In this document: piece after piece, positions 1 through 64,000 of the stretch
Position numbering within the stretch: the first letter of the stretch is position 1
How the letters are laid out: each line of letters opens with the position of its first letter
Assembly (NCBI GenBank): GCA_002070505.1
Contig: MWDJ01000003.1
Span: 14,103-78,102, forward strand
DNA: 64,000 bases
Direction: 5' to 3'
Source: Bacteroidetes bacterium ADurb.Bin145
GTDB lineage: Bacteria > Bacteroidota > Bacteroidia > Bacteroidales > VadinHA17
Made by a program: the position numbers and the translations under genes
Notes under the pieces: model-generated
Database searches by the model: none
What the model was told of the DNA's origin: nothing
What the model saw: the letters and a program-made list of their open reading frames with translations, nothing else

Positions 1-6
1 TATGTA

Positions 7-1143
7 ATGCCTGATACATCCCAGTTGCGTAAGCTTGGCATGGAATCGGATCCTGTGTCGCTGTCATTTAAGATCAGTGAAAGGATGGATGGTGATATCG
101 TAGATAATCTGAACTTCAGGCTAACAATGAAACCGGGTGATACGACGGTTAGCAAACCTGAATTACCTAAACAGGTTATTAAAAAAGATACAACCTATAT
201 GATAATTCATGAAGTCACCCAGGAACTTATAACAATTGCTGAAGACAGCTGGGCAATACAGCTGGGTGCATTCAGGAAGAGGTCAAATGCTGAAGCTTAT
301 AAAAGAACTCTTCAGAAGCTACTGGGGAAGGATGTAGAAATAGTTGTAGAAGGGGATTATTACAAAGTCAGGATCCTGGATCTCAAAACACGTGAGGAAG
401 TTGACAGGAATATTGAACTGTTGCAGAAGAATGGAGTAACTGAGCTGTGGGTGATAAGGCTTAAGGCAAAACATCAGCAGCTTGTGCTTAAGGAAAGAAC
501 TGATTCAATAGCCAAAATAACAGAAACAGTTGTTGAAAGTGAAATTCCTGTCTTCAGTTTTGAAATGGTATTGCAGGCGGGGGCTTTCCGTAACGAAATA
601 AATGCAATTAACCTTAAAAACAAACTTTCCGGAATGCTCAGCAAACCTGTCCAGATAATATTTGCTGACGGATATTATAAAGTGCAGATAACTGGTTTTG
701 AAAATCTTGAGGAGATCGATAAGATGGTCAGGGCACTCGGGTTCCTGGGCCAGAAGGATCTCTGGATCCCTCCAACGACCAGAAGAGATACTTTTGTCCC
801 CCCGGTTATAAAGCCCGATACTACAGGACCAGGGCCTGAAGAGAAACAAATTGTACCTGCCGTTGAAGAAGAGCCTGCTGTAAAGGAACCTACTTATGCA
901 CTCCAGGTTGGAGTTTTCCGCAAGAAGAGTGAAGCCCTGAGGGCTCAGCGGAGGATCCGTTCAAAATTAAAATTACCTGTTGAAATAGTAGAGCAATGGG
1001 AATATTACCACGTAATAGTTACAGGATTTTTCACAAGGGAAGAAACCTTTAAATTTTATCCGGAACTTACCGGTCTCGGATATCCGGGAATTTCACTTAT
1101 TGAAAACTACAGGAGTAAGAATTCAATTCCACCACTGAAATAA
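7..1143 (+). CDS. SPOR domain-containing protein (three SPOR-like repeats); may extend 5' beyond the window
   Basis: Three repeats of the pattern [YW]A[IL]Q[LV]GAFR..-.A......L....-V.I....GYYKV.I.GF (e.g. WAIQLGAFRKRSNAEAY, VLQAGAFRNEINA, YALQVGVFRKKSEA). No stop codon lies upstream in frame at positions 1-6. Confidence 0.75.
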   Translation: MPDTSQLRKLGMESDPVSLSFKISERMDGDIVDNLNFRLTMKPGDTTVSKPELPKQVIKKDTTYMIIHEVTQELITIAEDSWAIQLGAFRKRSNAEAYKRTLQKLLGKDVEIVVEGDYYKVRILDLKTREEVDRNIELLQKNGVTELWVIRLKAKHQQLVLKERTDSIAKITETVVESEIPVFSFEMVLQAGAFRNEINAINLKNKLSGMLSKPVQIIFADGYYKVQITGFENLEEIDKMVRALGFLGQKDLWIPPTTRRDTFVPPVIKPDTTGPGPEEKQIVPAVEEEPAVKEPTYALQVGVFRKKSEALRAQRRIRSKLKLPVEIVEQWEYYHVIVTGFFTREETFKFYPELTGLGYPGISLIENYRSKNSIPPLK

Positions 1144-1147
1144 ATTC

Positions 1148-1984
1148 CTATAAAAAAGTCACATCCAACGGTCTGCGATAGACCGTTTTCCGGTACTTAA
1201 TATCAGGATACCCCAGACATACTGCAGTAAGGACAGTTTGTTTATTTGAAAGTTGTATCAGCTTTTTTAATGATCTGAAACGGTTGGAAAGAATAACGAA
1301 ATATCCGTTCATCAGGGTGCCGATTCCCATTGTCTGTGCAGCAAGGTCAATTGTATTGCTTGCGATCCCGGCATCCCACTGTGTGATCCTGAAATATTGA
1401 TCTTCAGTATATATTACAAGAAGGCACGGAGCGCCTCTAAGGAATGTATCATAACCTTTGGCATACAGATCTACCAGCCGCCTTGAACTGCTGCGGTTCT
1501 TTTTCTTCACAAAGTATTTTACCGGGAACATATTGGCCATCCCGGAGATCCGGTCCATTTTTGAAGCCATTTCATCTCTGATCTTCTGAAGTACTTCGGG
1601 ATCAGTGATGAACTTATATTTCAACCCCTGTTTATTGGATCCTGTCGGGATATATCTGACAACATTAAGGATTTGATCAATATGCTCCTGCTTCAGTGGT
1701 TCGGTTTTGAAGTTCCTGATGCTTCTCCTGTTCCTGACAAGGTTAGTGAATTGATCGGTGGTGATGCCCGGAGCAACAATTCTCCTGTATTCGCTCATAT
1801 CGACCCTTGTGTTTACTATAGCATCAACCGGACATACTGCGATACAATGGCCGCAATCGCTGCACCCGGCTTCGATTATTTTATAAGGCCTGCCATCATC
1901 TCCTTCGCCTATGCGCTTTGAACCACAGACTTTAATACATAATCCGCATCTGGTACAAAGGTCATAATCTATTTTTATGTTCAT
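1148..1984 (-). CDS. nitroreductase-family protein with N-terminal 2x[4Fe-4S] ferredoxin domain
   Basis: CTRCGLCIKVCG and CSDCGHCIAVCPVDAI cluster motifs are followed by the nitroreductase signature RRSIRNFKTEPL. The gene is convergent with the SPOR gene and lies downstream of nrfA. Confidence 0.75.
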   Translation of the reverse strand: MNIKIDYDLCTRCGLCIKVCGSKRIGEGDDGRPYKIIEAGCSDCGHCIAVCPVDAIVNTRVDMSEYRRIVAPGITTDQFTNLVRNRRSIRNFKTEPLKQEHIDQILNVVRYIPTGSNKQGLKYKFITDPEVLQKIRDEMASKMDRISGMANMFPVKYFVKKKNRSSSRRLVDLYAKGYDTFLRGAPCLLVIYTEDQYFRITQWDAGIASNTIDLAAQTMGIGTLMNGYFVILSNRFRSLKKLIQLSNKQTVLTAVCLGYPDIKYRKTVYRRPLDVTFL

Positions 1985-1989
1985 TTATT

Positions 1990-3504
1990 TCATTTAGCCG
2001 ATACAAACTCATTCTGTTCTCTTATTCTGCCTGTCTTTATCCATTCCGGCAGAACAGTCTGCAAAAATAATTTCTTTTCTTGATTAACTGAACCCATATC
2101 GAGACCTATATAACTCTGAGCTTTGGATTTAGTGCTGATGTCGGGGTACGGTACCTCCAGGTTATACTCAAGTGAGGATAAAACCCTTGCAAGTTTTATC
2201 CTTGCCTCCTGGGCAATAGATATCCCTCCTGCTATGATCCTGCTGAGCTCGACCGGTGAGTGAAAAGAATTGCCATGTCCTGCCGCTGAAAAATCCCATC
2301 TCCACTGAGCCCGCCTTATGTCGTTCAGGATATCCTTCATCTGTTCTTCTCCGGCACCTTTGTCCCATGCAGTCTTTGCTTCCACATGGCATCTTACAAG
2401 CAGGGTCTCAAGAATATTCCTGGTCTCTATTATTTTGTCCTGACGGCTATAAACATCTTTGATCAGCTGTTGTGTTTCTTCCCTGTGACAGACCTGGCAT
2501 GAATTGGCAACATTATTCAGGGGGCTTTGTATATGATGATCCGTGAACTTCTGCCCTCCCTCACTGATGAACGGCATATGACAATCGGCACAGGAGACGC
2601 CTCTCGACGCATGTACGCCTGAAAGATATATTTCATAATCAGGATGCTGAGCTTTCAGCATGGGAGCCCTGCTCAGGGCATGTGTCCAGTCAGAGAATCC
2701 TGTTTCATCATAATATTTTTCAATTTCTTCGGCAGTGGTACCGTTTTTCCATGGAAAGACAAGATACTGCACTCCTTCAAACATTTTCTTGTTGAAATAG
2801 TATTCCACATGGCACTGGGCACATACAAGACTTCTCATTTCCTGGTGAGAAACTTTGTTTATATCACGGCCCATCGACGTGAAGGCCTCCAGAAGTGCAG
2901 GACGGGATATCCTGAGATTCATTGTTTTTGAGTCGTGACAATCAGCGCAACCTATGGGATTAATTATTTCTGATCCTTTTGTATCCCATGTTTCTTTATA
3001 AAACTCTGCAACACCTGTCTTATTCATTAGTCTTGGCACATCGGGGCTTTTGCATGCCCAGCAGGTGTTGGGCTGGGGACTGGGCACACCGTTAACCGGA
3101 GCCCCCGTACGCAGGGTTTTTTGAATATCCTCAACTGCATGATAATGTCCGCGACCCTGTTTATAGTCTCTGGAAAAAAGGTATCCGGCCCATAGCACAG
3201 CCATGTTTGGTGATTCTTCAAGCATATCGACGGTTGCGCTTCCATTGTATTTGCTCCTGAAGGTCGTATCGGCCGTTAATGTATAAGAGTTATATTCCCT
3301 TGGAAAAACCTCACCCCAGATCTCATTTCTCGGTTCATCAGGGGAAAAAGTAATTTCCGGAGTGTATGCGAAAACGGCTTCAGCTCTTCTTTCAATTATT
3401 GAAGATGCAAGTAATCCTAAAAAAAATACCACTACGACAGTGATTGTAAAAACAATCCACCCCAACCAGGGCTTTGCTTTTAATAATTCCTGAATTGACT
3501 TCAT
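1990..3504 (-). CDS. nrfA: ammonia-forming cytochrome c nitrite reductase, pentahaem catalytic subunit
   Basis: N-terminal TM/signal anchor. Five haem sites are present, including the diagnostic CXXCK (CWACK) plus CADCH, CAQCH, CADCH and CQVCH. Length is about 500 aa and the gene follows nrfH directly. Confidence 0.93.
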   Translation of the reverse strand: MKSIQELLKAKPWLGWIVFTITVVVVFFLGLLASSIIERRAEAVFAYTPEITFSPDEPRNEIWGEVFPREYNSYTLTADTTFRSKYNGSATVDMLEESPNMAVLWAGYLFSRDYKQGRGHYHAVEDIQKTLRTGAPVNGVPSPQPNTCWACKSPDVPRLMNKTGVAEFYKETWDTKGSEIINPIGCADCHDSKTMNLRISRPALLEAFTSMGRDINKVSHQEMRSLVCAQCHVEYYFNKKMFEGVQYLVFPWKNGTTAEEIEKYYDETGFSDWTHALSRAPMLKAQHPDYEIYLSGVHASRGVSCADCHMPFISEGGQKFTDHHIQSPLNNVANSCQVCHREETQQLIKDVYSRQDKIIETRNILETLLVRCHVEAKTAWDKGAGEEQMKDILNDIRRAQWRWDFSAAGHGNSFHSPVELSRIIAGGISIAQEARIKLARVLSSLEYNLEVPYPDISTKSKAQSYIGLDMGSVNQEKKLFLQTVLPEWIKTGRIREQNEFVSAK

Positions 3505-3516
3505 GGTATACGGGAT

Positions 3517-4128
3517 TTAGTTAGTTTTCCTGATTAATAATTCTTTTATCCATTGCGGCACTGGTGATTCCGGGAGAGGCACCCTTGCGTATGGTACGCT
3601 TGACAGGCTGTTCACTGTGCCGTGAGGTGTCTCCCGGTGGCATTCCCAGCATTTCCTGCTCATCCTGAAATTGTGTGTCTCCTGGCTATAGTTCCGCAAT
3701 CTTGTATCTGTAACAAGCTCTTTGTGGCATCTTATGCAATTCCGGTGAACTACCTCCCTGCCGGCATCCTTGATAAAGATGACCTGTGGTTCCTTCCTTA
3801 ACGTGAAAATAGTGGCATGTCTCAAACCATCCTTAGCTTTAAAAAAATATTTGTTCAGTACATTATTATGGGGGACATGACAATCATTGCAATTTGTTTT
3901 CCCGCGATGTGAGCTATGATACCAGGTTGCATACTGTGGAGCCATTATGTGGCAGTTCACACAAGTCTCGGGTTTATCTCCCAGGTATGAAGGAGCATTT
4001 GAAATATATAATGAAAAAAAACTCAGGCCTGCAAATATGCCAACCATTAATATTACAGGCAATTTCCACCTGTCAGGAGGTATGATTTTCTTTATCAGAT
4101 CTATCATTTTATAATGCAATATATCCAA
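3517..4128 (-). CDS. nrfH: cytochrome c nitrite reductase small subunit, NapC/NirT-type tetrahaem quinol dehydrogenase
   Basis: N-terminal TM helix and four CXXCH motifs (CVNCH, CNDCH, CIRCH, CWECH). The gene lies 12 bp upstream of nrfA on the same strand. Confidence 0.9.
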   Translation of the reverse strand: MDILHYKMIDLIKKIIPPDRWKLPVILMVGIFAGLSFFSLYISNAPSYLGDKPETCVNCHIMAPQYATWYHSSHRGKTNCNDCHVPHNNVLNKYFFKAKDGLRHATIFTLRKEPQVIFIKDAGREVVHRNCIRCHKELVTDTRLRNYSQETHNFRMSRKCWECHRETPHGTVNSLSSVPYARVPLPESPVPQWIKELLIRKTN

Positions 4129-4446
4129 TCAAAGAATACTAATCTAATATTTTTCAAAGTTTCTTTCTGAATTATTAAAAGCAGGGAAAATCAGTCCTTT
4201 TTGTACCTCATAATAAACTTTCTGACTTTAAATCAATTACGTTTTCAACAAAAAAAATCTTTAAAAAAAACCGTAATTTAGAATGATTCTAAGGTAACAA
4301 TCGGGTATCAATCCAAATTAAACTTATAGATACTATCTTGGCGGCAACTTAGGTTTATAAGGTTTATTTACGCAAAGAATTTCCCTTCCTTTTCCAGTTG
4401 CCGCCTTTCTTTTATTTATATTTAAACCTGATCATTTTAAAACCAC

Positions 4447-5199
4447 ATGAAGATGAAAAAGATATTCTTTCCCGTACTGTTATTGCTGCTGCTTGGTTGC
4501 TCTTCCGGCAATAAGGATATTATCTTTCATTATTCCGTTCTTAAAGCTCTTGATAACGGGGTTCTTGAGGGCGATATGACTATTGGCCAGTTAAAGAAAC
4601 ATGGTGATCTGGGTCTGGGTACCTATAACCATATGGATGGAGAAATGGTAGTGCTTGACGGCTCATTTTACAGGATCTCTCAGGAAGGGAAGCTATTGAA
4701 TCCAGGAGATGACACTCTGACTCCGTATTCTATTGTAACCTTCTATAATGAGGATGCGAAGTTCACATTGGAAGGTGATATAACATATCCTTCCCTGAAA
4801 GCTCAGGCAGCTGAAAAACTTCCATCCCTTAATTATTTTTACGCCTTCCGGATCACCGGTGAATTTGAATACATAAAGTGCGGAGGGGCAAATGCCCAGA
4901 ATAAACCATATAACAGATCATTGAATGAAATGCTTGCCGACCGACCGGTTTATGTTGGCAGGAATATCACCGGGACGCTGGTGGGATTCTGGTGCCCTGC
5001 ATACATAGGTGACATAAATACAGCGGGGTTCCACCTTCATTTTATTTCTGACGATCACACTCTGGGTGGCCATCTGATGGAATTCAGGGCCGGTTCTCTT
5101 AACCTGGGCTACGATATCAAGTTTGATTATAAAATAATTCTACCCGATACAGAGATCTTCAGAGATGCTAAATTCAGGAATGAACCAGTAAATTATTAA
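4447..5199 (+). CDS. budA: alpha-acetolactate decarboxylase with lipoprotein-type signal peptide
   Basis: HYSVLKALDNGVLEGDMTIGQLKKHGDLGLGTYNHMDGEMVVLDGSFYR and GFHLHFISDD are typical AlsD/BudA blocks. The N-terminus MKMKKIFFPVLLLLLLGCSS has a lipobox. Confidence 0.85.
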   Translation: MKMKKIFFPVLLLLLLGCSSGNKDIIFHYSVLKALDNGVLEGDMTIGQLKKHGDLGLGTYNHMDGEMVVLDGSFYRISQEGKLLNPGDDTLTPYSIVTFYNEDAKFTLEGDITYPSLKAQAAEKLPSLNYFYAFRITGEFEYIKCGGANAQNKPYNRSLNEMLADRPVYVGRNITGTLVGFWCPAYIGDINTAGFHLHFISDDHTLGGHLMEFRAGSLNLGYDIKFDYKIILPDTEIFRDAKFRNEPVNY

Positions 5200-5245
5200 C
5201 AAAAAAAATAATATTTACAGTTGAATTTATTAATAAAAGAACTTT

Positions 5246-6265
5246 ATGAAGAATATTTCCTTAATCTCTCTTTTCTTGTTTTGTTTTACTTTACTTACCG
5301 CTGCCGGAGTAAATGGTGATTCAAATCAGGGAGCTCCGGCTTATATCTATTTTTTCAGGCTTCCAAATTATTCCGGTTCAGCCGCAAAAATGACAATTAA
5401 AGCCAATGGACAACCTGTTGTAAGATTGCGAAATGCTTCTTATTTCAAATATGAAGTACAACCCGGAGATTATGTTTTCTCTACCGGTTCCGGAGAGTCC
5501 TCATCGGTTCGTATAAATATTGAATCGGGAAAGGATTATTATATCAAATGTTACATAAATATGGGATTCTGGTCAGGGATACCTATTGTTGAGCTTGTTG
5601 ACAGGGATTCCGGAAGGGCGAGCATTGACGGGAACAAACTGACTGAACAGGCTTTTGAACAAATTGAAATAAAGGACAGAAAATCAAGGGCAGGGATATT
5701 CCTAAGCGGTGGTGCGGGATTTGAATCATACCCCTGGTTTACGGATGAAGATGGGAAAGATGTTAAACTAAGCACCGGCGGAGGTTTTGGAATTGGTGCC
5801 GAATTCGGACATCAGTTTGGTAAGAGCCTGGATCTTTCTTTCAATTGTTTTTTTCAGAGCAGCGTCCTTTCAGAAAGATTAAAAAATGCCAGCGGTTCAT
5901 TTAACAGGCTCGGGCTGACGGTAACACCAGCCCTCGTAATCCCTGTAAAAGGCGGAGAACAACTCCGGTTCAGGATCGGAGCAGGACCCGGGCTGTACAG
6001 CATTGGAACAATGAAAATTGATGCCTCTGAAATCATTGGATCCACCTATACTTTTAAATATAAAACGGCCTTTGGATTTCAGAGCTCCTTTTTATTTGAG
6101 TCCAATTTCATGGAAAGAGGTTCAATGTCACTCGCAGTAAGATACAGTAATATACGCTATAAATATAATCCCGACGGAAGCTCTCATCTTGTAGCAGATC
6201 CTAAACTTACCGGACCCAATGGTTCCGGTATAGATTTTATAATCGGGTATAGTTATTTGTTTTAG
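5246..6265 (+). CDS. signal-peptide protein, DUF2846-like N-terminal domain plus predicted outer-membrane beta-barrel C-terminus
   Basis: IYFFRLPNYSGSAAKMTIKANGQPVVRLRNASYFKYEVQPGDYVF...GKDYYIKC resembles DUF2846. The C-terminal half has alternating Gly/aromatic beta-strand patterning and ends in ...IGYSYLF (terminal Phe). Confidence 0.5.
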   Translation: MKNISLISLFLFCFTLLTAAGVNGDSNQGAPAYIYFFRLPNYSGSAAKMTIKANGQPVVRLRNASYFKYEVQPGDYVFSTGSGESSSVRINIESGKDYYIKCYINMGFWSGIPIVELVDRDSGRASIDGNKLTEQAFEQIEIKDRKSRAGIFLSGGAGFESYPWFTDEDGKDVKLSTGGGFGIGAEFGHQFGKSLDLSFNCFFQSSVLSERLKNASGSFNRLGLTVTPALVIPVKGGEQLRFRIGAGPGLYSIGTMKIDASEIIGSTYTFKYKTAFGFQSSFLFESNFMERGSMSLAVRYSNIRYKYNPDGSSHLVADPKLTGPNGSGIDFIIGYSYLF

Positions 6266-6482
6266 TTTCTTACTCATCTGATGAAGATAAGTAACAGTTA
6301 TAACAGATAGCGACATCAAATTGAATTATTTGTACCCGGACAGGCCTGTCGCTTAATAATGTTAATTTTTATTAATAATGATTTATTTTTTTTATATTTT
6401 ATCTGCAGAATTTCTTCATTTTCAAATTTAAATATAATTTAGCGGCCATTAAAAAGAACTGTATTATTTTAATTAAACCATT

Positions 6483-8234
6483 ATGAAAAACCATAATAGA
6501 TTTAACGTATCGGACCTCAAAGGTAAACTGGGAAAAATCAGAGACTGGATGACAGATCATAACATGCCTCCGAAGCTTGTCTTCTTTCTATTGGGTATAA
6601 TATCCACGATCTGGTTCCTGATAAGGGTTATTCCCAAGCCAAGCCGTGCAACATATCCCTGCATGAGAGTAGCTGCGCCTTTTATGTCAGGGTTTGTGAC
6701 TTATTTACTTGCAGTTGCCGGATTTACAGCATTATCAAGAAAAATTAAAAGCAGATTCCTCAACGTAAGATATTTTGCTGCCGCCCTGCTTACTTTCGGA
6801 GCTATCGTCGTAATGGCAATATCCCCAATAAGAGATTTAATGACCTCCGATCAGACAGGTACATTTGGCGTCGGACCGGATGACGGACCCAATCAGCCAT
6901 TCGGTAATCCTACCGGAATATTCCCCGGCAGGGTTGTATGGGTATGGAACCCCGATGCAACTAATGAGAAATTCGAACACAATGATTTTGCGAAATATGA
7001 CTGGTTTGTAAACAAGGAGAATATAAATGAACAGGTCGTTGGTAAGATGTTCAGGGACGGCATCCTGAAACTCACAGGAAAAAACTCTGTCGCCAATGCA
7101 TGGGATGCAGTATTCCACAACTTCAACACCAAGAAACTTAACAACAACAAAGGCTATACCAAAGGAGAGATGATCTTTGTCAAGATAAACCAGGGTCAAT
7201 CACGATGGGTGCTGGAGCAGGACGACAAAAATAAAGGTTACTATATTCCCAGGACTGTTGCTCCGGGATCGGAAAGAAGATTGAGGAGTTTCATCCCTAC
7301 AGAAACATCACCTTATTTTGTGCTTGAACTATTGCGGGAACTCGTGAACGAATGCGGAGTGAACCAGGAAGATATCTGGATAGGTGATCCGATGTGCCCA
7401 ATCTGGGGTCATAATTATGAAGTATGGGCCAAAGAATTCCCGAAGGTAAAATACATCGATCGGATATCAGATATGCATGGCCGTACACTTATCAAATATT
7501 CTGAGAATCCGCTTGTATTCTATGCCGACAAAGTCGACACCGATAAACTTTATGATGTTGTTGAAAAAGCCGATTATTTAATAAATATGACCGTGATGAA
7601 ACCTCACGGAGCAGCTGGTATTTCACTCACTGCCAAGAGCCATTTCGGTAATATCGGAAGGCCTACAGCAGGTCATCTTCACCGTTCCCATATAGCGAAC
7701 AGGAGAGAAGGTTCACCAAGTAATGGAGGTTATGGAAAATACAGGGTCTTTGTGGATCTGATGGGGAGTAAATACCTCGGACAGAATACCTGTATCTGGA
7801 TTGTAGAAGCTTTATTCGGCGGTGGTTCCAGCGAGATAATGGGGCCTGTGAAATATTTCATGCCGCCATTTAACAACGACTGGTGTAATTCACTTTTCTT
7901 ATCCCTTGATCCTGTTGCAATTGAATCGGTTGGCTATGATTTCCTGAGAACAGAATGGGACGGAACACACACGCATGATGCGGTAAATAATGACTGGGAA
8001 TCAATGGTAAATACAAAGGGTGTTGACGATTATATACACCAGGTTGCTGATCCATCGAAACGTCCGGCCGACATCTTTTATGATCCGGATAACAGTGGAA
8101 AGACATTTGGGAGTCTTGGAGTTCATGAACACTGGAACAATGCTACCGATAAACAATATTCCCGTAATCTGGGTACCGGAAAGGGAATTGAATTGGTTTC
8201 GATCCCCGATAATCTTGTTAAAAATGTTAATTGA
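6483..8234 (+). CDS. membrane-anchored DUF362-like protein (paralog of 10947..12392)
   Basis: About three N-terminal TM helices. DUF362-like blocks are present: IFVKINQGQSRW, TSPYFVLELLRELVNECGV..IWIGDP, ADYLINMTVMKPHGAAGISLTAKSHFGN, DPVAIESVGYDF. Long collinear identity to the ORF at 10947. Confidence 0.55.
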   Translation: MKNHNRFNVSDLKGKLGKIRDWMTDHNMPPKLVFFLLGIISTIWFLIRVIPKPSRATYPCMRVAAPFMSGFVTYLLAVAGFTALSRKIKSRFLNVRYFAAALLTFGAIVVMAISPIRDLMTSDQTGTFGVGPDDGPNQPFGNPTGIFPGRVVWVWNPDATNEKFEHNDFAKYDWFVNKENINEQVVGKMFRDGILKLTGKNSVANAWDAVFHNFNTKKLNNNKGYTKGEMIFVKINQGQSRWVLEQDDKNKGYYIPRTVAPGSERRLRSFIPTETSPYFVLELLRELVNECGVNQEDIWIGDPMCPIWGHNYEVWAKEFPKVKYIDRISDMHGRTLIKYSENPLVFYADKVDTDKLYDVVEKADYLINMTVMKPHGAAGISLTAKSHFGNIGRPTAGHLHRSHIANRREGSPSNGGYGKYRVFVDLMGSKYLGQNTCIWIVEALFGGGSSEIMGPVKYFMPPFNNDWCNSLFLSLDPVAIESVGYDFLRTEWDGTHTHDAVNNDWESMVNTKGVDDYIHQVADPSKRPADIFYDPDNSGKTFGSLGVHEHWNNATDKQYSRNLGTGKGIELVSIPDNLVKNVN

Positions 8235-8279
8235 AATTGTTGTTATTGATAAATCTTATTCAAAAATCCATATCTGAAC

Positions 8280-9320
8280 ATGCATAAAAAAAGCATTATT
8301 CTAATATCCCTTCTGATACTTACAGGTTTGTTTTATGGATCTGATGCTCAGGCTGAAGTCATTAAACGCTCATTTGGCAAGAAATTACAGCTAAAGAAAT
8401 TCTATTCCGTAACTGTAGATGATAACAACGTAAAATGGTTTCTGACTGAATCCGGGATAGTAAGCTTTGATGGTAAGAAGTGGATTCTCCAGAACAAGAA
8501 CACTCAGCTTCCTAAGTCAGATGTGAAGGACATTGAGTTTGTTAAGACATCATCCGGCCGTAAGATCTGGGTAGCCAGTCCGGAAGGTGCAGCCCTTGTA
8601 TCTATCCCTGTTGATAAGAAGAAGCCTGTAAATACATATAATACTGAAAATTCACCCTTATTAAGCAGCAATGTAATGTCTGTTGCTGCCGGTGCTAATT
8701 CATTAAGCTGGATAGGAACAGAAAAAGGGGTTTCTGCCATCAGGGGCGACAAATGGCTTGATTATGCTTATCTGGAACAATATCCCCAGGAGTTGTTCAA
8801 AGAACATCCAATTACCTCACTGGCCACAAGCACAGACGGAGATTCTCTTTATGTTGCAACAGTTGGTGTCGGTGTATTAAGAGTTTACAGAAACAAAGTT
8901 GACGGTATCTCCGGAGCATCTGACTATGCTCAGTGGGGGCCTATTTATATGCCATCCGACAATGTTTACAGCATATGCATAGCTCCAGATGGTACTCAAT
9001 GGTTCGGCACTGATATGGGAGTTGCCAGGCATACAGGATATAACACTCTCGCAAACTGGACCGTTTTCGACACAAAAAATGGCCTTATCAATAATTTCGT
9101 TCAGGCAATTGCTGTTGATAAAGATGGGAAAGTATGGTTTGGAACTAAAAACGGAATTTCTGTTTTTGACGGATCAAAATGGACCGCAATAACGGAAAAA
9201 GAAGGACTTACCAGCGGTAATGTGCTTTGCATAACAGTCGATAAAGATGGAGTAATCTGGATCGGAACTGATAATGGAGTTACCTGTTTCAATAAGGGAG
9301 TCTTCACTAATTTCAATTGA
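8280..9320 (+). CDS. secreted beta-propeller protein (two-component-regulator propeller type repeats)
   Basis: Signal peptide, then repeated W[FI]GT..G[VI]..[FH] blades (QWFGTDMGVARH, VWFGTKNGISVFDGSKW, IWIGTDNGVTCFNKG). Confidence 0.65.
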   Translation: MHKKSIILISLLILTGLFYGSDAQAEVIKRSFGKKLQLKKFYSVTVDDNNVKWFLTESGIVSFDGKKWILQNKNTQLPKSDVKDIEFVKTSSGRKIWVASPEGAALVSIPVDKKKPVNTYNTENSPLLSSNVMSVAAGANSLSWIGTEKGVSAIRGDKWLDYAYLEQYPQELFKEHPITSLATSTDGDSLYVATVGVGVLRVYRNKVDGISGASDYAQWGPIYMPSDNVYSICIAPDGTQWFGTDMGVARHTGYNTLANWTVFDTKNGLINNFVQAIAVDKDGKVWFGTKNGISVFDGSKWTAITEKEGLTSGNVLCITVDKDGVIWIGTDNGVTCFNKGVFTNFN

Positions 9321-9430
9321 AAGAAAAAATTCTATTTAACAGCTGAAATGAACAATTCCTGTGTGGCAATTGTTACAACACTGAACATAGAATAAACTCA
9401 TTATTTATTTAGTTAAATACCGCCAAAGGA

Positions 9431-10891
9431 ATGGATAAAATCAATAGACGTAAATTTATTGAAAGAGCATTATTATACAACGGTTCCATTGTTCTGGGAG
9501 GATTCTGGTTCGCTCCCACCCTGGAAAATCTTTTCTTTCAGTCTGCATCAGATTACTATCTTCCAATACAACCAAATAATCCTGCCATAGCCAGGTACGA
9601 GAAAAAATGCAAAGGCTGCCGGGAATGTATTGCTGTTTGTAAAGACGTACAGAAGGTTTACGGTAACTATAAGGCATCAAAAACACATCATGTTTGTATT
9701 CATTGCGGAGCTTGTATTTCCCATTGCACCCATGGCGCCTTGTCGGAAAAATATAACTGGCAGGATGTACTTCAGGCAATAGACGATCCTTCAAAAATTG
9801 TTATAGCATCTATCTCACCATCAGTACCTGCAGGCATTGGCGATTACTTTGGGATTCCTTCAGGTTCATACCTGTCTGAGGATATAACAGGAGCTTGCCG
9901 TAACCTGGGTTTTGACTATGTCCTGGACACCAATTTCAGTGCTGATCTTACGATAATGGAGGAAGCTCATGAGCTTCAGAAGCGTATTGAGGGAAAAGTG
10001 AATATGCCTCAGTTTACAAGCTGCTGTCCTGCCTGGGTAAAATATGTTGAGATCTTTTATCCTTCTCTTATTAATCATTTATCAACGACGAGAAGCCCGA
10101 TCGGTATGCAGGGAGCGATGGTCAAAACATATTTTGCGCAAAAGAAAGGCATTGATCCCAAGAATATTATTCATGTTGCAATAGCTCCATGTACGGCAAA
10201 AAAATACGAAATCACGCGCGAGGAACTTATGACAAACGGTCTGCGCAGTACCGATATAGCAATAACAACAAATGAGCTGGCTATTATGCTGAAATCGCGC
10301 AATGTAGAATTGTCTGCCAGAAAAGAGCCTTTTGATCAGTTCATGGGAACAGCTTCGGGAGCCGGTAAATTATTCGGAAATACCGGAGGGGTAATGAGTG
10401 CTGCAATACGTACTGCACATTTTAACATGACAGGAAAAAATCCGGCTGCTGACCTGGTGGAACTAAAACAGATCCACGGACTGGAAGGCCTGAAAACTGC
10501 TACAGTAAACATAGGAGGGAAAGCACTTAAGGTTGCTGTATGTTATGAGATGAGAAATGCCCAGATCCTTCTTGATCAGGTTGCCAGCGGTTCATGCGAA
10601 TATGATTTCATCGAAGTAATGTCATGTAAGGGCGGCTGTATAGGTGGTGCAGGACAACCCACATCCGACATCAACAACCTTGAAGCCCGGATAAAAGCTT
10701 TAAGTACAGCTGACTCACAGGCTGCTACGCGTTTCTGCCACGAAAATCCTGAGATCATCTCAATATACAAAGATTTCATCGGCAAACCGGGAGGTACAAT
10801 TTCAGAACAATATCTTCACACTCATTTTACCGATAAATCCAGCTTGCTGGAACCGATATTGGCGCAAATGCAGCTTGAACCGGCGGTCTGA
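9431..10891 (+). CDS. [FeFe]-hydrogenase, monomeric, with N-terminal twin-arginine (Tat) signal
   Basis: Tat motif NRRKFIE. Two ferredoxin-type clusters (CKGCRECIAVC, CIHCGACISHC). H-cluster motifs FTSCCPAW, APCTAKKYE and EVMSCKGGCIGGAGQP. C-terminal small-subunit-like tail (ENPEIISIYKDFIGKPGG..EQYLHTHF). Confidence 0.88.
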   Translation: MDKINRRKFIERALLYNGSIVLGGFWFAPTLENLFFQSASDYYLPIQPNNPAIARYEKKCKGCRECIAVCKDVQKVYGNYKASKTHHVCIHCGACISHCTHGALSEKYNWQDVLQAIDDPSKIVIASISPSVPAGIGDYFGIPSGSYLSEDITGACRNLGFDYVLDTNFSADLTIMEEAHELQKRIEGKVNMPQFTSCCPAWVKYVEIFYPSLINHLSTTRSPIGMQGAMVKTYFAQKKGIDPKNIIHVAIAPCTAKKYEITREELMTNGLRSTDIAITTNELAIMLKSRNVELSARKEPFDQFMGTASGAGKLFGNTGGVMSAAIRTAHFNMTGKNPAADLVELKQIHGLEGLKTATVNIGGKALKVAVCYEMRNAQILLDQVASGSCEYDFIEVMSCKGGCIGGAGQPTSDINNLEARIKALSTADSQAATRFCHENPEIISIYKDFIGKPGGTISEQYLHTHFTDKSSLLEPILAQMQLEPAV

Positions 10892-10946
10892 TCCCATCAT
10901 TCGCCAGTAACTCCTGACACCGGATATTTGCCGTCCGGTTGAAAAT

Positions 10947-12392
10947 GTGAATTCTGATAATACTGAAAGTATGAATTGTAAACTTATCAGTTACTTAAGA
11001 ATATCTGCATTGGGTCTGGCATTTTTAATAGTCCTCACCGGGTTTCTTCTTACCGAAGATCCTGACCAACCTGAAGGCATCCCGACAGGGATAAATCCGG
11101 GAAGAGTCGTATGGGCCTGGAACCCGGATGCAACAAATGAGAACTGCCTGTCAACCGCTGATAACTGCGACTGGTACTGGAAACCTGAAAACATAAATGA
11201 GGAAGTTGTGGCACGTATGTTCAGGGGTGCCTTAAATAAACTTACAGGAGACTCGCTGATCACTTCTTCATGGATTAAGCTTTTTATATACTTTAATTCC
11301 AGGAAATCAGGAATCAATAAAGGTTATTTAAAGGGAGAAAAGATCTTTATCAAAATAAACCAGGGCCAGTCGAGATGGCTCCTGACACAGGAAGAAAAAG
11401 ATAAAGGATATTATATCCCTGAAGTACTCAAACCATCTGACCAGTCCCGGAAACTGAACCTGATCCCGGTAGAGACAAATCCCTACATTGTGCTTGAACT
11501 GCTAAGGGAACTCGTAAATGAACTCGGAATTGATCAGGCTGATATTGCCGTAGGTGATCCTTTTTCTCATATTTATGGGCATAATTATGAAATCTGGTCA
11601 AGTGAATTCCCGGATGTCATTTATACTGATAAAAGCTCATCAGAACATGGCCGGACCGTTGTGAAACCGTCAGAAACTGACCTGATACATTTCTCAGATA
11701 AAAGTTACTCAGATAGAATTTATGATGTCGTCGAGCAAGCTGATTATATTATCAATGTCGCTAATTTACGCACACATGGTGCTGCATTGATCTCTTTCAC
11801 TGCAAAAGGTCATCTTGGAAGCATCACAAGCGAGACTGAAAGATTGCTTCACTACTCACACCTGGCAAAGAGAAAAGATGGTGCAGCTTATGAGGGTTAC
11901 AAAAAGTACAGGGCACTTGTAGATATAATGGGCAGCAGATATCTCGGACAAAACACTATGCTGAATATTGTTGACGCTTTGTTTGGCGGAGGATCAGACG
12001 AAACAAAAGGACCTGTAAAATATTTTATGCCCCCCTTCAACAACGACTGGTGCAACTCACTCTTTCTGTCTCAGGATCAGGTTGCTATCGAATCGGTCTG
12101 TTACGATTTCATGCGATCTGAATGGAACGGGGTCAATAAGCACAGTCCTATAAACAACAGATGGGAGATCTTACCTGACCGTGACGGAATTGATGATTAC
12201 CTTCATCAGGCTGCAGACAGTAAAAACTGGCCGGAGGGATTGATCTACGACCCCGACAGAAGCGGAAAGCCTCTGTCAAGCCTGGGAGTGCATGAACACT
12301 GGAATGATCCGGAGAAAAAACAATACTCGCGTAATACGGGAAAACTGTCAGGAATTGAGCTTATCTCAATACCTGACAGCCTTGTAAATTAA
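10947..12392 (+). CDS. DUF362-like protein, single N-terminal anchor (paralog of 6483..8234)
   Basis: Shares GI.PGRVVW.WNPDATNE, IF.KINQGQSRW, VLELLRELVNE.G, YDVVE.ADY.IN, GPVKYFMPPFNNDWCNSLFLS, GVHEHWN...KQYSRN with the 6483 ORF. The start is uncertain (GTG at 10947 or ATG at 10971). Confidence 0.55.
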   Translation: MNSDNTESMNCKLISYLRISALGLAFLIVLTGFLLTEDPDQPEGIPTGINPGRVVWAWNPDATNENCLSTADNCDWYWKPENINEEVVARMFRGALNKLTGDSLITSSWIKLFIYFNSRKSGINKGYLKGEKIFIKINQGQSRWLLTQEEKDKGYYIPEVLKPSDQSRKLNLIPVETNPYIVLELLRELVNELGIDQADIAVGDPFSHIYGHNYEIWSSEFPDVIYTDKSSSEHGRTVVKPSETDLIHFSDKSYSDRIYDVVEQADYIINVANLRTHGAALISFTAKGHLGSITSETERLLHYSHLAKRKDGAAYEGYKKYRALVDIMGSRYLGQNTMLNIVDALFGGGSDETKGPVKYFMPPFNNDWCNSLFLSQDQVAIESVCYDFMRSEWNGVNKHSPINNRWEILPDRDGIDDYLHQAADSKNWPEGLIYDPDRSGKPLSSLGVHEHWNDPEKKQYSRNTGKLSGIELISIPDSLVN

Positions 12393-12410
12393 AATGAATG
12401 CAGGAACAGT

Positions 12411-13694
12411 TTATATATTTTCTGTCACTTTTAAAATTTTCAGTCCGCCCAGTCCTGTAGCAACGAATACATAATTATCTGATGCCTCGACGAAATTGAC
12501 TGAGGCACCAAGATCTATATTACCTAACAGAGTCAGGTTCCCTTTAAGATCCATTTTAGCAATATCAAGTCCTGCCGCTCCATTTGCTATATACACCCAT
12601 CCGCCATTAGCTATTGATACCCCGTTTGTAACATAGTCCCATTCCTTAGCCTCATCCTGAATGACAGGCCTTGGCAATGCAGAAACCGGAACTGAAGATG
12701 AGATATTCAGATTGAAGCATTTAAGACCATCTTCTCCCAAAGCAACGAGTGCAAAATTACCAGTACATTTTGTGCCTTTAGTAACAATGGTGCCTCCTGT
12801 TTCGTAGCACAATCTTACTATTGATTTAGCTTCCGGATCAGTTGCCCCTCCGATTTCTGAATCCCATACACCCGGGCCATAAAGGTGTCCGGGATTTCCA
12901 CCCAGCGCTACAGTGTAATTTTTGTTGACATCAACAGAACGTGCATTCTCGATGCTGTAGAAATTCAATTCACTCAATTCCTTATTAAGTACTGTTAATC
13001 CTCCGCCTGTACCGGATGTAATATAGATCTTATCCTTAAAGAACCTTACATCTGTTCCCACATAACCTTTTAAATCAAATACCTGCCTTGGATTATTGTT
13101 TTGCTCAAACTGGTTGTCTGCATTGAGAGTCATTCTCTCTGCGATTGCAGGAGACGTCAGAAGCGGGTTCCCTTCTTCTGCCCCGGCAAACCACAGAAAA
13201 TTATTGAAGCCGGGAACTTTTGGTTCTATATCGATAGAGCTGACATCTTTACCAAAATTGGTTTCCGGATTTATAAATATTACGTTTGAAATTAATTTAG
13301 GATCAGTAGCGGGATTAATGTCAACTATATCGATACCTCCCAGATATCTCTCTCCCTGGGTATTATAACCTATATAAGCAAATCCGTCAGTTATCCTTAT
13401 ATGCGATGCCTGCAGCGTCTCCTTTTTATACCTGGGGGATTCCAGGTCAGCAATTACTTGAATATCTATTGAAGAAGCCAGGCTTCCTTTCAAATCCGGA
13501 TCCGGATCATAAAAAGTATACAAAAGAGGACTCTTAGTAAATTCGATCCTTTCATTCAGAGATATTAAGTTATTGTCTATAATCTTACCATCATTTGAAC
13601 CTTCAGAGGAAAAAGGATCAATTGTTTCGTTTTTTTCACAGCTTATCAATGCAACCAGTAGTGTTGTAAATACCAGCCATAAAATCTTTTTCAT
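12411..13694 (-). CDS. lipoprotein, predicted beta-propeller-like repeat protein (function unknown)
   Basis: Lipobox LVALISCEK. The repetitive beta-rich sequence has recurring G..G(L/I).(I/V) strand motifs. No catalytic motif recognised. Confidence 0.35.
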   Translation of the reverse strand: MKKILWLVFTTLLVALISCEKNETIDPFSSEGSNDGKIIDNNLISLNERIEFTKSPLLYTFYDPDPDLKGSLASSIDIQVIADLESPRYKKETLQASHIRITDGFAYIGYNTQGERYLGGIDIVDINPATDPKLISNVIFINPETNFGKDVSSIDIEPKVPGFNNFLWFAGAEEGNPLLTSPAIAERMTLNADNQFEQNNNPRQVFDLKGYVGTDVRFFKDKIYITSGTGGGLTVLNKELSELNFYSIENARSVDVNKNYTVALGGNPGHLYGPGVWDSEIGGATDPEAKSIVRLCYETGGTIVTKGTKCTGNFALVALGEDGLKCFNLNISSSVPVSALPRPVIQDEAKEWDYVTNGVSIANGGWVYIANGAAGLDIAKMDLKGNLTLLGNIDLGASVNFVEASDNYVFVATGLGGLKILKVTENI

Positions 13695-14000
13695 CGCTTT
13701 ACTTTTAATTTATTCTTGTTGTTTTGTAATTTCAATAAATAATGATCTGCGTAATAAAAGTTTCTTACAATATCATCAGAGACAAAATTATGATAAAATA
13801 ATACTCTCTGCAAATAGCTAATGCCCATTTAGTGGGCTTATGAGATGGTTTTGGAAGGTGTCCGTCAATGAAATCAGGCGGATCAATTCCGGGTGAATTC
13901 AATTAATAAACAAAAAAGGCTTATTCATCAAAATCACAGGAATTTTTGACAAATATTGATTCTCAGGAGGTATAATTCTGCATTCTTTCAGTTGTGATTA

Positions 14001-14411
14001 TTAACTCGATTTAGGAACAAAAATAAATTTCATTCCCAGAAGGTTCGAAAAATCAACACCCGCTTCTTCCATATCGGTATCCCCTTCATCATAGCACCAT
14101 TCAACGTTAACAGGGATATTTGCCTTATGAAGCTTCTCAAGCTCAGATAAAAGATCAAAAAAGAATTTTGCAGAAGATGAATTAAAATATGAAAGATTAA
14201 ACCGAAATCTTAGCGGATTATCATTATTGTAGATTTTCGAACCATCGGACAGTAATTCCTCAATGAATTTATTGATCCATTCTATAACAGGATAATACAT
14301 CATACGGACATCTTCAGGAGATGATGTTCCCTCGATTACAAATATATTCTTATCCGGGATGAATTTTATTGAAGGAGTTCTTTGTCCTGGTTCTATTATA
14401 AAATCCTGCAT
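14001..14411 (-). CDS. DUF1987 / SiaC-like small regulatory protein
   Basis: I.PGQRTPSIKF.PDKNIFVIEGTSSPEDV..YYPVIEWI..F and ...F.LSYFNSSSAKFFFDLL..L match the DUF1987 fold family. Paralog at 14715. Confidence 0.6.
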   Translation of the reverse strand: MQDFIIEPGQRTPSIKFIPDKNIFVIEGTSSPEDVRMMYYPVIEWINKFIEELLSDGSKIYNNDNPLRFRFNLSYFNSSSAKFFFDLLSELEKLHKANIPVNVEWCYDEGDTDMEEAGVDFSNLLGMKFIFVPKSS

Positions 14412-14527
14412 TTACTTTAATCTTTATTTAAATAAACAAATTTAATTTTTACAGATAATTACAAAATTAAAAATTCTTCGATATCCTTTGGTAAGCCTTT
14501 CCATGTTTTTCAATACTCAAGCTCTTT

Positions 14528-14558
14528 CAAAAAAAACCGGCTTCTGGCCGGTTTTTTT
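14528..14558. terminator. bidirectional rho-independent terminator hairpin
   Basis: An A-run, the stem CCGGC / GCCGG around a 5-nt loop, and a T-run (aaaaaaaaccggcttctggccggtttttttt), immediately 3' of the minus-strand tRNA-Gln. Confidence 0.6.
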
Positions 14559-14559
14559 T

Positions 14560-14632
14560 GTTGACCCACCTGGGCTCGAACCAGGACTCTGCGGAACCAA
14601 AATCCGACGTGTTGCCAATTACACCATGGGTC
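14560..14632 (-). tRNA. tRNA-Gln (anticodon UUG)
   Basis: Hand-folded cloverleaf on the minus strand. Acceptor TGACCCA/TGGGTCA with the U1-A72 pair typical of bacterial tRNA-Gln, D arm GTGT/ACAC, anticodon loop TTTTGGT (UUG), T arm CCTGG-TTCGAGC-CCAGG. CCA is not encoded. Confidence 0.9.
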
Positions 14633-14714
14633 AATGAGATATATTCCAACGATGCAAAGCTAAATAAAATTTTTGTGATAGCGATTTTATCAGGCAAATC
14701 GGCTCTGTCGCGTA

Positions 14715-15137
14715 TCAGCTGTCCGTCAGTGATACTTCCTCGTAAAACCGGTCATTCATCGAGTTTACCTCGATAAAAGAGAAAGGACAATTCACAAGAG
14801 ATCTTATAATAAGGCCCAGCTCACACATATCCTCATCCCCTCTTTCAAAATGCCAGCGTATCTCAACATTTTCTGCAAGCTGCCTTTTTGCCGATAACTC
14901 TCTCAATATTATATAAAGCCATTTCGTCGATCCGGTGTTGATATATTCAAATCCCAGATCGATCTTCGTCTTTCCTGTCCATGACTTACTAAATTCCCTG
15001 ATCCAATTGATGACCGGCTCATAGAAAGTAGAAGGATTTTCAATTATCGACCGTCCCATTATAAAGATCCTTTCGTTATTCATGACAACCTTCGGAGATC
15101 TCCTTGTTTGTTTTATTTTTAATGTATCAGGGTACAT
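14715..15137 (-). CDS. DUF1987 / SiaC-like small regulatory protein (second paralog)
   Basis: RRSPKVVMNNERIFIMGRSIIENPSTFYEPVINWIREF...FEYINTGSTKWLYIILRELS has the same architecture as 14001..14411. Confidence 0.6.
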   Translation of the reverse strand: MYPDTLKIKQTRRSPKVVMNNERIFIMGRSIIENPSTFYEPVINWIREFSKSWTGKTKIDLGFEYINTGSTKWLYIILRELSAKRQLAENVEIRWHFERGDEDMCELGLIIRSLVNCPFSFIEVNSMNDRFYEEVSLTDS

Positions 15138-15243
15138 AGATATGGAATGCCACCATCAATAATTTAAAACTAAAATAATCTATTGCCTTTTCCGGTTTAT
15201 TAGTAGTATGTAAAATTAAAAAAAGAGGAAGATTATGCAAATT

Positions 15244-15477
15244 TTATTTGGAGGTTTCCTGATTGAACAGGGAGGGTTCTTCCCATAATGTCGGGTGTTC
15301 GTCTTCAAATCTCTTAAGGATAGCTCTCATCACTGTTTCCCTGAAAAATTCAGAACGGTTCTTAACCCTGTAGCGTTCGCAATAGATGCCCAGGGCTTTC
15401 AACTCCCTGTTATTCAGCATCACTGAAAGCTTGTTGGTTCTTTTCAACTTCTCTTCCTTGTATGTTGAATGCCTCAC
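15244..15477 (-). CDS. small putative ribbon-helix-helix DNA-binding protein
   Basis: KLSVMLNNRELKALGIYCERYRVKNRSEFFRETVMRAIL fits a beta-strand/helix/helix RHH pattern. Assignment rests on pattern only. Confidence 0.35.
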   Translation of the reverse strand: MRHSTYKEEKLKRTNKLSVMLNNRELKALGIYCERYRVKNRSEFFRETVMRAILKRFEDEHPTLWEEPSLFNQETSK

Positions 15478-15562
15478 GAAATGGCGATTTCTGATTTCAT
15501 GTTAAAAATAAAAAATCGGGACATCAGAACGCGACAGAATTCAAAGAGTTTGTTAACAGAAT

Positions 15563-15591
15563 AAAAAAAGCCAGATTCTAATTATCTGGCT
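15563..15591 (-). terminator. rho-independent terminator downstream of fba
   Basis: 8-bp stem AGCCAGAT/ATCTGGCT with a 7-nt loop. On the minus strand a T-run (plus-strand A-run 15563-15569) follows it, about 80 bp after the fba stop. Confidence 0.6.
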
Positions 15592-15670
15592 TTCTGTGTG
15601 TTAATATATTTAAAACTTTATCTCATGTATATCCCCTTGTATCTCCCGTGATATTTCCACTCTTCCTGTT

Positions 15671-16642
15671 TCATGCTTTGCCCGCACTACCCAGTACATT
15701 GATTATCTTATGCTTGTACAACTCTTTAAGTTTATCGCGGGCCGGACCAAGATAGTTTCGCGGATCAAATTCACCGGGTTTTTCTACAAACACTTTCCGG
15801 ATTGCAGCAGTCATTGCTAACCGCCCGTCGCTGTCGATATTGATCTTGCAGACAGCTGAACTTGCTGCACGTCTCAGCTGATCTTCAGATACGCCGGCAG
15901 TATTCTCCATTTTCCCTCCATATTTATTGATCTCATCGACAATATCCTGGGGAACAGATGAAGCTCCATGAAGTACAATTGGAAATCCCGGGATACGCCG
16001 TTCACATTCTTCGAGAATGTCGAAACGCAATGGAGGAGGAAGCTCTCCCGGTTTAACCTTGAATTTAAAAGCCCCGTGCGATGTGCCTATTGAGATGGCA
16101 AGTGAGTCAACGCCTGTTTTCTTTACAAAATCCTCTACCTCCTCGGGTCTTGTATATGATGTGTGTTCAGAAGATACTTCATCTTCAATGCCGGCAAGTA
16201 CTCCAAGCTCACCTTCCACAGTGACATCAAATTTATGAGCAAGCTCAACAACCTGCCTGGTTACCCTTACATTCTCCTCATACGGAAAATGTGATCCGTC
16301 GATCATTACAGAAGAAAACCCGGTTTCAATACATGATTTACATGTCTCGAATGAATCACCATGGTCAAGGTGAAGAACAATAGGTACCGGATACCCCAAT
16401 TCCTTTGAATATTCCACTGCCCCTTTTGCCAGGTACTGAAGAAGTGTCTGATTGGCATATTTTCTTGCACCCTTTGAGACCTGAAGTATCACCGGGGATT
16501 TCGTTTCAACGCAGGCCCCGATTATTGCCTGCATCTGCTCGAGATTATTAAAATTAAATGCCGGAATGGCATATCCGCCCCTGATTGCATCCTTGAATAA
16601 TTCTCTCGAATTTACAAGGCCTAACTCTTTATAATGTAACAT
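15671..16642 (-). CDS. fba: class II fructose-1,6-bisphosphate aldolase
   Basis: GYAIPAFNFNNLEQ, VILQVSKGA, LHLDHG, MIDGSH, ISIGTSHGAFKF and VLHGASSVP are canonical class II FBA blocks. Confidence 0.92.
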   Translation of the reverse strand: MLHYKELGLVNSRELFKDAIRGGYAIPAFNFNNLEQMQAIIGACVETKSPVILQVSKGARKYANQTLLQYLAKGAVEYSKELGYPVPIVLHLDHGDSFETCKSCIETGFSSVMIDGSHFPYEENVRVTRQVVELAHKFDVTVEGELGVLAGIEDEVSSEHTSYTRPEEVEDFVKKTGVDSLAISIGTSHGAFKFKVKPGELPPPLRFDILEECERRIPGFPIVLHGASSVPQDIVDEINKYGGKMENTAGVSEDQLRRAASSAVCKINIDSDGRLAMTAAIRKVFVEKPGEFDPRNYLGPARDKLKELYKHKIINVLGSAGKA

Positions 16643-16917
16643 AACTTTAATGAACTTAAAATGCGGCGAAAGATAATTATTTTAGCTTTAGGGTCAAAAG
16701 TTTTTTCTGCAACAGCTCTTCCTGATCAGGGAAAAACAAGATATAATGCACCTTTTAACCGAATTCTTCATGAGGAATGAAGATATTATGTAACTTCGTA
16801 ATTTTATTTTTTGAATTATAATAGCTGAATGTAATTTAGATTTGATGCAGCGCTGAAAGAATATTCACGTATTTATAATTGAATCACGAAGCGATCGTAG
16901 TTAAATAATCAAACAAG

Positions 16918-18279
16918 ATGAGAAAACTTTTCTCTTTCATTCTTACCTGGCTAATTATATCTCCGGGAGTAATATTTTCTCAGGAGAAGTTATGGTCTCT
17001 TGAAGAATGTATAAGATATGCAATTGATAATAATATTCAGATCAAGCAACAGGTCCTCCAAACCAGGTACCAGGAAAACATACTTTTACAGTCGAAGCTG
17101 AACCTGTTACCAACCCTTAACGGGCAGGCAACCCATAATTATTCTTTCGGACGTGCTCTCGATGAAACAACCTATGAATATACCGAGAACCAGAATATCC
17201 AGTCAAACAGCTTCTACGCCGGAGGAAATCTGAATCTGTTCAGGGGGCTTCAGAATTTTAACACTATCAAAAGGAATGAATATCAGCTTCTTGCAAGTGA
17301 ACTGGATCTTGAGACAATAAAGAACAGTATCTCAATGAATATTGCTCTCGCCTATCTTCAGATACTTCTGAACAGGGAACTTGTTTCAGCAACAGAGAAT
17401 CAGCTCCAGATAACAAAACAGCAGATAGACAAAACAAACAAGATGTTCATTGCCGGGAGTGTGGCCAAAGGGAATCTCCTTCAAATAGAAGCCCAGGCGG
17501 CAAGTGAAGAATTACAGCTAATAAATCTGAAAAACCAGCTGGACATATCGTACCTTACCATTACCCAGATGCTTGAACTTGGATCTCCTGCAGGTTTTCA
17601 GATTGTGATCCCGGAAATACAGATTGACACAAATACACTCATATCGGAAAATGTAGATGATATTTTTGACCTTGCCCTGAAAACCCGGCCCGAAATAAAA
17701 AGTGCTGAAATGAATCTTACAGCCAGCGAATATGATCTTAAAATAGCCAACGGAGGCAGGAGTCCGAGCCTGTCAATGAATCATTCTGTTACAACACGTT
17801 ATTCCGATATTGCAATTAAGATGAGCAACCCCACTGAAAACTACAAGTTCTCCGAACAGTTGAATGACAATCTGAATTACGGAGTGGGGTTTTCTCTTTC
17901 AATCCCGATACTTAACGGATGGCAGGTCAACAGGAATATCGCTAATTCGAGGATTTCGATAGAGAACAGCCGTTATGCGCTTGAAGGAGAAAGGAAAAAC
18001 CTCTATAAGAATATCCAGCAGGCTCTTGCTGATGCAACAGCCGCATTAAAGAAGTACACAGCCAGTATAAAAGCTGTCGCTTCCATGGAAGAGTCTTTCA
18101 GGTATACCGAACAGAAATTCAATGTGGGGATGGTGACACCTGTTGATTATAATGCAGCTAAGACACAGCTTCTTAATGCACAGTCGGATATGTCGCAGGC
18201 TAAATATGAATATGTCTTCAAAACGAAAGTTCTTGATTTCTATAAAGGATTACCACTCAATTTGAATCAAATAAAATAA
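16918..18279 (+). CDS. TolC-family outer membrane efflux protein
   Basis: Signal peptide. LSLEECIRYAIDNNIQIK start and duplicated coiled-coil/beta-barrel repeat architecture. Length is about 450 aa and the gene is followed by an adaptor subunit. Confidence 0.85.
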   Translation: MRKLFSFILTWLIISPGVIFSQEKLWSLEECIRYAIDNNIQIKQQVLQTRYQENILLQSKLNLLPTLNGQATHNYSFGRALDETTYEYTENQNIQSNSFYAGGNLNLFRGLQNFNTIKRNEYQLLASELDLETIKNSISMNIALAYLQILLNRELVSATENQLQITKQQIDKTNKMFIAGSVAKGNLLQIEAQAASEELQLINLKNQLDISYLTITQMLELGSPAGFQIVIPEIQIDTNTLISENVDDIFDLALKTRPEIKSAEMNLTASEYDLKIANGGRSPSLSMNHSVTTRYSDIAIKMSNPTENYKFSEQLNDNLNYGVGFSLSIPILNGWQVNRNIANSRISIENSRYALEGERKNLYKNIQQALADATAALKKYTASIKAVASMEESFRYTEQKFNVGMVTPVDYNAAKTQLLNAQSDMSQAKYEYVFKTKVLDFYKGLPLNLNQIK

Positions 18280-18298
18280 TCATATCAGGTCTTATACC

Positions 18299-19555
18299 AT
18301 GAAACAAAAGAAAATACTTAGGATCCTCATTATAGTTGTCGTTGTTCTGCTTGTGTTTGCAATTATCGGGAAAAAAGCAGGATGGTTCGGGAAAGCTGCA
18401 ACAGTTAAGGTTGCTGTTGAATATGCTGTCAGACGGGAGATAACTGAAACCATAACTGCAAACGGAAAAATCCAGCCCGAGAAGGAAGTAAAGATTACTC
18501 CGGATGTTTCCGGGGAAATTGTGGAGCTTAACGTCAGGGAGGGAGACCAGGTAAAAAAGGGAGCACTTCTTCTGAGAATCAAGCCCGATGTTTATATATC
18601 ACAAAGGGACCGGTCGCTTGCAGCAATAAGTTCAGCAAGGGCTCGTCTGGCCCAGGCTGAGGCTCAGTTTACCCAGGCTGAACTCGCATTTGGCAGAACC
18701 AGACAGCTCTTTGCCGAACAGACAATCTCCAAATCTGAATTTGAACAGGCCGAAGCATCATATAATGTGGCAAAAGCTGAGGTCGACGCCGCCAGATTTT
18801 CAGTCGTCAGTTCAGAAGCTTCATTGAAAGAAGCAAATGAGAATCTTATCAAGACCTCGATAAATGCTCCGATGTCAGGAACTGTTTCAATGCTTCTTGT
18901 AGAACTAGGAGAAAGAGTCGCCGGTACCAACCTGATGGCCGGTACTGAGATACTGCGTATTGCCGATCTGTCACGAATGGAAGCCCGGGTTGAAGTCAAT
19001 GAAAATGATATTGTAAGGGTCAGCCTTGGAGATACAGCTCTTATTGAGGTTGATGCTTATCTTGACAGGAAATTCAAAGGGATAGTGACTGAGATAGCAA
19101 ACTCAGCAAAGACAACAGGTACATCAGCAGACCAGGTAACCAATTTTGATGTTAAGATCTTTGTCCTGCCGGAATCTTACAAGGATCTTGAAACTGCAGG
19201 TGGCAATCCTTTCAGACCTGGGATGTCGACGACTGTTGAGATCCTGACGGAAACAAAACAGAATATCCTCACTGTACCAATACAATCAGTAACAACAAGG
19301 ACCGATACAACAGAAACAAGGTCAAGTACTTCCAGGGATGATATACGTACAATAGTCTTTTCTACTGACGGTAAATATGCTTATGCAAAAGACGTGAAAA
19401 CCGGGATACAGGATAACAGCTATATTGAGATTATTTCAGGCATTGAAGACAGCGTCAGGGTGGTTTCAGCACCATTCAGTGCGATAAGTAAAAAATTATC
19501 AGACAGCACTCTTGTAGAGATAGTAAAAAAGGATGATCTGTATAAAGAGAAATAG
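18299..19555 (+). CDS. efflux transporter periplasmic adaptor subunit (HlyD/MacA-like)
   Basis: N-terminal anchor, lipoyl-like motif G.I.PEKEVKITPDVSGEIVEL.V.EGD.VKKG.LL, a long coiled coil, and INAPMSGTVS barrel motif. Confidence 0.85.
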   Translation: MKQKKILRILIIVVVVLLVFAIIGKKAGWFGKAATVKVAVEYAVRREITETITANGKIQPEKEVKITPDVSGEIVELNVREGDQVKKGALLLRIKPDVYISQRDRSLAAISSARARLAQAEAQFTQAELAFGRTRQLFAEQTISKSEFEQAEASYNVAKAEVDAARFSVVSSEASLKEANENLIKTSINAPMSGTVSMLLVELGERVAGTNLMAGTEILRIADLSRMEARVEVNENDIVRVSLGDTALIEVDAYLDRKFKGIVTEIANSAKTTGTSADQVTNFDVKIFVLPESYKDLETAGGNPFRPGMSTTVEILTETKQNILTVPIQSVTTRTDTTETRSSTSRDDIRTIVFSTDGKYAYAKDVKTGIQDNSYIEIISGIEDSVRVVSAPFSAISKKLSDSTLVEIVKKDDLYKEK

Positions 19556-19579
19556 GTCGCAGATTCCGGCCCGGGGGCT

Positions 19580-20284
19580 ATGATATTATGTCTTGAAACT
19601 GCTACAACAATCTGTTCTGTCGCGGTATGCAACAGGGAGCAGGTAATTATGGCAAGAGAAAGTGACAAGGATAAATCTCATGCCTCTTCACTCACCATTC
19701 TTATAGGTGAAATACTGAATAAAGCTGATATAAGAGCAAGTGATCTTGAGGCCATTGCTGTAAGCAAAGGTCCCGGATCATACACCGGATTAAGAATAGG
19801 AGTTTCTACTGCCAAGGGAATTTCATACGCAACTTCTATTCCATTGATAGGTATCGATACAACAATCTCAATGTTTTATGGATTTAAGGATCTGATCAGG
19901 AATAAATATTCATTAAATCCAGGTGATCTCTTCTGTCCGATACTTGATGCCCGCAGGATGGAAGTTTATTATTCTGTTATTAATTATGAAGGTAAGGTTG
20001 TCAGGAGCACCCGTGCCGAGGTCATCACACAGGATTCATTCAAAGACCTTCCAGGAGAACCCCGGATCTTCCTATTTGGAAATGGTGCAGACAAATGCAG
20101 GGAAGTAGTAACCCGTGGGAATATTATTTTTTATAATGATTTCAGATTATCGGCTTCATTTATGCAAATTCCGGCATACGAAGCGTTAATTGAAAAACGT
20201 TTTGAGGATGTGGCATATTTTGAACCATTTTATTTAAAAGACTTTTTAACCTCCTCACCCGTTAAAAACATATTAAACAAATAA
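19580..20284 (+). CDS. tsaB: tRNA t6A biosynthesis protein TsaB
   Basis: MILCLETATTICSVAV..., IAVSKGPGSYTGLRIGVSTAKG. Typical size of about 230 aa. Confidence 0.85.
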   Translation: MILCLETATTICSVAVCNREQVIMARESDKDKSHASSLTILIGEILNKADIRASDLEAIAVSKGPGSYTGLRIGVSTAKGISYATSIPLIGIDTTISMFYGFKDLIRNKYSLNPGDLFCPILDARRMEVYYSVINYEGKVVRSTRAEVITQDSFKDLPGEPRIFLFGNGADKCREVVTRGNIIFYNDFRLSASFMQIPAYEALIEKRFEDVAYFEPFYLKDFLTSSPVKNILNK

Positions 20285-20324
20285 ATTGGTCCGCAAATTG
20301 TCTGGTGATTGTTATAAAAACATT

Positions 20325-21104
20325 ATGAAGAGATTTCTTTCTGTCATCTGCTCTGTAACAATATTGATAACTGCTGCCACAAGCCAGATCACTGCCTATC
20401 AGCCTGGAGAGAGGATATTATACACTATTCATTACGGGCCTATTACAGGAGGAGAAGTAACGCTTGAATTGCAGAAGGATACGGCTTCCGGGACAGAACT
20501 CTGGCATTCAGTCCTCGACGGGAAGACAGTCGGACTTGTAGATGCCCTGTTTGAAGTAAGGGATATATACGAGAGCTTTATAGATCCTTACAGCGAACTG
20601 CCTGTCAAATCCATCCGGAACATCAAGGAAGGCAGATACAGGAGATATAATGTTGTTCTTTTTGATCATACAACACGGCCGGATTCTGCAATTCTGACAA
20701 GCGATCTCACAGGGATCCATATTGCCGAAAAAGGGATCCACGATATACTTTCATGCTTTTACTGGTTTCGCAACCGTATACTCCCCGGTATTGATAAAAT
20801 AAAAATCGGGGATGTAATAACTATAACGACATGGTTTACCGACGAACTTTACCCTGTTTCATTAAAATACATTGGCAGTGAAGAAATTAAGACAAAGGCA
20901 GGAAAATTAAAAGCATACAAATTCAATCCGGCTACGGAAGTGGGAAGACTATTCAAAACGGAAGAGGATATTACTATCTGGTTTTCAGCCGATAAAAATT
21001 TTATTCCTGTTAAAATTCGTTTTAATATCTTTGTGGGTGCTTTTATGGTTGAGCTGGTAAGCTATGAAGGTTTGGTTTACCCGCTTGAAATAAAAAAGAG
21101 ATAG
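20325..21104 (+). CDS. DUF3108-like secreted protein
   Basis: Signal peptide from the ATG at 20325 (the track start at 20286 is a TTG and less likely). GERILYTIHYGPITGGEVTLEL and the YKFNP.....LFK....I.IWFSAD...IPVKI pattern match the family. Confidence 0.55.
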   Translation: MKRFLSVICSVTILITAATSQITAYQPGERILYTIHYGPITGGEVTLELQKDTASGTELWHSVLDGKTVGLVDALFEVRDIYESFIDPYSELPVKSIRNIKEGRYRRYNVVLFDHTTRPDSAILTSDLTGIHIAEKGIHDILSCFYWFRNRILPGIDKIKIGDVITITTWFTDELYPVSLKYIGSEEIKTKAGKLKAYKFNPATEVGRLFKTEEDITIWFSADKNFIPVKIRFNIFVGAFMVELVSYEGLVYPLEIKKR

Positions 21105-21123
21105 TTTAATTTTTAAGAGATTT

Positions 21124-21690
21124 ATGGCTACTACTGCAGACTTCAGGAATGGGATGGTGATTGAGTTCAACAACGACCTTTACACAATCGTACAATTTCA
21201 GCATGTTAAACCGGGCAAGGGACCGGCTTTTGTAAGAACAAAACTAAAGAGCATTAAAACAGGAAGGGTGCTTGATAACACTTTTTCATCAGGGACAAAA
21301 GTGAATGTTGCGAGAGTTGAAAGACGTCCATATCAGTATTTGTATAAAGATGATATCGGGTATTATTTTATGCATCGCGAAACATACGAGCAGATCCATG
21401 TTGAGGAATTTGTGATAGATAATCCGGAATTCCTTATGGAAGGACAAAATGTTGAGGTTGTTGTTCATGCCGATACAGAGAATGTTCTGTCAGTTGAACT
21501 GCCTCAGTTTGTTGTAATGGAAGTTGTTTATTCCGAGAAAGGTCTTAAAGGGGATACTGCTACAAATGCTTACAAACAGGCAAAACTGGAGAACGGCAGT
21601 ACCATTATGGTTCCCCTCTTCGTCAATACCGGAGATAAAATTAGAATTGATACCCGCGATAAGGTTTACGTGGAAAGGGTTAAAGGCTAA
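21124..21690 (+). CDS. efp: elongation factor P
   Basis: ATTADFRNGMVIEFNNDLYTIVQFQHVKPGKGPAFVRTKLK, 188 aa, canonical EF-P. Confidence 0.95.
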   Translation: MATTADFRNGMVIEFNNDLYTIVQFQHVKPGKGPAFVRTKLKSIKTGRVLDNTFSSGTKVNVARVERRPYQYLYKDDIGYYFMHRETYEQIHVEEFVIDNPEFLMEGQNVEVVVHADTENVLSVELPQFVVMEVVYSEKGLKGDTATNAYKQAKLENGSTIMVPLFVNTGDKIRIDTRDKVYVERVKG

Positions 21691-21698
21691 TACTTCAG

Positions 21699-22922
21699 AT
21701 GGAAGATAAAAGGAATCTGTCCGACAGGTTAAAAATATCCAAATTCAAGCTGGATTCGCTTCTGGATATAACTACGTCGATCAATGCCAATCTTCCTACC
21801 GAGGAACTCCTTGCCAAATATGAATCCATACTGAGGGAAAACCTGGGGATCGGCAAGATACTGATCCTTAAACGATCTGACACCTGGGAATGCCTTATGA
21901 ACGGGGGTTTCCCGAAAAATCTTGAGACAATTGATGTCGAATCACGACTACTGGATTATGATGATATAACATACGTTTCGCCTGAAATGGGGTTTGAAGG
22001 CGTGGATATAATTGTTCCGGTATTCAACAACAACGTTCACCTGGCATTTATTTTTATCGGCGATATCGAGGAAGAGGGAGAAGGCATGAGCCCGGTACTC
22101 AAGCACCTTACATTCATCCAGACAATTTCAAGTATAATTATAGTAGCGATTGAAAATATCAGGCTTCATAAGGAGAGCCTCCGACAGGAAGCTCTTAAAA
22201 AAGAGCTTGAGCTTGCCTCAAGGATGCAGAAAATGCTGATCCCCGATAACAGTCATATGCCCTGTAATCCTCAGATAGCTGTAACCGGGTTTTATCATCC
22301 CCACTATGAAGTGGGTGGAGATTATTACGACTGCATTAAGCTTTCTGAGACAAAAACCGGTCTATGTATCGCTGACGTATCGGGAAAAGGAATATCAGCC
22401 GCCCTGCTGATGTCGAATTTCCAGGCCAGCTTAAGGGCACTCCTAACAGCCGAGATCCATCTTGAAACACTTATACATAAGCTTAATTCATTAGTGATTT
22501 CAAATGCAGCAGGTGAAAGATTCATAACATTCTTTATTGCCCGGTACGACCACAGGAAAAGAACTCTTGAATATATCAATGCCGCACATAACGCTCCTGT
22601 ATTGTACTATACTGAATCAAATGAGGTTGTGCATCTTAATTCATCTTGTGTCGGTCTTGGTATGCTCGATGAGATACCTGTCGCCAACAGGACAGAGATT
22701 CGCATAAAAGAATATTCTAAAATTGTCTGCTATACCGACGGCCTTTCAGAGTTAAAAGGTGAAGACGGAAGGGAGATCGGTACAAGGGAGATAATCCGTC
22801 ATATATCAAATAAAGATCCCGTGGAACAGAATCTGGAGGCGATGATCAGGAAACTCGGAATCCCTGATACAAATCCTTATCTTTTTGATGATGTCTCTAT
22901 AATAGCCGCTGACCTACGATAG
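21699..22922 (+). CDS. SpoIIE/PP2C-family serine phosphatase with N-terminal sensor (GAF-like) domain
   Basis: LELASRMQKMLIP, GGDYYD, IADVSGKGISAALLMS, ERFITFF and CYTDGLSE are SpoIIE/PP2C blocks. Confidence 0.8.
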   Translation: MEDKRNLSDRLKISKFKLDSLLDITTSINANLPTEELLAKYESILRENLGIGKILILKRSDTWECLMNGGFPKNLETIDVESRLLDYDDITYVSPEMGFEGVDIIVPVFNNNVHLAFIFIGDIEEEGEGMSPVLKHLTFIQTISSIIIVAIENIRLHKESLRQEALKKELELASRMQKMLIPDNSHMPCNPQIAVTGFYHPHYEVGGDYYDCIKLSETKTGLCIADVSGKGISAALLMSNFQASLRALLTAEIHLETLIHKLNSLVISNAAGERFITFFIARYDHRKRTLEYINAAHNAPVLYYTESNEVVHLNSSCVGLGMLDEIPVANRTEIRIKEYSKIVCYTDGLSELKGEDGREIGTREIIRHISNKDPVEQNLEAMIRKLGIPDTNPYLFDDVSIIAADLR

Positions 22923-22925
22923 AAA

Positions 22926-24218
22926 TCAGACGGCCCTTATCAGATAGTAGTTTTTCTTGCCTTTCTGGATCAGGAGATATTTATCATTCAATAACTGGTC
23001 CTCTCCGATCAGGATTTCCGGATCATCGATTTTCTTCTTGTTAAGGCTCACACCACCACCCTGCACCATCCTTCTAAGCTCACTTTTTGAACCGAAAACC
23101 TGCGAATGTTCGGCACAGAGAGATGTGAACGTAACACCACCGACAAGTAAATTCCTGTTAATATCGAATGCCGGGACACCATCAAAGACTGAAAGGAATG
23201 TCGATTCATTCATCTTTCTCAGGGTTTCCGTTGTACCCTTCCCGAAAAGTATCTGTGATGCTTCAACTGCCGATTGGTAATCATCGCGTGAGTGAACCAT
23301 TACAGTAACTTCCTCGGCAAGTCTTTTTTGAAGAATTCTCTCGTGTGGTGAATTATTATGTTCTGTAATCAGCTTCTCGATTTCATCGCGCCCGATAAGG
23401 GTAAATATTTTAATATATCTTGCAGCATCCTCATCTGAAACATTCAGCCAGAACTGGTAAAAATTATATGGTGATGTTTTTTCCGGATCAAGCCATACAT
23501 TGCCCGATTCAGTTTTTCCGAACTTGGTGCCATCAGATTTTGTGATCAGCGGACATGTAAGAGCGAAAGCTTCCCCTCCGGTCTTACGCCTGATAAGCTC
23601 TGTTCCGGTTACAATATTGCCCCACTGATCTGATCCTCCCATCTGCAATCTGCATCCTATTTCATTATACAGATGCAGGAAGTCATAGCCCTGAACAAGC
23701 TGGTAAGAGAATTCCGTGAATGACATTCCTTCACGTGAATCTGATCCCAGTCTTTTCTTAACCGAATCTTTCGACATCATATAGTTGACTGTTATATGTT
23801 TGCCTATCTGCCGGATGAATTCAAGGAATGAGAAATCCTTCATCCAGTCATAATTGTTAACCATAACAGCCTTATTCTTTATACCCGATTCAAAATCGAG
23901 GAATTTTGAAAGTTGTTTCTTAATTCCTTCCTGGTTCCTGCGCAGGGTAGCCTCGTCGAGAAGGTTTCTTTCTTCTGATCTTCCGGAGGGATCTCCAATC
24001 ATTCCTGTTGCACCACCAACAAGGGCTACAGGAATATGCCCTGCCCTCTGAAAATGTACCAGTAACATAACCTGAACCATATGACCGATATGCAAGGAAT
24101 CGGCAGTCGGATCAAACCCTATATACCCTGCTGCAATCTCCTTTTCAAGCATCTCCTCAGTTCCCGGCATGATATCATGCACCATACCTCTCCACCTGAG
24201 TTCTTCTACAAAATTCAT
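22926..24218 (-). CDS. tyrS: tyrosine--tRNA ligase
   Basis: [13 protein letters not shown] (HIGH motif), KFGKTESG (KMSKS-like), C-terminal S4 domain. Confidence 0.95.
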
Positions 24219-24258
24219 ACACTGTAAGTTTAGAGAAATGCAAATATAGTAAACACGA

Positions 24259-24813
24259 TCAAATTATGATCTCGGTGGGTTTTTCTTCAGGCTTGTTCTT
24301 TTTTTTCAGCCTGTCAAAACTCTGGTTAAAATTACCTTCTCCGAGTACAGGGAATATAGCCGGAACAATATCCGATATCGGATTATATAGTTTGGATCTC
24401 CCGATTTTCTCCTTATTGATAAACGGTCTACGGGCATCGATGGCGTTCAGTACGCAAAATACAACACTCAGGATCAGCACGTTTTTGATAAGTCCGAATA
24501 ATATACCAAGTATCTTGTTAAGAAAGCCGAGAGACACCGAATCGACAACCTTGTCGGCCAGTATGCCGACAAAATGAATGATGACAACTATCACTCCGAA
24601 GGTGATCAGGAAGGCTATTATTCCGACGTACTGACCGCTCATATCGAACCATTCATACAGTTTCCCTGCGGTGAAAGTGGAGAATTTTATTGCGCCCCAG
24701 ATACCGATCACAAGAGCTGCCAGGGCTGCAACTTCTTTCACAAAACCATCGATAAAACCGCGGACAAATGCGATTCCAAGGATAATAAGTATAACAATGT
24801 CAATCCAGTTCAT
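24259..24813 (-). CDS. cvpA: CvpA-family membrane protein
   Basis: [27 protein letters not shown]... with four TM helices. Typical CvpA N-terminus. Confidence 0.75.
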
Positions 24814-24880
24814 GTCTTATTAATTGAAAGAGTGAAAGTATGAAACTAAAGTGATTAATCAAAATGATGGACAGCGAAAC

Positions 24881-24923
24881 GGCGTTAAGGCATTACGGCG
24901 TAAAGGCGTTACGGCATTAAGGC
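24881..24923. repeat. tandem 8-bp repeat (GGCRTWAM) x about 5.4
   Basis: ggcgttaa ggcattac ggcgtaaa ggcgttac ggcattaa ggc read directly. A CCCCCTT/AAGGGGG hairpin follows at 24938-24953. Confidence 0.7.
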
Positions 24924-25079
24924 TGCACAAAGGGATTCCCCCTTTGAAGGGGGTTAGGGGGATGTAAGAAATGGCTCTGGGAGTAGTGATTTGGAAAAGG
25001 TATTACATTTTTACTGGTTCCGGGAAAAGATGATCAGGTTGGGAATGAGAAAAAAAAGATATATTTTTGCGAGCTGAAT

Positions 25080-25151
25080 GGTCCTATAGTTCAATGGATA
25101 GAACGGAGGTTTCCTAAACCTTAAATCCAGGTTCGATTCCTGGTGGGACTA
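25080..25151 (+). tRNA. tRNA-Arg (anticodon CCU); integration target of the island
   Basis: Hand-folded: acceptor GGTCCTA/TGGGACT (two G-U pairs), D arm GTTC/GAAC, anticodon stem GAGGT/ACCTT with loop TTCCTAA (CCU), T arm CCAGG-TTCGATT-CCTGG, discriminator A. CCA is not encoded. Confidence 0.9.
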
Positions 25152-25153
25152 CA
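25140..25153 (+). repeat. attL core (direct repeat within tRNA-Arg 3' end)
   Basis: CTGGTGGGACTACA, identical to 57823-57836. Confidence 0.75.
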
Positions 25154-25157
25154 GTTG

Positions 25158-25186
25158 AACCCTGTATACAGTTGATATACAGGGTT
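25158..25186 (+). terminator. island-borne hairpin directly after tRNA-Arg
   Basis: 11-bp perfect stem AACCCTGTATA / TATACAGGGTT with loop CAGTTGA, followed by TTCT. Confidence 0.5.
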
Positions 25187-25193
25187 TTCTGTT

Positions 25194-25242
25194 ATTAACA
25201 ACCAGAAATAGTATAAAATTAACAACCAAAATTAACAACCAG
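25194..25242 (+). repeat. three direct ATTAACAACCAR repeats (putative integrase arm-type sites, left end)
   Basis: ATTAACAACCAG at 25194, ATTAACAACCAA at 25218, ATTAACAACCAG at 25231. The same motif occurs three times at 57725-57760 in the same orientation. Confidence 0.6.
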
Positions 25243-25542
25243 AAAGATAAAAATATTATATTTTTCTCACCCCGACTGATTAAAACAAAATGCCATTGTA
25301 AATCAATTATATACAATGGCATTTTTCTTTGTAGTAGAAAAAGTTGTAGAATAATAATATATCGCTTTTATCTGATTCTCCCACTTCGTCTCCTGCCAAT
25401 GGCTTATTTTCCTTTCATTATCAAATCTTAAACACATACAATGGATTTCACCCATACTATAAGGGTTTTACCAAGTCTTTCTGAGACTTTCATTTAATTG
25501 AGTTTCAATGTAATTTTATGGGTAAACTTAAAACTTGCACTC

Positions 25543-25857
25543 ATGGAAAATCCCTTCGAAATTCTTGACCAAAGATTATCTTCAATCGAAGAAAAACTCG
25601 ACAACCTAATCCAAAGAATCGAGAACCAGAAAGACACTTCTGTTCTCGACCCAACATGGGTAACCACAAAGCAACTCTCTGAACATCTCGGTATTTCAAC
25701 TGCTGCTGTGACTAATATCAGGGGCACAAAAATACCTTATTATAAAATCGGTGGCAGAATCTTATTCAAACGTGAAGAAGTGGACGAATACATCCAGAAA
25801 TCCCGATATATGAATGGTAGAGATAATTTGGATGAGTATTTAAAACGACATCACTGA
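25543..25857 (+). CDS. helix-turn-helix excisionase-family (HTH_17/MerR-like) DNA-binding protein
   Basis: WVTTKQLSEHLGISTAAVTNIRGTKIPYYKIGGRILFKREEVDEYI is the typical Xis/AlpA-like winged HTH. ATG at 25543 is preferred over the track start at 25498. Confidence 0.7.
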   Translation: MENPFEILDQRLSSIEEKLDNLIQRIENQKDTSVLDPTWVTTKQLSEHLGISTAAVTNIRGTKIPYYKIGGRILFKREEVDEYIQKSRYMNGRDNLDEYLKRHH

Positions 25858-25905
25858 AGAGAAATTGAGGAACAGAAGAAATACGAATTTTTAAACTCAA
25901 TTGAA

Positions 25906-26673
25906 ATGGAAGAAAATGATAATTCCCCGCTAAGTCGGGAAGATAAAATATTGTCTGAACTCAAGCAGTTAAAGATGCTGTTTACAGTTCTTTTGGGCAC
26001 GGAAGACTTACCAGTCAAAGAAAAATTCTCAAGAGCAGCCATAACCAAAGCAGCAAGCGAATTCAAAAAAATGCAAGCAGAACGGGGGGAATGGGTGGAG
26101 AACAGTGAAGTAAGTACGATTATTAAACATGCTCCTTACTATCCTGCAAAAATACTTATTGAAGAATTCAAATTCAAAAATTACTTCAAGAGAGGTAGTA
26201 CATATTATTTAAAAAGAAGAGACCTAATAGACCTAAATAAGGAACTGAAGAAAAGAAATATCAATCTTGAAACTTACAGCAATTTATTGCAGGACAGGGA
26301 AAAGTTCCAGAAATATATCGACAATATTTCTCAACCTGAGAGAAGTAAGAAAAGAAGAAGATTTACAATACCTGAAGGACTTGAGAATATATTTTCACGA
26401 CCGTACTCGCCTCCAAATGAGGAATTGGTGAGGAATGAGATTAAGACGTTATGGGAAGAATATGAGAAATATAATTTAAGCGAGTATGTGGATTTATATT
26501 ATAAAAATACTTATGCAGTTTTTAAGTATATATATCATTGGGATAAATACTTAGACCCCAGAACTAAGAAGCAAAGCAAACAGTGGTGTGAAAAATTTAA
26601 ATATGCGAATGAGGCTTTAAAACGAATCTTGGAACATAAAAAGAAGAAGATATTGGGGAAAAATGATTTGTAA
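25906..26673 (+). CDS. hypothetical protein (basic, helical; island-specific)
   Basis: Long ORF next to the excisionase-like gene. No motif recognised. Confidence 0.4.
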   Translation: MEENDNSPLSREDKILSELKQLKMLFTVLLGTEDLPVKEKFSRAAITKAASEFKKMQAERGEWVENSEVSTIIKHAPYYPAKILIEEFKFKNYFKRGSTYYLKRRDLIDLNKELKKRNINLETYSNLLQDREKFQKYIDNISQPERSKKRRRFTIPEGLENIFSRPYSPPNEELVRNEIKTLWEEYEKYNLSEYVDLYYKNTYAVFKYIYHWDKYLDPRTKKQSKQWCEKFKYANEALKRILEHKKKKILGKNDL

Positions 26674-26763
26674 TTTAAACTCAACCAGAAGACATGCTAC
26701 AGAACATACTAATAAGTACTCTATTTTCACCCAGAGCATGTTATGCTTGCTATCATCGAATAT

Positions 26764-28374
26764 TTAATGGTCAACTAATCTTAAACCAATATTAAAAACA
26801 TGAAGTTTCAGATTATTTTCAACTCTCTCCCACAACACCTCTTCATTTTCAATCTTTTTGTAACGCAATAGATAACTTTTTGGATATAATATCTTGGTTG
26901 GTCGAATCCACGCTTCACGTTTTAGTCCCTTCGATTCATCAAGGTATGTTACACGAAAAATGAAATGGTGCACTTGAATGTTGACCATAAAGAATTCATT
27001 TGCTATGTCCTCTGCAATTCTCTTATCCAATTTCTCCACACTTAATAAGTCAGCGAATGCTTTTATACCTTTGTTTACAATGAAATCGATATCTGATGAT
27101 TCAACTTCTGCTATCTCAATCAAAAAACCTTCTGGAATGTCACCATTCTTTATATCAGAGAGTGCATTATCAGGAAGTATTGGACTAAGGTTGCCCTTTA
27201 ATGAAAGCAAAATGGATTTAATAATAAGCCATAATGCCAATTGTTTTGAATTCTGGTCATCGATTGTTAAATCACTTATTTTCTCTCGAAAGCCATCTTT
27301 CTCATCCACCAAAAAACCTTTCGCCTTTTCTTCAAGTTGGGACATCCATGTACCATTACAGTCAGCACAAACCAAATGGCTTGTATAACCATATGAACTT
27401 TCAGTTCCTTTAGAGACTCCGCTTTTCAGTGTTTCTAACAATTTGTCGTCAGGAGTTCGAGCATGAAGAGTACTGGCGAATTTCTTCTCTGGAAAGTAGG
27501 CTCTCATCCACTGTGCAAAGATATGTTCTTGGCTTACCTCGCTTGAACCACAAAAAATGCATTTATTGCTTTCGTGTTGAGGTATAACAATTATCTTCTC
27601 ACCCTTCCCCAATGTACTTACCAAATCAATAATTCTGGTAAATGGCTGTAAATACGTTTTCGGAATCTCGATTTTAAATACAGACTGTTCACTGTCTTGT
27701 TCTTCGCTAAAGGATACTAATCCATCATTGTTTCCTTTTTTCTTGTTCAATATTTTTAATCCCGTTCCACCATATGGATTAAGCGTTTCTGTTATCTCTT
27801 TTAAATACGTGTACCACTCCCGTGGAACTGGCATTTCAGTTGTTTCAATATCTTCAAGCCACAAAAGATACTTATTGTTATTAATTGCAAAACAATAGTA
27901 GCAATCGACCCAATGGAGATTGTTTTTATTCTTTTCATTATAAAACACATACGATTCACAAGGGATATGAACTGAGCCTAAAATCTCCATCAACTGATTA
28001 GGGGATTCAAGGTTACCATGTATCAACCTTCTTGTATTTTCAATAAAATACCCTTCTGTTGTTCCTATTCTAATCTTACATCCATATTTATGGGCGAACA
28101 ATTTAAGCACATCAAGCAAGGGCACATTATGCGTTATTAATTCTGATGGAATCCAATACGCAAATGAGAACAGTATTTCTTTCTTTACAAGTTGTGTGGC
28201 TAACAATAAAAAAGCACACTTACCATTCTTAAATTCCTTTAAATGAAGTGTTACATTATTTTCCAATTTCTGTACAACTGTAGATAATTTAAATGTTTCA
28301 TACACATGAGAATCATCAATATGAAACTTGTTTTTATACACCTGATGATATGCTTCTGTTAATATCAATTCCAT
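26764..28374 (-). CDS. two-domain protein: unknown N-terminal half plus HNH_5-like nuclease motif region
   Basis: CIFCGSSEVSQEHIFAQWM ... VCADCNGTWMSQLEEKAK matches the CxxC..EH / CxxCN pattern of HNH_5-type endonucleases. ATG (MELILTEAY) at 28374 is preferred over 28416. Divergent from hsdM. Confidence 0.5.
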   Translation of the reverse strand: MELILTEAYHQVYKNKFHIDDSHVYETFKLSTVVQKLENNVTLHLKEFKNGKCAFLLLATQLVKKEILFSFAYWIPSELITHNVPLLDVLKLFAHKYGCKIRIGTTEGYFIENTRRLIHGNLESPNQLMEILGSVHIPCESYVFYNEKNKNNLHWVDCYYCFAINNNKYLLWLEDIETTEMPVPREWYTYLKEITETLNPYGGTGLKILNKKKGNNDGLVSFSEEQDSEQSVFKIEIPKTYLQPFTRIIDLVSTLGKGEKIIVIPQHESNKCIFCGSSEVSQEHIFAQWMRAYFPEKKFASTLHARTPDDKLLETLKSGVSKGTESSYGYTSHLVCADCNGTWMSQLEEKAKGFLVDEKDGFREKISDLTIDDQNSKQLALWLIIKSILLSLKGNLSPILPDNALSDIKNGDIPEGFLIEIAEVESSDIDFIVNKGIKAFADLLSVEKLDKRIAEDIANEFFMVNIQVHHFIFRVTYLDESKGLKREAWIRPTKILYPKSYLLRYKKIENEEVLWERVENNLKLHVFNIGLRLVDH

Positions 28375-28566
28375 ACTATCAAAAATAACAAAAAGGTATA
28401 AACTCGTTATAATCAAAAATTAACACATTGCAATAAACAATCAGAATGAATATCTTAGATGCTTATTTTGACTTCCCATTAGAATTCCGTCATGAAGTGT
28501 AGGGTTTGAGGCATTCCTAATTGGGAATCAAATATTTATTTGTTCAACAAAAAGTAAAACGACCTA

Positions 28567-30135
28567 ATGAGCGAAGACCTTAAACGCCAACTGGAACAGC
28601 AACTTTGGAATATAGCCAACACCCTGCGGGGGAAAATGGATGCAGATGAATTCCGTGATTACATTCTCGGCTTCATTTTTTACAAATATTTGTCAGAGAA
28701 AATAGAATTGTATGCCAATGGCATCCTGAAGGAAGACAAAATAAAATATCTGGACATCTCAGAAGATTCAGCCAAAGGTCAGCAGTATCTGGAAGCCATC
28801 AGGGAAGAATCGCTTGAAAAACTGGGGTACTTCCTAAAGCCGTCAGAACTGTTCAGTCAGGTTGCAAAACGTGGTAATGGCAATGGCAAGAACATAAGCA
28901 ACTTCATCATTGAAGACATACAGAAAATCCTCATCAACATACAAAACTCCACGATGGGGACAAGCAGCGAAGAAGATTTCGACCACCTGTTCGAGGATAT
29001 GGATTTGAATAGCACCAAACTGGGTAAGACTGCGGAACAAAGAAATGAAGTGATTGCAAAAGTCCTGTCGCATCTTGATAAAATTGACTTCCAGATAGAA
29101 GATTCAAAAATTGATATACTGGGTGATGCTTATGAATATTTGATTGGACAGTTTGCAAGTGGTGCTGGCAAAAAAGCGGGAGAGTTCTACACCCCTCAAC
29201 AGGCATCAAAAATACTTGCACAGATTGTTACACTGGGTAAAACACGTATTAAATCAGCCTACGACCCGACATGCGGGTCAGGTTCTCTTATCCTTCGGTT
29301 GGGCAGAATTTGTGATGTACTGAAATTTTACGGGCAGGAACTTAACCGCACCACTTACAACCTGTGCCGAATGAATATGATATTGCATGGCGTTCATCAT
29401 ACCAGATTCGATATTAAACTGGAAGATACGTTGGAACACCCGCAACACGAAAAACTGGAAGCAGAGGCAGTTGTGGCGAACCCGCCATTTTCGGCAAAAT
29501 GGAGTGCCAGTCCCCTGTTTATGACTGATGACAGATTCAGTGAATACGGAAAACTTGCGCCTTCTTCCAAGGCAGATTTTGCCTTTGTGCAGCATATGAT
29601 TTACCATCTGGCAGAAAATGGCGTTATGGCTGTTGTAATGCCTCATGGTGTGCTTTTCAGGGGTGCAGCCGAGGGACATATCAGGAAATACCTGATTGAA
29701 GAGAAAAACTATCTGGATACCGTTATCGGACTTCCTGCAAATATTTTCTACGGGACATCCATACCAACATGCATTCTGGTATTTAAGAAGTGCCGTGAAC
29801 ATCCTGATGATATTTTGTTTATTGATGCCAGTCAGCATTTCGAAAAGGTTAAAACACAGAATTATCTGCGTGAAGAGGATGTGGACAGGATAATTGACAC
29901 GTATGCAAAACGCATCTCAGTTGATAAATACAGTAATGTTGCCAGTCTGGATGAGGTTAGAGATAACGATTTTAACTTGAACATACCCCGATATGTTAAC
30001 ACTTTTGAAGAGGAAGAATCCATAGATATTGTTGCTGTTTCCAGTGAACTAAAAACACTGGAAATGGAAATGAAAGACACGGATGAAACCATTGCAGGGT
30101 TCTGCAAAGAACTAAACATACCAACACCGTTTTAA
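28567..30135 (+). CDS. hsdM: type I restriction-modification system, DNA methyltransferase subunit M
   Basis: HsdM N-terminal domain (LWNIANTLRGKMDADEFRDYILGFIFYKYLSE), AdoMet motif DPTCGSGS and catalytic NPPFSAKW. Confidence 0.93.
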   Translation: MSEDLKRQLEQQLWNIANTLRGKMDADEFRDYILGFIFYKYLSEKIELYANGILKEDKIKYLDISEDSAKGQQYLEAIREESLEKLGYFLKPSELFSQVAKRGNGNGKNISNFIIEDIQKILINIQNSTMGTSSEEDFDHLFEDMDLNSTKLGKTAEQRNEVIAKVLSHLDKIDFQIEDSKIDILGDAYEYLIGQFASGAGKKAGEFYTPQQASKILAQIVTLGKTRIKSAYDPTCGSGSLILRLGRICDVLKFYGQELNRTTYNLCRMNMILHGVHHTRFDIKLEDTLEHPQHEKLEAEAVVANPPFSAKWSASPLFMTDDRFSEYGKLAPSSKADFAFVQHMIYHLAENGVMAVVMPHGVLFRGAAEGHIRKYLIEEKNYLDTVIGLPANIFYGTSIPTCILVFKKCREHPDDILFIDASQHFEKVKTQNYLREEDVDRIIDTYAKRISVDKYSNVASLDEVRDNDFNLNIPRYVNTFEEEESIDIVAVSSELKTLEMEMKDTDETIAGFCKELNIPTPF

Positions 30136-30137
30136 TC

Positions 30138-31385
30138 ATGGAAATGCAAAAGAACATGCCGCAATTGCGTTTCCCTGATTTTGAAGGTGAGTGGGAGAAG
30201 AAAAAATTGGGTGAACTATCAATAATAAATCCTACCACTGTTAAACTACCAAACAAATTCATCTATATTGATTTGGAGAGTGTTACTAATGGGCAATTAA
30301 TTAAAGAAGAGGTTGTATTTAAAAACGAAGCACCAAGCCGAGCACAAAGAGTTTTGGAAATAGAAGATATTTTGTTTCAAATGGTACGACCTTACCAAAA
30401 AAACAACCTGTATTTTGACAAAAATGGAGATTATGTTGCTTCAACTGGATATGCTCAAATAAAAACCAAACAAAGTTCCCGATTTTTATATCAGTACCTT
30501 CATTTGCAACAATTTGTTGATGAGGTTATCGAAAGATGTACAGGCACAAGTTATCCTGCTATTAATTCGAAAGATTTAGCAAAAATTAGTGTTAGTTACC
30601 CCACTCTTCCCGAACAACAAAAAATCGCATCTTTTTTCACTGCCATTGACAAAAAGATAACGCAACTCAAGCAAAAGAAAACACTGCTGGAACACTACAA
30701 AAAAGGGGCGATGCAGAAAATATTTTCGCAGCAAGTCAGGTTCAAAGACGATAAAGGGTTCGAGTTTCCGAAGTGGGAGAAAAGTAAGTTCAATCAAATT
30801 TATTCCTTTAGAGTAACAAACTCTTTTTCAAGAGATGACCTGAACTATGAAGAAGGAGATGTAAAGAATCTTCACTATGGAGATATCCACACTAAGTTTA
30901 ATACACTTTTTGACATCACGAAAGAGGAAGTTCCATTTATCAAGCCTGACGTTTCGATAAAAAGAATAAGTTCTGACAATTACTGTAAGACCAGCGACAT
31001 TGTATTTGCTGATGCATCAGAAGACCTTGCTGATGTGGGTAAAAGCATTGAACTGGTTAATCTCAATGATGAGAAAGTTCTCGCTGGTTTGCATACAATT
31101 TTAGCAAGACCCGATGTAACAAAAATTGCTTCTGGATTTGGTGGTTATTTGATGAAGTCGCCTGAAGTTCGTCAACAAATTATGAAAATTGCACAAGGGT
31201 CAAAAATTACGAGCATATCAAGTACAAGGCTTTGCGATATTGAATTGAACACACCATGCCCTGATGAACAAACCAAAATCGCTAATTTCCTATCATCCAT
31301 TGATGTTAAAATAAACCAAACCCGAATGCAGATAGAAAAAGCAGAGGTTTGGAAGAAAGGGTTGATGCAACAAATGTTTGTATAA
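30138..31385 (+). CDS. hsdS: type I R-M specificity subunit S
   Basis: Two target-recognition domains are separated by the conserved central helix LPEQQKIASFFTAIDKKITQLKQKK and a C-terminal repeat (DEQTKIANFLSSIDVKINQ). The gene starts 3 bp after hsdM. Confidence 0.9.
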   Translation: MEMQKNMPQLRFPDFEGEWEKKKLGELSIINPTTVKLPNKFIYIDLESVTNGQLIKEEVVFKNEAPSRAQRVLEIEDILFQMVRPYQKNNLYFDKNGDYVASTGYAQIKTKQSSRFLYQYLHLQQFVDEVIERCTGTSYPAINSKDLAKISVSYPTLPEQQKIASFFTAIDKKITQLKQKKTLLEHYKKGAMQKIFSQQVRFKDDKGFEFPKWEKSKFNQIYSFRVTNSFSRDDLNYEEGDVKNLHYGDIHTKFNTLFDITKEEVPFIKPDVSIKRISSDNYCKTSDIVFADASEDLADVGKSIELVNLNDEKVLAGLHTILARPDVTKIASGFGGYLMKSPEVRQQIMKIAQGSKITSISSTRLCDIELNTPCPDEQTKIANFLSSIDVKINQTRMQIEKAEVWKKGLMQQMFV

Positions 31386-32523
31386 AATAATACTGAACGA
31401 TATGTATCGCATAAACAAAACAAACAATAATGTTACCAAACTTGAACAACGGTTGTTTAAAGAACTGCGAATCAAGGAAAGGGAGCATCTTCAGGAATGG
31501 ATTGCAAAGAATCCTGATATGTTGGGAGAAGAATTATTAATAATTCAAAAAGAATTCAGTGGTTTCAATGACACCAGTGAGCGACTTGACCTTTTAGCCA
31601 TAGACAGGGATGGTGGATTGGTCATAATTGAAAACAAACTTGATGATACAGGTAAAAATGTGGTTTGGCAAGCACTCAAGTATACCTCTTATTGTTCGAC
31701 ACTTACCACAGCACAGATTATCAAAATGTATCAGGAGTATATCGACAAATACGGAAATGGGGAAGATGCAAAAGAAAGTCTGCTTGAATTTCTGGAGTGG
31801 GAAGAAGAAGAACTCTTATTGAATCGAAACGACCAAAGGATTGTTTTTGTTTCAAATAATTTTCGCAAAGAGGTAACCTCTACTGTAATTTGGTTACTAA
31901 AGCACGACATTCAAATCCAATGTTTTAGGGCAATACCTTACAGTATGGGAGACGAGTTGTTTTTACAGATGGAGCAAATTATTCCATTGCCCGAAACAAA
32001 AGAATTTATGATTGATGCACAAGAAAAGGAAAAGGATGAAAAACATAAAAGCAAATCCGTTGAGGAATCCGAAGCACTGCTTATTAAATTTTGGGGACAA
32101 CTGAAACATCATTTAGTAGAGCAGAATATTGATTTTCTTGAAAGAGTTAGTGCGCATCCGAAACATAATATTGGTTTTTGGAAAGGGCATGGCAAGTTCG
32201 CCTTCTGTCTCGGCAGAAGTAATTTCAGAGTTGAACTTTATTTTTCTAATGACCCTGACAAAAAATTTATAGATGCAATGGCAATCCATAAGGATGAAAT
32301 AGAAAATTCATTTGTCGGGAAAATTGTATGGGAAAGATTGGAAAATAAAAGAGCATCACGTATCAAGCACGAAATGACACCCAGCGAATTAGAAAAGTTA
32401 AAGGGACGTTTTAATGATGAGACCTATTGGGAAGAACTAATTGCATGGTACAAATTAGCAATGGTGAAATTCTATGCAACCCTATATCCTGTTTGGGAAA
32501 AAGTTCAGAAGGAAATTTCATAA
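31378..32523 (+). CDS. PD-(D/E)xK-like nuclease domain protein with DUF4268-like C-terminus, embedded in the type I R-M operon
   Basis: ERLDLLAIDRDGGLVIIENKLD gives a D...(D/E)xK arrangement. The C-terminal half (FWGQLKHHL...HNIGFWKG...RVELYF) resembles DUF4268. Overlaps the hsdS end by 8 nt and stops 2 bp before hsdR. Confidence 0.55.
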   Translation: MYKIILNDMYRINKTNNNVTKLEQRLFKELRIKEREHLQEWIAKNPDMLGEELLIIQKEFSGFNDTSERLDLLAIDRDGGLVIIENKLDDTGKNVVWQALKYTSYCSTLTTAQIIKMYQEYIDKYGNGEDAKESLLEFLEWEEEELLLNRNDQRIVFVSNNFRKEVTSTVIWLLKHDIQIQCFRAIPYSMGDELFLQMEQIIPLPETKEFMIDAQEKEKDEKHKSKSVEESEALLIKFWGQLKHHLVEQNIDFLERVSAHPKHNIGFWKGHGKFAFCLGRSNFRVELYFSNDPDKKFIDAMAIHKDEIENSFVGKIVWERLENKRASRIKHEMTPSELEKLKGRFNDETYWEELIAWYKLAMVKFYATLYPVWEKVQKEIS

Positions 32524-32525
32524 CG

Positions 32526-35378
32526 ATGGCAAAACAACCCGAATTGATACTTGAAGAACAACTTATTGCAAAACTGCAAGAAGTGGGTTATGCATTGGTG
32601 CAAATAAATAATGAAAATGAACTTATAACCAACCTTAAAATACAGTTGGAGAAACATAATAACATCCATTTCTCCGATAAGGAATTTGAAAAAGTATTAA
32701 ACATTCTTAGTAAGGGTTCGGTATTCGAGAAAGCAAAAACACTTCGTGAAAAACAGCATATCATCAGGGATAACGGTGACAACCTCTATTTTGAATTCAT
32801 CAACACCGACCAATGGTGTCAGAATGAATATCAGGTTACCCATCAGGTTTCGATGGAAGGAAAGTATAAGAACCGCTATGATGTAACACTGCTTATCAAT
32901 GGTCTTCCGTTGGTTCATATTGAACTAAAGCGCAGAGGTCTGGAACTGAAAGAAGCATTCAATCAGGTAAACAGGTATCAGCGTCATTCCTTCAGCAGCA
33001 GTTATGGATTGTTCCAGTACATCCAGATATTTGTCATTAGTAATGGTGTTAATACGAAATATTATGCCAACAACCGCTTCCAGTCGTTCAAGCAGACATT
33101 TTACTGGACTGATAAGGAAAACAAACGGCTTACCAACATATTGAACGGCTTTGCTACTGATTTTTTGGAGAAGTGCCATATCTCAAAGATGATTTGCAAG
33201 TATGTGGTGCTAAATGAAACTTCCAAGATATTGATGGTGCTCCGACCCTACCAATACTATGCAGTTGAAGCACTTATTGACAGGGTAGAGCACAGTACTA
33301 AGAACGGCTATATCTGGCACACAACAGGTAGTGGGAAGACACTCACATCATTTAAAGCAGGACAAATACTTACACGTGTTCCGAAAATTAAGAAAGTAGT
33401 ATTTGTTGTTGACCGTAAAGATTTGGATTATCAGACAACAAAAGAATTCAATAGTTTTAGTAAGGGGTCTGTTGATGGAACAGACAATACAAGACAACTG
33501 GTAAGACAATTCACAGATGATACAAAACTAATTGTAACAACCATCCAGAAACTCAATGCAGCCATCAGCAAAAAGCATTTTCTGGAAGGGATGAAGGCAC
33601 TTCAGGATGAACGAATTGTTTTCATCTTTGATGAGTGCCACCGAAGCCAGTTTGGTGAAACACATCAACGTATAATATCATTTTTCAGGAACATCCAGAT
33701 GTTCGGCTTCACTGGTACTCCGATATTTGCTGAAAATGCTGTAAAGAATGAATTGGGTAAGAAAACCACAAAGGAATTATTTGGTGAATGTTTGCACAAA
33801 TATGTTATTACCGATGCCATCCGTGATGAGAATGTGCTGAAGTTCTCAGTTGAATACGTTGGCAGGTACAGGAACAAAGAAAGTGCCACAGAGATTGATA
33901 TTCAGGTTGAGGATATTAATGTTGATGAACTGATGGATTCATCGGTACGACTGGAAAAGATTGTTGATTATATCATTGCCTACCATAACAAGAAAACGCA
34001 TAACAGGGAGTTTACAGCCATGTTCTGCGTGAGTAGTATTCCAGCATTGATTCGCTATTATGAATTGCTCCAGCGCAAGAAAATGCTCGGAGAACACGAT
34101 TTAAAAATCGCCACGATATTTAGTTACATTGCCAATGAAGATGATGTCGATGCAAACGGTTTCATACCTGAAGAAGTTTCGGTTGCAGCAGAGCCAGAAA
34201 TTGCTTATGCAACCAATCCACATACACGTGAAAAACTTGATGAATTTATCGGTCATTATAACCAGATGTTTGGTTCTGCATATTCCACAAAAGACAGCCA
34301 GAGTTTCTATAACTACTACAACGACATCAGTAAGAAGGTTAAAGAGCGTAAGATTGACATATTATTGGTGGTGAATATGTATCTAACTGGATTTGACAGT
34401 CCGTCACTTAATACTTTATACGTTGATAAGAACCTCAGATATCACGGACTGATACAGGCTTATTCCAGAACCAACCGCATCCTGAATGAACTGAAAAGTC
34501 AAGGCAACATTGTGGTTTTTCGTAACCTGAAAAATGCCACAGATGAAGCAATTACCCTGTTCAGCAACAAAGATGCCATTGAAGAAATCATTATGAAGCC
34601 GTATGATGAATACGTGAATGCATTTAATGATGGATTTGTCAACCTGCTCCATATAACACCCACTGTCGATAGCATAAATAATCTTGTTACGGAAGATGAT
34701 GAACTGAAATTTATCATTGCTTTCAGGGACTTAATGCGTATTAAAAATGTGCTGGCATCATTCTCCGACTTCAAATGGAGTGACTTGTCAATGACTGAGC
34801 AGCAGTTCGAAGATTACAAGAGCAAGTATCTTGACCTGCACGATAAAGTAAAGAGCGACCATGCAAGAGAGAAGGTAAGCATACTTGAAGATGTTGATTT
34901 TGAACTTGAATTAATTCACCGTGACGAAATAAATGTTGCATACATCATTCGTCTGCTAATAAAACTTAAAGCCAATCAGAAGAAAGATGCGGAGCAGATT
35001 GAAAGGGAAATCTTCAACCTGCTGAATACGGAAATGCAATTAAGAAGCAAGAAAGAACTGATAGCAAGATTTATCAGGGAAAATATGCCTGTCATTCTGG
35101 ATACCGATGATATACCACAGGAATTTGAAAAGTTCTGGACTGTGGAGCAGGAGAAAGCGTTCCTGAAACTTGTTGAGGAAGAAAGACTGTCGAAAGAAAA
35201 GACACAAACGTTGATTGAAAATTATCTGTATTCCGAACAAGAGCCAATGAGAGATGAAATACTGGAATTACTGGCTGGTGAAAAACCAACACTGCTTCAA
35301 CGTAAAACAACTGGTGAAAGGATACTGAGAAGGATTATGGATTTTGTTGAAACGTTTATTAATGGAATATCTGGTTAA
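32526..35378 (+). CDS. hsdR: type I restriction endonuclease subunit R
   Basis: N-terminal nuclease domain (RYDVTLLINGLPLVHIELKRRG), helicase motifs TGSGKT and FDECHRSQ, FTGTP, and a C-terminal helical domain. ATG at 32526 (MAKQPELILEEQLI) is preferred over the track start at 32427. Confidence 0.93.
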   Translation: MAKQPELILEEQLIAKLQEVGYALVQINNENELITNLKIQLEKHNNIHFSDKEFEKVLNILSKGSVFEKAKTLREKQHIIRDNGDNLYFEFINTDQWCQNEYQVTHQVSMEGKYKNRYDVTLLINGLPLVHIELKRRGLELKEAFNQVNRYQRHSFSSSYGLFQYIQIFVISNGVNTKYYANNRFQSFKQTFYWTDKENKRLTNILNGFATDFLEKCHISKMICKYVVLNETSKILMVLRPYQYYAVEALIDRVEHSTKNGYIWHTTGSGKTLTSFKAGQILTRVPKIKKVVFVVDRKDLDYQTTKEFNSFSKGSVDGTDNTRQLVRQFTDDTKLIVTTIQKLNAAISKKHFLEGMKALQDERIVFIFDECHRSQFGETHQRIISFFRNIQMFGFTGTPIFAENAVKNELGKKTTKELFGECLHKYVITDAIRDENVLKFSVEYVGRYRNKESATEIDIQVEDINVDELMDSSVRLEKIVDYIIAYHNKKTHNREFTAMFCVSSIPALIRYYELLQRKKMLGEHDLKIATIFSYIANEDDVDANGFIPEEVSVAAEPEIAYATNPHTREKLDEFIGHYNQMFGSAYSTKDSQSFYNYYNDISKKVKERKIDILLVVNMYLTGFDSPSLNTLYVDKNLRYHGLIQAYSRTNRILNELKSQGNIVVFRNLKNATDEAITLFSNKDAIEEIIMKPYDEYVNAFNDGFVNLLHITPTVDSINNLVTEDDELKFIIAFRDLMRIKNVLASFSDFKWSDLSMTEQQFEDYKSKYLDLHDKVKSDHAREKVSILEDVDFELELIHRDEINVAYIIRLLIKLKANQKKDAEQIEREIFNLLNTEMQLRSKKELIARFIRENMPVILDTDDIPQEFEKFWTVEQEKAFLKLVEEERLSKEKTQTLIENYLYSEQEPMRDEILELLAGEKPTLLQRKTTGERILRRIMDFVETFINGISG

Positions 35379-35482
35379 TACAACTGCTATATCAGGTGTT
35401 ACATTATATATAACATGCTATTTGCTTGATTAATAACATCATAAAGAATATAGATTCTTGACCTAATTTGAACCAGAAATAC

Positions 35483-35712
35483 GACCTTAACCTGTTATTG
35501 ACTTGAAAGAATTAGTACATTTAAAACTTCTGTATGCAGTTGAATAACAGCACGCTACAACAAGTTACGGTCGCATTAACTGCCAAGTTAAGGTCAATAA
35601 AATGGTATTGCAATCATTGGAAGATAGGATTGGTGGAAGAAGAGAAAGATATGTGTAAGAATAATCAACATAAGGTCTCAGTTAATCAGCAGGTAAGGTC
35701 ATTAACATGGTA
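35483..35712. repeat. iteron-like TAAGGTC repeat cluster upstream of the polymerase-like gene
   Basis: TAAGGTCAATAAAATGGTA (35589-35607) and TAAGGTCATTAACATGGTA (35694-35712) match at 17 of 19 positions. A further TAAGGTCTCAGTTAATCAG lies at 35671, a degenerate TTACGGTCGCATTAAC at 35565 and an inverted GACCTTAA at 35483. Confidence 0.55.
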
Positions 35713-35728
35713 ACATCATATGGTATAA

Positions 35729-37738
35729 ATGGTAAGTAAGAAAGAAACCAACAGGAAGGCTTATGCAAAGGGGGAGTATCTACCAGAGAAACTGGCTCTG
35801 AGTTTGCAGAAATTATTTTTAAGTAACAGCAAGTATGAATACCGTAGCAAGAACAATTTCCTGCAATGTGTCTGGATTATATTTTATCATCAGGTTACCA
35901 AAGGGAATGGCTTATCACTTTACGTTCCACTTGGAAGAAATTATTGGAAGAAGATTTATGGTGGTAATTACCATGACAGTGTCCTTGCACCACTGTTGGA
36001 ATCCAATATAATTGAAAGCATTGATACTGGTTACCGCAATATTCCTGATAATACCAAACTTACTACATTTGGTAAACAGGATGGTTCTGTGGGAGTAAGA
36101 TATCGTATCACGCCAGACCTTCTGGGAGATGAGCAGGTCTTTATACCATACATTGCAGATGGGAAGGTGTTAACGGCATTGGAACGGATGCTATTTGATA
36201 ACAAGGAGTTTGTTATACCTGAAATTCCTGACCTGAATTTTCGCATCAGCATCGACACTGATAAAGCGTATAAGTGGGTTGAAAACAACGCAGAGCGCAT
36301 CTGTGCTGAGTTTCTGAAGAAGGATTATGTTAATATTCTTCCAGATGGTTTGTATCTTGAATGCCATGAATATCTGGATAGTGGGTCATATAATGTTAGA
36401 TACTATACTGTCAAGTGGGCAAAATTCATTGCTGAATCGAAAAAACAGGATTTCTTTTACTTCAACGATTCGTTTTATATTGCCAGTATTGATACATTTC
36501 TTCAACAGCGCATTCCTGCCCTGATTTATCATTATAAACACCAAATATCACAACTCGGAACGCTACCAATTGAAGAAAAACAAAGTCCTGTCACATTACG
36601 TATATACAGCCACCTGACAAACTTCCCCAGTAGGATTCTGCAATTCATTAACATCAATAACAAAACTGTACATCAATTGGATTTGCGGACATCCCAGTTT
36701 CTTATTTTTGCAAATTTGTTAAATGTTTATATCGTCAACGGTGGGGAGCATTTGCTTTCATTATTTGAAGAAGGGAAAAACAAAAAATATCTGAAACGCC
36801 TCATTAAAGTTCTTCAAGCACACCAGCACCAGTTACCATCGGTCGGAGTTGATATAAACGATATAAATTCAGGCGAAAACAGTTCAAGTGATGTGCTAAA
36901 GTTCATACGAGATGTTTTCTTTCGGGACTTCTATGATGTTGTTGCTCATGAACTCGGTATGAAGGAACGGTTGCTGGCAAAGCATGCATTGTTTAAATTA
37001 CTTTTCAAGAAAACTAATCGTCCTGATGCATTGCTGCACAAACTTTCACAACTCTATCCAATTGTAATTAGCATCATTGCTGAGTTTAAAAAGAAAGATG
37101 CGAAGAAGAAGGATGAAGAAAAAGAAGATGATAACAGTGAAAGCAATCTTTCAGTTTTTCTTCAATGCACTGAAGCAGAAATATTCGTGAACAATATTCT
37201 GAAAAGACTGAGGGATGAGGGCATTCCCTGTTTCACGAGGCACGACTCAATAGTTGTTGCAGACGGGCATCAGGACAAAGCAGAGGTAATTGCAAAAGAG
37301 GTTTTCAGAAAGTTTGGTTTTAAGTACAATCACAAAGCGGAAGATAAATTCTGGGAAGCCGTTGAATTTGAAGAATTAGAAGGAAGCACCTATATGCAAT
37401 GGGTGATTGATGAAAACTTGTTAAGTGATAACTATGATGTAGAAGGTGCATTTGATGAACCACATTACGAAATGATTGATATGGACGAATTTGAAAGTAA
37501 AATTTGTAAAAGACTGCTTGATATCGGAATTCATGAAGATTATTACGACCTCGTAAATGCTGTATTTCTGGAAGATATTTCCAATCTGCCGATGCTTTAT
37601 CGGGAAGAAAGAGATGCTTTGTATGATGAGGTGGTCAATTTGAATTCTGGATTTACTTTTTTGCAGGGAAAAACAAATGTGTTGTTAAGAAATCTGGTGG
37701 AAAGAATCAGCACCATGAATTTTAATGGTCGTGATTAA
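35729..37738 (+). CDS. orphan family-A (Pol I / T7-type) polymerase-like protein, highly diverged, no recognisable exonuclease domain
   Basis: Motif A-like QLD318LRTSQFLIFANL (compare DYSQIELRxxAHL). Motif B/O-helix R414LLAK418HALF422KLLF426 (compare RRxAKxxNFGxxYG, identical R-K-F-Y/F spacing). Motif 6 LQ479CTEAEIF (compare MQGTAADII). Motif C TRH505D506SIVV (compare QVHDELVF). Confidence 0.6.
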   Translation: MVSKKETNRKAYAKGEYLPEKLALSLQKLFLSNSKYEYRSKNNFLQCVWIIFYHQVTKGNGLSLYVPLGRNYWKKIYGGNYHDSVLAPLLESNIIESIDTGYRNIPDNTKLTTFGKQDGSVGVRYRITPDLLGDEQVFIPYIADGKVLTALERMLFDNKEFVIPEIPDLNFRISIDTDKAYKWVENNAERICAEFLKKDYVNILPDGLYLECHEYLDSGSYNVRYYTVKWAKFIAESKKQDFFYFNDSFYIASIDTFLQQRIPALIYHYKHQISQLGTLPIEEKQSPVTLRIYSHLTNFPSRILQFININNKTVHQLDLRTSQFLIFANLLNVYIVNGGEHLLSLFEEGKNKKYLKRLIKVLQAHQHQLPSVGVDINDINSGENSSSDVLKFIRDVFFRDFYDVVAHELGMKERLLAKHALFKLLFKKTNRPDALLHKLSQLYPIVISIIAEFKKKDAKKKDEEKEDDNSESNLSVFLQCTEAEIFVNNILKRLRDEGIPCFTRHDSIVVADGHQDKAEVIAKEVFRKFGFKYNHKAEDKFWEAVEFEELEGSTYMQWVIDENLLSDNYDVEGAFDEPHYEMIDMDEFESKICKRLLDIGIHEDYYDLVNAVFLEDISNLPMLYREERDALYDEVVNLNSGFTFLQGKTNVLLRNLVERISTMNFNGRD

Positions 37739-37892
37739 TTCATCTTGTAACTAATTTAATTACTTCTGGCAGTTTTATACTTTTCCCAGTATTTATTTAA
37801 GTCATGAACAATTAGTTTAGAGAGGCACGGACATTTGAAAAATTATTCAAACCGTGCCTTCTTTTTTTGACAAGTAGTGATAAATGTTGTTT

Positions 37893-38135
37893 TCAGTCAG
37901 TTATAGAAAGAATTTCACTCGCAGGGACGTTATAAAAATCAGATAGTAATAACAATTGTTTGATGCCGTAATTATGGCATTTATTTTCAATACGAAGCAA
38001 TGTTTGCTTCCCAATTTTGGTATATCGGCACACGTCATCTCTGGTCATGTTTTCATTTAACCTTAATTCTCTCAGGTACAAGCCAACCGCTTCAAGATTT
38101 TTGGTATGCTTTTTCGATATTTCTTTTCTGGGCAT
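37893..38135 (-). CDS. XRE-family helix-turn-helix transcriptional regulator (about 80 aa)
   Basis: MPRKEISKKHTKNLEAVGLYLRELRLNENMTRDDVCRYTKIGKQTLLRIENK... The internal ATG at 38135 is preferred, because the long track ORF to 38405 has an implausible Cys/Ser-rich N-terminus. Confidence 0.65.
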   Translation of the reverse strand: MPRKEISKKHTKNLEAVGLYLRELRLNENMTRDDVCRYTKIGKQTLLRIENKCHNYGIKQLLLLSDFYNVPASEILSITD

Positions 38136-38373
38136 TGATGATGATTTTACAATAAATACAGAAGTTCCAAAAAAGTAACTTCGTGCTGCACTATAACGCC
38201 TTAAAACGACTCCTTTTGTTCCTGATAATGTCATTATATGGTATGTTATTAGCGACCTGTAATGGCTTAAAACAGCCTTTTTAACGGTAAATCTTGCATT
38301 TTCCCTTAGTATGCTGTACACACATGCAGGTAAGCGAGGATAATTTTTACAATTTTTAACGGGAAAACAGTTT

Positions 38374-38670
38374 TTACTTCTGGAATTTGAAGAATCGCTT
38401 TCCATCTGAATCCAATGCCGAAAGTACGTTTAGGATGGTCTGCACATTAAAATAGACGTTTGATTCTTTTATAAGCAAATAACTATACCGAGAAATTTTT
38501 GCTTTCTTGCAAAGTTCGGATACACTCATGCCTTTTTTTATCCTGAGTCCCTCTAATTTTACGCCAACTGCTTCCAGAAATGCTTTGTGTTCAGGTTTAA
38601 TCTTCTTTGGTGGCACATATTTTTTCTCTGACTGGACTGGTTGCAGGGTCAAGTTACTCTTTGCTTTCAT
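38374..38670 (-). CDS. XRE-family helix-turn-helix transcriptional regulator
   Basis: KAFLEAVGVKLEGLRIKKGMSVSELCKKAKISRYSYLLIKES parallels the downstream regulator (shared ..LEAVG..L..LR...). Confidence 0.65.
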   Translation of the reverse strand: MKAKSNLTLQPVQSEKKYVPPKKIKPEHKAFLEAVGVKLEGLRIKKGMSVSELCKKAKISRYSYLLIKESNVYFNVQTILNVLSALDSDGKRFFKFQK

Positions 38671-38754
38671 TGTAAAAATTTGACATAAAGGTAGTAATTG
38701 TACATTAAAATGGACGTGACTTGTTGTTGAAATTAAATATTATTCTTTACATTT

Positions 38755-38770
38755 GTCCATTATAATGGAC
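38755..38770. promoter_or_regulatory. perfect 16-bp palindromic operator candidate between divergent HTH and recombinase transcription units
   Basis: GTCCATTATAATGGAC read directly, with an extra AATGGAC half-site at 38709-38715. It lies 5 bp upstream of the ATG at 38776. Confidence 0.5.
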
Positions 38771-38775
38771 GCTTT

Positions 38776-38964
38776 ATGAATAATAAGCATAAAATAATGC
38801 ACCAAATTGTCTTTAACGAGAGAGATTATAATTCAGGCAATATGATTATTATGTTCATGGAAGAAAATAAGATGACAGAAGTTGTATCAATACCATTTTT
38901 ACGCACACAAGTTTTTTGTGAAAGACTTGAATCATATCGTATCGATGAGTTTAGTTTAAATTAA
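38776..38964 (+). CDS. small hypothetical protein
   Basis: 62-aa ORF directly upstream of the recombinase gene. No motif recognised, and coding status is uncertain. Confidence 0.3.
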   Translation: MNNKHKIMHQIVFNERDYNSGNMIIMFMEENKMTEVVSIPFLRTQVFCERLESYRIDEFSLN

Positions 38965-38975
38965 ATGTTAATTAT

Positions 38976-39551
38976 ATGAGAAAGGTAGCACTATATTGTC
39001 GTGTAAGTTTAAGCAATGGTAGCCAGACTACCGAAAATCAAAAAATCAGATTGATTGAATATGCTGAAAAATATGGATATCAATACGATATCTTCGAGGA
39101 AACCGAAAGTACTCGGAAGACCAGACCTGTTAAACAAGGGTTGCTGGCACGACTAAGAAACAAAGAATATGATGCTGTAATTATTTATAAATTAGACCGT
39201 TGGGCAAGGTCTTCAACTGAACTAATTCTTGACACAAAAGAACTTCTGGACAAGGGTGTTGGCTTTATTAGCATCAGCGATAATATTGATTTTACTACAG
39301 CAGCAGGAAAATTGCATTTCCAAATTTTGTCAGCATTTGCTGAATTTGAACGGGAATTAATAAGGGAACGCACGCTTGAAGGTCTACGCAGGGCAAAATT
39401 GCAGGGTAAACAGGCTGGAAGACCTAAAGGAAGTAAGGACACCAAAAAAAGAAGAAAATCTGGATATATTCTTAGAGAGGCAAGAAAGAAACAGAATCTG
39501 GACGCATTGAATGGAATAAATCATTCCATTGAAAGTTATATTGGAACTTAA
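38976..39551 (+). CDS. small serine recombinase (resolvase/invertase catalytic domain) with atypical basic C-terminal tail
   Basis: VALYCRVSLSNGSQTTENQ (catalytic Ser context), VIIYKLDRWARS, AEFERELIRERT..GL..AK..G...GRPKG. After GRPKG there is a Lys/Arg-rich tail instead of an obvious Hin-type HTH. Confidence 0.85.
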   Translation: MRKVALYCRVSLSNGSQTTENQKIRLIEYAEKYGYQYDIFEETESTRKTRPVKQGLLARLRNKEYDAVIIYKLDRWARSSTELILDTKELLDKGVGFISISDNIDFTTAAGKLHFQILSAFAEFERELIRERTLEGLRRAKLQGKQAGRPKGSKDTKKRRKSGYILREARKKQNLDALNGINHSIESYIGT

Positions 39552-39703
39552 TCTGAAAACTAATAAGCAAAAGAATCTTACATCTTGATTATCTGAATTG
39601 TCTAAGCAAATTGATACTAAGACTTTAGATATAAGGCAGAAACAGGCTGATAAATTGGTGGGTAATTGCTAACTTTCATGATTAAAACAGCCATTAATTA
39701 TTC

Positions 39704-40531
39704 ATGTTGATAAAAGACCATAGAGCAATATATATACACTGCGATGGGTCTATGATGCCAAATACAAAATCAAGCGGTGGAATCGGTTACATTATTAAAT
39801 TCCCTGACGAATTTGAATTGGAAGATATTAGCGACATAGAGGGGACATTTGAGGATGCTAATATAGAAAGATTAGAAATTTTGGCATTAATAAAAGGGAT
39901 GCAAGGTTTTATAGATTGGATTAGTAAAAGCCATTTCAATTTAACCACAGTATCTAAAATTGTTTTAATTACTGACCGATTTGATTTGCAGGATAATGAG
40001 AGAACAAATCCATATAAAATAAGTGAATGGCGCAAACATGCTGGGAAGAATTTCGAAGGTAAAGAAATTCTGAATTGGGATTTGCTTAATGAACTGGATA
40101 AAACAAGAAACAAACTCCGTAAATTAACATGGAAGACCGTACGAATTGAATATATAAGAAGAAAATTCAATAAGGAAGCAGACAAACTATCAAAAAAAGC
40201 CAGAGAAATTGGAATTCCGAATAAAATGATTGCAATAATCGGGCATAAAATCGGAAGAAGAAAATTTGATGGACAGGAAGTAGATTATAGAAAAATTAAT
40301 CCCCACGAAACAATAAATATTCATGTATTTAGAAAAAGACCCATAAAGGAGCAATGGGAAGTTAATGCTGAAATATTATCAGGAGATTCTATTGGAAGAC
40401 GAATTAAGATAATTACTGACTATACCTTACAAGAAAAACTAAATCGAGGAAATTTATTTATTGTAAAAATTAAGGCAGTTTACACATACCATGTTGAAAT
40501 CTTCCGTACAATAAAGAAAGTGAAAAAGTGA
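39704..40531 (+). CDS. RNase H (type 1, RVT_3-like) domain protein with unknown C-terminal extension of about 100 aa
   Basis: DEDD-type arrangement: IYIHCD14GS, NIE56RLEILAL, VLITD91R, FNKEAD160KLSK (the N..AD.L signature of RNase HI). Confidence 0.65.
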   Translation: MLIKDHRAIYIHCDGSMMPNTKSSGGIGYIIKFPDEFELEDISDIEGTFEDANIERLEILALIKGMQGFIDWISKSHFNLTTVSKIVLITDRFDLQDNERTNPYKISEWRKHAGKNFEGKEILNWDLLNELDKTRNKLRKLTWKTVRIEYIRRKFNKEADKLSKKAREIGIPNKMIAIIGHKIGRRKFDGQEVDYRKINPHETINIHVFRKRPIKEQWEVNAEILSGDSIGRRIKIITDYTLQEKLNRGNLFIVKIKAVYTYHVEIFRTIKKVKK

Positions 40532-41112
40532 ACCATTTGAAGCCCAGCAATAAAGAATTAGAATTTTTAACATTAGCCTACAATAGGTTTTATGATTTGT
40601 ATGATGAAGTTATGGAAGATAGTTTCTGGATTAAAAGTGAATGGGATAGGTTTTCAAAAATAAAACAGGCATTTGATATTTATAATGAAGTATTAGACTA
40701 CGAGCCTCTAAAACATGCAATCGAGAATTTAAAAACAGCACGACCTCCGATGGAATCTGAGATTGGAAGTGAATTATTCAAATTTGTAAGAAACGTTCTT
40801 TCTCATTTCCCATACTTTCAATCATGGAATTCCGTATGGATAAAAAAATCCATCATAAATTGGAATAAAGAAGGACTTACAATTGATAAGTTCCTGAAAA
40901 AATATGAGGGTCATGAACCAGTGAAATTTCGATTCTGGGAAGGGCAAAAGAAAAGGATGACATATTTGAATATTTGTTTCCCAGAACAATATATAATTGA
41001 CACGAATATTTGTCTTAAAGATATTATCTCAGAAAAAGAGGGTGTTATGTTTTCTTTCATTCTAATGAGAAAGATAATGGATACTCAGGTGTTTGAACTT
41101 AAACAAAAATAA
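40528..41112 (+). CDS. all-helical protein with RX4H motif (HEPN-like candidate), translationally coupled to the RNase H-like gene
   Basis: The GTG start overlaps the upstream TGA (GTGA). FVR88NVLSH93FPYF fits the HEPN R-x4-H motif (nt 40789-40806). The assignment rests on this motif only. Confidence 0.4.
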   Translation: MNHLKPSNKELEFLTLAYNRFYDLYDEVMEDSFWIKSEWDRFSKIKQAFDIYNEVLDYEPLKHAIENLKTARPPMESEIGSELFKFVRNVLSHFPYFQSWNSVWIKKSIINWNKEGLTIDKFLKKYEGHEPVKFRFWEGQKKRMTYLNICFPEQYIIDTNICLKDIISEKEGVMFSFILMRKIMDTQVFELKQK

Positions 41113-41193
41113 CCATACAATCCTCCCCCAAATAATCCCTACGTGAATTTTATATTATAAAACCCTGTCATCCTCCCCTGTAAAACGGGTATC

Positions 41194-41213
41194 AAATAAA
41201 CGTCCGTTTATTT
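41194..41213. terminator. hairpin between convergent genes
   Basis: AAATAAACG tc CGTTTATTT is a perfect 9-bp inverted repeat. It lies between 40528..41112 (+) and 41243..41698 (-). Confidence 0.4.
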
Positions 41214-41242
41214 GCCTATGATTATAAAGGAAAATTTGAATT

Positions 41243-41698
41243 CTATTTTTTATAAATTCCAATTATACCATTATTAAGAAGGTCAGAATAGTATTTTTTG
41301 TCCACAAAAAGTCCTTTCTTAATTGAGTTTAATATAAAAACATTTGTCAACTGTTTTATTGTCCAACCGCCAATAATGGATAGAACAGCATAAATCCATT
41401 CTTTTTTAAATAACAAATAAATTCCAAAGATAATTCCACCCCAAAACAGCAGGAGCAGTACTTGAACAACGATTTGCTTCCATTTATCAATGTATAGACG
41501 ATAGAATAAATTAATATACCGTTTAGGTAACCGATAGTCAACTTTCCCAAGTTTATACATTTGAACAAATTCTTCATGATTGAGTTTTAAACTGTTAATG
41601 TTTTCATTCCCAGTCATTCTTAGAACTTTTTTCAAGTTTTCCATTTTGAATAATGTTAATTTTAATGGTATAAATATATTCTTAGCATACGCCTTCAA
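41243..41698 (-). CDS. small membrane protein (two TM helices)
   Basis: IVVQVLLLLFWGGIIFGIYLLF and IYAVLSIIGGWTI hydrophobic segments. It is the last gene of a minus-strand string. The start may be the internal MENLKK. Confidence 0.4.
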   Translation of the reverse strand: MKAYAKNIFIPLKLTLFKMENLKKVLRMTGNENINSLKLNHEEFVQMYKLGKVDYRLPKRYINLFYRLYIDKWKQIVVQVLLLLFWGGIIFGIYLLFKKEWIYAVLSIIGGWTIKQLTNVFILNSIKKGLFVDKKYYSDLLNNGIIGIYKK

Positions 41699-41714
41699 TG
41701 TTTAATATAATTTA

Positions 41715-42467
41715 TTATTGATTCTTTTCCGCATTCATTTCCAAGAATAAATAATGTTTTTTGGGGTAAATTTTTAAAATATATTCATCTACATATAAGG
41801 TTGCAGACTCTTTATCATATCCGATTGATTCTAAATCTGCAATCATGTTTTTACGAGATAGATTATCTGTGTGGTCATATTTCTCAAAGAGTTCAGTTCT
41901 TTTCTTTAATTGCAATTTTTTTTCAAATTTCTTATCCTTTTCAAATTCTGAAATAATAGCAGAAATATAATTTATTAGTTCATTCTCATTTTTATATTGT
42001 CTGTAACCCTGACGAAAAATTAATGAATCCATAATAGTCTCCTTTACAATATCACTTGACTCCTCACTAAGACTTGACTTTTGTACCATTTCAGAAATCT
42101 TCCTTGTTACTCCAATTATTTTGACCAATTCACAGGGGAAAGGTTTTTCCTTAGAATAAATTTGAATCATCTCTCCAAGACCTTCATAATATAAGTCTTT
42201 CCATTTATCTGTTCTTCCACCTTCTGATTGCATATTTATTATGCAGGAAACCAGAACTGGTATAGAAGTGATAAATGGCATGTTTTCATTTGCCAGTATT
42301 TTAAGTTCTTTTGATACAAATATTGATTTGTATCTTTGGGAAAATAGAAATTTAGCAATTTCTTCTTCGCTTTTACATTTTTCTTTTTGATGAATCTTAA
42401 TAAAATTATTAATTGCCCATCTACCGATATCCTTCGGATTTGTGGAATATAGATTAATCTTCCCCAT
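41715..42467 (-). CDS. hypothetical protein
   Basis: 250-aa ORF in a minus-strand string, separated from its neighbours by 16 bp and 49 bp. No motif recognised. Confidence 0.4.
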   Translation of the reverse strand: MGKINLYSTNPKDIGRWAINNFIKIHQKEKCKSEEEIAKFLFSQRYKSIFVSKELKILANENMPFITSIPVLVSCIINMQSEGGRTDKWKDLYYEGLGEMIQIYSKEKPFPCELVKIIGVTRKISEMVQKSSLSEESSDIVKETIMDSLIFRQGYRQYKNENELINYISAIISEFEKDKKFEKKLQLKKRTELFEKYDHTDNLSRKNMIADLESIGYDKESATLYVDEYILKIYPKKHYLFLEMNAEKNQ

Positions 42468-42516
42468 TTTTTGAATTGCTTTTAACTTAATGCTATTGAA
42501 TATTAACTGTCTGCTT

Positions 42517-43131
42517 TTAGTTATCTTCTGTTTTTGTCATCCTTAATTCGCTTCTTATGAATCTGTTCATTGAATTGTAGTCCTTTGAATATTGTTGGAA
42601 GTAAATAGGTGGCAATTCACTTGTCAATTGGTTGATTCTATCATGCAACTCATCAGGTAAAGGTCTATCTTCTCCTTGCATATTCCTTTCATCAGACAGG
42701 TCACCATATATAGGGTAGGTTTTACGGACTTCCATAATTGCTTCTTCTTCTGAAAGTCCTCCTTGTATGAAAACTATAAATGAGCCATAACGAAAAAAGT
42801 TGTCTTCGCATTTGAGCATTTTTCTCTAAAGGTCACTGGGATTCCACCAGTGCCTAATATCATCTTTAGTAGCATCACCTAAAATTGCATTTTCAATAAT
42901 TATTTTACATTTTTCATTACCAGTATTACATTGCTCAATTAACTAATCTCCAAAGTTTTCTGGGAGATTATCCGTACCTTCTTGCTTCGAATCTGCATTA
43001 CACTGAATAATAGCATCTCGAATTTGTTTACGTGACAAACCTATTTGTCCAAATTTATTTATATAGTTATCTTCAGAAAACTTTTCAATTTCAGGCTTCT
43101 CTTTACCAAGAAGTTTATTTAACAATCTCAT
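42517..43131 (-). pseudogene. single 204-codon reading frame interrupted only by two in-frame TAG codons
   Basis: Track ORFs 42943..43131 and 42517..42819 are in the same frame (312 nt apart). The 38 codons between them (LIEQCNTGNEKCKIIIENAILGDATKDDIRHWWNPSDL) are open. The only stops are TAG at 42943-42945 and TAG at 42826-42828 (minus strand). Confidence 0.45.
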
Positions 43132-43309
43132 TATCTTAATTTTCTATTTATACTAGAACGAAATTCATTTATGTGGTTATTATATCACTGCAATTTAAGA
43201 ATAATACTTAATAATTATTTTTGTGATTATCTTTCAATTATCTTTATTTTTTAAGCAATTTACATATAGCAGACAATAATTGTTGAAATAAGAACTTACG
43301 TTTTTTTCT

Positions 43310-43888
43310 ATGAGTATTACAATAGATAATTATGATGATATTTCATTTGAAAGCATTACTAAAATGATTCAATTGCTTTCAGGTAAGGGTAATGACGAAA
43401 AAACTATTATGCAACTGACATCTGCGCTTGGCGTTTATATTCAAAAACTCCAAAAGGAATACAACTATCCTCCAGTTTTCCCTCTTGAATTATTACCTAT
43501 AACAAAATCAGAAATAAAAAAATGGGGATACGAATATGCATACCTTGTTGTCCAGAAGGAAGGGGGATTAAAGCAATTTCAACAAGATGGGGCATTATGT
43601 TTTACAAGATTTAGGGAAATATCAAAAATTCAATGGGAAGCAATAAAGACAGGTTCAATTGAATATCTTACACTATATAATGCAGAAATGCGAGATAAAG
43701 GATTTTCTGAAATAACCATTCCTGTTGAATATAAAACAATTATTGATAATTATCAAAAAGAATATAAATCCGAAGTTGTTCAATTGCATGGATACCTTAG
43801 GGGTAAGTCTCAATCAAAAGGCTGCCTAAAGAAGTCATTATTTATATTTATAACAGGTTTAATAATTATTTGGTTAATGGCTAATTAA
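43310..43888 (+). CDS. hypothetical protein with C-terminal TM anchor
   Basis: 192-aa ORF with the C-terminal segment LFIFITGLIIIWLMAN. No motif recognised. Confidence 0.4.
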   Translation: MSITIDNYDDISFESITKMIQLLSGKGNDEKTIMQLTSALGVYIQKLQKEYNYPPVFPLELLPITKSEIKKWGYEYAYLVVQKEGGLKQFQQDGALCFTRFREISKIQWEAIKTGSIEYLTLYNAEMRDKGFSEITIPVEYKTIIDNYQKEYKSEVVQLHGYLRGKSQSKGCLKKSLFIFITGLIIIWLMAN

Positions 43889-43911
43889 TTAAACCATAGT
43901 TTATTAAAATC

Positions 43912-44460
43912 ATGTTTAACCTATTATTTTGGATATTTATTAAATTTTTTCTTTTTGGAATAATTGTTTTTTTTCTTTCAATGGGATTAGTTGCTTTATT
44001 TCTTTATTATATAGGAATACCAATTGCCAAAATTGGATATAGAGTAGAATGGATTTATACATTTATTGTACATATAATTTTCATTTATTGTTATGGGATA
44101 TTTGGTGCATATTTTTGTGAACTTGTTTACCATTATTCAGTTGACCATAACTTACATAAAAAATGGGTCTTTATAATTTTATCATTAATGGCATTGTATT
44201 TATGTTATAATGAAACACTTAAGGAATTAAGAAACGAAAGGAATAAAATTGCTTCAAAAATGAATGTGACTTGGGAAATAAATCAAAGAATATCTACAAA
44301 TGTATTTAATAAAGAATTGTTTTTTAATCTGATTGTAATTGCTGGTTATAGAACGATATTTATGTCAATTATCAGTTTTATTTTATTCTTAATTTTCCCT
44401 TCATTAGTTGAAGTATTATACGGTACAATACCTTATACCTTTGCCAAACTTTTCTATTGA
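43912..44460 (+). CDS. polytopic membrane protein (4-5 TM helices)
   Basis: Several long hydrophobic segments (FLFGIIVFFLSMGLVALFLYYIGI, FIVHIIFIYCYGIFGAYF, FIILSLMALYL, FMSIISFILFLIF). Confidence 0.45.
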   Translation: MFNLLFWIFIKFFLFGIIVFFLSMGLVALFLYYIGIPIAKIGYRVEWIYTFIVHIIFIYCYGIFGAYFCELVYHYSVDHNLHKKWVFIILSLMALYLCYNETLKELRNERNKIASKMNVTWEINQRISTNVFNKELFFNLIVIAGYRTIFMSIISFILFLIFPSLVEVLYGTIPYTFAKLFY

Positions 44461-45027
44461 AAAAACAATGAACATATGAAACGCCTGTAAACTTCCCTAT
44501 TAATTCTGCTTTTTATAGGTGGCTTCTTTGAATATTCATATTAAAATTACCATAAACGTTCAGTTGCAGTTAATGCTGTTGACCATATGGTGAACCATGA
44601 CCAAGCCTAAGTACCCTGTCGTGGAATTCAATTAGTTCCAATAGTTCTGATTTGATAACCCTTACATTAACTACATTTCATCAATCTCTTGAGCATAAAA
44701 GTTTAACCTATTGCACTTGGTACGTCAGTCAAAAGAAAATCATATTCCTGACTTTCTTTCAAAAAAAACCGTATTATTTGCGAAGACTAAGTGTACACTA
44801 TAAAGTCGATATAAGATTAGACTTATCCTATATTTTCACCAACTAATTCTTAAAATTACTATCTTTGTACTTGAAACATCAAGAATCCTTTAATGGATAC
44901 CAACCGAGTATAACACCACGGTGGTAAAGCGATGTGGACGGTCTGTCAAAAATGTTAGTAATTACGACTTTCCAGATTGAACTTGATGTGAAAAGTAATT
45001 TTTTGTCTAACAGTAACTTTTTACATT

Positions 45028-45270
45028 ATGGAAGAATATTGGAATTTGAAGGAAATCCACAACTTTAGTGAGTACTTTAGGCATAAGAAATACCATATTT
45101 ATAAACTTGTCGAACCTTTGTGGCAAAGGTATTTGACTGGGTATTTGGATTATCCCATAACAACGTTTGAGAATTATCTGATAAGCCAGTGGTCAATAGT
45201 TTTCAGACCAGAGACAATTCGTTTAGAAATAACAATCTGGTTTGAAATTAGAAACAAAATCCTTCAATAA
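45028..45270 (+). CDS. small hypothetical protein
   Basis: 80-aa ORF, first of three same-strand ORFs. No motif recognised. Confidence 0.3.
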   Translation: MEEYWNLKEIHNFSEYFRHKKYHIYKLVEPLWQRYLTGYLDYPITTFENYLISQWSIVFRPETIRLEITIWFEIRNKILQ

Positions 45271-45281
45271 CTCTTATAACC

Positions 45282-45665
45282 ATGAAAATAGTAGGTAATT
45301 TATTGGTTCTGAACTCCATTGAAAGATTATTTATAGAATGGTGTAATTTGCCATTCAATCTTTATATATCGGTATTGTGGAGAGGATTATACTTCGCTGT
45401 TAAAATTGAGGCATTTAAAATTGAAAATGGTTCGACCAGAATTGCCACATTTTATTTCAACAATAAGAAATATGCCTACGGTCTTACTAAATGGAAATAT
45501 ATGGGCGGACATCATGGAGATTGTTTTCCAGTAATTGAAACATCAACACACAAATTAAAGTTTCATTTAGCACTTGATTTCTTAGAAGTTAAAGATGTTT
45601 CAAAGGATTCATCAGATAAAATCGAGCAGGGAGATAATCCTTTTGTAATATTTTATCAATCTTGA
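45282..45665 (+). CDS. hypothetical protein
   Basis: 127-aa ORF located 11 bp after the previous ORF. No motif recognised. Confidence 0.35.
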   Translation: MKIVGNLLVLNSIERLFIEWCNLPFNLYISVLWRGLYFAVKIEAFKIENGSTRIATFYFNNKKYAYGLTKWKYMGGHHGDCFPVIETSTHKLKFHLALDFLEVKDVSKDSSDKIEQGDNPFVIFYQS

Positions 45666-45701
45666 AAGTTGAAATTGAGAATGACCTGAAAAAAATAATA
45701 T

Positions 45702-46445
45702 ATGATAGAAATAATCCTACACATTCCTCACTCATCCACTGATATCCCATCATATGATGGTTATATAGTTGATAAAGAAACCATAAAAAATGAAGTTAAT
45801 CTTTTAACAGACTGGTTTACTGATGATTTGTTTGATTTGCCATACTCAAAAATTATAACACCTTTCTCAAGAGTATTCTGTGATGTTGAGAGGTTTCATG
45901 ATGATTCGAAAGAGATAATGTCACGATACGGAATGGGGATGTGTTACACGCACACAGATAATGGTAATCTGATGCGTATGATAAGTCCAGAATTGAGAGA
46001 TAAAATTAAATTTGAATTTTATGACCAACATCACACTCTACTCAAACAATCAATCTCGAAAAGCCTTACAATATTTGAAAAGGTAGTGATTATCGATTGT
46101 CATTCGTTTCCAGATATACCTTTATATAGGGATTTAAATAAAGAAATGTCAAGACCTGATTTTTGTATTGGAACTGATGAATACCATACTCCAGATAGTA
46201 TTAAACAAATTGTCAAAGACTATCTTATTAACAAAGGATTCAGTGTAAAATTTAATAACCCATATTCAGGTACAATGATACCATTGAAATATTCAAATAA
46301 AGAAAAGAGAGTAATAGGATTAATGATTGAAATAAACAGAAAACTATATATGGATATTAAAAAAAGTGTAATTGTAAAGAGCAATAATTATTTGAATATT
46401 AAGAACTTGATTAATACGTTAATAATAAACATATTAAATTTATGA
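45702..46445 (+). CDS. N-formylglutamate amidohydrolase (FGase, PF05013-like) family protein
   Basis: IILHIPHSSTDIP, FCDVERF and VIIDCHSFP match the FGase metal-ligand blocks. Confidence 0.6.
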   Translation: MIEIILHIPHSSTDIPSYDGYIVDKETIKNEVNLLTDWFTDDLFDLPYSKIITPFSRVFCDVERFHDDSKEIMSRYGMGMCYTHTDNGNLMRMISPELRDKIKFEFYDQHHTLLKQSISKSLTIFEKVVIIDCHSFPDIPLYRDLNKEMSRPDFCIGTDEYHTPDSIKQIVKDYLINKGFSVKFNNPYSGTMIPLKYSNKEKRVIGLMIEINRKLYMDIKKSVIVKSNNYLNIKNLINTLIINILNL

Positions 46446-46601
46446 CGTGTGCCAAACAGGTGATTTCATCTCCGCGCTAACTGCAACCATTGGGGAAGCA
46501 TCCCGTAAAATGAAATCAGATTTATGTTTCACTTTAATCTTTCTTAATTACGAAATTGATGTTATTATTCAATAATTTATTCCCGTTTCTCCTATATTAT
46601 G

Positions 46602-48050
46602 CTACTTGCAATACTCTTTAATTAATTCATCAGCATTAGTAAATCCCAAATTGCTCGCCTTACGCCAATCCAAACATGCCCCAACTATATCTTCAAGATA
46701 AAGTTTTGCAATCCCTCTATTAAAGTAAGCAACTGAAAGGTTCGTATTAATTTCAATTGCCTTGGTATAATCCAGAATTGCACCTTTTAAATCATCAATT
46801 TTATATTTAATTACTCCTCTGTTAAATAGTGCTTTTTCATCGTCAGGATTAATCGCTAAAGACTTGGTATAATCTAAAATTGCACCATTATAATCATTAA
46901 GTTTTTCTTTTGCTACCCCTCTATTATAATAGGAAAATGCGAAGTTTGGATTTATTTCTAATGCTTTAGTATAATCCAGAATTGCACCTTTAAAATCAGA
47001 AAGTTTATCTTTCGCAAGTCCTCTATTATAATATGATTGTCCATTTTCTGCATTAATTTCTATCGATTTTGAAAAATCTTCCAAGGCTGATTTATATTCC
47101 CCAATTTCATATTTTACAGTTCCTCTTTCAATATACACTAATTCAAGTTTTGGATTAATCTCTATTGTTTTTGTATAATCAAGAATTGCTCCTTTATAAT
47201 CTGCAAGCCTGTATTTTGCAAGTCCTCTATAATAAAAGGCTTCTTCACTGTTTGAATTATTTTCTATTACCTTATCAAAATCAATAATTGCCCCTTTGAA
47301 ATCATTATATCCATATTTAGACCTCCCTCTATTATAATATGCCACTGCAAGGTTAGGATTTATCTCTATCGCTTTATCAAAATCTGCAATCGAACCAATT
47401 CTATCGTTAAGTTTATCTTTAGCATTTCCTCTGTTAATATATGCTTGTGGAAGCAATGGATTAATCTCGATTGCATTGTTATAATCCAATAATGCACCTT
47501 TATAATCTTCAAGTTTATATTTCGCAAGTCCCCTATTGAAATAGGCTATCGCATCCTTCTTATCAATTTCAATTGCCGTGTCATAGTCTGCAATCGCTTT
47601 TTGATAGTTCCCAAGCCTATCTTGAGCGGTTCCTCTATTTACAAATGCTACTCCAAGTCTGGGATTTACCTTTACTGCAATATTATAATCAACCATTGCA
47701 CCTTCGGTATCATCAAGTTCATCTTTTGCAATTCCTCTGTTTGTATATGCTTCTGCAAAATTCGGATTTATTTCTATTGCTTGGTCAAAGTCTCGAATTG
47801 CTCCATAAAAATCATTAAGTTTTCCTTTGGAAAGTCCTCTATTATAATATGCTGCTGAATATGATGGATTAATTCCAATTGCTTTTGAATATTCTACTAT
47901 TGCTCCTTTATGGTCGCCAAGGTCATCCTTAGCAATCCCTCTATCAAAAAACTCAACTGCAGTCTGCCCTTGGCAAATAAAACCCAGAAATAGGCAGAGA
48001 AATATAATTAATAATGATTTCATTTTACCCATGCTAAAATTATTACCCAT
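46602..48050 (-). CDS. tetratricopeptide (TPR) repeat protein, secreted
   Basis: Signal peptide, then about 13 consecutive 34-aa repeats of the form A..YNRG.AK..L.DY.GAI.DY..AIEINP. Confidence 0.9.
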   Translation of the reverse strand: MGNNFSMGKMKSLLIIFLCLFLGFICQGQTAVEFFDRGIAKDDLGDHKGAIVEYSKAIGINPSYSAAYYNRGLSKGKLNDFYGAIRDFDQAIEINPNFAEAYTNRGIAKDELDDTEGAMVDYNIAVKVNPRLGVAFVNRGTAQDRLGNYQKAIADYDTAIEIDKKDAIAYFNRGLAKYKLEDYKGALLDYNNAIEINPLLPQAYINRGNAKDKLNDRIGSIADFDKAIEINPNLAVAYYNRGRSKYGYNDFKGAIIDFDKVIENNSNSEEAFYYRGLAKYRLADYKGAILDYTKTIEINPKLELVYIERGTVKYEIGEYKSALEDFSKSIEINAENGQSYYNRGLAKDKLSDFKGAILDYTKALEINPNFAFSYYNRGVAKEKLNDYNGAILDYTKSLAINPDDEKALFNRGVIKYKIDDLKGAILDYTKAIEINTNLSVAYFNRGIAKLYLEDIVGACLDWRKASNLGFTNADELIKEYCK

Positions 48051-48233
48051 ATGTTAATCTGTTTGAGATTATGATAATAAAGTTAAGAAAAAATAAATCA
48101 TTGAAAATAGTTCAAATATGGCGTAATTTAGTTGTGTGGCTCGCAGTTTCTTGGTGCTTTTTCTATTTAATACGGTTTCACATCGGAAACTGCTGACCAA
48201 CAGCGATATTTGACATTTTACAAGGCGACACAT

Positions 48234-48266
48234 CTTCCTTTTAGCACGAGGAAATGCAGCGAGACA
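48234..48266 (+). repeat. partial copy (inner hairpin plus conserved tail) of the structured element
   Basis: cttccttttagcacgaggaaatgcagcgagaca matches the interior of copy A (48341-48373) apart from two single-base indels. Confidence 0.6.
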
Positions 48267-48299
48267 TTTTTTATTCCACACTTGTGTTGCTTTAAAAAC

Positions 48300-48390
48300 A
48301 ATGGTTGAACGACCTATTTGAGGCAGTACTCACCTTATTACTTCCTTTAGCACGAGGAAAATGCAGCGAGACAACGAGTACTGCCTCTTT
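48300..48390 (+). ncRNA. unclassified structured element, copy A (strand assignment tentative)
   Basis: Conserved 5' block AATGGYTGAACGACCTATTT. Outer stem GAGGCAGTACTC (48320-48331) / GAGTACTGCCTC (48376-48387). Inner stem TTCCT/AGGAA around AGCACG. Conserved AATGCAGYGAGACAA. T-rich 3' tail. Confidence 0.5.
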
Positions 48391-48443
48391 CTTTTAATAA
48401 AAAACATTTATTTTATTACATTTGATATTAGATATTAAACAAG

Positions 48444-49097
48444 ATGAAAAAAGCAATATATATTCTGATAATCTTGGTTTTATTATCTATAATAATTATC
48501 CCATTTTTCTTTAACTCTGCCCAGAACAATAAAATTGTTGTAGCGGCGAATTTGGTTAGTGCATTAGCATCTTTAATCACTTTAGTGATTGCATTTCTTT
48601 TATTTGATAAATATGGCTTGAAAAAGGATTTTGTTAGAACCCAAACAGAAATAGTATTACAACAATTGGAGAGTATAAGAACTGCAGGTTTTATAATACG
48701 TTCAAAAAACAGTTTTTTACAATTCTTCCCTTCCAAAAACAGGATTGAAAGTTATGAAATGTTTTACTCTGAAAAGTTAATATTTAGCCAAAAATACTGG
48801 GAATATGTTAATCACATTTTCAAATTGTCGTCATCCATATATATGCCCAAAGAAATCGTTGAAAAAATAAATTTATTAAAACCTTCAATGATTGAGCATT
48901 TAAAATTAGAGGAAGTATCCAATTATTCAAAGGTTACATTTTGGGGCGATAAAATTGAAGACAACGACTTTGGAAAAATGAATGGAGAAGAAATTACTTT
49001 CCAGATATTTTACACATATTGGATTGATGTTATAGACGTTATAATTAGTTGGTTAAGCAGCAAAATAGATATTGATAAGTTAAATATTAAATTTTAA
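48444..49097 (+). CDS. hypothetical protein with two N-terminal TM helices
   Basis: IYILIILVLLSIIIIPFFF and VSALASLITLVIAFLLF. The remainder is unrecognised. Confidence 0.4.
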   Translation: MKKAIYILIILVLLSIIIIPFFFNSAQNNKIVVAANLVSALASLITLVIAFLLFDKYGLKKDFVRTQTEIVLQQLESIRTAGFIIRSKNSFLQFFPSKNRIESYEMFYSEKLIFSQKYWEYVNHIFKLSSSIYMPKEIVEKINLLKPSMIEHLKLEEVSNYSKVTFWGDKIEDNDFGKMNGEEITFQIFYTYWIDVIDVIISWLSSKIDIDKLNIKF

Positions 49098-49176
49098 TAA
49101 CTTCTTCAGTGAAATTATAACAATTTAAATATTTGTAAATGTGATTGTTGTTAATCAGTTCTAAATATTTTTTATC

Positions 49177-50064
49177 ATGATAGAGTGGTTAGTTACTATT
49201 GGGATTACGATAACCTGTGTTTTAATTTTTTCTCCTAAAAAGAATTCACACGTTTGGTTAGGTGCTCTTGTACCGTTAGGTTGTGCGATAATCTATGTAA
49301 TAGGTGTTTCTTTGCTAACTTCAGGCTACAAGGCTGGACTGGTAACTTCAAAGTTAATTTATCCAGTCGTGGTTTCTGGATGTGTAATATTCTTCCTTCT
49401 ACGAAAGAAGATGAAAAATAGCAGGATTGAAACATGGGTCTTTATAACTTCATTAATAATTCTCCTTTTGTTTGCCACACCCACTATCATAACATTTTTC
49501 TTAAAAAAAGACATAGACAAATCTTTGAAAATAATTAACACAGCATATAAGAATAATAATGTAAAATATGAAATCATTCCTGAAGTGAAAAAGCAGGATA
49601 TTGAAATCATTAATACTTTCAATAAACATGGACTTACTTTTCGTTACAATAATAAATGGGAAGTATCAGATTATATTGAAGCAGATGGACAACTTTTTAA
49701 GGTTGTTTGTGAAAATAAGACTGATGCCTTAGAGTTTTTAATCATAATGTGGATAAAAGTTGTTGCGAGTCCTGAAGAATTTATTGCAGGGATTATTGAG
49801 GAACTGAAGGCAACCGAAGACTACAAACATACAATGTTTATTAATATCCCTTCACTTGATGACAAAAGTTATAGTGCAACCTATAGTAACTTCCGACCAA
49901 CGAACATAAATGGTGAAGTCAAGGTATTGAGGGATTTTTATGGTGATATTGAATCATATAATAAAGGCAATATGACTGTTTTAACCATTAAGCAGTCATC
50001 AACAAAGGAAAATTTAAAAACATCATTCAGAACCATTGAGGATAATATGAAATTTGAAGACTAA
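49177..50064 (+). CDS. membrane protein (about four TM helices) with C-terminal soluble domain
   Basis: Hydrophobic N-terminal third. The C-terminal domain begins LTFRYNNKWEVSDY, loosely similar to the P..W motif domains of 50096 and 51877. Confidence 0.4.
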   Translation: MIEWLVTIGITITCVLIFSPKKNSHVWLGALVPLGCAIIYVIGVSLLTSGYKAGLVTSKLIYPVVVSGCVIFFLLRKKMKNSRIETWVFITSLIILLLFATPTIITFFLKKDIDKSLKIINTAYKNNNVKYEIIPEVKKQDIEIINTFNKHGLTFRYNNKWEVSDYIEADGQLFKVVCENKTDALEFLIIMWIKVVASPEEFIAGIIEELKATEDYKHTMFINIPSLDDKSYSATYSNFRPTNINGEVKVLRDFYGDIESYNKGNMTVLTIKQSSTKENLKTSFRTIEDNMKFED

Positions 50065-50095
50065 CCATGAAAAAAGTTGTAATTAAATAGAAAGC

Positions 50096-50722
50096 ATGAA
50101 CAATAATCAAAATGAAAAAAGTACAGATAAATTGAAACTTATTATTTTAATAATATCATCATCTATATTGTTTGTATTTGCTTGTTCTGCTCAAGAATGG
50201 AATAAATTTACTTGTGATGGAACAGGCAAATGTTCTGGATTGAGGTTTTCAATTAATTATCCAAAAAAATGGACAGTAAAAGATGGGAGCCGACCTCATA
50301 TTATTAAAAATTTCGAATTTGAAGAAGAAAGAGGTTTAGTAACAATGACCATTTATGTCAGAGAACTTGATTACATTCCAACTGAGGAAATGATAAATGA
50401 AACTTATAATAGAGAAACTTTTATTGAAAACTTCAATGGAGTTCAAATCTTGGAATTTAATGACAAGGCAGAAATTGATATGGAGAAATGTATTACTGCC
50501 ACACTGTTTACAAAGATGACAATTTATGACGAAGAAATAATTTCTTTAGTTAAGCCAAGTTTTGTTTTTTATGATAAATATCTACTTCAAGTAAATTTTT
50601 TCATTTTTAGTAATGACCAAAATCGTGAAACTATGAAGGATATGTTAAATAAATACAATCCAATCTTTAATGAGATTATGTATAGTTTGGCTTTATTATC
50701 AAAGTGGGAAAATACTAATTAA
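50096..50722 (+). CDS. secreted hypothetical protein, shares a domain with 51877..52758
   Basis: FSINYPKKWTVKDGSRPHIIKNFEFEE aligns with LKLRPPIGWQIEEGDRPNIVQKFLFKN, giving a shared P..W.....G.RP.I...F.F motif. Confidence 0.4.
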   Translation: MNNNQNEKSTDKLKLIILIISSSILFVFACSAQEWNKFTCDGTGKCSGLRFSINYPKKWTVKDGSRPHIIKNFEFEEERGLVTMTIYVRELDYIPTEEMINETYNRETFIENFNGVQILEFNDKAEIDMEKCITATLFTKMTIYDEEIISLVKPSFVFYDKYLLQVNFFIFSNDQNRETMKDMLNKYNPIFNEIMYSLALLSKWENTN

Positions 50723-50743
50723 AAATCATATAATAAATAACAC

Positions 50744-50950
50744 ATGAATTATAAAAAAATTCTTTTCAAAGTTATTGGAGCAACTATTTTCCTGCTTGGT
50801 GGATTAATCGGTGGTTTTTCCCAGACTGATGGGACATGGCTTTCAAAGAAGCCTTTCCTTTTTTTATTTCTTTCATTATTCATTATGGGCATTGGGATTA
50901 CAGTCTGGAAATCAAGTAAATCGTTAGGAGATTCTGATAAAATTGAATAA
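50744..50950 (+). CDS. small two-TM membrane protein
   Basis: VIGATIFLLGGLIGGF and FLFLFLSLFIMGIGITVW. Confidence 0.3.
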   Translation: MNYKKILFKVIGATIFLLGGLIGGFSQTDGTWLSKKPFLFLFLSLFIMGIGITVWKSSKSLGDSDKIE

Positions 50951-51079
50951 TCAATAAAAGACGGAATCGAGAAACTTAAATTCTTGAAACGATATTGATT
51001 CATTATTTCACTTAATCTGATAACGACACTTATCAAACCACTCCCTCCCATATCACCAACTTCTGAATTTAATAATGCA

Positions 51080-51880
51080 TCAATCATTCCATTTGGCGGC
51101 TACTTCTTCAAAAAGTGCATGTGAACTTTCAATAAATTCGTCCATAGTTTTGGCTTCATAAGTTGCAATTGCAGGAAACATTAATTTCCCTTCATTTTCA
51201 GGCGAATTTGCTAAATCATCCAGATTTAGGACATCATGTGCCAACTCATGGTAAATAAGATAATACCGCAGAGGCTTTTTAAACGCATTCCATGTTGAGG
51301 GGTTAATATATATTTCAATCTTATCGTCATCATTTATGCCGCAAGAAATGCCGTGAATATGAGTAGCATCGGTTATGTGGTCGAATTTTGCGAATTTTAT
51401 TATACTGGTAGTTGGCTTTTTCGGGAATATTCCATAAACAGCAATATCTCGATAAAATTTCTCAACATAAAAATTGAAATCCACATCTGCTTCATAAGCA
51501 CTTGATTTAATCTCTTGATAAAAATTGTATTGATTTTGTCGTTTGATAAAAAAGAAGACTATACACAGAGCAAGTATTGAAACAAATGCAATTAAAGCAC
51601 CTCGTTTCAGTTTTTTTCGATTTTTCGAGGGAGATAACTGAATATTCATCTCCTTGGTAATTTCCTCTTGCTTTTCAACTATTTCTTGATTGCTTTTTAG
51701 TTGGGGTGGCAGTGAGTTAGTGATGGCTTTCAACTCATCTAAGTCAGACAATTTTGTCCAATTCTCTAATCCAAAGTACCATACCTTTGTTTCCCTTGTA
51801 ATTTTCTGTTGTCTCAGTTCTTCAAATGTAAAGGGACCGTGCTTATCAACTCCATCAGTATAGAAGTACTTTTTCATCAA
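51080..51880 (-). CDS. GYF_2 (DUF4339) domain / TM / HExxH metallopeptidase-like protein
   Basis: KKYFYTDGVDKHGPFTFEELRQQKITRETKVWYFGLENWTKL (GYF_2), TM segment ALIAFVSILALCIVFFFI, and YHELAHDV (HExxH). Confidence 0.55.
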   Translation of the reverse strand: MMKKYFYTDGVDKHGPFTFEELRQQKITRETKVWYFGLENWTKLSDLDELKAITNSLPPQLKSNQEIVEKQEEITKEMNIQLSPSKNRKKLKRGALIAFVSILALCIVFFFIKRQNQYNFYQEIKSSAYEADVDFNFYVEKFYRDIAVYGIFPKKPTTSIIKFAKFDHITDATHIHGISCGINDDDKIEIYINPSTWNAFKKPLRYYLIYHELAHDVLNLDDLANSPENEGKLMFPAIATYEAKTMDEFIESSHALFEEVAAKWND

Positions 51881-52758
51881 TAGTCATATTGTTCTGGGAA
51901 AATTACTGAATAGGTAATTAAATCGTAAAGTTTTTCTAAAGCAGTAAACTCATTATTATCTAAACCACCACACTGAAGATATACAATTTTATCTTCGAAA
52001 AAAACCATCCAACATTTTTGTTTTATGCTCATTTTAATTCCTAACCGCTCCATTTCTCCTCTCATTGTGAATTCAAGAGATGGATACTTGTCAACACTCA
52101 CGACTCTATAATTAAGTAATTGTGGGTTGGTCAGCAAAGAACTCGCTTCAGATAAAAACTCATTGACATATTCATCATCAGATAGAATCTCACGAATCTC
52201 ATTTCTTGAAAAAAACATGATGTTATCTTTCACCATAATCATATAATTATTGTTCTTAAACAGGAACTTTTGCACAATATTTGGTCTGTCCCCTTCTTCA
52301 ATCTGCCATCCGATAGGTGGTCTGAGTTTTAAATTGACCCCTTTTGATTTTGGATGTCCATCTATGCTTATGTATTCTCCTAAATTGAAATTTAAATCGA
52401 CAAGTTCGTATGAATTAATACTTATTTTTTCACGAAGGCGATTCTCATAAAAATATTGGTATTCAACGTTTATGTCATTATTAAAATACATTTCAGAATA
52501 TCCTGATTTTTTAATATTTTCTATTAAATCGATTTTCATATTATTTGGAGCATACCAATCCTCGTTTACAAGATATTGGTAAACTAAAGTTCTGCCCAAA
52601 GCGTAACAACCCTTTACATTAATTCCATTTCCAAAATCCATGCCTTGCAATTCATTATTAATTTTTTGTGCCAATACTTTTATGTCATTATCTGATAATG
52701 ATTGTGGGTAACTAATCAAATTGAAGTAGAATAGTATGACGGGCAGGATTAATTTCAT
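51877..52758 (-). CDS. secreted hypothetical protein (paralogous domain to 50096..50722)
   Basis: Signal peptide and the shared P..W.....G.RP.I motif. A 4-bp ATGA overlap couples it to the downstream gene. Confidence 0.4.
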   Translation of the reverse strand: MKLILPVILFYFNLISYPQSLSDNDIKVLAQKINNELQGMDFGNGINVKGCYALGRTLVYQYLVNEDWYAPNNMKIDLIENIKKSGYSEMYFNNDINVEYQYFYENRLREKISINSYELVDLNFNLGEYISIDGHPKSKGVNLKLRPPIGWQIEEGDRPNIVQKFLFKNNNYMIMVKDNIMFFSRNEIREILSDDEYVNEFLSEASSLLTNPQLLNYRVVSVDKYPSLEFTMRGEMERLGIKMSIKQKCWMVFFEDKIVYLQCGGLDNNEFTALEKLYDLITYSVIFPEQYDY

Positions 52759-52776
52759 GAAGTATTTATTTTAACA

Positions 52777-53373
52777 TTAAATCCAAGGACTTCTTCCGTA
52801 TTTATTGCTGATACCTTCTTCTCCTTTCCCGAAAATCATTAAAATTGGGAAAAATGGTACTATCTGCCACCAACCATTAAACCCCATATCGTGACAGCGT
52901 TTAGCACCTTGCGCAAAAAAGAACCAATATAAGGGTATATAAGCAAGGAACAGCCATGATAAATCATAATTTTCTTCTATTAACACATTGATGATTAAAA
53001 TAAAGAATAATAGGATAATAAAACTTACTATATATTCCAATCGCCTTATTCGACCCTTGAATGAAAACGGATTAGATAACATACCTTGCCTTTTAAAACT
53101 TTCAGAACCCGTATTGTCATCGGTGACATTTACGTCACTAATTTTGTAATCCGATTGGGCATTTTCGCTTTTCATATCCAATTTTTCGGAAATAATAGGT
53201 GGTGGAATTAATTTAAGAATCTCTTCGAATTCTCCTATTTCTTTTGCTTGCTTCCAATCCTCAAGACCCTCAAACCATATTAAGGTATCTTTAGTTATGT
53301 TTTCATTTTTTAGTTCTTCGAAAGAAAATGGACCGAATTTGTCTTTGCCGTCCGAATAAAAATATTTTTTCAT
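52777..53373 (-). CDS. GYF_2 (DUF4339) plus DUF805 membrane protein
   Basis: KKYFYSDGKDKFGPFSFEELKNENITKDTLIWFEGLEDWKQAKEI (GYF_2). FSFKGRIRRLEYIVSF ... AKRCHDMGFNGWW ... NKYGRSP (DUF805 blocks). Confidence 0.65.
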   Translation of the reverse strand: MKKYFYSDGKDKFGPFSFEELKNENITKDTLIWFEGLEDWKQAKEIGEFEEILKLIPPPIISEKLDMKSENAQSDYKISDVNVTDDNTGSESFKRQGMLSNPFSFKGRIRRLEYIVSFIILLFFILIINVLIEENYDLSWLFLAYIPLYWFFFAQGAKRCHDMGFNGWWQIVPFFPILMIFGKGEEGISNKYGRSPWI

Positions 53374-53553
53374 GGTGTTTAAGTTTTACATATAACCAAT
53401 TAGTTCATAAACGGACAAATTATTTTCCGTACTCCAGAAAAATATTATCAAAAATATTTTTAAATATGATTTTTACTCATCTAAAGTTATACCTAATTGC
53501 TGGTAGAACCAAATTATTTTGTTTTTCACCTAATATTGTACTACTCTTAAAGG

Positions 53554-53640
53554 AATGGCTGAACGACCTATTTGAGGCAGTCCTTCATACCCACAGCAAG
53601 AGGGTTAATGCAGTGAGACAATTCGATAGGACTGCCTCTT
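53554..53640 (+). ncRNA. unclassified structured element, copy B (strand assignment tentative)
   Basis: Same 5' block (AATGGCTGAACGACCTATTT). Outer stem GAGGCAGTCCT (53574-53584) / AGGACTGCCTC (53628-53638). Inner stem ACCC/GGGT around AGCAAGA. Conserved AATGCAGTGAGACAA. Confidence 0.5.
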
Positions 53641-53889
53641 ACTTTATATCACAATCTTCATCACTCTTTCTACATGGGAGTTGTTAACTCGCCAAAATGG
53701 CGAGTCAAATTTTCATGAACTTACCTCTTCCCAAAAATGGGGAGTCTGATAATCTGTAGTTTGACTACACCATTATTAATCTCACCCCAAAGTATTTGAT
53801 TCGACTATTTGGATAAGTTGGTCAGGGTTTCAACGACAGCCAGTTACCAGAAATAGCCGTCATCCTCATATTCCCAAATTAGTATAAGA

Positions 53890-54279
53890 TTACTCCATCT
53901 CTTGTTCCCTGTCCAGTTCCAGCAATTCATTATCAGTATCTGGTTGATAATCCTTCGCCAAATCCAAGACATCTTTCCAGTTTACAATGAACAAGTCAGG
54001 CTGAGTATCGTGGATGTCCAGAGTGACCGTTGCAAGTTTGTTCGTTTCGGGGTCTATAAATTCCAATTGAATCTTACCATCCTTATAATCAAGGTCATGC
54101 AGTTTGTACAAACCGAATCCGTTACTGTTTACCACCAGATATCTTTCATCCTCAACAAATCCAAGATTGGGTTTTTCTCGGAAAAGAAAAATTTGAAGAT
54201 GCTTATAATCTCCTGATTCCAATTCACGTATCAGGTCATCAAAAGATGCAGGATAGTTTTTATTTGTGTCTTTTTGCAT
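53890..54279 (-). CDS. hypothetical acidic protein
   Basis: 129-aa ORF. No motif recognised. Confidence 0.35.
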   Translation of the reverse strand: MQKDTNKNYPASFDDLIRELESGDYKHLQIFLFREKPNLGFVEDERYLVVNSNGFGLYKLHDLDYKDGKIQLEFIDPETNKLATVTLDIHDTQPDLFIVNWKDVLDLAKDYQPDTDNELLELDREQEME

Positions 54280-54543
54280 ATTTATGTCATATTTAATATT
54301 TTCGATTTATTTATGAACGCATTTTTCGCTACTCATGTAAGTATTAAAGATGCTACAAACACACCTTTCTAATAAATACTATTAAATTGAAAAAATGTCC
54401 TATGACCGTCATTAGAGAGTTCATACTTTCTATTAGAGGCAGAATTTGTAACGGGACAGTTCGGTAGTACTACCTATATCGTTTATATTTCTCAAACCTT
54501 TCATTATCTTTGAGATAATTGAAACTTGTAAAAGGTAAATGAA

Positions 54544-55434
54544 ATGAATGATAATAAGATAGATAAGAAGGAGATAATTGAAGCAATTGAAGAATCAGGA
54601 TATTTAATTGAACAGAGAGTTGTACCTGTTTTTAATTCTTTTGGATTTTCTGTGAATTCAAATGAAATTTATACCGATTTTGAGACAAAAAAAACAAGGG
54701 AGATTGATATTGTTGCTTATGACCATCATCTTACAAATAATGATACTCTTATAGTTCCTAAACTATTAGTCGAATGTGAAAATAACAAGCAGCCTGTCGT
54801 TTTTTTTAAAGATACTCCATTAAACCCATTCATGTTTCATCTTGATGCAAAGATTTCTGGGATACCAAAATTCATTATAACATCCAAAGGAACAAGAAAG
54901 TCTTTTAATGATTTCATGAATTTGGAGATGAAACATCATTATTGTTGGGAGAGTTTTTCAACTCAATATTGTTCTTTTCAGATAACCGAAAAACGTGGTA
55001 TTAAAAAATGGATGGCATTGCATCCAGAAAACCAGCATAACACATTTGAAAATCTTATTAAATGTTTGGACTATAAAATAAATGAGCATGAGTCTTCTAT
55101 TCAGATAGTATCAGATAAGTATTCGGAAATCAACTTATACTATCCGATTATTGTATTTCAGGGCGATTTGTATGAATCTTATTTTAAAGATGGAGTTACT
55201 CATCTTGACGAAATAAATCATATTAAATACAGGAAGAAAGTCCCCAAAAAGGATTATGTAGATACTTACCACTTTGATATTGTAACTGAAAGATATCTCG
55301 ATGAATTCTTAAAATTGATGGATAAAGAAATTAAAACTATAGTATCAAAATTTGTAGGGATGCAACCAGATATTGAAAGAACTCTGAAAACCATTATATC
55401 TGAAAATCAGAATCCTAAGCGTAATAAACTTTAA
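54544..55434 (+). CDS. hypothetical protein with possible PD-(D/E)xK (restriction-endonuclease-like) N-terminal domain
   Basis: GYLIEQRV...TREIDIVAYD...KLLVECENNKQPVVFF gives an E / D / ExK-like spacing. Assignment rests on pattern only. Confidence 0.35.
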   Translation: MNDNKIDKKEIIEAIEESGYLIEQRVVPVFNSFGFSVNSNEIYTDFETKKTREIDIVAYDHHLTNNDTLIVPKLLVECENNKQPVVFFKDTPLNPFMFHLDAKISGIPKFIITSKGTRKSFNDFMNLEMKHHYCWESFSTQYCSFQITEKRGIKKWMALHPENQHNTFENLIKCLDYKINEHESSIQIVSDKYSEINLYYPIIVFQGDLYESYFKDGVTHLDEINHIKYRKKVPKKDYVDTYHFDIVTERYLDEFLKLMDKEIKTIVSKFVGMQPDIERTLKTIISENQNPKRNKL

Positions 55435-55479
55435 GAACCCGCATTAACACCATTCAAATACTTATTAAGCGAGTGATTC

Positions 55480-55773
55480 TCAGTTTAAAAAGTATTTCAT
55501 GGTATAGATTTCAATGAAATTCCCACTTTCTCTGTGTAATCCGTTTAAATACATTAAACACATTTCATCAAGTAATCGTCCCAATTCTTTCAAGTCGCTG
55601 GCACAAGCCTGAATTAAACCATCATTAACGGTGATTATGGAGTACAAATGTGGATTGCCGTTGGCATCTTGGCTTCTTATGAGATTGCCATAAAAACATT
55701 TGCCATCTGCTTCTGCCATGAACATTTCGGTAATCTGGATTCCATTATCCTTATTCTTATCTATTTTACTCAT
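55480..55773 (-). CDS. small hypothetical protein
   Basis: 97-aa ORF. No motif recognised. Confidence 0.3.
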   Translation of the reverse strand: MSKIDKNKDNGIQITEMFMAEADGKCFYGNLIRSQDANGNPHLYSIITVNDGLIQACASDLKELGRLLDEMCLMYLNGLHRESGNFIEIYTMKYFLN

Positions 55774-56041
55774 TTATTGTAATTTATCCTCCTAAACGAC
55801 TAATACTATAATGTCCATGACCCTATCCCCGCCTATGGGATGCCCCCCCTCTACCTGCTCCATAGGTAACGTGGTGCTACGTAAAGTGCTCATTTATAAG
55901 CATATGATAATATAAATCCTAATTTACTTATCTAAGTATTAATATCAGTTTGGCTACATTTTTTTTGAAAAAATTTCCATTACAGCCATATGATTTTTTA
56001 TAAAAATTTATAAAATATTATAAATTAAGAAATTATTAAAA

Positions 56042-57676
56042 TCACTTATTAAAGTCTTTAATTAGTTTTTGAATCACTTGTTTCTTTTGTTCAAGATTGA
56101 GTCTATTTTTATAATACTTTAGAATCTTTACATCAGTATGTCCAGTGAATTGAATTATTAATTCGTCTGCTAATCCTAAGTTCGCTAAATAATTTATAAA
56201 TGTTTTTCTGGCTGTAAAAGGAGCAAATACCTCATGTAATTTATATTCTATAACATTCTTCTTGGAATTAATTCTTGTGTTCGGTTCTGAAATTATCCGA
56301 TTCCATTTAAAATGTTTTGCAACTTCTTTCAATTGTTCCCGATATGTTGATATATTAAGAAATTCAGGCAACCCTTCAGGATATCTTTTTAAAACATCTT
56401 TAACTTCTATCAAGATTGGATTTTTCGAAATCTTTTTTGATTTACTACGGTAAAAACCTACGTAGGTATTTTCAAACCTTAAATTACCACTATATAACTC
56501 ACTTGGACGTAATCCACCAGCAAACATCTGGATAATATACATGTCAGTTGCAAGTTGCATTTTGGGGTCTTTGAATGAAGCAGTAAGAAGTTGTTCGATT
56601 TCTTCATATTCCAAGGTAAATTCAATTTTTGTGTAACTATCTCTGTTTAAAGACCTGCTAAGAAAATCTGAAGCATTTATATGATTGGTATTTACTGCTG
56701 TTTGAGGTATCAGTCCTACTGTTTGAAGAATATTAATATAATGTTTCAGCATCTTCACAATTTTCTGGAATGAAGCAATCTTAAAGTATTCTCTGGAAGC
56801 ATTTGTAAATGATTTCTTCTTTTCGAAAATATTAAATGGGGAATACCCTTTGAAATGAATCAGTGGATATCCTTTCTTAACTTTAAATTTCAAAAATTCC
56901 TCAACCCATTTTAAATTGAATTTATTAACTGAATTGCTTACTAAATCTCCATTCAAAATATAATCGGCAAGGTGAAAAATCAGGGATTGGTATGAATCTG
57001 CAATAAATGGGTCATTATTCTTAGGATTTTTTGACCAACAATAACCGAATACTTCAATAAGGTTGTTTTTATCAAATTTACCCTGAGCATACCTTTCATC
57101 CAGAGTCAATGACTGAGTAAGTTTTTTATCCTTTTCAATCTGAATTTCAATACTAATAGAGTCTTTTATATTATCTATTTCTTCATCTGTAATTTCTCCT
57201 TGTTCACTTATCTTTTCTTCAATTGCTTTTTCAATGCGTTTAATTTCGTCACTCTGAAAAGAATTTTCTTCTTCTGAAAAACTTATTGTATTCAAAAACT
57301 TGTTCCACGATGTAACTTCTGAATCTAATGCCTCTTCCTTTTGAATATCATACAACTTATTATTAATATCATCTACCGTAAAATCTACTCCTTCAGAAAT
57401 TTTGTCTACCAGTATCTTCTTGATTTTTGTTTCAATATTAAATAACTTCAATCTCTCGGTAGTGGGGGGTTCTGATTTCAATTTTTCATATTGCGAATCT
57501 GTTACCAAATAAATATTATTGAACTCATCTCTAATTGTTACTTCGAACCGTTTCAATTCATTGAATTTTTTGCCTGACATATACCCAATCTTTGCTAAAA
57601 CCTTCAATTGGCTACTCCCATCCTGTCTTTTATAACTAACACGAAATAAATTAGTCTTTATGATAGTGTTTTTCAT
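56042..57676 (-). CDS. int: tyrosine-type site-specific integrase with long N-terminal arm-binding/linker region
   Basis: C-terminal catalytic domain: GGLRPSELY (Arg I), FTARKTFINYLANLG (Arg II region), TGHTDVKILKYY (His...Tyr nucleophile). It is the last gene before attR. Confidence 0.88.
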   Translation of the reverse strand: MKNTIIKTNLFRVSYKRQDGSSQLKVLAKIGYMSGKKFNELKRFEVTIRDEFNNIYLVTDSQYEKLKSEPPTTERLKLFNIETKIKKILVDKISEGVDFTVDDINNKLYDIQKEEALDSEVTSWNKFLNTISFSEEENSFQSDEIKRIEKAIEEKISEQGEITDEEIDNIKDSISIEIQIEKDKKLTQSLTLDERYAQGKFDKNNLIEVFGYCWSKNPKNNDPFIADSYQSLIFHLADYILNGDLVSNSVNKFNLKWVEEFLKFKVKKGYPLIHFKGYSPFNIFEKKKSFTNASREYFKIASFQKIVKMLKHYINILQTVGLIPQTAVNTNHINASDFLSRSLNRDSYTKIEFTLEYEEIEQLLTASFKDPKMQLATDMYIIQMFAGGLRPSELYSGNLRFENTYVGFYRSKSKKISKNPILIEVKDVLKRYPEGLPEFLNISTYREQLKEVAKHFKWNRIISEPNTRINSKKNVIEYKLHEVFAPFTARKTFINYLANLGLADELIIQFTGHTDVKILKYYKNRLNLEQKKQVIQKLIKDFNK

Positions 57677-57724
57677 AATTACAAATCATGATAATATTCC
57701 CACAAAGATAATATTTCGAGTCCG

Positions 57725-57760
57725 ATTAACAACCAGAATTAACAACTAATTAACAACCAG
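57725..57760 (+). repeat. three direct ATTAACAACYAR repeats (putative arm-type sites, right end)
   Basis: ATTAACAACCAG at 57725, ATTAACAACTAA at 57738, ATTAACAACCAG at 57749. They lie between the integrase start and attR. Confidence 0.6.
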
Positions 57761-57822
57761 CATTGTTGCTAAATATCAGCAATATACAGAGGCTCAATGT
57801 TTTAAATCCAGTTATATGGGTT

Positions 57823-57836
57823 CTGGTGGGACTACA
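57823..57836 (+). repeat. attR core (direct repeat of tRNA-Arg 3' end)
   Basis: CTGGTGGGACTACA. The preceding TTAAATCCAG..GGGTT is a degenerate copy of the tRNA variable/T-arm region (57802-57822). Confidence 0.75.
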
Positions 57837-57883
57837 AAAAAGAGTGAGAGTGTGAGCGAGAGCGAGTACTCTCACTCTTTTTT
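57836..57883. terminator. strong hairpin abutting attR (probable original tRNA-Arg terminator)
   Basis: AAAAAAGAGTGAGAG (57836-57850) / CTCTCACTCTTTTTT (57869-57883) is a perfect 15-bp inverted repeat with an 18-nt loop, flanked by an A-run and a T-run. Confidence 0.6.
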
Positions 57884-58328
57884 CTCGCTCCCACTCTCAC
57901 ACTCACACTTTTCTCTCCGTTCGCGGTTAGCCTTGTTCAGCAGATTTGACCGGGATAAATTCATCCTCTTCGAATATTCACCGAGGGTGATTATCTCCTT
58001 GCCTTCAAGATAAGCCAATCGTTTATTATAGCTGTTTGTGAGAGCCTTGTAGAGTATTTCCTTAAAAAAGAGGGCTATTCACGGTATTGCATATATAAAC
58101 TGTGAAGTAATGCTTTTTTTAGACTTCTATTCACGTTTTTTAATAAATAAACTTGAATAAAGCAGGTGACTAGATATGGAAAAGTTTTTTCATGACCGCC
58201 CGGCCCATCCGGATGTTATCAATATTTCCGCTTTGTTTATAAGTCCATTAATATGTAACACTGATACTTATTGAAAATTAATCTAAATTTGTTATAAGAG
58301 TTTGAGAAATATCATTTAACAGGTCAGG

Positions 58329-59003
58329 ATGGATTCCCGTTACTTGATTTTATTTTCGATGCTGATCTTTCCGGGGCTCATTTCAAATGGCCAGTTCGGT
58401 TCTCCTACTAACCCTGAACAAATTGTTGTCAATCCGGATTTAGTGATCCAGGTTGGCGCATTCCGCCAGGAACCAAATGCCCTGACATTGAAAAACAAGC
58501 TTTCAGCTGTTCTTAACAAGTCTGTTTTTTTAGTTGTTGAAGATGGATTTACAAAGGTCCGGTTGACAGGATTTTCAGGCCTGGAAGAAATTGAAAAATT
58601 ATACCCCACACTTACTTTTCTTGGATTGAAAGACATCTGGATACTGCCGGCCCGGAAAGCTGAAGCTACTAATCCTCAGGCTTTTGTAGAATCTGATACT
58701 ACTAAAAGACAAGACATTGAGGATCCACCTGAAACTGTTATCGTTGAAGACACACCAGCCGTGTCACAGTCGACATATACCCTGCAAGTTGAAGTGTTCC
58801 ACGACAGATCGAAGGCGATAAATGCTCAGAAAAAGATCACAGCTGCAATCAATCTCCCCGTTGAAATTGTCAGGGAATGGGAATACTACAGACTTATTGT
58901 ACCCGGATTTAAAACAACTGATGAAGCAATTAAATACTCCTCTACAATTGCAAACCTTGGATACCCGAATATCTCCATGATTGAGAACTACAGAAAGAAA
59001 TAA
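58329..59003 (+). CDS. SPOR domain-containing protein (two SPOR repeats), paralog of 7..1143
   Basis: VIQVGAFRQEPNALTLKNKL and YTLQVEVFHDRSKAINAQKKI...PVEIVREWEYYRLIVPGF......LGYPNISMIENYRKK are collinear with the C-terminus of the first ORF. Confidence 0.75.
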   Translation: MDSRYLILFSMLIFPGLISNGQFGSPTNPEQIVVNPDLVIQVGAFRQEPNALTLKNKLSAVLNKSVFLVVEDGFTKVRLTGFSGLEEIEKLYPTLTFLGLKDIWILPARKAEATNPQAFVESDTTKRQDIEDPPETVIVEDTPAVSQSTYTLQVEVFHDRSKAINAQKKITAAINLPVEIVREWEYYRLIVPGFKTTDEAIKYSSTIANLGYPNISMIENYRKK

Positions 59004-59206
59004 TTATATAATTACCTTTTAGCCATATTTAAGTCAAAATGTTGTTTGACCAGGAACAGAAAATACATATGCAATAACCTGATTGTCCTTTGCTTTTATT
59101 GTATTGTTATTTCGTTCTGTAATTTCTTTCTAAAAACTCTTTTAGAATCTTCGTTGAACATATTTTTGATTTTTTGGTTAATATTGCAGCGATTTGCATT
59201 TGAATA

Positions 59207-59641
59207 ATGATAAAAAGAACAACAGCAGTAATTTTTCTAATTCTTGCCAATTTTTTATTTCTTGTGCAGGCCGTTGTTCCCCACCATCATCACGGTAATC
59301 ATATCTGCTTCGAAAATAAGCATTGTGTCAATGATAATTCGGAAGATGTTCAAGGTGTAAATGGGAAACCACATACTCATGATGAAAATAATAATTCTGA
59401 CGATTGCGCTTTAAAAGCAGCAGTTGATTTATTATCTTATCAGTGGAGAATTGATTTTAAATTATATAATCAGATTTCAGGCAATTCAAACATTGATGGA
59501 TTTCTTTATTGCATTCTTAATAGCAAGCCTGAACTTCAAAATCCTTTCTTAACATCTTTTGTTTTCGAGCAATCGACTGATTGCTCCTATACATCATATA
59601 TCTCAGAATCTTCAGGGCTTCGGGCTCCTCCTCTTTTTTAG
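59207..59641 (+). CDS. small His/Cys-rich anchored protein upstream of the metal efflux genes
   Basis: N-terminal TM/signal segment, then VVPHHHHGNHICFENKHCVNDNSEDVQGVNGKPHTHDEN..DDC. Confidence 0.4.
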   Translation: MIKRTTAVIFLILANFLFLVQAVVPHHHHGNHICFENKHCVNDNSEDVQGVNGKPHTHDENNNSDDCALKAAVDLLSYQWRIDFKLYNQISGNSNIDGFLYCILNSKPELQNPFLTSFVFEQSTDCSYTSYISESSGLRAPPLF

Positions 59642-59734
59642 GTTTTAGTGCCGGAAAAAGCACCAATTGCATTGGATATTAATGCTTTATTGCATTTATC
59701 CCATCATTTCTATTAATCTTAAACAAACAGGAAT

Positions 59735-61237
59735 ATGTATTTTAAATTATTATTGACTTCATTGATTGGATTTGCACTTGCAGGATGCAATCACAGCCCT
59801 GAAAATGAAATTCACACAGAACCTGAAGAAGTCAAGGTTCAATATACAGTATATAGCGAACAATATGAACTATTTGCCGAAGCAGATCCTTTCGTAACCG
59901 GACAGATATGTAATGTCCTGTCACATTTCTCAAGGTTACCGGAATTTACTGCTGTTACAAAAGCCGCAATTACTTTGAAAATAATTGTCAATGGGAAAAC
60001 AACTGAACAAACCCTTGAAAGTCCTTCACGTGAAGGGATATACAGCTTTGATATTAAACCTGAAGTAAGCGGCGACGGGATTATGGAATACCTTGTTAAA
60101 ACTGATTCAGGTGATCATAAAATCACTGTTCCGGATATTATAGTATATCCTGACTCTCAGGATGCAATTGCAGCTGCTGAAAAGAATATTATCCCAAAAG
60201 CCAATACCACTGTTTTTACAAAAGAACAATCATGGAAGATTGATTTCTCTACCGGCTATCCTGAAAGGAAGCCGTTCGGTCAGGTTATAAAAACCACGGC
60301 ACAGGTCCAATCAGCTCAGGGCGATGAAATGTTGGTCACAGCAAAAACGGGCGGTGTTATTTCATTGTCAGGAGAGAGCATCCTTGAAGGAATAAAAGTA
60401 TCAGAGGGGCAGACACTTCTGACTATTAAAGGAAGCGGACTCTCCGAAAATAACTCTTCCGTCCGATATGCTGAAGCACGTAATAATTTTGAAAAATCGA
60501 AATCCGATTATGAAAGGGCAAATATTCTGTCAGCTGAAAAAATTGTATCTGAGAAGCAACTGCTTGAAACCAGGACATTATATGAAAACGCCAAATTCGT
60601 TTTCGATAATCTGAATCAGGATTTTAATTCTGCAGGGCAGGTAGTCACCAGTCCTATGACAGGTTTCATAAAGCAACTCTTTGTAAAAAACGGACAATAT
60701 GCTGAGACAGGGCAGCCAATTATTTTAATTTCACAAAACAAATCACTATTGCTGCGGACCGAGGTACAGCAGAAGTATGCAAAGTATCTAAATTCAATAA
60801 CCGATGCAAACATAAGAACAGTTGAAGACAACCGGACTTATACACTTGAAGAATTAAATGGCAAGGTCCTTTCGATCGGAAAAGTCACTACTCCGGATAA
60901 TTACCTGATACCTGTTACCCTTCAAATAAATAATGCAGGCAGTTTTCTCCCGGGCAGTTTTGTAGAATTATATCTGAAAACACTCACAAATTCCAAGGCT
61001 CTTATTGTGCCAAATTCAGCAATTCTTGAAGAGCAGGGTTCCTTCTTTGTATTTGTACAGGTAACACCCGAACTATTTGAGAAACGGGAAATCAAAACAG
61101 GAGCAACAGATGGGAATGATACTGAAGTAATCAGGGGATTAGGCGATAACGAGCGAATTGTAACTTCAGGTGCAATCTTTATCAAGCTGGCCCAGGCTAC
61201 AGGAACTCTGGATGCACATTCAGGTCATGTACATTAA
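59735..61237 (+). CDS. efflux RND transporter periplasmic adaptor subunit (CzcB/CusB-like), lipoprotein
   Basis: Lipobox LAGCN. An N-terminal extra domain is followed by the lipoyl/barrel motifs SPMTGFIKQLFVKNGQYAETGQPIILI and IVPNSAILEEQGSFFVFV. C-terminal HSGHVH. Confidence 0.8.
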   Translation: MYFKLLLTSLIGFALAGCNHSPENEIHTEPEEVKVQYTVYSEQYELFAEADPFVTGQICNVLSHFSRLPEFTAVTKAAITLKIIVNGKTTEQTLESPSREGIYSFDIKPEVSGDGIMEYLVKTDSGDHKITVPDIIVYPDSQDAIAAAEKNIIPKANTTVFTKEQSWKIDFSTGYPERKPFGQVIKTTAQVQSAQGDEMLVTAKTGGVISLSGESILEGIKVSEGQTLLTIKGSGLSENNSSVRYAEARNNFEKSKSDYERANILSAEKIVSEKQLLETRTLYENAKFVFDNLNQDFNSAGQVVTSPMTGFIKQLFVKNGQYAETGQPIILISQNKSLLLRTEVQQKYAKYLNSITDANIRTVEDNRTYTLEELNGKVLSIGKVTTPDNYLIPVTLQINNAGSFLPGSFVELYLKTLTNSKALIVPNSAILEEQGSFFVFVQVTPELFEKREIKTGATDGNDTEVIRGLGDNERIVTSGAIFIKLAQATGTLDAHSGHVH

Positions 61238-61251
61238 AAATCCGGGAACTC

Positions 61252-64000
61252 ATGATAAACAATATTATAAAATTTTCACTGAACAATAAGTACCTGATCA
61301 TCCTGCTTTCAGTGGTTCTTGTGGTAAGCGGAGTGAGAACGGCAGTGAATATGGATATTGACGTATTCCCTGATCTTACCGCTCCTACAGTAGTAGTTAT
61401 GACTGATGCACATGGTATGGCGTCTGAAGAGGTCGAGCGTTTAGTGACATTCCCGATTGAGACTTCTGTTAATGGTGCAACAGGTGTCCGCAGAGTCCGT
61501 TCGGCTTCATCACAGGGTTTTTCATTTGTCTGGGTCGAATTCGACTGGGGTACGGATATTTTTAAAGCCCGGCAGATTGTAAGTGAAAAACTTATTGCTG
61601 TTTCTTCGCTTATGCCGTTTGGAATCGGCCAGCCTGTGCTTGCCCCTCAATCAAGTGTTATGGGGGAAATATTTTTCATCGGCCTGCAGGGTGATAGTAC
61701 AAGCCTGATGGACCTGAGAACGATAGCAGAATGGAATATTAAACCATTATTGCTTGCAACAGGCGGTGTCTCTCAGGTGACTATTATTGGCGGTGACTAT
61801 AAGCAATACCATGTACTGGCAAATCCCCTGAAAATGAAATACTATAAGGTTTCAATGACTGAACTGGCAGAGGTCTGCAAAGGGATAAGTCAGAATTCGA
61901 CAGGGGGTTTGGTAAGACAGTATGGCAATGAATATGTTGTCAGAGGAATTGCACGGACATCAGATTTAGATATCCTGGGGAATTCATATGTCAAATCTGT
62001 AAACGGAAAACCTGTAAGGCTAAACGATGTTGCCGAAGTAAAAATTGGCAGTGCTGTAAAGATGGGATATGCTTCTGAAAATGCCAGACCAGCCATAATA
62101 ATCTCAGTTTCAAAGCAGCCAAACACGAATACCCTTAATGTGACACAACAAATAGAAGAAAACCTTAAAACATTGCAAAAGACTTTGCCTTCTGATGTTA
62201 AGCTTGATACCAAAATATTCCGGCAGGCTGATTTCATTGAAACATCAGTTCACAATGTTCAGGATGCATTGATTGAAGGGGCAATATTTGTCGTGATCAT
62301 TCTTTTTATTTTTCTGGGTAGCTTCAGGACTACAATAATATCTCTTCTGGCAATTCCTCTTTCATTATTTGGGGCCGTTCTTATTTTAAAGGGTCTTGGC
62401 CTAAACATCAACACGATGAGCCTTGGCGGGATGGCGATTGCAATAGGCGCTTTGGTTGATGACGCAATTATTGACGTTGAAAATGTTTATAAAAGGCTCC
62501 GCCAAAACAGGCAAAAACCAATAGAACAACGTCAGAATGCCTTTACTGTTGTATTTGAAGCATCAATGGAAATAAGAGCATCAATTCTTAATGCAACAAT
62601 GATAATAATTGTGGCATTCATCCCATTGTTCTTCCTTTCGGGAATGGAAGGAAGAATGCTGAAACCGCTTGGCATTTCATTTATAGTTTCACTCTTTGTG
62701 TCGCTTATTGTCGCAATGACTCTGACACCATTATTATCTAAGATGCTTTTATCAGATGAGAGGTATCTGGCTAAGAATGAAAAGGATAAATGGCTTGTAC
62801 GAAAACTGTCATATTATTATGAAAAGTCACTCAGGTGGTCACTGAAGCATAAGAGAGTAATAATATTTTCAACATTTGGATTATTTATTGTTGCATTAAT
62901 TGCATTATCATCGATGGGCAGAAGTTTCCTGCCTGAATTCAACGAAGGGTCATTAACGCTTTCTGTAATAACTAAACCTGGTACTTCTCTGGAAGAAAAC
63001 AACAAGCTTGGGACCCTTGTGGAAACAGAATTATTACAAATTCCTGAAATATCGGGCACGGCAAGAAGAACAGGCCGGGGTGAACTTGATGAACATTCAC
63101 AAACTACAAACAGCGCTGAAATAGATGTGAATTTTACTCTTCAAGAGCGCAGCCGTGAAGAATTTTTGGCTGATGTGCGAAACACCTTATCAAGGATACC
63201 CGGAATAGCTTTTACTGTAGGCCAACCCCTTGGACACCGTATTGATCATATGCTTTCAGGAACAAGAGCCAATATTGCTGTAAAATTATTCGGAACGGAC
63301 CTCAACCGGATGTTTGCTCTTGGTAATGAAATAAAAAGTTCAATTGTGAATATTGAGGGTCTCGTAGATGTTAACGTAGATCAGCAGGTTGAGATTCCGC
63401 AGATACAGATCAGGGCAAATCGTGACATGCTTGCTCAATACGGAATTACAACCGGTGAATTTAACGAGTTCATCGATTTAGCCTTCGGAGGAGAAGAACT
63501 GGCAGACATTTACGAAGGTCAGAGAAGTTTTGGCCTTGTCTTAAAACTTGATAAAGACTACACGGAAGACATTGAAGGCATCCGAAGTGCTCTTATCGAT
63601 GCTCATGATGGCAGGAAAGTCCCCCTGGAGCAGGTTGCCGATATTGTATCCGTAGCCGGACCAAGTTCAATCAGCCGTGAAAACGTTCAAAGAAAAATTG
63701 TCATTTCCGCAAACGTGACAGGTCGTGACCTGCGAGGAGCAGTTCAGGAGATTAAGAAAAATATCAGCGAGTCAGTTAAATTACCCGAGGGTTACAGGAT
63801 CGAGTACGGCGGTCAGTTTGAAAGTGAGGCAAGAGCGTCACAAACTCTTTTGCTGACTTCTTTAATCGCTATTTTAATTATCTTCCTGTTATTATTTCAG
63901 GAATTCAAAAACTTCAAACTGGCGGGAATTATTCTTCTGAATTTACCTCTGGCTCTGATTGGCGGTGTTTTCGCAATATTCTTTACGTCAGGTATATTAA
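61252..64000 (+). CDS. CusA/CzcA-family heavy-metal efflux RND permease (3' end beyond window)
   Basis: Translated by hand from the ATG at 61252: MINNIIKFSLNNKYLIILLSVVLVVSGVRTAVNMDIDVFPDLTAPTVVVMTDAHGMASEEVERLVTFPIE... The frame stays open to the window end. It is absent from the ORF track because no stop is reached. Confidence 0.9.
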   Translation, partial: MINNIIKFSLNNKYLIILLSVVLVVSGVRTAVNMDIDVFPDLTAPTVVVMTDAHGMASEEVERLVTFPIETSVNGATGVRRVRSASSQGFSFVWVEFDWGTDIFKARQIVSEKLIAVSSLMPFGIGQPVLAPQSSVMGEIFFIGLQGDSTSLMDLRTIAEWNIKPLLLATGGVSQVTIIGGDYKQYHVLANPLKMKYYKVSMTELAEVCKGISQNSTGGLVRQYGNEYVVRGIARTSDLDILGNSYVKSVNGKPVRLNDVAEVKIGSAVKMGYASENARPAIIISVSKQPNTNTLNVTQQIEENLKTLQKTLPSDVKLDTKIFRQADFIETSVHNVQDALIEGAIFVVIILFIFLGSFRTTIISLLAIPLSLFGAVLILKGLGLNINTMSLGGMAIAIGALVDDAIIDVENVYKRLRQNRQKPIEQRQNAFTVVFEASMEIRASILNATMIIIVAFIPLFFLSGMEGRMLKPLGISFIVSLFVSLIVAMTLTPLLSKMLLSDERYLAKNEKDKWLVRKLSYYYEKSLRWSLKHKRVIIFSTFGLFIVALIALSSMGRSFLPEFNEGSLTLSVITKPGTSLEENNKLGTLVETELLQIPEISGTARRTGRGELDEHSQTTNSAEIDVNFTLQERSREEFLADVRNTLSRIPGIAFTVGQPLGHRIDHMLSGTRANIAVKLFGTDLNRMFALGNEIKSSIVNIEGLVDVNVDQQVEIPQIQIRANRDMLAQYGITTGEFNEFIDLAFGGEELADIYEGQRSFGLVLKLDKDYTEDIEGIRSALIDAHDGRKVPLEQVADIVSVAGPSSISRENVQRKIVISANVTGRDLRGAVQEIKKNISESVKLPEGYRIEYGGQFESEARASQTLLLTSLIAILIIFLLLFQEFKNFKLAGIILLNLPLALIGGVFAIFFTSGIL

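Follow-up and report, generated by a model that had tools for sequence, protein, structure and literature searches.

A tRNA-Arg(CCU) gene of an uncultured Bacteroidales member probably carries a 32.7-kb integrative genomic island with defense cargo

The DNA analyzed here, a 64,000-nucleotide stretch of "Bacteroidetes bacterium ADurb.Bin145" (the window), very probably contains a 32.7-kb integrative genomic island at positions 25154–57836. It is a tRNA-integrated genomic island with defense cargo and a fairly ordinary integrative element, with a 544-aa tyrosine integrase at its right end, an HTH_17 protein at its left end, a type I restriction-modification (RM) system, a serine recombinase and about 25 proteins without family assignment (Table 1). 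The segment between two copies of a 14-bp core occurs as one exact unit that is either there or missing. The host is an uncultured member of the Bacteroidales from an anaerobic digester.

Table 1. Features of the island and its boundaries (window coordinates)
Feature	Position	Strand	Basis or remarks
tRNA-Arg(CCU), integration target, intact when occupied	25080-25152	+	ARAGORN; Rfam 67.1 bits; identical to tRNA of empty contig L001
attL core CTGGTGGGACTACA	25140-25153	+	T stem 3' strand, 3' acceptor strand and 1-2 further nt
Island-borne hairpin and T-rich tail TTTTCTGTT	25157-25195	+	Fold; terminator call; conserved in L027/L028
Three left-arm repeats ATTAACAACC(A/G)	25194-25242	+	ATTAACAACCAG at 25194-25205 (exact), 25218-25229 (1 mismatch), 25231-25242 (exact); starts spaced 24 and 13
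Conserved region upstream of Xis-like gene	25264-25345	+	TTCTCACCCCGACTG, hairpin 25282-25330, GTAGTAnAAAAAGTnGTA repeats
Excisionase-family HTH_17 protein, putative recombination directionality factor	25498-25857	+	Pfam, TIGR01764, PHROG
255-aa conserved partner of HTH_17 gene	25906-26673	+	86 homologues
550-aa protein, treated as cargo	26764-28416	-	No family or PDB matches
Type I RM operon	28567-35378	+	Pfam, TIGRFAM models, PADLOC
hsdM	28567-30135	+	Part of RM operon
hsdS	30138-31385	+	Part of RM operon
DUF4268/PDC-S11 gene embedded in RM operon	31378-32523	+	PADLOC PDC-S11 E = 1.7e-132
hsdR	32427-35378	+	Part of RM operon
Block of 669-aa protein and two HTH genes	35729-38670	mixed	669-aa protein on +
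170-aa HTH_3 regulator	37893-38405	-	
98-aa HTH-like protein	38374-38670	-	
Small serine recombinase, resolvase/invertase type	38976-39551	+	Pfam Resolvase E = 2.8e-36
Low-GC cargo: RNase H-domain protein (39704-40531) and six ORFs without assignment	39704-44460	.	GC3 0.17-0.30
SAM-I/IV riboswitch aptamer within cargo	44871-44963	+	Rfam RF01725
Three-gene cassette 3' of riboswitch: 80 aa, 127 aa, 247-aa FGase-family (PF05013)	45028-46445	+	
Further cargo: TPR protein, GYF_2 proteins, unassigned ORFs	46602-55773	.	
TPR protein	46602-48050	-	
Two GYF_2-domain proteins	51080-51880 and 52777-53373	-	
Tyrosine integrase, 544 aa, adjoins attR	56042-57676	-	Pfam, Foldseek, conserved residues, AF2 model
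Three right-arm repeats	57725-57760	+	ATTAACAACCAG at 57725-57736 and 57749-57760 (both exact); ATTAACAACTAA at 57738-57749 (2 mismatches)
Degenerate tRNA variable/T-arm copy, element-borne	57802-57822	+	TTAAATCCAG then 11 divergent nt; direct comparison
attR core CTGGTGGGACTACA	57823-57836	+	Similarity to L025 (88%-integrase element) ends exactly at 57836
Native tRNA-Arg terminator-like hairpin, displaced 32.7 kb by insertion	57836-57883	+	Fold; adjoins tRNA in L001/L007

The boundaries were fixed by two metagenome contigs of the same strain, L001 and L007, which lack the 32,669 bp between the cores and are 100% identical to the window over 14259–25153 (10.9 kb) and 57823–64000 (6.2 kb). The left- and right-flank alignments of L001 overlap by exactly the 14-bp core, and in both contigs the hairpin that lies beyond attR in the window stands directly 3' of the tRNA-Arg gene, which is the empty attB that the earlier note had proposed to look for. 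The ENA analysis accessions of the occupied and empty contigs are numerically close (ERZ27257436, ERZ27257459 and ERZ27257483). Within the window the core sequence has two exact copies, one at each end, and only one additional site, at 10454, is found when up to two mismatches are allowed; the recurrence of the tRNA 3' end described in that note is a single exact one. The tRNA itself was bounded at 25080–25152 by ARAGORN (CCT anticodon) and at 25080–25151 by Rfam. The degenerate copy of its variable/T-arm region that had been described before attR is likewise real, given that the 10-nt block at 25121–25130 is found again at 57802–57811.

The hairpin at attR pairs 57836–57853 with 57866–57883 (-26.8 kcal/mol) and is flanked by A6 and U6. 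It had been described as a perfect 15-bp-stem terminator; the hairpin stands, and the folded stem is of 18 bp, comprising 16 Watson-Crick and two G-U pairs. Its displacement from the tRNA, also proposed earlier, is evident from the empty site, and six related elements agree, in that a host hairpin and T run come after the core of each. The island supplies a hairpin of its own in that place, as the earlier note had suggested (25157–25187; -19.6 kcal/mol, z = -5.4, called terminator-like), and this hairpin is kept in two other elements, L027 and L028, where the stem top shows a compensatory change. It is likely to be a replacement terminator for the tRNA while the island is integrated.

The right-end gene had been called an integrase, and its product is a tyrosine recombinase by its Pfam Phage_integrase match (34.6 bits, cutoff 27.1), by Foldseek matches to Tn1549 Int (E = 7e-7), XerH, lambda Int and Cre, and by its conserved R/K/R/H/Y residues, of which R390, K412 and Y522 are invariant in the alignment and R490 and H513 occur in 90% or more of the sequences; the canonical first His of the HxxR box is not conserved. 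In the AF2 model (pLDDT 87) the protein is predicted to comprise an N-terminal three-stranded beta sheet (residues 5–47), a long helical region and a catalytic domain (355–544). None of the NCBIfam integrase models matched it, the generic Phage_integrase match is weak, and no relatives were found in 50,697 phage records, IMG/VR or plasmids. On its sequence, it is a very divergent, uncharacterized long tyrosine recombinase.

The Xis-like HTH gene noted earlier at the left end encodes a protein of 119 aa from a TTG start, or 104 aa from an ATG at 25543, that exceeds the cutoff of the excisionase-family model TIGR01764 "excise" (31.4 bits, cutoff 28.8) and matches Pfam HTH_17 (E = 3.3e-11) as well as HTH and excisionase PHROGs. 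The region upstream of it aligns with the sequence that precedes the HTH_17 genes of L029 and L030. A gene of the type encoding the 255-aa protein always adjoins the HTH_17 gene in L029–L032. No Pfam, NCBIfam or PHROG match was found for the 255-aa protein, and its AF2 model (pLDDT 79) resembles no PDB entry significantly, with weak winged-helix similarity only; the protein is possibly a winged-helix DNA-binding protein. The gene for the 550-aa protein that follows in the window is missing after the corresponding HTH_17/245-aa pair in L029.

Six repeats in one orientation had been reported inside the two ends, and both their number and their orientation hold; the middle right copy, however, is not exact and starts at 57738, not 57737. 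Five of the six are exact or carry one mismatch, against a chance expectation of 0.47, and the repeat search returned six matches, including an unrelated minus-strand site at 53940, a number reached in 0 of 100 shuffles. The earlier reading of these repeats as integrase arm-type sites is supported by sequence comparison. In elements with 35–88% identical integrases, two or three repeats keep a fixed distance to the tRNA-type core of the element concerned, and in those with 35–64% identity the repeats precede a different tRNA-like core. The position of the right repeats is kept in seven related elements, the last repeat starting 73–76 bp before the core. The left-end geometry of the window recurs in L027, located at an intact tRNA-Arg(CCT), and in L028, in that the core is followed by the hairpin and by a first repeat 39–40 nt after the core, and then by repeats at +24 and +13; the search pattern that retrieved these two elements included the repeats, and the independent evidence they provide is their hairpin and spacing only. 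The repeat sequence also varies with the integrase, being ATTAACAACC at 60–100% identity, ATTAGCAAC at 35–42% and AAATCTGCCACA in L029. Since L029 lacks ATTAACAACC repeats even though its HTH_17 and 245-aa proteins are 78–80% identical to those of the window, the repeats go with Int and not with Xis.

This last observation also bears on whether the repeats are instead operators through which a transcription factor would regulate the int and xis promoters. The right set does precede the int start codon by 49–84 bp and the left set the xis-like gene, the third left repeat coincides in part with a sigma-70-like match, and several HTH proteins are encoded on the island. Against it, the repeats occur at fixed distances to either side of the core in every element examined, and their sequence co-varies with the integrase and does not follow the HTH_17/245-aa pair; we regard this explanation as improbable. 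The two roles are compatible, in that arm-bound Int can also autoregulate.

With the repeats taken as arm-type sites, we infer the following mechanism, in which arm-site binding, the position of the crossover and the excisionase function are all predicted. The circular form would carry an attP with, in order, the int promoter, three repeats, 62 bp, the pseudo-T-arm and 14-bp core, the hairpin, three repeats and the xis promoter. The N-terminal beta-sheet domain of the integrase would bind the arm repeats and its core-binding and catalytic domains the core, with strand exchange inside the 14-bp identity with attB. Integration would rebuild the tRNA 3' end from element DNA and set the element's hairpin and T-rich tail behind the tRNA, leaving the native terminator stranded at attR. 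Excision would employ Int and the HTH_17 protein, and perhaps also the conserved 255-aa partner.

Across all 23 contigs read, the exact integrase was seen at one site and in one host background only, so that it is the presence/absence polymorphism that would point to ongoing mobility. Neither an attP junction nor a circular form turned up, a weak negative given that the metagenome collection searched apparently does not contain the island. Both observations would also fit an island that integrated once and is now effectively fixed, the empty contigs representing the ancestral state in co-existing strains and not excision products. We consider this possible but doubtful, since the empty and occupied flanks are 100% identical over 17 kb, which indicates a very recent event, the int and xis genes are intact, and L025, whose integrase is 88% identical, has the same core next to a different host flank, in another genome, which implies that the family is or recently was active. 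The question concerns present activity only and not the nature of the element.

Base composition and codon usage, which the earlier note had proposed to compare, all set the island apart from its flanks: its GC content is 0.331 versus 0.409 and 0.392, GC3 is 0.394 versus 0.305 in the island, and island and flanks are 0.081 apart in codon usage, versus 0.033 in a flank-versus-flank control. In composition the island is a two-part mosaic, the halves of which meet at a GC step at the serine recombinase gene, for which all NCBIfam matches were below cutoffs. Resolvases are present too in the related islands L025, L026 and L034. The right half is AT-rich and has no assigned function.

The cargo is mainly defense, in the form of a complete type I RM system with an embedded PDC-S11 gene, about half of it having no recognizable defense gene. 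The RM operon scored above cutoffs with TIGR00497 (453.7 bits) and TIGR00348 (478.9 bits). Cargo genes of related islands include type I, type III and Eco57I-like RM, AbiEii, SLFN/AlbA_2 and genes of the Multi_ubiq, ThiF and BubE families. They also include an HTH_3 gene together with one for a ~610–680-aa HATPase_c_3 protein, the two adjoining each other in L024 and L026 and lying close by in L034; a BLAST comparison confined to L024 and L026 detected nothing similar there to the 669-aa protein of the window.

The SAM riboswitch matches its Rfam model at 59.4 bits (gathering score 41.1, E = 1.8e-9) and may gate the three-gene cassette that follows it. The same cassette is found in L036–L038, and in L036 the riboswitch is kept upstream of it with a compensatory P4 change. 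This riboswitch and the two-half mosaic were features that the earlier note had missed.

In agreement with the earlier statement that no conjugation or mobilization genes are visible, Pfam, NCBIfam, PHROGs and PADLOC revealed no relaxase, T4SS, conjugation or phage structural genes in the island, and horizontal spread would therefore depend on a helper, transformation or transduction. One could argue that this is an NBU1-like integrative mobilizable element whose relaxase, oriT and mobilization proteins are too divergent to recognize, for example among the 255-, 550- and 669-aa proteins. About 25 ORFs are unassigned, the 255-aa protein accompanies the Xis-like gene as a conserved part of the backbone, and the Bacteroides elements NBU1 and NBU2 likewise target tRNA 3' ends (PMC5704250). 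We nevertheless judge this unlikely, as there was no signal for MobP or another relaxase, a primase or a coupling protein in Pfam, NCBIfam or PHROGs, the 255-aa model matches no relaxase fold, and the similarity to related islands beyond the integrase is limited to RM subunits, the resolvase and two small ORFs adjoining int. Far less credible still is a prophage remnant or phage satellite. The tRNA target, the integrase and excisionase, the arm-type sites and the Cro/CI-type HTH genes are phage-like, but capsid, terminase, portal, tail and lysis genes are lacking, the PHROG matches are to integrase, HTH and RNase H only, and the integrase search described above returned no phage relative. A plain genomic island is the reading that we retain.

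Among known systems, NBU1 has a 14-bp common core flanked by direct-repeat (DR) integrase-binding sites. NBU1 and NBU2, Bacteroides mobilizable transposons with IntN1, integrate at the 3' end of tRNA-Leu or tRNA-Ser, and NBU1 excision requires additional element-encoded factors (PMC5704250). The island resembles them in phylum, tyrosine integrase, tRNA-gene 3'-end target and short common core; however, the NBUs are 10–12 kb with a MobP relaxase and oriT, whereas no relaxase was found in the 32.7-kb island, which targets tRNA-Arg(CCU) with a 544-aa integrase containing a long helical insertion. The 10K genomic island of Riemerella anatipestifer, which its own tyrosine integrase integrates and excises, adjoins tRNA-Arg and has 53-bp direct repeats (PMC6764341). 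It too is a Bacteroidota island at tRNA-Arg bounded by direct repeats and without conjugation genes, but it is 10 kb long and its IntN1_C-like integrase works without an excisionase, in contrast to the 14-bp core, excisionase-family gene, arm repeats and other integrase clade of the 32.7-kb island. The type I RM cargo with a PADLOC candidate gene is reminiscent of tRNA-associated defense islands and hotspots, from which the island differs in its share of cargo without recognizable defense genes and in the backbone that carries it, which is made up of a 545-aa integrase, HTH_17 and a 245-aa protein and is not known to have been described before. Finally, the predicted integrase fold matches those of Tn1549 Int, lambda Int, XerH and Cre, and as in the heterobivalent lambda and Tn916/Tn1549 integrases a small N-terminal beta-sheet domain would precede the core-binding and catalytic domains, with short direct repeats on both arms. 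Unlike those systems, the island has an integrase of only 12–16% sequence identity with ~250 extra helical residues between the N-terminal and catalytic domains, and its six putative arm sites are all in one orientation with a fixed 13/11/24-bp spacing.

Our analysis confirmed the element in tRNA-Arg(CCU) and supports its interpretation as a non-conjugative genomic island that is integrated in a tRNA gene and has defence cargo, an integrase of an uncharacterised clade and a well-defined att architecture. The host, 'Bacteroidetes bacterium ADurb.Bin145', is an uncultured Bacteroidales MAG from an anaerobic digester. For the empty-site search, metagenome contigs were queried with the exact sequence of CvpA, the protein whose gene lies immediately to the left of the tRNA, and many contigs of the same organism carry it. 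In two of them, L001 (ENA ERZ27257459) and L007 (JGI 3300028635), the SPOR-domain gene of the right flank adjoins the tRNA and the flanks are 100% identical to those of the window; both thus carry the empty attB that the earlier note had expected in relatives, and its junction falls exactly at the core. The tRNA of L001 is directly followed by AAAAAGAGTGAGAGTGTGAGCGAGAGCGAGTACTCTCACTCTTTTTT (the attB junction of the empty form reads …GGTGGGACTACAAAAAAGAGTGAG…), and the BLAST alignments of this contig to the two flanks (100% identity over 14259–25153 and 57823–64000) overlap by exactly the 14-bp core. Since occupied and empty contigs differ exactly there, the limits of the island are fixed by presence/absence polymorphism at 25154–57836, which is 32,669 bp plus one copy of the core. 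Among the matches listed, the occupied form was found in seven other contigs at 99.9–100% identity, and in 10 of 10 places with the identical integrase neither the site nor the right-hand flank differed. The ENA analysis accessions of occupied (ERZ27257436 and ERZ27257483) and empty (ERZ27257459) forms are numerically close; besides these three analyses, JGI 3300010355 and 3300028635 are among the sources of the two forms. An attP 30-mer (TATGGGTTCTGGTGGGACTACAGTTGAACC) was not found in metagenome_contigs or viral_contigs, which says little about excision because the metagenome collection searched seems to be without the island at all, given that a gapped attL pattern satisfied by the window itself returned only two foreign contigs from it.

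The island is inserted as a precise unit between 14-bp repeats in the tRNA 3' end, and a separate set of shorter repeats is conserved on both arms. Exactly two copies of the core occur in the window, one of them inside the target gene and the other at the opposite end of the element, as the earlier note had described. Its further claim of a degenerate copy of the tRNA variable/T-arm region before the right-hand core also held, since TTAAATCCAG at 57802–57811 repeats ten more tRNA bases (25121–25130) and is followed by 11 divergent bases upstream of the core. Allowing up to two mismatches added one unrelated site in the window, at 10454; internal att sites and tandem islands were rejected, as a third core copy is absent inside the island at this threshold. 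A tandem repeat in the cvpA–tRNA-Arg intergenic region (24874–24923; period 16 or 24, about 2–3 copies, consensus ACGGCGTTAAGGCATT) is chromosomal because the empty-site contig has it too.

Coordinates and properties of the principal features of the island and of related loci (positions without a locus name refer to the window)
Feature	Position	Strand	Properties
tRNA-Arg(CCT) gene	25080–25152 (ARAGORN); 25080–25151 (Rfam)	+	
attL core	25140–25153		CTGGTGGGACTACA; final tRNA bases plus one or two more
Predicted arm-type repeats, left end	25194, 25218, 25231	+	ATTAACAACCAG, exact or one mismatch
HTH_17 protein, first gene of left end	25498/25543–25857		HTH_17 E = 3.3e-11; TIGR01764 excisionase family 31.4 bits (cutoff 28.8)
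Small serine recombinase	38976–39551		
SAM-I/IV riboswitch RF01725	44871–44963		Rfam 59.4 bits (gathering score 41.1); consensus structure present
544-aa integrase	56042–57676	-	Phage_integrase PF00589, 34.6 bits (cutoff 27.1; weak, supra-threshold)
Predicted arm-type repeats, right end	57725, 57749	+	ATTAACAACCAG, exact or one mismatch
Predicted arm-type repeat, right end, sixth copy	57738–57749		ATTAACAACTAA, two mismatches
attR core	57823–57836		CTGGTGGGACTACA (14-mer)
L025, integrase-proximal end			Int identity 88%; three ATTAACAACC repeats; core identical, CTGGTGGGACTACA
L024, integrase-proximal end			Int identity 62%; repeats ATTAACAACCA, ATTAACAACTA, ATTCGCAACCAG; core GTCGGGACTACA
L026, integrase-proximal end			Int identity 61%; repeats ATTAACAACCA, ATTAACAACTA, ATTCACAACCAG; core GTCGGGACTAC
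L011, integrase-proximal end			Int identity 64%; two copies of ATTAACAAC; core CCTACGGACTGCA (inferred)
L034, integrase-proximal end			Int identity 42%; two copies of ATTAGCAACCA; core CCCGTCCGGACCGCCA
L035, integrase-proximal end			Int identity 35%; repeats ATTAGCAACTA, ATCAGCAA, ATTAGCAACTA; core CCCGTCCGGACCGCA
L029, integrase-proximal end			Int identity 35–45%, frameshifted; three copies of AAATCTGCCACA; core CCCGTCCGCACCGCG
L029 cargo	L029 4630–6393 and 12578–13359		Multi_ubiq, DUF6791, ThiF and BubE family genes together with AbiEii
L034 cargo	L034 14873–20899		Type I RM with inserted HATPase_c_3 gene; SLFN/AlbA_2
L035 cargo	L035 2536–6550		T5orf172/ResIII with Eco57I-like methylase

A displaced tRNA terminator, with a hairpin supplied by the island in its place, had also been proposed, and the empty site bears this out: the native structure directly behind tRNA-Arg is the hairpin at 57836–57883, which now adjoins attR (18-bp stem, 57836–57853 paired with 57866–57883, A6 and U6 flanks, -26.8 kcal/mol). 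In the integrated state, the element's own hairpin (25157–25187; -19.6 kcal/mol, z = -5.4) and the T-rich tail that follows it (TTTTCTGTT) start 4 nt after the tRNA. Either hairpin would be expected to terminate transcription. The island-borne hairpin is kept in two foreign left ends (L027 and L028), where the uppermost part of its stem has a compensatory change. A host hairpin and T run follow the core in 8 of 8 elements, the window and seven relatives, and because the seven related right ends strand these structures, the displaced terminator is a general property of the element family. Just past the displaced terminator, CTCGCTCCCACTCTCACACTC (57884–57910) is complementary to its 5' arm and loop (GAGTGAGAGTGTGAGCGAG), so that a second hairpin, about as stable (-27.6 kcal/mol), could form instead.

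The right-end integrase proposed in the earlier note was identified as a tyrosine recombinase by its PF00589 match, its catalytic residues and its predicted fold. In an alignment of 19 homologues R390, K412 and Y522 are invariant and R490 and H513 near-invariant; among these homologues conservation does not extend to the first His of the canonical HxxR box. In the AlphaFold model (pLDDT 87), a three-stranded sheet at the N-terminus (residues 5–47) is followed by a long helical stretch and, at the C-terminus, the catalytic domain, and Foldseek matched the model over the core-binding and catalytic domains to Tn1549 Int (E = 7e-7), XerH, lambda Int and Cre. Homologues from a word-indexed search numbered 42, and when 1.84 billion representative proteins were searched exhaustively with a profile, just 37 clusters (50% identity) reached E <= 1e-30. 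All members of the clade so far come from Bacteroidales-type genomes or unassigned metagenome contigs; searches of phage records, PLSDB plasmids and IMG/VR gave no relative. The integrase belongs to a small, distinct and uncharacterised clade of enzymes much longer than those of the known analogues.

Three repeat copies inside each end had been reported, and both sets are present, the copy at 57738 with two mismatches. The search with ATTAACAACCAG returned six matches, one of them an unrelated minus-strand site at 53940, against a chance expectation of 0.47, and none of 100 shuffles reached six. The comparison set was the integrase-proximal ends of seven relatives (L011, L024, L025, L026, L029, L034 and L035); in L025, which has another host flank, the likeness to the window stops exactly at 57836. 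The last repeat starts 73–76 bp before the core in the window and in six of the seven relatives, the exception being L029 with a distance of 62 bp. In the window and the same six relatives the repeats span 24 bp, either as 13 + 11 (14 + 10 in L035) or as a single 24-bp step. Since L029 has HTH_17 and 245-aa genes that are 78–80% identical to those of the window and yet lacks ATTAACAACC repeats, the repeats go with the integrase and not with the Xis module. For the left arm, the gapped pattern search yielded L027, on an intact tRNA-Arg(CCT), and L028, which is without a tRNA. Both have the core, then the hairpin with its T run, and then repeats that begin 39–40 nt after the core with spacings of 24 and 13 nt, as in the window; because repeats were part of the search pattern, their presence is not independent evidence, unlike the hairpin and the spacing. 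Occurring on both sides of the core, the repeats are statistically unexpected, conserved in position and co-varying with Int, and there is good indirect support for considering them predicted arm-type sites of the integrase in a fixed intasome geometry. They may double as operators of int and xis.

Two of the related loci have further features. Positions 238–340 of L028 contain a core-like CGGTGGGACTACA, the conserved hairpin and three ATTAACAA(C/T)C repeats with no tRNA upstream. This 1.2-kb contig is too short to show an integrase; it might contain an attP junction, result from integration at a secondary site or retain a decayed tRNA. Just outside the att core of L026, at about 9800–9860, a hairpin (GCCCTGTAT...ATACAGGGC) that resembles the left-end hairpin of the window element is followed by GTGTCAA direct repeats, and a second, tandemly integrated element may have its left end here.

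At the left end, the gene that had been called Xis-like encodes an HTH_17 protein recognised by the TIGR01764 excisionase-family model, and its assignment as a recombination directionality factor is by domain membership alone (HTH_17, TIGR01764). The 255-aa protein encoded after it has 86 homologues and no known domain, travels with an HTH_17 gene in other elements, and gave a structural model with no significant match. Upstream of the HTH_17 gene lies a conserved region (25264–25345; also L029 2100–2240 and L030 9480–9620, the latter another HTH_17-gene locus) with TTCTCACCCCGACTG, a hairpin with 22-bp arms and GTAGTAnAAAAAGTnGTA direct repeats. Because this region is common to elements with integrases just 35–45% identical, the Xis/245-aa and Int/att modules appear to recombine independently.

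By its cargo the island is a defence island. The left half carries a complete type I RM operon, in which a DUF4268/PDC-S11 gene is embedded, a 669-aa protein, two HTH regulators and the small serine recombinase. All of hsdM, hsdS and hsdR are intact (TIGR00497, 453.7 bits; Methylase_S with two target-recognition stretches; TIGR00348, 478.9 bits). In the occupied-site contig L006, a 10-bp insertion (AAAATATTTT, window ~30684) splits hsdS into 208-aa and 224-aa ORFs, so part of the population has an inactivated restriction specificity gene. The right half, very AT-rich (GC3 0.26), encodes RNase H-domain, TPR, two GYF_2 and FGase-family proteins as well as many unknowns. The 550-aa and 669-aa proteins had no match in Pfam, NCBIfam, PADLOC, PHROG or PDB sequences. 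A 49-nt direct repeat (82% identical; 48282–48330 and 53536–53584) is located minus-strand upstream of the TPR and GYF_2/DUF805 genes and may be a shared promoter or leader. The cargo of relatives includes type I, type III and Eco57I-like RM, HATPase_c_3 with HTH_3, AbiEii, SLFN/AlbA_2 and Multi_ubiq/ThiF/BubE.

The earlier note had seen no conjugation or mobilisation genes. Searches with Pfam, NCBIfam, PHROGs and PADLOC gave no gene for a relaxase, coupling protein, T4SS, replication or phage structure, nor any relaxase or mobilisation family in ORFs of at least 97 aa (Pfam, NCBIfam, PHROGs). An ICE was rejected given that type IV secretion, coupling-protein and relaxase genes were not detected, and the island does not qualify as an IME because no relaxase was found. 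The reading as a prophage or phage satellite was rejected because PHROG matches are limited to integrase, HTH and RNase H, with no structural (capsid, terminase, portal or tail) or packaging-hijack genes, and the integrase is without relatives in phages or IMG/VR. A plasmid origin was likewise rejected, the integrase having no match in PLSDB.

Composition sets the island apart from the chromosome, in line with what had been anticipated for an acquired element. GC shifts at both boundaries (flanks 0.41 and 0.39, island 0.33), GC3 is 0.39 in the flanks versus 0.31 in the island, and in codon usage the island lies at a distance of 0.081 from the flanks, compared with 0.033 for the flank-versus-flank control. 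The distance between the two halves of the island, 0.083, is as large as that between island and chromosome, which indicates that the island is a mosaic; GC3 is 0.36 in the left 14 kb and 0.26 in the right 18 kb, with a GC step near 39.6 kb. The small serine recombinase is located at this step (37893–39600 region) and could serve in multimer resolution, inversion or capture of a second module. A shufflon or invertible segment was rejected, as inverted repeats near the serine recombinase or hsdS were not convincing in a search and the hsdS split of L006 is a simple insertion. A resolvase with HTH_3-family genes nearby is also present in L026 and L034, where a ~105–114-aa ORF lies beside it, and L025 has a resolvase alone.

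The AT-rich cargo also contains a SAM-I/IV riboswitch that precedes a three-gene cassette by 65 nt (44871–46445 for both together); the cassette encodes proteins of 80 and 127 aa and an FGase-family protein (PF05013) of 247 aa. The riboswitch and cassette recur in a different mobile context in L036–L038, with a leader ~90% identical and an FGase 65% identical to those of the window; the L036 riboswitch scores 59.3 bits and has a compensatory P4 change (GAC/GUC to GGC/GCC). A more distant FGase homologue adjoins an EcoRII/Vsr/Dcm system without a riboswitch. A conserved CTTGATGT (~44982–44990) could base-pair with P1 through its 5' strand, and this pairing is a candidate expression platform.

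The genes for the integrase and the excisionase-family protein are at opposite ends and both read inward. In a circular intermediate, int and xis would diverge from an attP region of ~500 bp, Int would bridge the arm repeats and the core, and strand exchange would take place inside the 14-bp identity. The HTH_17 protein would direct excision, possibly with the 255-aa protein as partner, and transfer would depend on a helper.

The picture of how genomic islands work is unchanged; the finding is solid and of use, though it will not surprise a specialist. It is a clean, base-resolved example from an uncultured anaerobic-digester bacterium, with occupied and empty sites and defined attL, attR and attB. 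It also adds an uncharacterised clade of long tyrosine integrases, for which arm sites are predicted and a 14-bp target is known. This clade repeatedly carries restriction-modification and other defence cargo, and such an integrase could become a site-specific integration tool for Bacteroidales. The riboswitch-gated cassette is the one cargo element that might lead somewhere new. We speculate, as a decidedly long shot, that the ~545-aa integrases are an undescribed tRNA-targeting clade with a rigid intasome geometry that acts as a dedicated shuttle of anti-phage cargo, and that the riboswitch cassette is a defence or counter-defence unit switched by SAM level; if so, the cassette could conceivably respond to SAM depletion, for example by phage SAM lyases.

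Among known systems, lambda/Tn916-type heterobivalent integrases would, by analogy, work alike, with protein sequence identity of just 12–16%. The closest functional analogues are NBU1 and NBU2 of Bacteroides, tyrosine-integrase elements that insert at tRNA 3' ends and depend on additional factors for excision (PMC5704250); the island differs from them in that no relaxase was found and its much longer integrase is of a distinct clade. Another close functional analogue is the Riemerella 10K island, which is located beside tRNA-Arg (PMC6764341).

Follow-up and report, generated by a model that had tools for sequence, protein, structure and literature searches.

Polymerases of the TV-Pol family were defined computationally by Iyer, Abhiman and Aravind in 2008 (PMC2579912). 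They occur in transposons and viruses of several phyla, Bacteroidetes among them, and were predicted to be the primase-polymerases of replicative elements. One subset has an extra N-terminal domain and is encoded in hot spots with many restriction-modification operons, next to a gamma-delta resolvase, an integrase or a transposase, and the elements that carry TV-Pols were proposed to move by means of resolvases (PMC2579912). The sole characterised member of the family, the atypical CCPol of SCCmec, primes DNA synthesis de novo together with its partner MP (PMC7581432). The putative origin of SCCmec is composed of AAGTG iterons that are bound by the helicase Cch2, and the preferred start of priming maps to one of these repeats (PMC7581432, Bebel et al. 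2020; PMC10061031, Rice 2023). The large subset with the N-terminal domain has so far been without a known cis-acting site, and our full-text literature search found no description of a cis-acting repeat array for TV-Pols.

The locus described here lies in a 64-kb stretch of Bacteroidota DNA, which we call the window. A sequence-only reading of this stretch had reported iteron-like TAAGGTC repeats immediately upstream of a polymerase-like gene. It had suggested that the surrounding island may replicate after excision in the manner of a phage satellite or PICI, with operator sites for the gene as the alternative. The array of direct and inverted repeats proved to be genuine and conserved, being found in 47 of 48 unique loci. 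It is the best candidate to date for an origin or control site of this polymerase family.

Layout of the array

The hsdR gene ends with its stop codon (35378), a 669-residue ORF starts with its ATG (35729), and the non-coding gap that separates them comprises 350 bp (35379 to 35728). Inspection of the sequence and a repeat finder agreed with the earlier description of this gap, both for its length and for the coordinates of the repeats, namely two 19-mers with two differences (TAAGGTCAATAAAATGGTA at 35589 and TAAGGTCATTAACATGGTA at 35694), a third copy of TAAGGTC at 35671, TTACGGTCGCATTAAC at 35565 and an inverted GACCTTAA at 35483. These five sites are real, but they are not the full set. A sixth half-site, TTGACCTAATTT, which was absent from that list, is found on the minus strand at 35458–35469. 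It pairs with GACCTTAA at a core distance of 23 bp, and the inverted copy is therefore a complete bipartite unit in its own right. The true repeat unit is bipartite throughout and consists of an 'a' box of the GTTAAGGTCGCATTAA type and a 'b' box of the AGTTAAGGTCAATAAYATGGTA type, whose GGTC cores are exactly 23 bp apart. Three such units, i.e. six half-sites with GGTC cores, occupy the gap: two inverted cores (35460 and 35483) come first, then a spacer of 72 nt and finally four direct cores (35569, 35592, 35674 and 35697). The features of the array and the gene that it precedes are as follows.

35458–35491, minus strand: inverted bipartite unit, identified from the sequence and from the inverted repeats returned by the repeat finder
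35460–35463, minus strand: GACC core of the b' half-site TTGACCTAATTT, within the inverted unit
35483–35486, minus strand: GACC core of the a' half-site CGACCTTAAC, 23 bp from the b' core
35492–35563, no strand: moderately AT-rich spacer between the inverted unit and the first direct unit
35564–35607, plus strand: direct bipartite unit 1, PWM score 30.8 bits
35564–35580, plus strand: box a1, GTTACGGTCGCATTAAC, GGTC core at 35569
35586–35607, plus strand: box b1, AGTTAAGGTCAATAAAATGGTA, GGTC core at 35592, 23 bp from the a1 core
35669–35712, plus strand: direct bipartite unit 2, proximal to the gene, PWM score 24.7 bits
35669–35687, plus strand: box a2, CATAAGGTCTCAGTTAATC, GGTC core at 35674
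35691–35712, plus strand: box b2, AGGTAAGGTCATTAACATGGTA, GGTC core at 35697, 23 bp from the a2 core
35729–37738, plus strand: 669-residue polymerase of predicted family-A fold, TV-Pol-like (AF2 model, Foldseek, invariant motifs)

The repeat finder returned the two direct units as a 47-nt repeat, with copies at 35561–35607 and 35666–35712 that are 105 nt apart. Four of the six TAAGGTC heptamers of the 64-kb window fall within 230 bp, and the Poisson probability of such a cluster anywhere in the window is approximately 5e-6. A degenerate version of the 19-mer has two matches in the window, both of them in the array; two or more matches were obtained in 2 of 100 shuffled sequences. The core of b2 starts 32 nt upstream of the ATG, and the box itself ends 16 nt upstream. 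The spacer at 35492–35563 is a candidate for a segment that might be unwound or bent. A simple scan of the region for sigma-70-type promoters and terminators gave nothing above the shuffled expectation, and no terminator was detected after hsdR.

The 669-residue protein

The AF2 model of the 669-residue protein has a pLDDT of 81. Foldseek matched it to T7 DNA polymerase, to the Pol I enzymes of Aquifex and Taq and to the apicoplast polymerase, followed by the mitochondrial and T7 RNA polymerases. Stronger matches were found with phage proteins of 400–430 residues annotated as 'putative DNA polymerase I' (E 1.5e-12). The columns that are invariant among 56 homologues are D318-x4-Q323, R414-x3-K418-x3-F422-x3-F426 and R504-H-D506-S, which we take to correspond to motif A, the O-helix and motif C, respectively, of the Klenow and T7 enzymes. 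Judged on the model, the protein is a polymerase of the family-A fold with conserved catalytic and O-helix motifs. The description of the adjoining gene as polymerase-like was thus well founded, and the enzyme is of a kind for which priming of the replication of integrative elements was predicted and, for CCPol-MP of SCCmec, demonstrated (PMC2579912, PMC7581432). F426 presumably stands where T7 RNA polymerase has the tyrosine that selects the ribose. Together with a glutamine at the steric-gate position, this residue might favour the use of dNTPs.

No sequence match to the protein was found in Pfam, PADLOC, NCBIfam or the PDB. More than 149 close homologues are present in Bacteroidota metagenomes, and its superfamily comprises about 1300 clusters at 50 % identity. 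The N-terminal 280 residues are modelled confidently (pLDDT 86) as a mixed alpha/beta domain, for which a structure search returned no significant match to any solved fold, DNA-binding and exonuclease domains included. Domain searches with the acidic C-terminal region of ~90 residues likewise gave no recognisable fold or family. As both regions are without matches, we do not name a DNA-binding domain.

The protein fits the description of the TV-Pols in its fold, its motifs and its genetic neighbourhood, and apparently also in having no recognisable exonuclease domain. Like them, it has minimal palm and fingers resembling those of PolA and T7 RNA polymerase, two catalytic Asp residues (D318 and D506) and an RxxxK motif (R414-x3-K418). 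Its N-terminal 280 residues may correspond to the extra globular domain of one TV-Pol subset. In both close and distant relatives the neighbouring genes include a gamma-delta-type resolvase and restriction-modification or other defence genes, as is the case for TV-Pols. Among the distant relatives, these neighbours are a resolvase with hsdM/S and GmrSD, an Eco57I-type enzyme or an integrase, and one relative is encoded inside a phage-like contig. There are differences as well, since the N-terminal domain is modelled as mixed alpha/beta here, whereas it was predicted to be all-helical in PMC2579912, and this clade has an additional acidic C-terminal domain. With our family profile, a Ma-LMM01 ORF beside IS605-type transposases (L083:22746-24266) was the best match among ~200 ORFs, with a non-significant E value of 0.013. 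Comparison with the Ma-LMM01 TV-Pol by hhalign gave E values of 0.18 and 0.042 at a probability of ~1 %, which are not significant either. For this reason we use the term TV-Pol-like and do not count the protein as a proven member of the family.

The cassette and its island

The polymerase gene is part of a cassette whose order is conserved: a type I restriction-modification operon, the array, the polymerase gene, two opposite-strand genes for XRE-type HTH proteins, an ORF of 60–77 residues and a gene for a serine recombinase of 190–210 residues. Downstream of the polymerase gene, the window harbours the following features.

37893–38405 and 38374–38670, minus strand: two XRE-type HTH genes, convergent with the polymerase gene (Pfam HTH_3 and HTH_26)
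38700–38770, no strand: divergent control region with two palindromes, GTACATTAAAATGGAC at 38700–38715 and GTCCATTATAATGGAC at 38755–38770
38776–38964, plus strand: small conserved ORF of 62 residues, identified from the synteny of the cassette
38976–39551, plus strand: serine recombinase of the resolvase/invertase type, 191 residues (Pfam Resolvase, 2.8e-36)

The upstream type I restriction-modification operon ends in hsdR or in a YgjP-like gene (~28 of 44 loci). The resolvase gene is present in 26 loci and the HTH gene cluster c0 in 33. The serine recombinase also has below-cutoff NCBIfam matches to CcrB, XisF and Mpi. The palindromes GTACATTAAAATGGAC and GTCCATTATAATGGAC bear no relation to the GGTC boxes and probably serve the HTH repressors as operators. 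Approximately a dozen loci similarly harbour lineage-specific palindromes of 16–18 bp, mostly paired, between the HTH genes and the recombinase operon. Five loci of three lineages (L055/56/59, L060 and L066) have kept the polymerase gene and the boxes and have no HTH or resolvase homologue within ~5 kb. The polymerase is thus the only constant partner of the array.

In the window, the cassette is located inside a 32.5-kb island of low GC content that adjoins a tRNA-Arg gene (25080–25152). The island is bounded by ATTAACAACCAGAA repeats at 25194, 25231 and 57725, and a tyrosine integrase is encoded at 56042–57676. The repeats of the array had been linked to this integrase island as a whole; they belong instead to the small conserved cassette beside the type I restriction-modification genes. 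We recognised no helicase, SSB or other replication gene in the cassette. A small circular plasmid was considered and rejected: homologues are often found on contigs of 2–5 kb, yet none of these has terminal overlaps, and there are no circular contigs among them. Searches of PLSDB, phage genomes and IMG/VR, including 2.9 million viral contigs, gave no plasmid or phage matches. With no relative among these viral contigs, and no packaging or phage-interference genes seen, the proposal of a satellite or PICI lifestyle is unsupported.

Conservation of the array

We collected 66 homologous loci from genomes and metagenomes, which provided 48 non-identical upstream regions. A b box precedes the polymerase homologue in 47 of the latter, over a range of protein identities of 37–100 %, and its core GTCAATAA is almost invariant. 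The sequence-only reading had named homologous islands devoid of repeats at this position as evidence against it; the homologous loci do carry them. When whole loci (5–14 kb) were scanned on both strands, the b box was confined to the upstream side of the polymerase gene and to its strand, with two weaker exceptions. It was positioned at about -37 to -58 and/or farther upstream. Matches to a loose half-site pattern occurred in the 400 nt upstream of the gene at 11 times the density seen in the remainder of the loci.

In an alignment of 21 diverse loci, four GACC/GGTC cores show little or no variation, in contrast to the drifting sequence between them, and the orientation of the array is the same throughout. 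The distances between the cores are constrained. Exactly 23 nt separate 59 of 90 pairs of neighbouring same-strand cores in the 48 loci, and the distance from the last inverted to the first direct core is 85–86 nt in 18 of 31 loci. In 15 of 21 loci the spacer measures 70–71 nt, and its AT content averages 72 %, compared with 64 % in the loci as a whole. The last core is found 31–35 nt upstream of the ATG in 25 of 48 loci. Such fixed spacing combined with free sequence between the cores is a signature of protein-binding sites.

The universal part of the array is a symmetric core composed of an inverted unit, the spacer of ~71 nt and a direct unit. This core can be placed anywhere from ~-60 to -230 relative to the ATG; a second direct unit beside the ATG, as in the window, is seen where it sits farther upstream. 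The sequence of the half-sites varies between lineages (GTTAAGGTC, GTTCATGTC/GTTCCTGTC, GATACGGTC or GTTCAGGTC), each locus having a single variant common to all its copies. The left edge of the conserved non-coding block directly follows the stop codon of the hsdR or YgjP-like gene. No difference within the 350 bp was seen between ten independent contigs from the same species. DnaA boxes with at most one mismatch are present in only 12 of 55 loci and are not a consistent feature. No comparable upstream array was found in the distant family members that we searched (L077, L081, L084, L085 and L087; 436–682 residues). The array is thus specific to this clade and is not a rule of the family. Taken together at the level of the DNA, the invariant cores, free spacers, helical phasing, concerted change of the half-sites and linkage to a single gene form the pattern of sites that would co-evolve with a protein encoded in the locus.

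Possible functions of the array

We propose that the array is the binding platform of its own polymerase and a priming or origin site, with the gene-proximal unit also serving as an autoregulatory operator; we give this reading a probability of about 0.45. Polymerase protomers would bind half-sites of the GTTAAGGTC type through a non-catalytic domain, for which the basic N-terminal domain is the better candidate, as the C-terminal domain is acidic. Occupation would be pairwise, with 23 bp between the two half-sites and both on roughly the same face of the helix, and the inverted and direct pairs would bracket the somewhat AT-rich spacer of fixed length (~71 bp). At the resulting nucleoprotein complex, DNA synthesis would be primed for the cassette or island that carries the resolvase, so that the array would act as its origin. 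Since the gene-proximal unit ends ~16 nt before the start codon, its occupation would also let the polymerase hold down its own expression, much as the Rep genes of plasmids are controlled through iterons and inverted repeats. We infer each of these three parts, i.e. the polymerase as the binder, the start of priming or replication at the array and autoregulation.

The arrangement could also serve transcription only. The array would then be an operator or activator site, possibly including part of a promoter, bound by a regulator other than the polymerase, be it an HTH protein, a host factor or an unrecognised protein of the cassette, and it would have no role in DNA synthesis. Every b box points in the direction of the gene, about half of the loci have their last core 31–35 nt before the start codon, and the conserved 3' half of the b box (AATAAYATGG) is placed like a -7-type promoter element with a short leader. 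There is no intrinsic terminator between hsdR and the polymerase gene, so that control of read-through would be useful, and the distant relatives do without the array. That the proximal unit keeps a fixed distance from the ATG is no less compatible with a role in transcription only than with the reading proposed above. Nevertheless, a symmetric core at ~-60 to -230 is atypical of an operator, and dimers of XRE-type HTH proteins normally bind palindromes, which are found separately, beside the HTH genes. Furthermore, the boxes are kept where the HTH genes are missing, and inspection of their sequences revealed no evident TAnnTTTG motif, the promoter consensus of Bacteroidetes. A purely transcriptional array thus appears possible, if rather unlikely. 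A different kind of promoter would be needed if the polymerase were a single-subunit RNA polymerase that transcribes its own gene, with the b boxes as T7-type promoters or double-stranded priming signals. The T7 and mitochondrial RNA polymerases do belong to the same fold family, and motif C of the 669-residue protein, HDS, is also that of T7 RNA polymerase. In addition, the b box is directional and ~22 bp long, and in its information profile a recognition part at the upstream side is combined with an AT-rich stretch and a conserved G, which resembles the layout of phage promoters. However, the box is present solely before the enzyme's own gene (two weaker matches elsewhere in the 48 loci), which leaves no regulon; the candidate of a regulon promoter was rejected on the same ground, the box being absent elsewhere in the loci. 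The fingers of the model have no insertion resembling a specificity loop, F426 apparently replaces the ribonucleotide-selecting tyrosine of T7 RNA polymerase, and the nearest structural matches are DNA polymerases, all of which makes self-transcription of this kind highly improbable.

A gamma-delta-type resolvase is a conserved member of the cassette, and the array might be its recombination or accessory site, of the res, six or att type, used to resolve, excise or insert the cassette beside restriction-modification operons. Resolvase sites such as those of Tn3, gamma-delta and Sin res are composed of several 12-bp half-sites, direct and inverted, with accessory subsites, and the multiple direct and inverted half-sites of the array resemble them. 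The conserved block begins directly after the hsdR or YgjP-like stop codon, and movement by resolvases was proposed for TV-Pol elements (PMC2579912). Yet the array is 3.3 kb away from the recombinase gene, which res sites normally abut, and five loci keep the boxes with no recombinase gene within ~5 kb. The other end of the cassette has no second copy of the array in either orientation, the directly repeated a and b boxes at 23 bp include no central crossover dyad, and no rearranged variants were detected among the ten same-species contigs. We consider a recombination site improbable on these grounds. Transposon ends were rejected as a separate candidate: no inverted copy of the array exists downstream, with isolated matches only in L051 and L056, and the left non-coding block shares no sequence with the region after the recombinase gene. 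The inverted repeats also flank a segment of ~70 nt, as might be expected of an invertible promoter, and a 59-residue ORF (35534–35713) is called in some assemblies. Such an inverton, a small ORF, a structured RNA leader and a chance repeat are effectively refuted, given a layout that is consistent over 48 loci and an orientation that is identical in the ten same-species contigs, with no inverted variants. The ORF is specific to the window and not conserved. RNAalifold yielded 5 pairs, mostly invariant, at -2.7 kcal/mol, with one compensatory change and an unfavourable covariation term, and no Rfam match was obtained. Conservation and the statistics of the repeats rule out chance.

Based on the predictions for TV-Pols and on the priming activity of CCPol with MP, the best-supported reading is that the polymerase binds the array, assembles on its symmetric core and primes there. 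Co-variation of the half-sites with the locus cannot by itself single out the polymerase as the binder, because the genes of the cassette are inherited together; only the five loci devoid of HTH and resolvase genes do so. The operator role for the polymerase gene, which the sequence-only reading had offered as its alternative, is probably part of the truth. A bolder version, which we regard as unlikely but worth stating, is a new kind of origin. The N-terminal domain of a TV-Pol would bind double-stranded GGTC boxes, and the enzyme would start DNA synthesis de novo with no helicase or SSB encoded by the element. It would thereby act as a promoter-dependent DNA primase akin to T7 RNA polymerase and copy a resolvase cassette that spreads restriction-modification and other defence genes through Bacteroidota.

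For the TV-Pol subset with an N-terminal domain, the array represents a testable DNA target of ~250 bp with six half-sites and natural specificity variants, which allows the direct design of assays for binding, priming and replication. Should the polymerase act at this site, this would account for the maintenance or copying of a widespread Bacteroidota cassette with links to type I restriction-modification and other defence genes, and the few known origin-recognition proteins would be joined by an initiator with a polymerase fold. Even as an operator only, the array would provide this uncharacterised family of polymerases with a well-defined regulatory module.

Comparison with known systems

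Compared with the res sites of Tn3/gamma-delta and Sin, the array similarly has several half-sites of 9–12 bp, direct and inverted, within ~250 bp, and a resolvase is encoded in the same cassette. Unlike those sites, it is located away from the resolvase gene and is kept without it, and it has neither a central-crossover dyad nor a partner site.

The CCPol-MP-Cch2 replication module of SCCmec resembles our cassette in several respects: an A-family polymerase is encoded on an integrative island, this island is mobilised by a serine recombinase, short iterons form a putative origin, and restriction-modification cargo is frequent. In SCCmec, however, the AAGTG iterons are bound by the helicase and follow the helicase gene, whereas no MP-like, SSB or helicase gene is found here, and the recombinase is of the small resolvase type rather than a large Ccr.

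The third comparison is with iteron origins that adjoin an autoregulated initiator gene, such as those of the theta plasmids pSC101, F, P1 and RK2, the ori/crr of satellite P4, to which the alpha primase-helicase binds, and the SaPI ori, the target of Rep. In common with these, the array has short directional repeats phased by about two helical turns (23 bp), with direct and inverted copies beside a replication-type gene, a repeat sequence that co-varies with the locus and one unit that overlaps the control region of the gene. The differences are that consistent DnaA boxes and a strong AT-rich unwinding element are missing here, that the element is chromosomal and its replication hypothetical, and that the half-sites number only six, with an inverted and a direct pair placed symmetrically about a spacer fixed at 71 bp. 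Moreover, the neighbouring gene codes for a polymerase of the family-A fold rather than for a winged-helix Rep or a primase-helicase. Phased repeats beside the replication gene of an element are thus of a kind already known. What is new is the combination of a polymerase-fold protein as the presumptive partner, a bipartite, symmetric layout phased at 23 bp and the conservation of this layout across a widespread, defence-linked cassette of Bacteroidota.

Borders and repeats of the island

The polymerase cassette lies in an island of 32.5 kb with a GC content of about 30-37 %, against about 40 % in the flanks. The following features are found at its ends.

25080-25258: tRNA-Arg(CCT) gene and, after it, two ATTAACAACCAGAA repeats (25194, 25231)
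56042-57676, minus strand: tyrosine integrase, 544 aa
57725-57764: third ATTAACAACCAGAA repeat, at 57725, just outside the tyrosine integrase gene

The ATTAACAACCAGAA repeats are probably the att sites of this low-GC island. Other repeats in the window include a 49-nt direct repeat inside the island (48282-48330 and 53536-53584, 5.25 kb apart, 82 % identity), and a gene for a TPR protein of 482 residues (46602-48050, minus strand) made of at least 10 copies of a 102-nt (34-aa) repeat.

Defence-type genes near the polymerase and its distant relatives

Two candidate defence features were identified in the window.

31378-32523, plus strand: 381-aa gene between hsdS and hsdR (PADLOC PDC-S11, DUF4268, NucS-like domain)
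39704-41112, plus strand: RNase H-domain protein (275 aa) and overlapping 194-aa ORF, directly 3' of the serine recombinase gene

The 381-aa gene product matches the PADLOC defence candidate PDC-S11 (1.7e-132), and the other contigs of the same species likewise carry this gene, which appears to have an accessory role in defence within the type I operon. The 275-aa RNase H protein and the 194-aa ORF may represent defence cargo. The latter faintly matches a PADLOC model of the CARF/HEPN type, with E 0.053, and the pair shows no conservation across the other loci.

Defence-gene islands are persistently tied to the polymerase superfamily. The distant relatives, of 436-682 residues, retain the D..SQF, RxxxKxxxF and (T/S)RHDS motifs, and their genes are found in the following environments.

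L077: tyrosine integrase, GYF_2 and HigB genes
L085/L086: GmrSD and Eco57I-type enzyme genes
L087: resolvase, hsdM/S and GmrSD genes
L081: phage-like contig with RecA and helicase genes

GYF_2 proteins are also encoded in the island of the window (51080-53373).

Non-coding elements around the cassette

A second conserved non-coding block, with a consensus of about AAGTAATACTTTATRTAA, directly precedes the array of GGTC-core half-sites in all loci (e.g. 35379-35420 in the window). It begins 5-25 nt past the stop codon of the upstream gene, be it hsdR or a 238-aa YgjP-like gene. In locus L020 the YgjP-like gene is absent, but a leftover of its 3' end is retained. The AAGTAATACTTTATRTAA-type block may be the left boundary of the cassette, or else an additional binding site.

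The most divergent homologue (37 % identity) is that of locus L026, which has four inverted GACCTTAAC boxes at 5800-5870, spaced by 23, 15 and 23 nt, together with just one b box in direct orientation, the b box being one of the half-site types of the array. Three tandem paralogous ORFs of 103 residues are located between its HTH genes (8468-9433).

In the window, the divergent stretch that separates the HTH genes from the recombinase operon contains two palindromes.

38700-38715: palindrome GTCCATTATAATGGAC
38755-38770: palindrome GTACATTAAAATGGAC

Lineage-specific palindromes of 16-18 bp, mostly paired, occupy this same position in the window and in nine other loci (L012, L018, L019, L021, L024, L027, L028, L036 and L041), with TGCCCATTTTATTGGGCA as the counterpart in L028, L036 and L041. 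These palindromes look like a repressor-operator switch co-evolving with the HTH pair.

What the first reader, a model, noticed from the sequence alone, without database searches (positions are those of the whole stretch)
48300..48390. Unannotated structured element of about 90 nt with compensatory base changes between copies
Copies at 48300-48390 and 53554-53640 share a near-identical 5' block (AATGGYTGAACGACCTATTTGAGGCAGT) and a conserved internal block (AGCAMGA...AATGCAGYGAGACAA). They differ exactly where pairing must be preserved. The outer stem is GAGGCAGT-ACTC/GAGT-ACTGCCTC in copy A and GAGGCAGT-CCT/AGG-ACTGCCTC in copy B. The inner stem is TTCCT/AGGAA in A and ACCC/GGGT in B. Covariation in two helices argues for selection on a folded RNA or ssDNA rather than a decaying duplication. 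A third, partial copy (48234-48266) keeps only the inner hairpin and tail. I cannot assign the element to a known RNA family. Both full copies lie in non-coding DNA upstream of minus-strand operons (the TPR gene; the GYF/DUF805 gene), and copy A also lies about 55 bp upstream of a plus-strand gene.
Basis: seen in the sequence. Interest (0 to 1): 0.7.

Follow-up and report, generated by a model that had tools for sequence, protein, structure and literature searches.

The report
Modular hairpin small RNA on island
The two 90-nt copies are real and fold as claimed, but each is only the last hairpin of a larger, undescribed multi-hairpin small-RNA gene carried on a defence island in uncultured Bacteroidales; what the RNA does is still unknown.

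Summary
Copies A (48300-48390) and B (53554-53640) share a 28-nt block with one mismatch. Both fold into an outer and an inner helix that differ by compensating changes.

The element is larger than reported. The "partial third copy" is a complete module with its own outer stem. The full unit spans about 48101-48395 on the plus strand: a promoter-like site, a 5' domain, module M1, a linker with a small hairpin, module M2, and a U-run.

Related units occur in seven other metagenomic contexts, with one to three modules. A hand-registered alignment of 11 modules gives 95% paired cells, and 9 of 22 pairs changed on both sides. No Rfam family matches.

G.U pairs, the U-runs and the promoter all point to a plus-strand RNA. 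It is not a leader of the minus-strand genes.

Both copies lie inside a 32.7-kb island integrated in tRNA-Arg(CCT). Copy B is a 5'-degenerate version, and a related island carries one at the same position.

My best reading is an island-borne, independently transcribed, trans-acting small RNA. The function is inferred, not shown. It is a new candidate RNA family of a familiar kind.

The parts
48101..48131 (+). Promoter-like site: TTGAAA, 17-nt spacer, TAATTT(AG)
   Evidence: The same arrangement occurs in L018, L022 and L044 (TTGATA-18-TAAATT). Conservation between otherwise unrelated flanks begins here. Inferred; no transcript data.
48132..48215 (+). 5' domain: hairpin GCAGTTTC/GAAACTGC (48143-48150 / 48186-48193) plus a stretch complementary to the module cores (the 'anti-core')
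   Evidence: The hairpin is kept in L018 and L022 with one A-U to G-C compensatory change. Duplex energy with the module cores is -27 to -32 kcal/mol, against -16 +/- 3 for shuffles.
48222..48293 (+).
48294..48319 (+). Linker with small hairpin GGTT/GACC (48303-48306 / 48311-48314). Together with the first 8 nt of the M2 stem it contains the 22-nt stretch TGAACGACCTATTTGAGGCAGT (48306-48327), invariant in A, B, L018 and L022.
   Evidence: L042 has GGTCA/TGACC at the same place.
48320..48387 (+). Module M2 (hairpin of copy A): outer stem 48320-48331 / 48376-48387, inner hairpin 48342-48347 / 48354-48359, loop motif AATGCAGCGAGACAAC 48360-48375
48388..48395 (+). U-run (TTTCTTTT) after the M2 stem; terminator-like 3' end
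   Evidence: Every terminal module in every locus is followed by a T-run, and no internal module is.
53450..53553 (+). Degenerate upstream part of copy B. It is homologous to the pre-M0/M0 region of L042 and L018 but has lost the 5' strand of the outer stem.
53554..53648 (+). Copy B: linker (53554-53573), module with outer stem 53574-53584 / 53628-53638 and inner stem 53589-53592 / 53602-53605, T-rich tail 53639-53648
25080..25153 (+). Context: tRNA-Arg(CCT), left end of the island. Its last 14 bp (25140-25153) are repeated at 57823-57836.
57823..57836 (+). Context: right-end direct repeat CTGGTGGGACTACA of the island
56042..57676 (-). Context: 544-aa tyrosine integrase of the island
48444..49097 (+). 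Context: 217-aa two-TM protein 55 nt downstream of the RNA, with its own -7 box TACATTTG at 48417-48424. It co-occurs with the RNA in L044 and L045/L046.

Best explanation
The element is part of a gene for a modular small non-coding RNA, read from the plus strand at about 48135-48395 (roughly 255 nt). The gene is carried inside a 32.7-kb island integrated in tRNA-Arg(CCT). The RNA is built from repeated hairpin modules. Each module has a 10-13-bp outer stem whose sequence is free to vary. Each has a short inner hairpin (UUCCUU/GAGGAA or ACCC/GGGU). Each has an internal loop on the 3' side that always displays AUGCAGYGAGAYA. The last module is followed by a U-run and acts as an intrinsic terminator. 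An invariant single-stranded linker precedes it, and a 5' domain is complementary to the module cores. Copy B is a 5'-degenerate version (linker plus last module plus terminator). It sits near one end of the integrase-proximal 4.4-kb block of the island. A related island in L042 carries a similar version at the same position.

Most likely mechanism (inferred): the RNA acts in trans. It would present its invariant unpaired segments, the 22-nt linker and the repeated loop motif, to an mRNA or a protein partner. The outer stems would serve only as scaffolds and terminator. The 5' anti-core could mask one module.

Shown: sequence conservation, helices with compensation, modularity, strand indicators, absence from Rfam, and island context. 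Inferred: transcription, trans action and the partner.
For: The repeat is non-random. Folds: A has z = -3.8 and L036 has z = -4.7. Homologous units lie in different contexts: L018/L023, L022, L024, L036, L042, L044, and a diverged form in L045/L046. The flanks are unrelated, and conservation starts at the promoter-like box and ends at the U-run. In the 11-module alignment, 95.4% of cells are paired against 85.3% when shuffled (0/500). Nine of 22 pairs are changed on both sides. The covariation score is 0.284 against 0.147 (0/500). Slid controls give 44-58% paired. There are 10 G.U cells against 3 A.C cells, which favours the plus strand (my tally: the G.U cells are the GU/UG counts, the A.C cells I identified from the A12 rows). 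Every terminal module has a U-run and no internal module has one. The promoter-like TTGAYA-17/18-TAAWTT is conserved. In L022 a fluoride riboswitch starts right after the terminator, so the RNA is a separate unit. L036 is a stand-alone single module with a perfect TAAATTTG -7 box and a T8 tail. A 5' single-stranded stretch followed by a terminator hairpin is the architecture of Bacteroides FopS sRNAs, which are also spread by mobile elements (PMC11697453).
Against: No transcript data exist, so strand, ends and expression are all inferred. There are only about 8 distinct loci, and several rows are close relatives or paralogs, so the covariation statistics are not independent events. The module alignment was hand-registered to the structure. 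Among true orthologs of M2 only 2 columns are compensatory. No target was found in the window for the linker or the loop motif beyond shuffled controls. L042 has two uncompensated mismatches in its outer stem.
Confidence: 0.55

Rival explanations
1. The element is a cis-acting RNA. It would be a leader/attenuator for the downstream 217-aa membrane-protein gene, or an insulating terminator at cassette boundaries within the island. Its loops would be conserved because a regulator binds them.
For: The RNA lies 55 nt upstream of the 217-aa gene in the window and in L044 (84% identical protein). A diverged RNA precedes the 64%-identical homolog in L045/L046. Copy B and the L042 copy sit at one end of their islands and point inward, where a terminator would block read-through. 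At the equivalent place next to the tRNA, the island has a plain terminator hairpin.
Against: The 217-aa gene has its own perfect -7 box, TACATTTG, between the terminator and the ATG. In L018 the RNA is followed by a convergent gene. In L022 it is followed by a fluoride riboswitch with its own gene, and in L036 by convergent genes. Homologs of the 217-aa protein in L047-L049 lack the RNA. A plain terminator would not need invariant loops and a linker.
Confidence: 0.15
2. The element is the RNA component of a toxin-antitoxin or defence module, similar to a type III system. Repeated RNA units would neutralise the product of a neighbouring gene such as the 217-aa two-TM protein.
For: The layout is repeated RNA modules, then a terminator, then a small membrane-protein gene. 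The neighbourhoods are rich in defence genes: Gabija in L018 (GajA 3.7e-172, GajB 7e-118) and type II RM in L042, HEPN_AbiU2 and an MmeI-like methyltransferase in L045, and type I RM in the window island.
Against: The modules are 65-85 nt, diverged and structured. They are not exact 34-40-nt tandem repeats. The downstream protein has no Pfam, PADLOC, NCBIfam or PHROG hit and no PDB sequence hit. Its AF2 model (pLDDT 69) has no fold match, so no ToxN-like RNase is evident. Most RNA loci lack this gene.
Confidence: 0.12
3. The element works as DNA. Candidates are a recombination or attachment site, an attC-like folded single strand, an inverton, or a REP/MITE-like palindrome that promotes cassette exchange in islands.
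For: The structure is mosaic. L022 and L044 combine L018-type 5' modules with an A-type M2, so exchange occurred at the linker. Breakpoints lie exactly at the unit's ends. The 5' domain is an imperfect inverted copy of the module cores. The element lies in integrase-bearing islands.
Against: The island's real attachment site is the 3' end of tRNA-Arg, with a 14-bp exact direct repeat and TTAACAAC arm repeats. That site is unrelated to the element. There are only three modules in 64 kb. There are no attC R/L boxes and no IntI. The inverted repeat is only about 70% matched, which is poor for an inverton. The G.U over A.C bias, the one-sided U-runs and the promoter-like box are RNA features. The element is absent from more distant integrase loci L037-L041 and L043.
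Confidence: 0.13
4. The copies are a decaying duplication without function, and the hairpins are leftovers of terminators.
For: Copy B and the L042 copy have lost the 5' strand of their first module. L042 and the M0 module of L022 carry uncompensated mismatches.
Against: The unit is about 95% identical in L018, L022 and L044 while the flanks are unrelated. Five different outer-stem sequences all stay complementary. The loop motif is retained even in the diverged L045.
Confidence: 0.05

Closest known systems
FopS/GibS family of Bacteroides small RNAs (PMC11697453)
   Same: Bacteroidota host. [quoted passage not shown] Copies are paralogous and associated with mobile elements or phages. Each has its own promoter.
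   Different: There is no sequence or Rfam-model match. This RNA is much longer, with up to three extra hairpin modules and a 5' anti-core domain. The conserved motif sits in internal loops as well as in the linker. No PUL/SusC targets are known.
Multi-hairpin protein-sponge RNAs (CsrB/RsmZ type; comparison from my own knowledge)
   Same: A variable number of repeated hairpin units each display the same short unpaired motif, and the RNA ends in a terminator.
   Different: The motif here is AUGCAGYGAGAYA in an internal loop, not GGA in apical loops. CsrA is not a Bacteroidota system, and no partner protein has been identified.
Type III antitoxin RNAs (ToxI; comparison from my own knowledge)
   Same: Repeated RNA units, then a terminator, then a downstream protein gene, located in mobile defence islands.
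   Different: The units are long, structured and diverged. No ToxN/AbiQ/CptN-like toxin is present, and the association with the downstream gene is inconsistent.
Intrinsic (Rho-independent) terminators
   Same: The outer stem of each terminal module plus its U-run fits the definition.
   Different: The loop is about 45 nt and holds a conserved inner hairpin and motif. The same design recurs internally without a U-run.

Membership tests
Any Rfam 15 family | Covariance-model score at or above the family's gathering threshold | tested here: not met
   Gathering scans of the window and of seven loci gave only two tRNAs, a SAM-I/IV riboswitch and a fluoride riboswitch. Relaxed scans of A, B and the L044 unit gave only chance hits with E >= 0.06, far below gathering scores.
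FopS/GibS sRNAs | The R1/R1' seed sequence, and a match to the model that PMC11697453 says was deposited in Rfam | tested here: not met
   No Rfam hit. I did not confirm that the FopS model is in the release searched. The architecture is described.
Intrinsic terminator | A GC-containing stem immediately followed by a U-run on the transcribed strand | tested here: met
   Stems of 11-13 bp are followed by TTTCTTTT, TTTTTGTT, TTTTTTTT and similar in all terminal modules. The simple scanner misses them because the loop exceeds 8 nt.
Type III toxin-antitoxin (ToxIN-like) | Near-identical tandem RNA repeats of about 34-40 nt | tested here: not met
   The modules are 65-85 nt and diverged, with different stems.
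Type III toxin-antitoxin (ToxIN-like) | A downstream endoribonuclease toxin of the ToxN/AbiQ/CptN type | tested here: not met
   The 217-aa protein has no Pfam, PADLOC, NCBIfam, PHROG or PDB sequence hit. There is no fold match, though the model is only of moderate confidence.
Attachment site of the resident integrase island | A direct repeat at both island ends, adjacent to integrase arm sites | tested here: not met
   The att repeat is the 3' end of tRNA-Arg, CTGGTGGGACTACA, at 25140-25153 and 57823-57836, with TTAACAAC triplets beside both. Copies A and B are internal to the island.
Bacteroidales inverton | Near-perfect inverted repeats flanking a promoter, with both orientations observed | tested here: inconclusive
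   The 5' domain and the module cores are only imperfectly complementary, about 70%. All 23 contigs of this species show a single orientation. Read-level data were not available.
Retron ncRNA | An adjacent reverse transcriptase gene | tested here: not met
   No RT domain appears among the neighbours in the window, and none appears among the few L018 and L042 neighbours that were scanned. L022's neighbours were not checked for RT domains; its 801-aa neighbour has no PADLOC or NCBIfam hit and only unknown-function PHROG hits.
Integron attC | R''/L''-L'/R' boxes (RYYYAAC ... GTTRRRY) and an IntI integrase | tested here: not met
   Only a single GTTGAAC lies 5' of the stem, with no inverted partner. 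The integrase is a 544-aa non-IntI tyrosine recombinase.

The most novel reading that the evidence does not exclude
The RNA would be a new class of island-encoded modular riboregulator. A variable number of scaffold hairpins would each present the same 13-nt loop motif, and a built-in anti-core 5' domain would switch the modules on or off. It would travel with defence islands of Bacteroidales. There it would control, or serve as the antitoxin or sensor for, island or defence functions such as the conserved 217-aa membrane protein.
Probability: 0.2. Interest if true: 0.7.

Novelty: new member of a known kind. Interest (0 to 1): 0.5.

Why it matters
Few structured or regulatory RNAs are known from Bacteroidota outside gut Bacteroides. 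Almost none are known from the uncultured Bacteroidales that dominate anaerobic digesters. This is a candidate new RNA family with an unusual modular build. It sits in mobile defence islands and shows cassette-like exchange of its last module. If it is transcribed, it offers a handle on how such islands are regulated, or on a new RNA-protein partnership. If it proves to be only an elaborate terminator, the interest is modest.

Tried and rejected
1. Rfam at gathering and relaxed thresholds on the window and loci: nothing.
2. A 17-mer scan of viral contigs hit only an unrelated phage coding sequence.
3. The 18-mer genome scan gave 9 hits, of which only L018 is real. The rest, including Prevotellaceae L016, are chance matches. 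The 20-mer metagenome scan likewise gave two chance matches, L021 and L025.
4. Plasmid and phage BLAST: no match.
5. Hypothesis that A and B are attL/attR of an island: rejected. The att site is the 3' end of tRNA-Arg.
6. Hypothesis that the element always accompanies this integrase family: rejected for integrases of 60-65% identity and for L041. It holds only for the window and L042. The integrase and the 217-aa family are both absent from IMG/VR.
7. A TGTAGTCC match inside L042's module was judged coincidental because it is in inverted orientation.
8. Search for base-pairing targets of the linker and loop motif at 146 translation starts in the window: no better than shuffled seeds.
9. Coding explanation: A lies in no plus-strand ORF. 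A/B length differences are not multiples of three, and ATGCAG-TGA in B is an immediate stop (my reading).
10. Structure prediction and fold search of the 217-aa neighbour: uninformative.
11. MAFFT would not register the paralogous stems. I therefore used an N-padded, hand-registered alignment and built no covariance model.

Full report
**Observation**

The shared 22-mer TGAACGACCTATTTGAGGCAGT occurs exactly twice in 64 kb, and never in 100 shuffles. The internal block AATGCAGYGAGACA occurs three times.

For A the energy is -27.7 kcal/mol with z = -3.8. For B, on the plus strand, z = -1.6. RNAalifold on five linker+M2 sequences recovers a small linker hairpin, an 11-bp outer helix and the inner helix, with two columns changed on both sides.

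**The element is larger than reported**

A genome-collection scan with an 18-mer returned one true relative, in a Rikenellaceae MAG (L018). A metagenome scan added three more:
- L022, a full unit.
- L023, which equals L018.
- L024, which equals copy B at 98.4% identity.

Aligning L018 with the window showed that homology runs from about 48120 to 48395.

It has its own 10-bp outer stem, AAGGCGACAC/GTGTTGCTTT. L018, L022 and L044 carry one further module, M0 (AAAGGCGACAC/GTGTCGCCTTT).

A viral-contig scan found a stand-alone single module in L036, AGCGACACCCCTT/AAGGGGTGTCGCT. It is preceded by a perfect Bacteroidetes-type -7 box, TAAATTTG, and followed by T8. Its fold has z = -4.7.

More relatives came from neighbouring proteins:
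- L042 lies next to an integrase 87% identical to the window's.
- L044 lies upstream of an 84%-identical homolog of the 217-aa gene.
- L045/L046 hold a diverged form upstream of a 64%-identical homolog.

**Anatomy of the window unit (plus strand)**

| Part | Coordinates |
|---|---|
| Promoter-like site TTGAAA-17-TAATTT(AG) | 48101-48131 |
| 5' domain; hairpin GCAGTTTC/GAAACTGC | 48132-48215; hairpin at 48143-48150 / 48186-48193 |
| Module M1 | 48222-48293 |
| Linker; hairpin GGTT/GACC | 48294-48319; hairpin at 48303-48306 / 48311-48314 |
| Module M2 | 48320-48387 |
| U-run | 48388-48395 |

In L018, L022 and L044 the flanks are unrelated on both sides. Conservation of about 95% switches on at the promoter-like box and off after the U-run. 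The generic scanner also reports TTGATA-18-TAAATT at that box in L044. The 5' hairpin keeps its pairing through one A-U to G-C change.

**Evidence for structure**

MAFFT could not register the paralogous stems. I therefore made an N-padded, hand-registered alignment of 11 modules, which MAFFT left gapless. I then counted pairs on it:

| Measure | Observed | Shuffled control |
|---|---|---|
| Cells paired | 95.4% | 85.3% (0/500 reach the observed value) |
| Pairs changed on both sides | 9 of 22 | 4.5 on average (1/500 reach it) |
| Covariation score | 0.284 | 0.147 (0/500 reach it) |

Sliding the 3' partner by 1 to 3 columns drops pairing to 44-58%.

Three caveats apply. The alignment was fitted to the structure. 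The rows are paralogs or close orthologs, so they are not independent events. Among true M2 orthologs only two columns are compensatory. The strongest qualitative point is that five unrelated outer-stem sequences all remain perfectly or nearly perfectly complementary, around a loop motif that is conserved throughout.

**Strand and molecule**

Four indicators point to a plus-strand RNA:
- G.U cells outnumber A.C cells 10 to 3 in the plus sense (my tally: G.U cells from the counts, A.C cells identified from the aligned rows).
- Every terminal module is followed by a T-run on the plus strand, and no internal module is.
- The conserved promoter-like box lies upstream on the plus strand.
- In L022 a fluoride riboswitch, identified by Rfam, starts directly after the U-run, so the element is a separate unit.

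In L018 nothing follows in the antisense direction. This argues against a leader role for the minus-strand operons. A coding role is excluded as well. A lies in no plus-strand ORF, the A/B indels are not multiples of three, and B reads ATG-CAG-TGA.

**Genomic context**

The sequence TGTAGTCCCACCAGAAC lies at the integrase-proximal end. Conservation among integrase loci begins exactly there. It is the reverse complement of the 3' end of the window's own tRNA-Arg(CCT) at 25080-25152.

CTGGTGGGACTACA occurs exactly twice, at 25140-25153 and 57823-57836. Triplets of TTAACAAC sit beside both copies. So 25153-57836 is a 32.7-kb island, or an island array, integrated in tRNA-Arg. It carries:
- an HTH_17 gene;
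- a type I restriction-modification system;
- a resolvase;
- a SAM riboswitch;
- the TPR gene;
- RNA unit A;
- membrane and GYF/DUF805 genes;
- copy B;
- the integrase.

A and B are internal to the island and are not its attachment sites.

The block from 53450 rightward also occurs next to a recO fragment in L024. Copy B lies about 100 nt inside that block. L042's copy lies at the equivalent, integrase-distal position and on the opposite strand to the integrase. Both have lost the 5' strand of their first module.

More distant integrase loci lack the element. Elsewhere the RNA sits beside Gabija in L018, a large protein of unknown function in L022, and HEPN_AbiU2 with an MmeI-like methyltransferase in L045. 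L022 and L044 combine L018-type 5' modules with an A-type M2, which implies exchange at the invariant linker.

**What it most likely does**

I favour an independently transcribed, island-borne small RNA that acts in trans through its invariant unpaired parts, at a confidence of about 0.55. Those parts are the 22-nt linker and the repeated AUGCAGYGAGAYA loops. The outer stems would be scaffolds, and the last one would be the terminator. The layout of a single-stranded stretch followed by a terminator matches Bacteroides FopS sRNAs. The repeated display of one motif resembles sponge RNAs.

The 5' domain is significantly complementary to the module cores. In the window the duplex is -27 to -32 kcal/mol against -16 +/- 3 for shuffles, and the same holds in L018 and L044. 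This suggests self-masking, but its meaning is unexplained.

I found no target in the window.

**Rivals**
- A cis-acting leader or insulating terminator (0.15).
- A type III-like RNA antitoxin or defence component paired with the 217-aa protein (0.12).
- A DNA-level recombination element (0.13).
- Functionless decay (0.05).

The 217-aa protein gave no family, sequence or fold match. It also has its own -7 box. Both points weaken the first two rivals.

**Comparison with known families and novelty**

No Rfam 15 family matches at any threshold that I tried. The element is not a FopS member, not a ToxI-type array, not an attC site and not the island's att site. It does meet the definition of an intrinsic terminator at its 3' module.

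I rate it a new member of a known kind: a candidate new small-RNA family. Interest is 0.5. The structure and modularity are well supported and unusual. The family is so far small, and its function is unknown.

Noticed in passing
window 25080-57836: A 32.7-kb island, or island array, is integrated in tRNA-Arg(CCT). It has an exact 14-bp direct repeat (25140-25153 / 57823-57836) with TTAACAAC x3 arm repeats beside both ends. The integrase is at 56042-57676, a type I RM system at 28567-35378, a resolvase at 38976-39551 and an HTH_17 gene at 25498-25857.
   Followed up: partly
window 44871-44963 (+): A SAM-I/IV riboswitch (Rfam, 59.4 bits) lies upstream of small ORFs and an FGase gene. It appears to sit inside the island.
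   Followed up: no
window 57836-57905: A long perfect palindrome flanked by A6 and T6 (AAAAAAGAGTGAGAGT...ACTCTCACTCTTTTTT) sits immediately outside the island's right repeat. It is probably the displaced terminator of the tRNA. Its loop has a weak resemblance to the module motif (GAGCGAGAGCGAGTACTC).
   Followed up: partly
L022 4054-4115 (-): A fluoride riboswitch (51 bits) lies directly downstream of the RNA terminator. It precedes a cation/proton antiporter and an enolase operon.
   Followed up: no
L038 ~9700-9900 and L040 ~9720-9930: Upstream of related integrases, the 12-mer GCAGTCCGTAGG (GCAGTCCGTCGG in the first copy in L040) is repeated about 190 nt apart. The repeats enclose a GC-rich stretch of about 150 nt with a tRNA-like T-arm and a terminator. 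Neither ARAGORN nor Rfam recognises it. It may be a different target RNA gene for that integrase subgroup.
   Followed up: partly
window 48444-49097 (+); L044, L045, L046: A family of 202-232-aa proteins with two N-terminal TM helices (10 cluster representatives at 58-100% identity) recurs beside the RNA and in defence neighbourhoods. It matches no known family or fold.
   Followed up: partly
window 48131-48163 vs 48243-48267 and 48349-48378: The 5' domain of the RNA is an imperfect inverted copy of the module core. The single-sequence MFE fold of the window unit uses this long-range pairing instead of M2. The complementarity is conserved in L018 and L044. Its significance is unexplained: it could be a switch, or a relic of an inverted module.
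   Followed up: partly
L024 108-575: In this contig the block containing copy B abuts a truncated recO-like reading frame. The block therefore has a different left neighbour than in the window.
   Followed up: no
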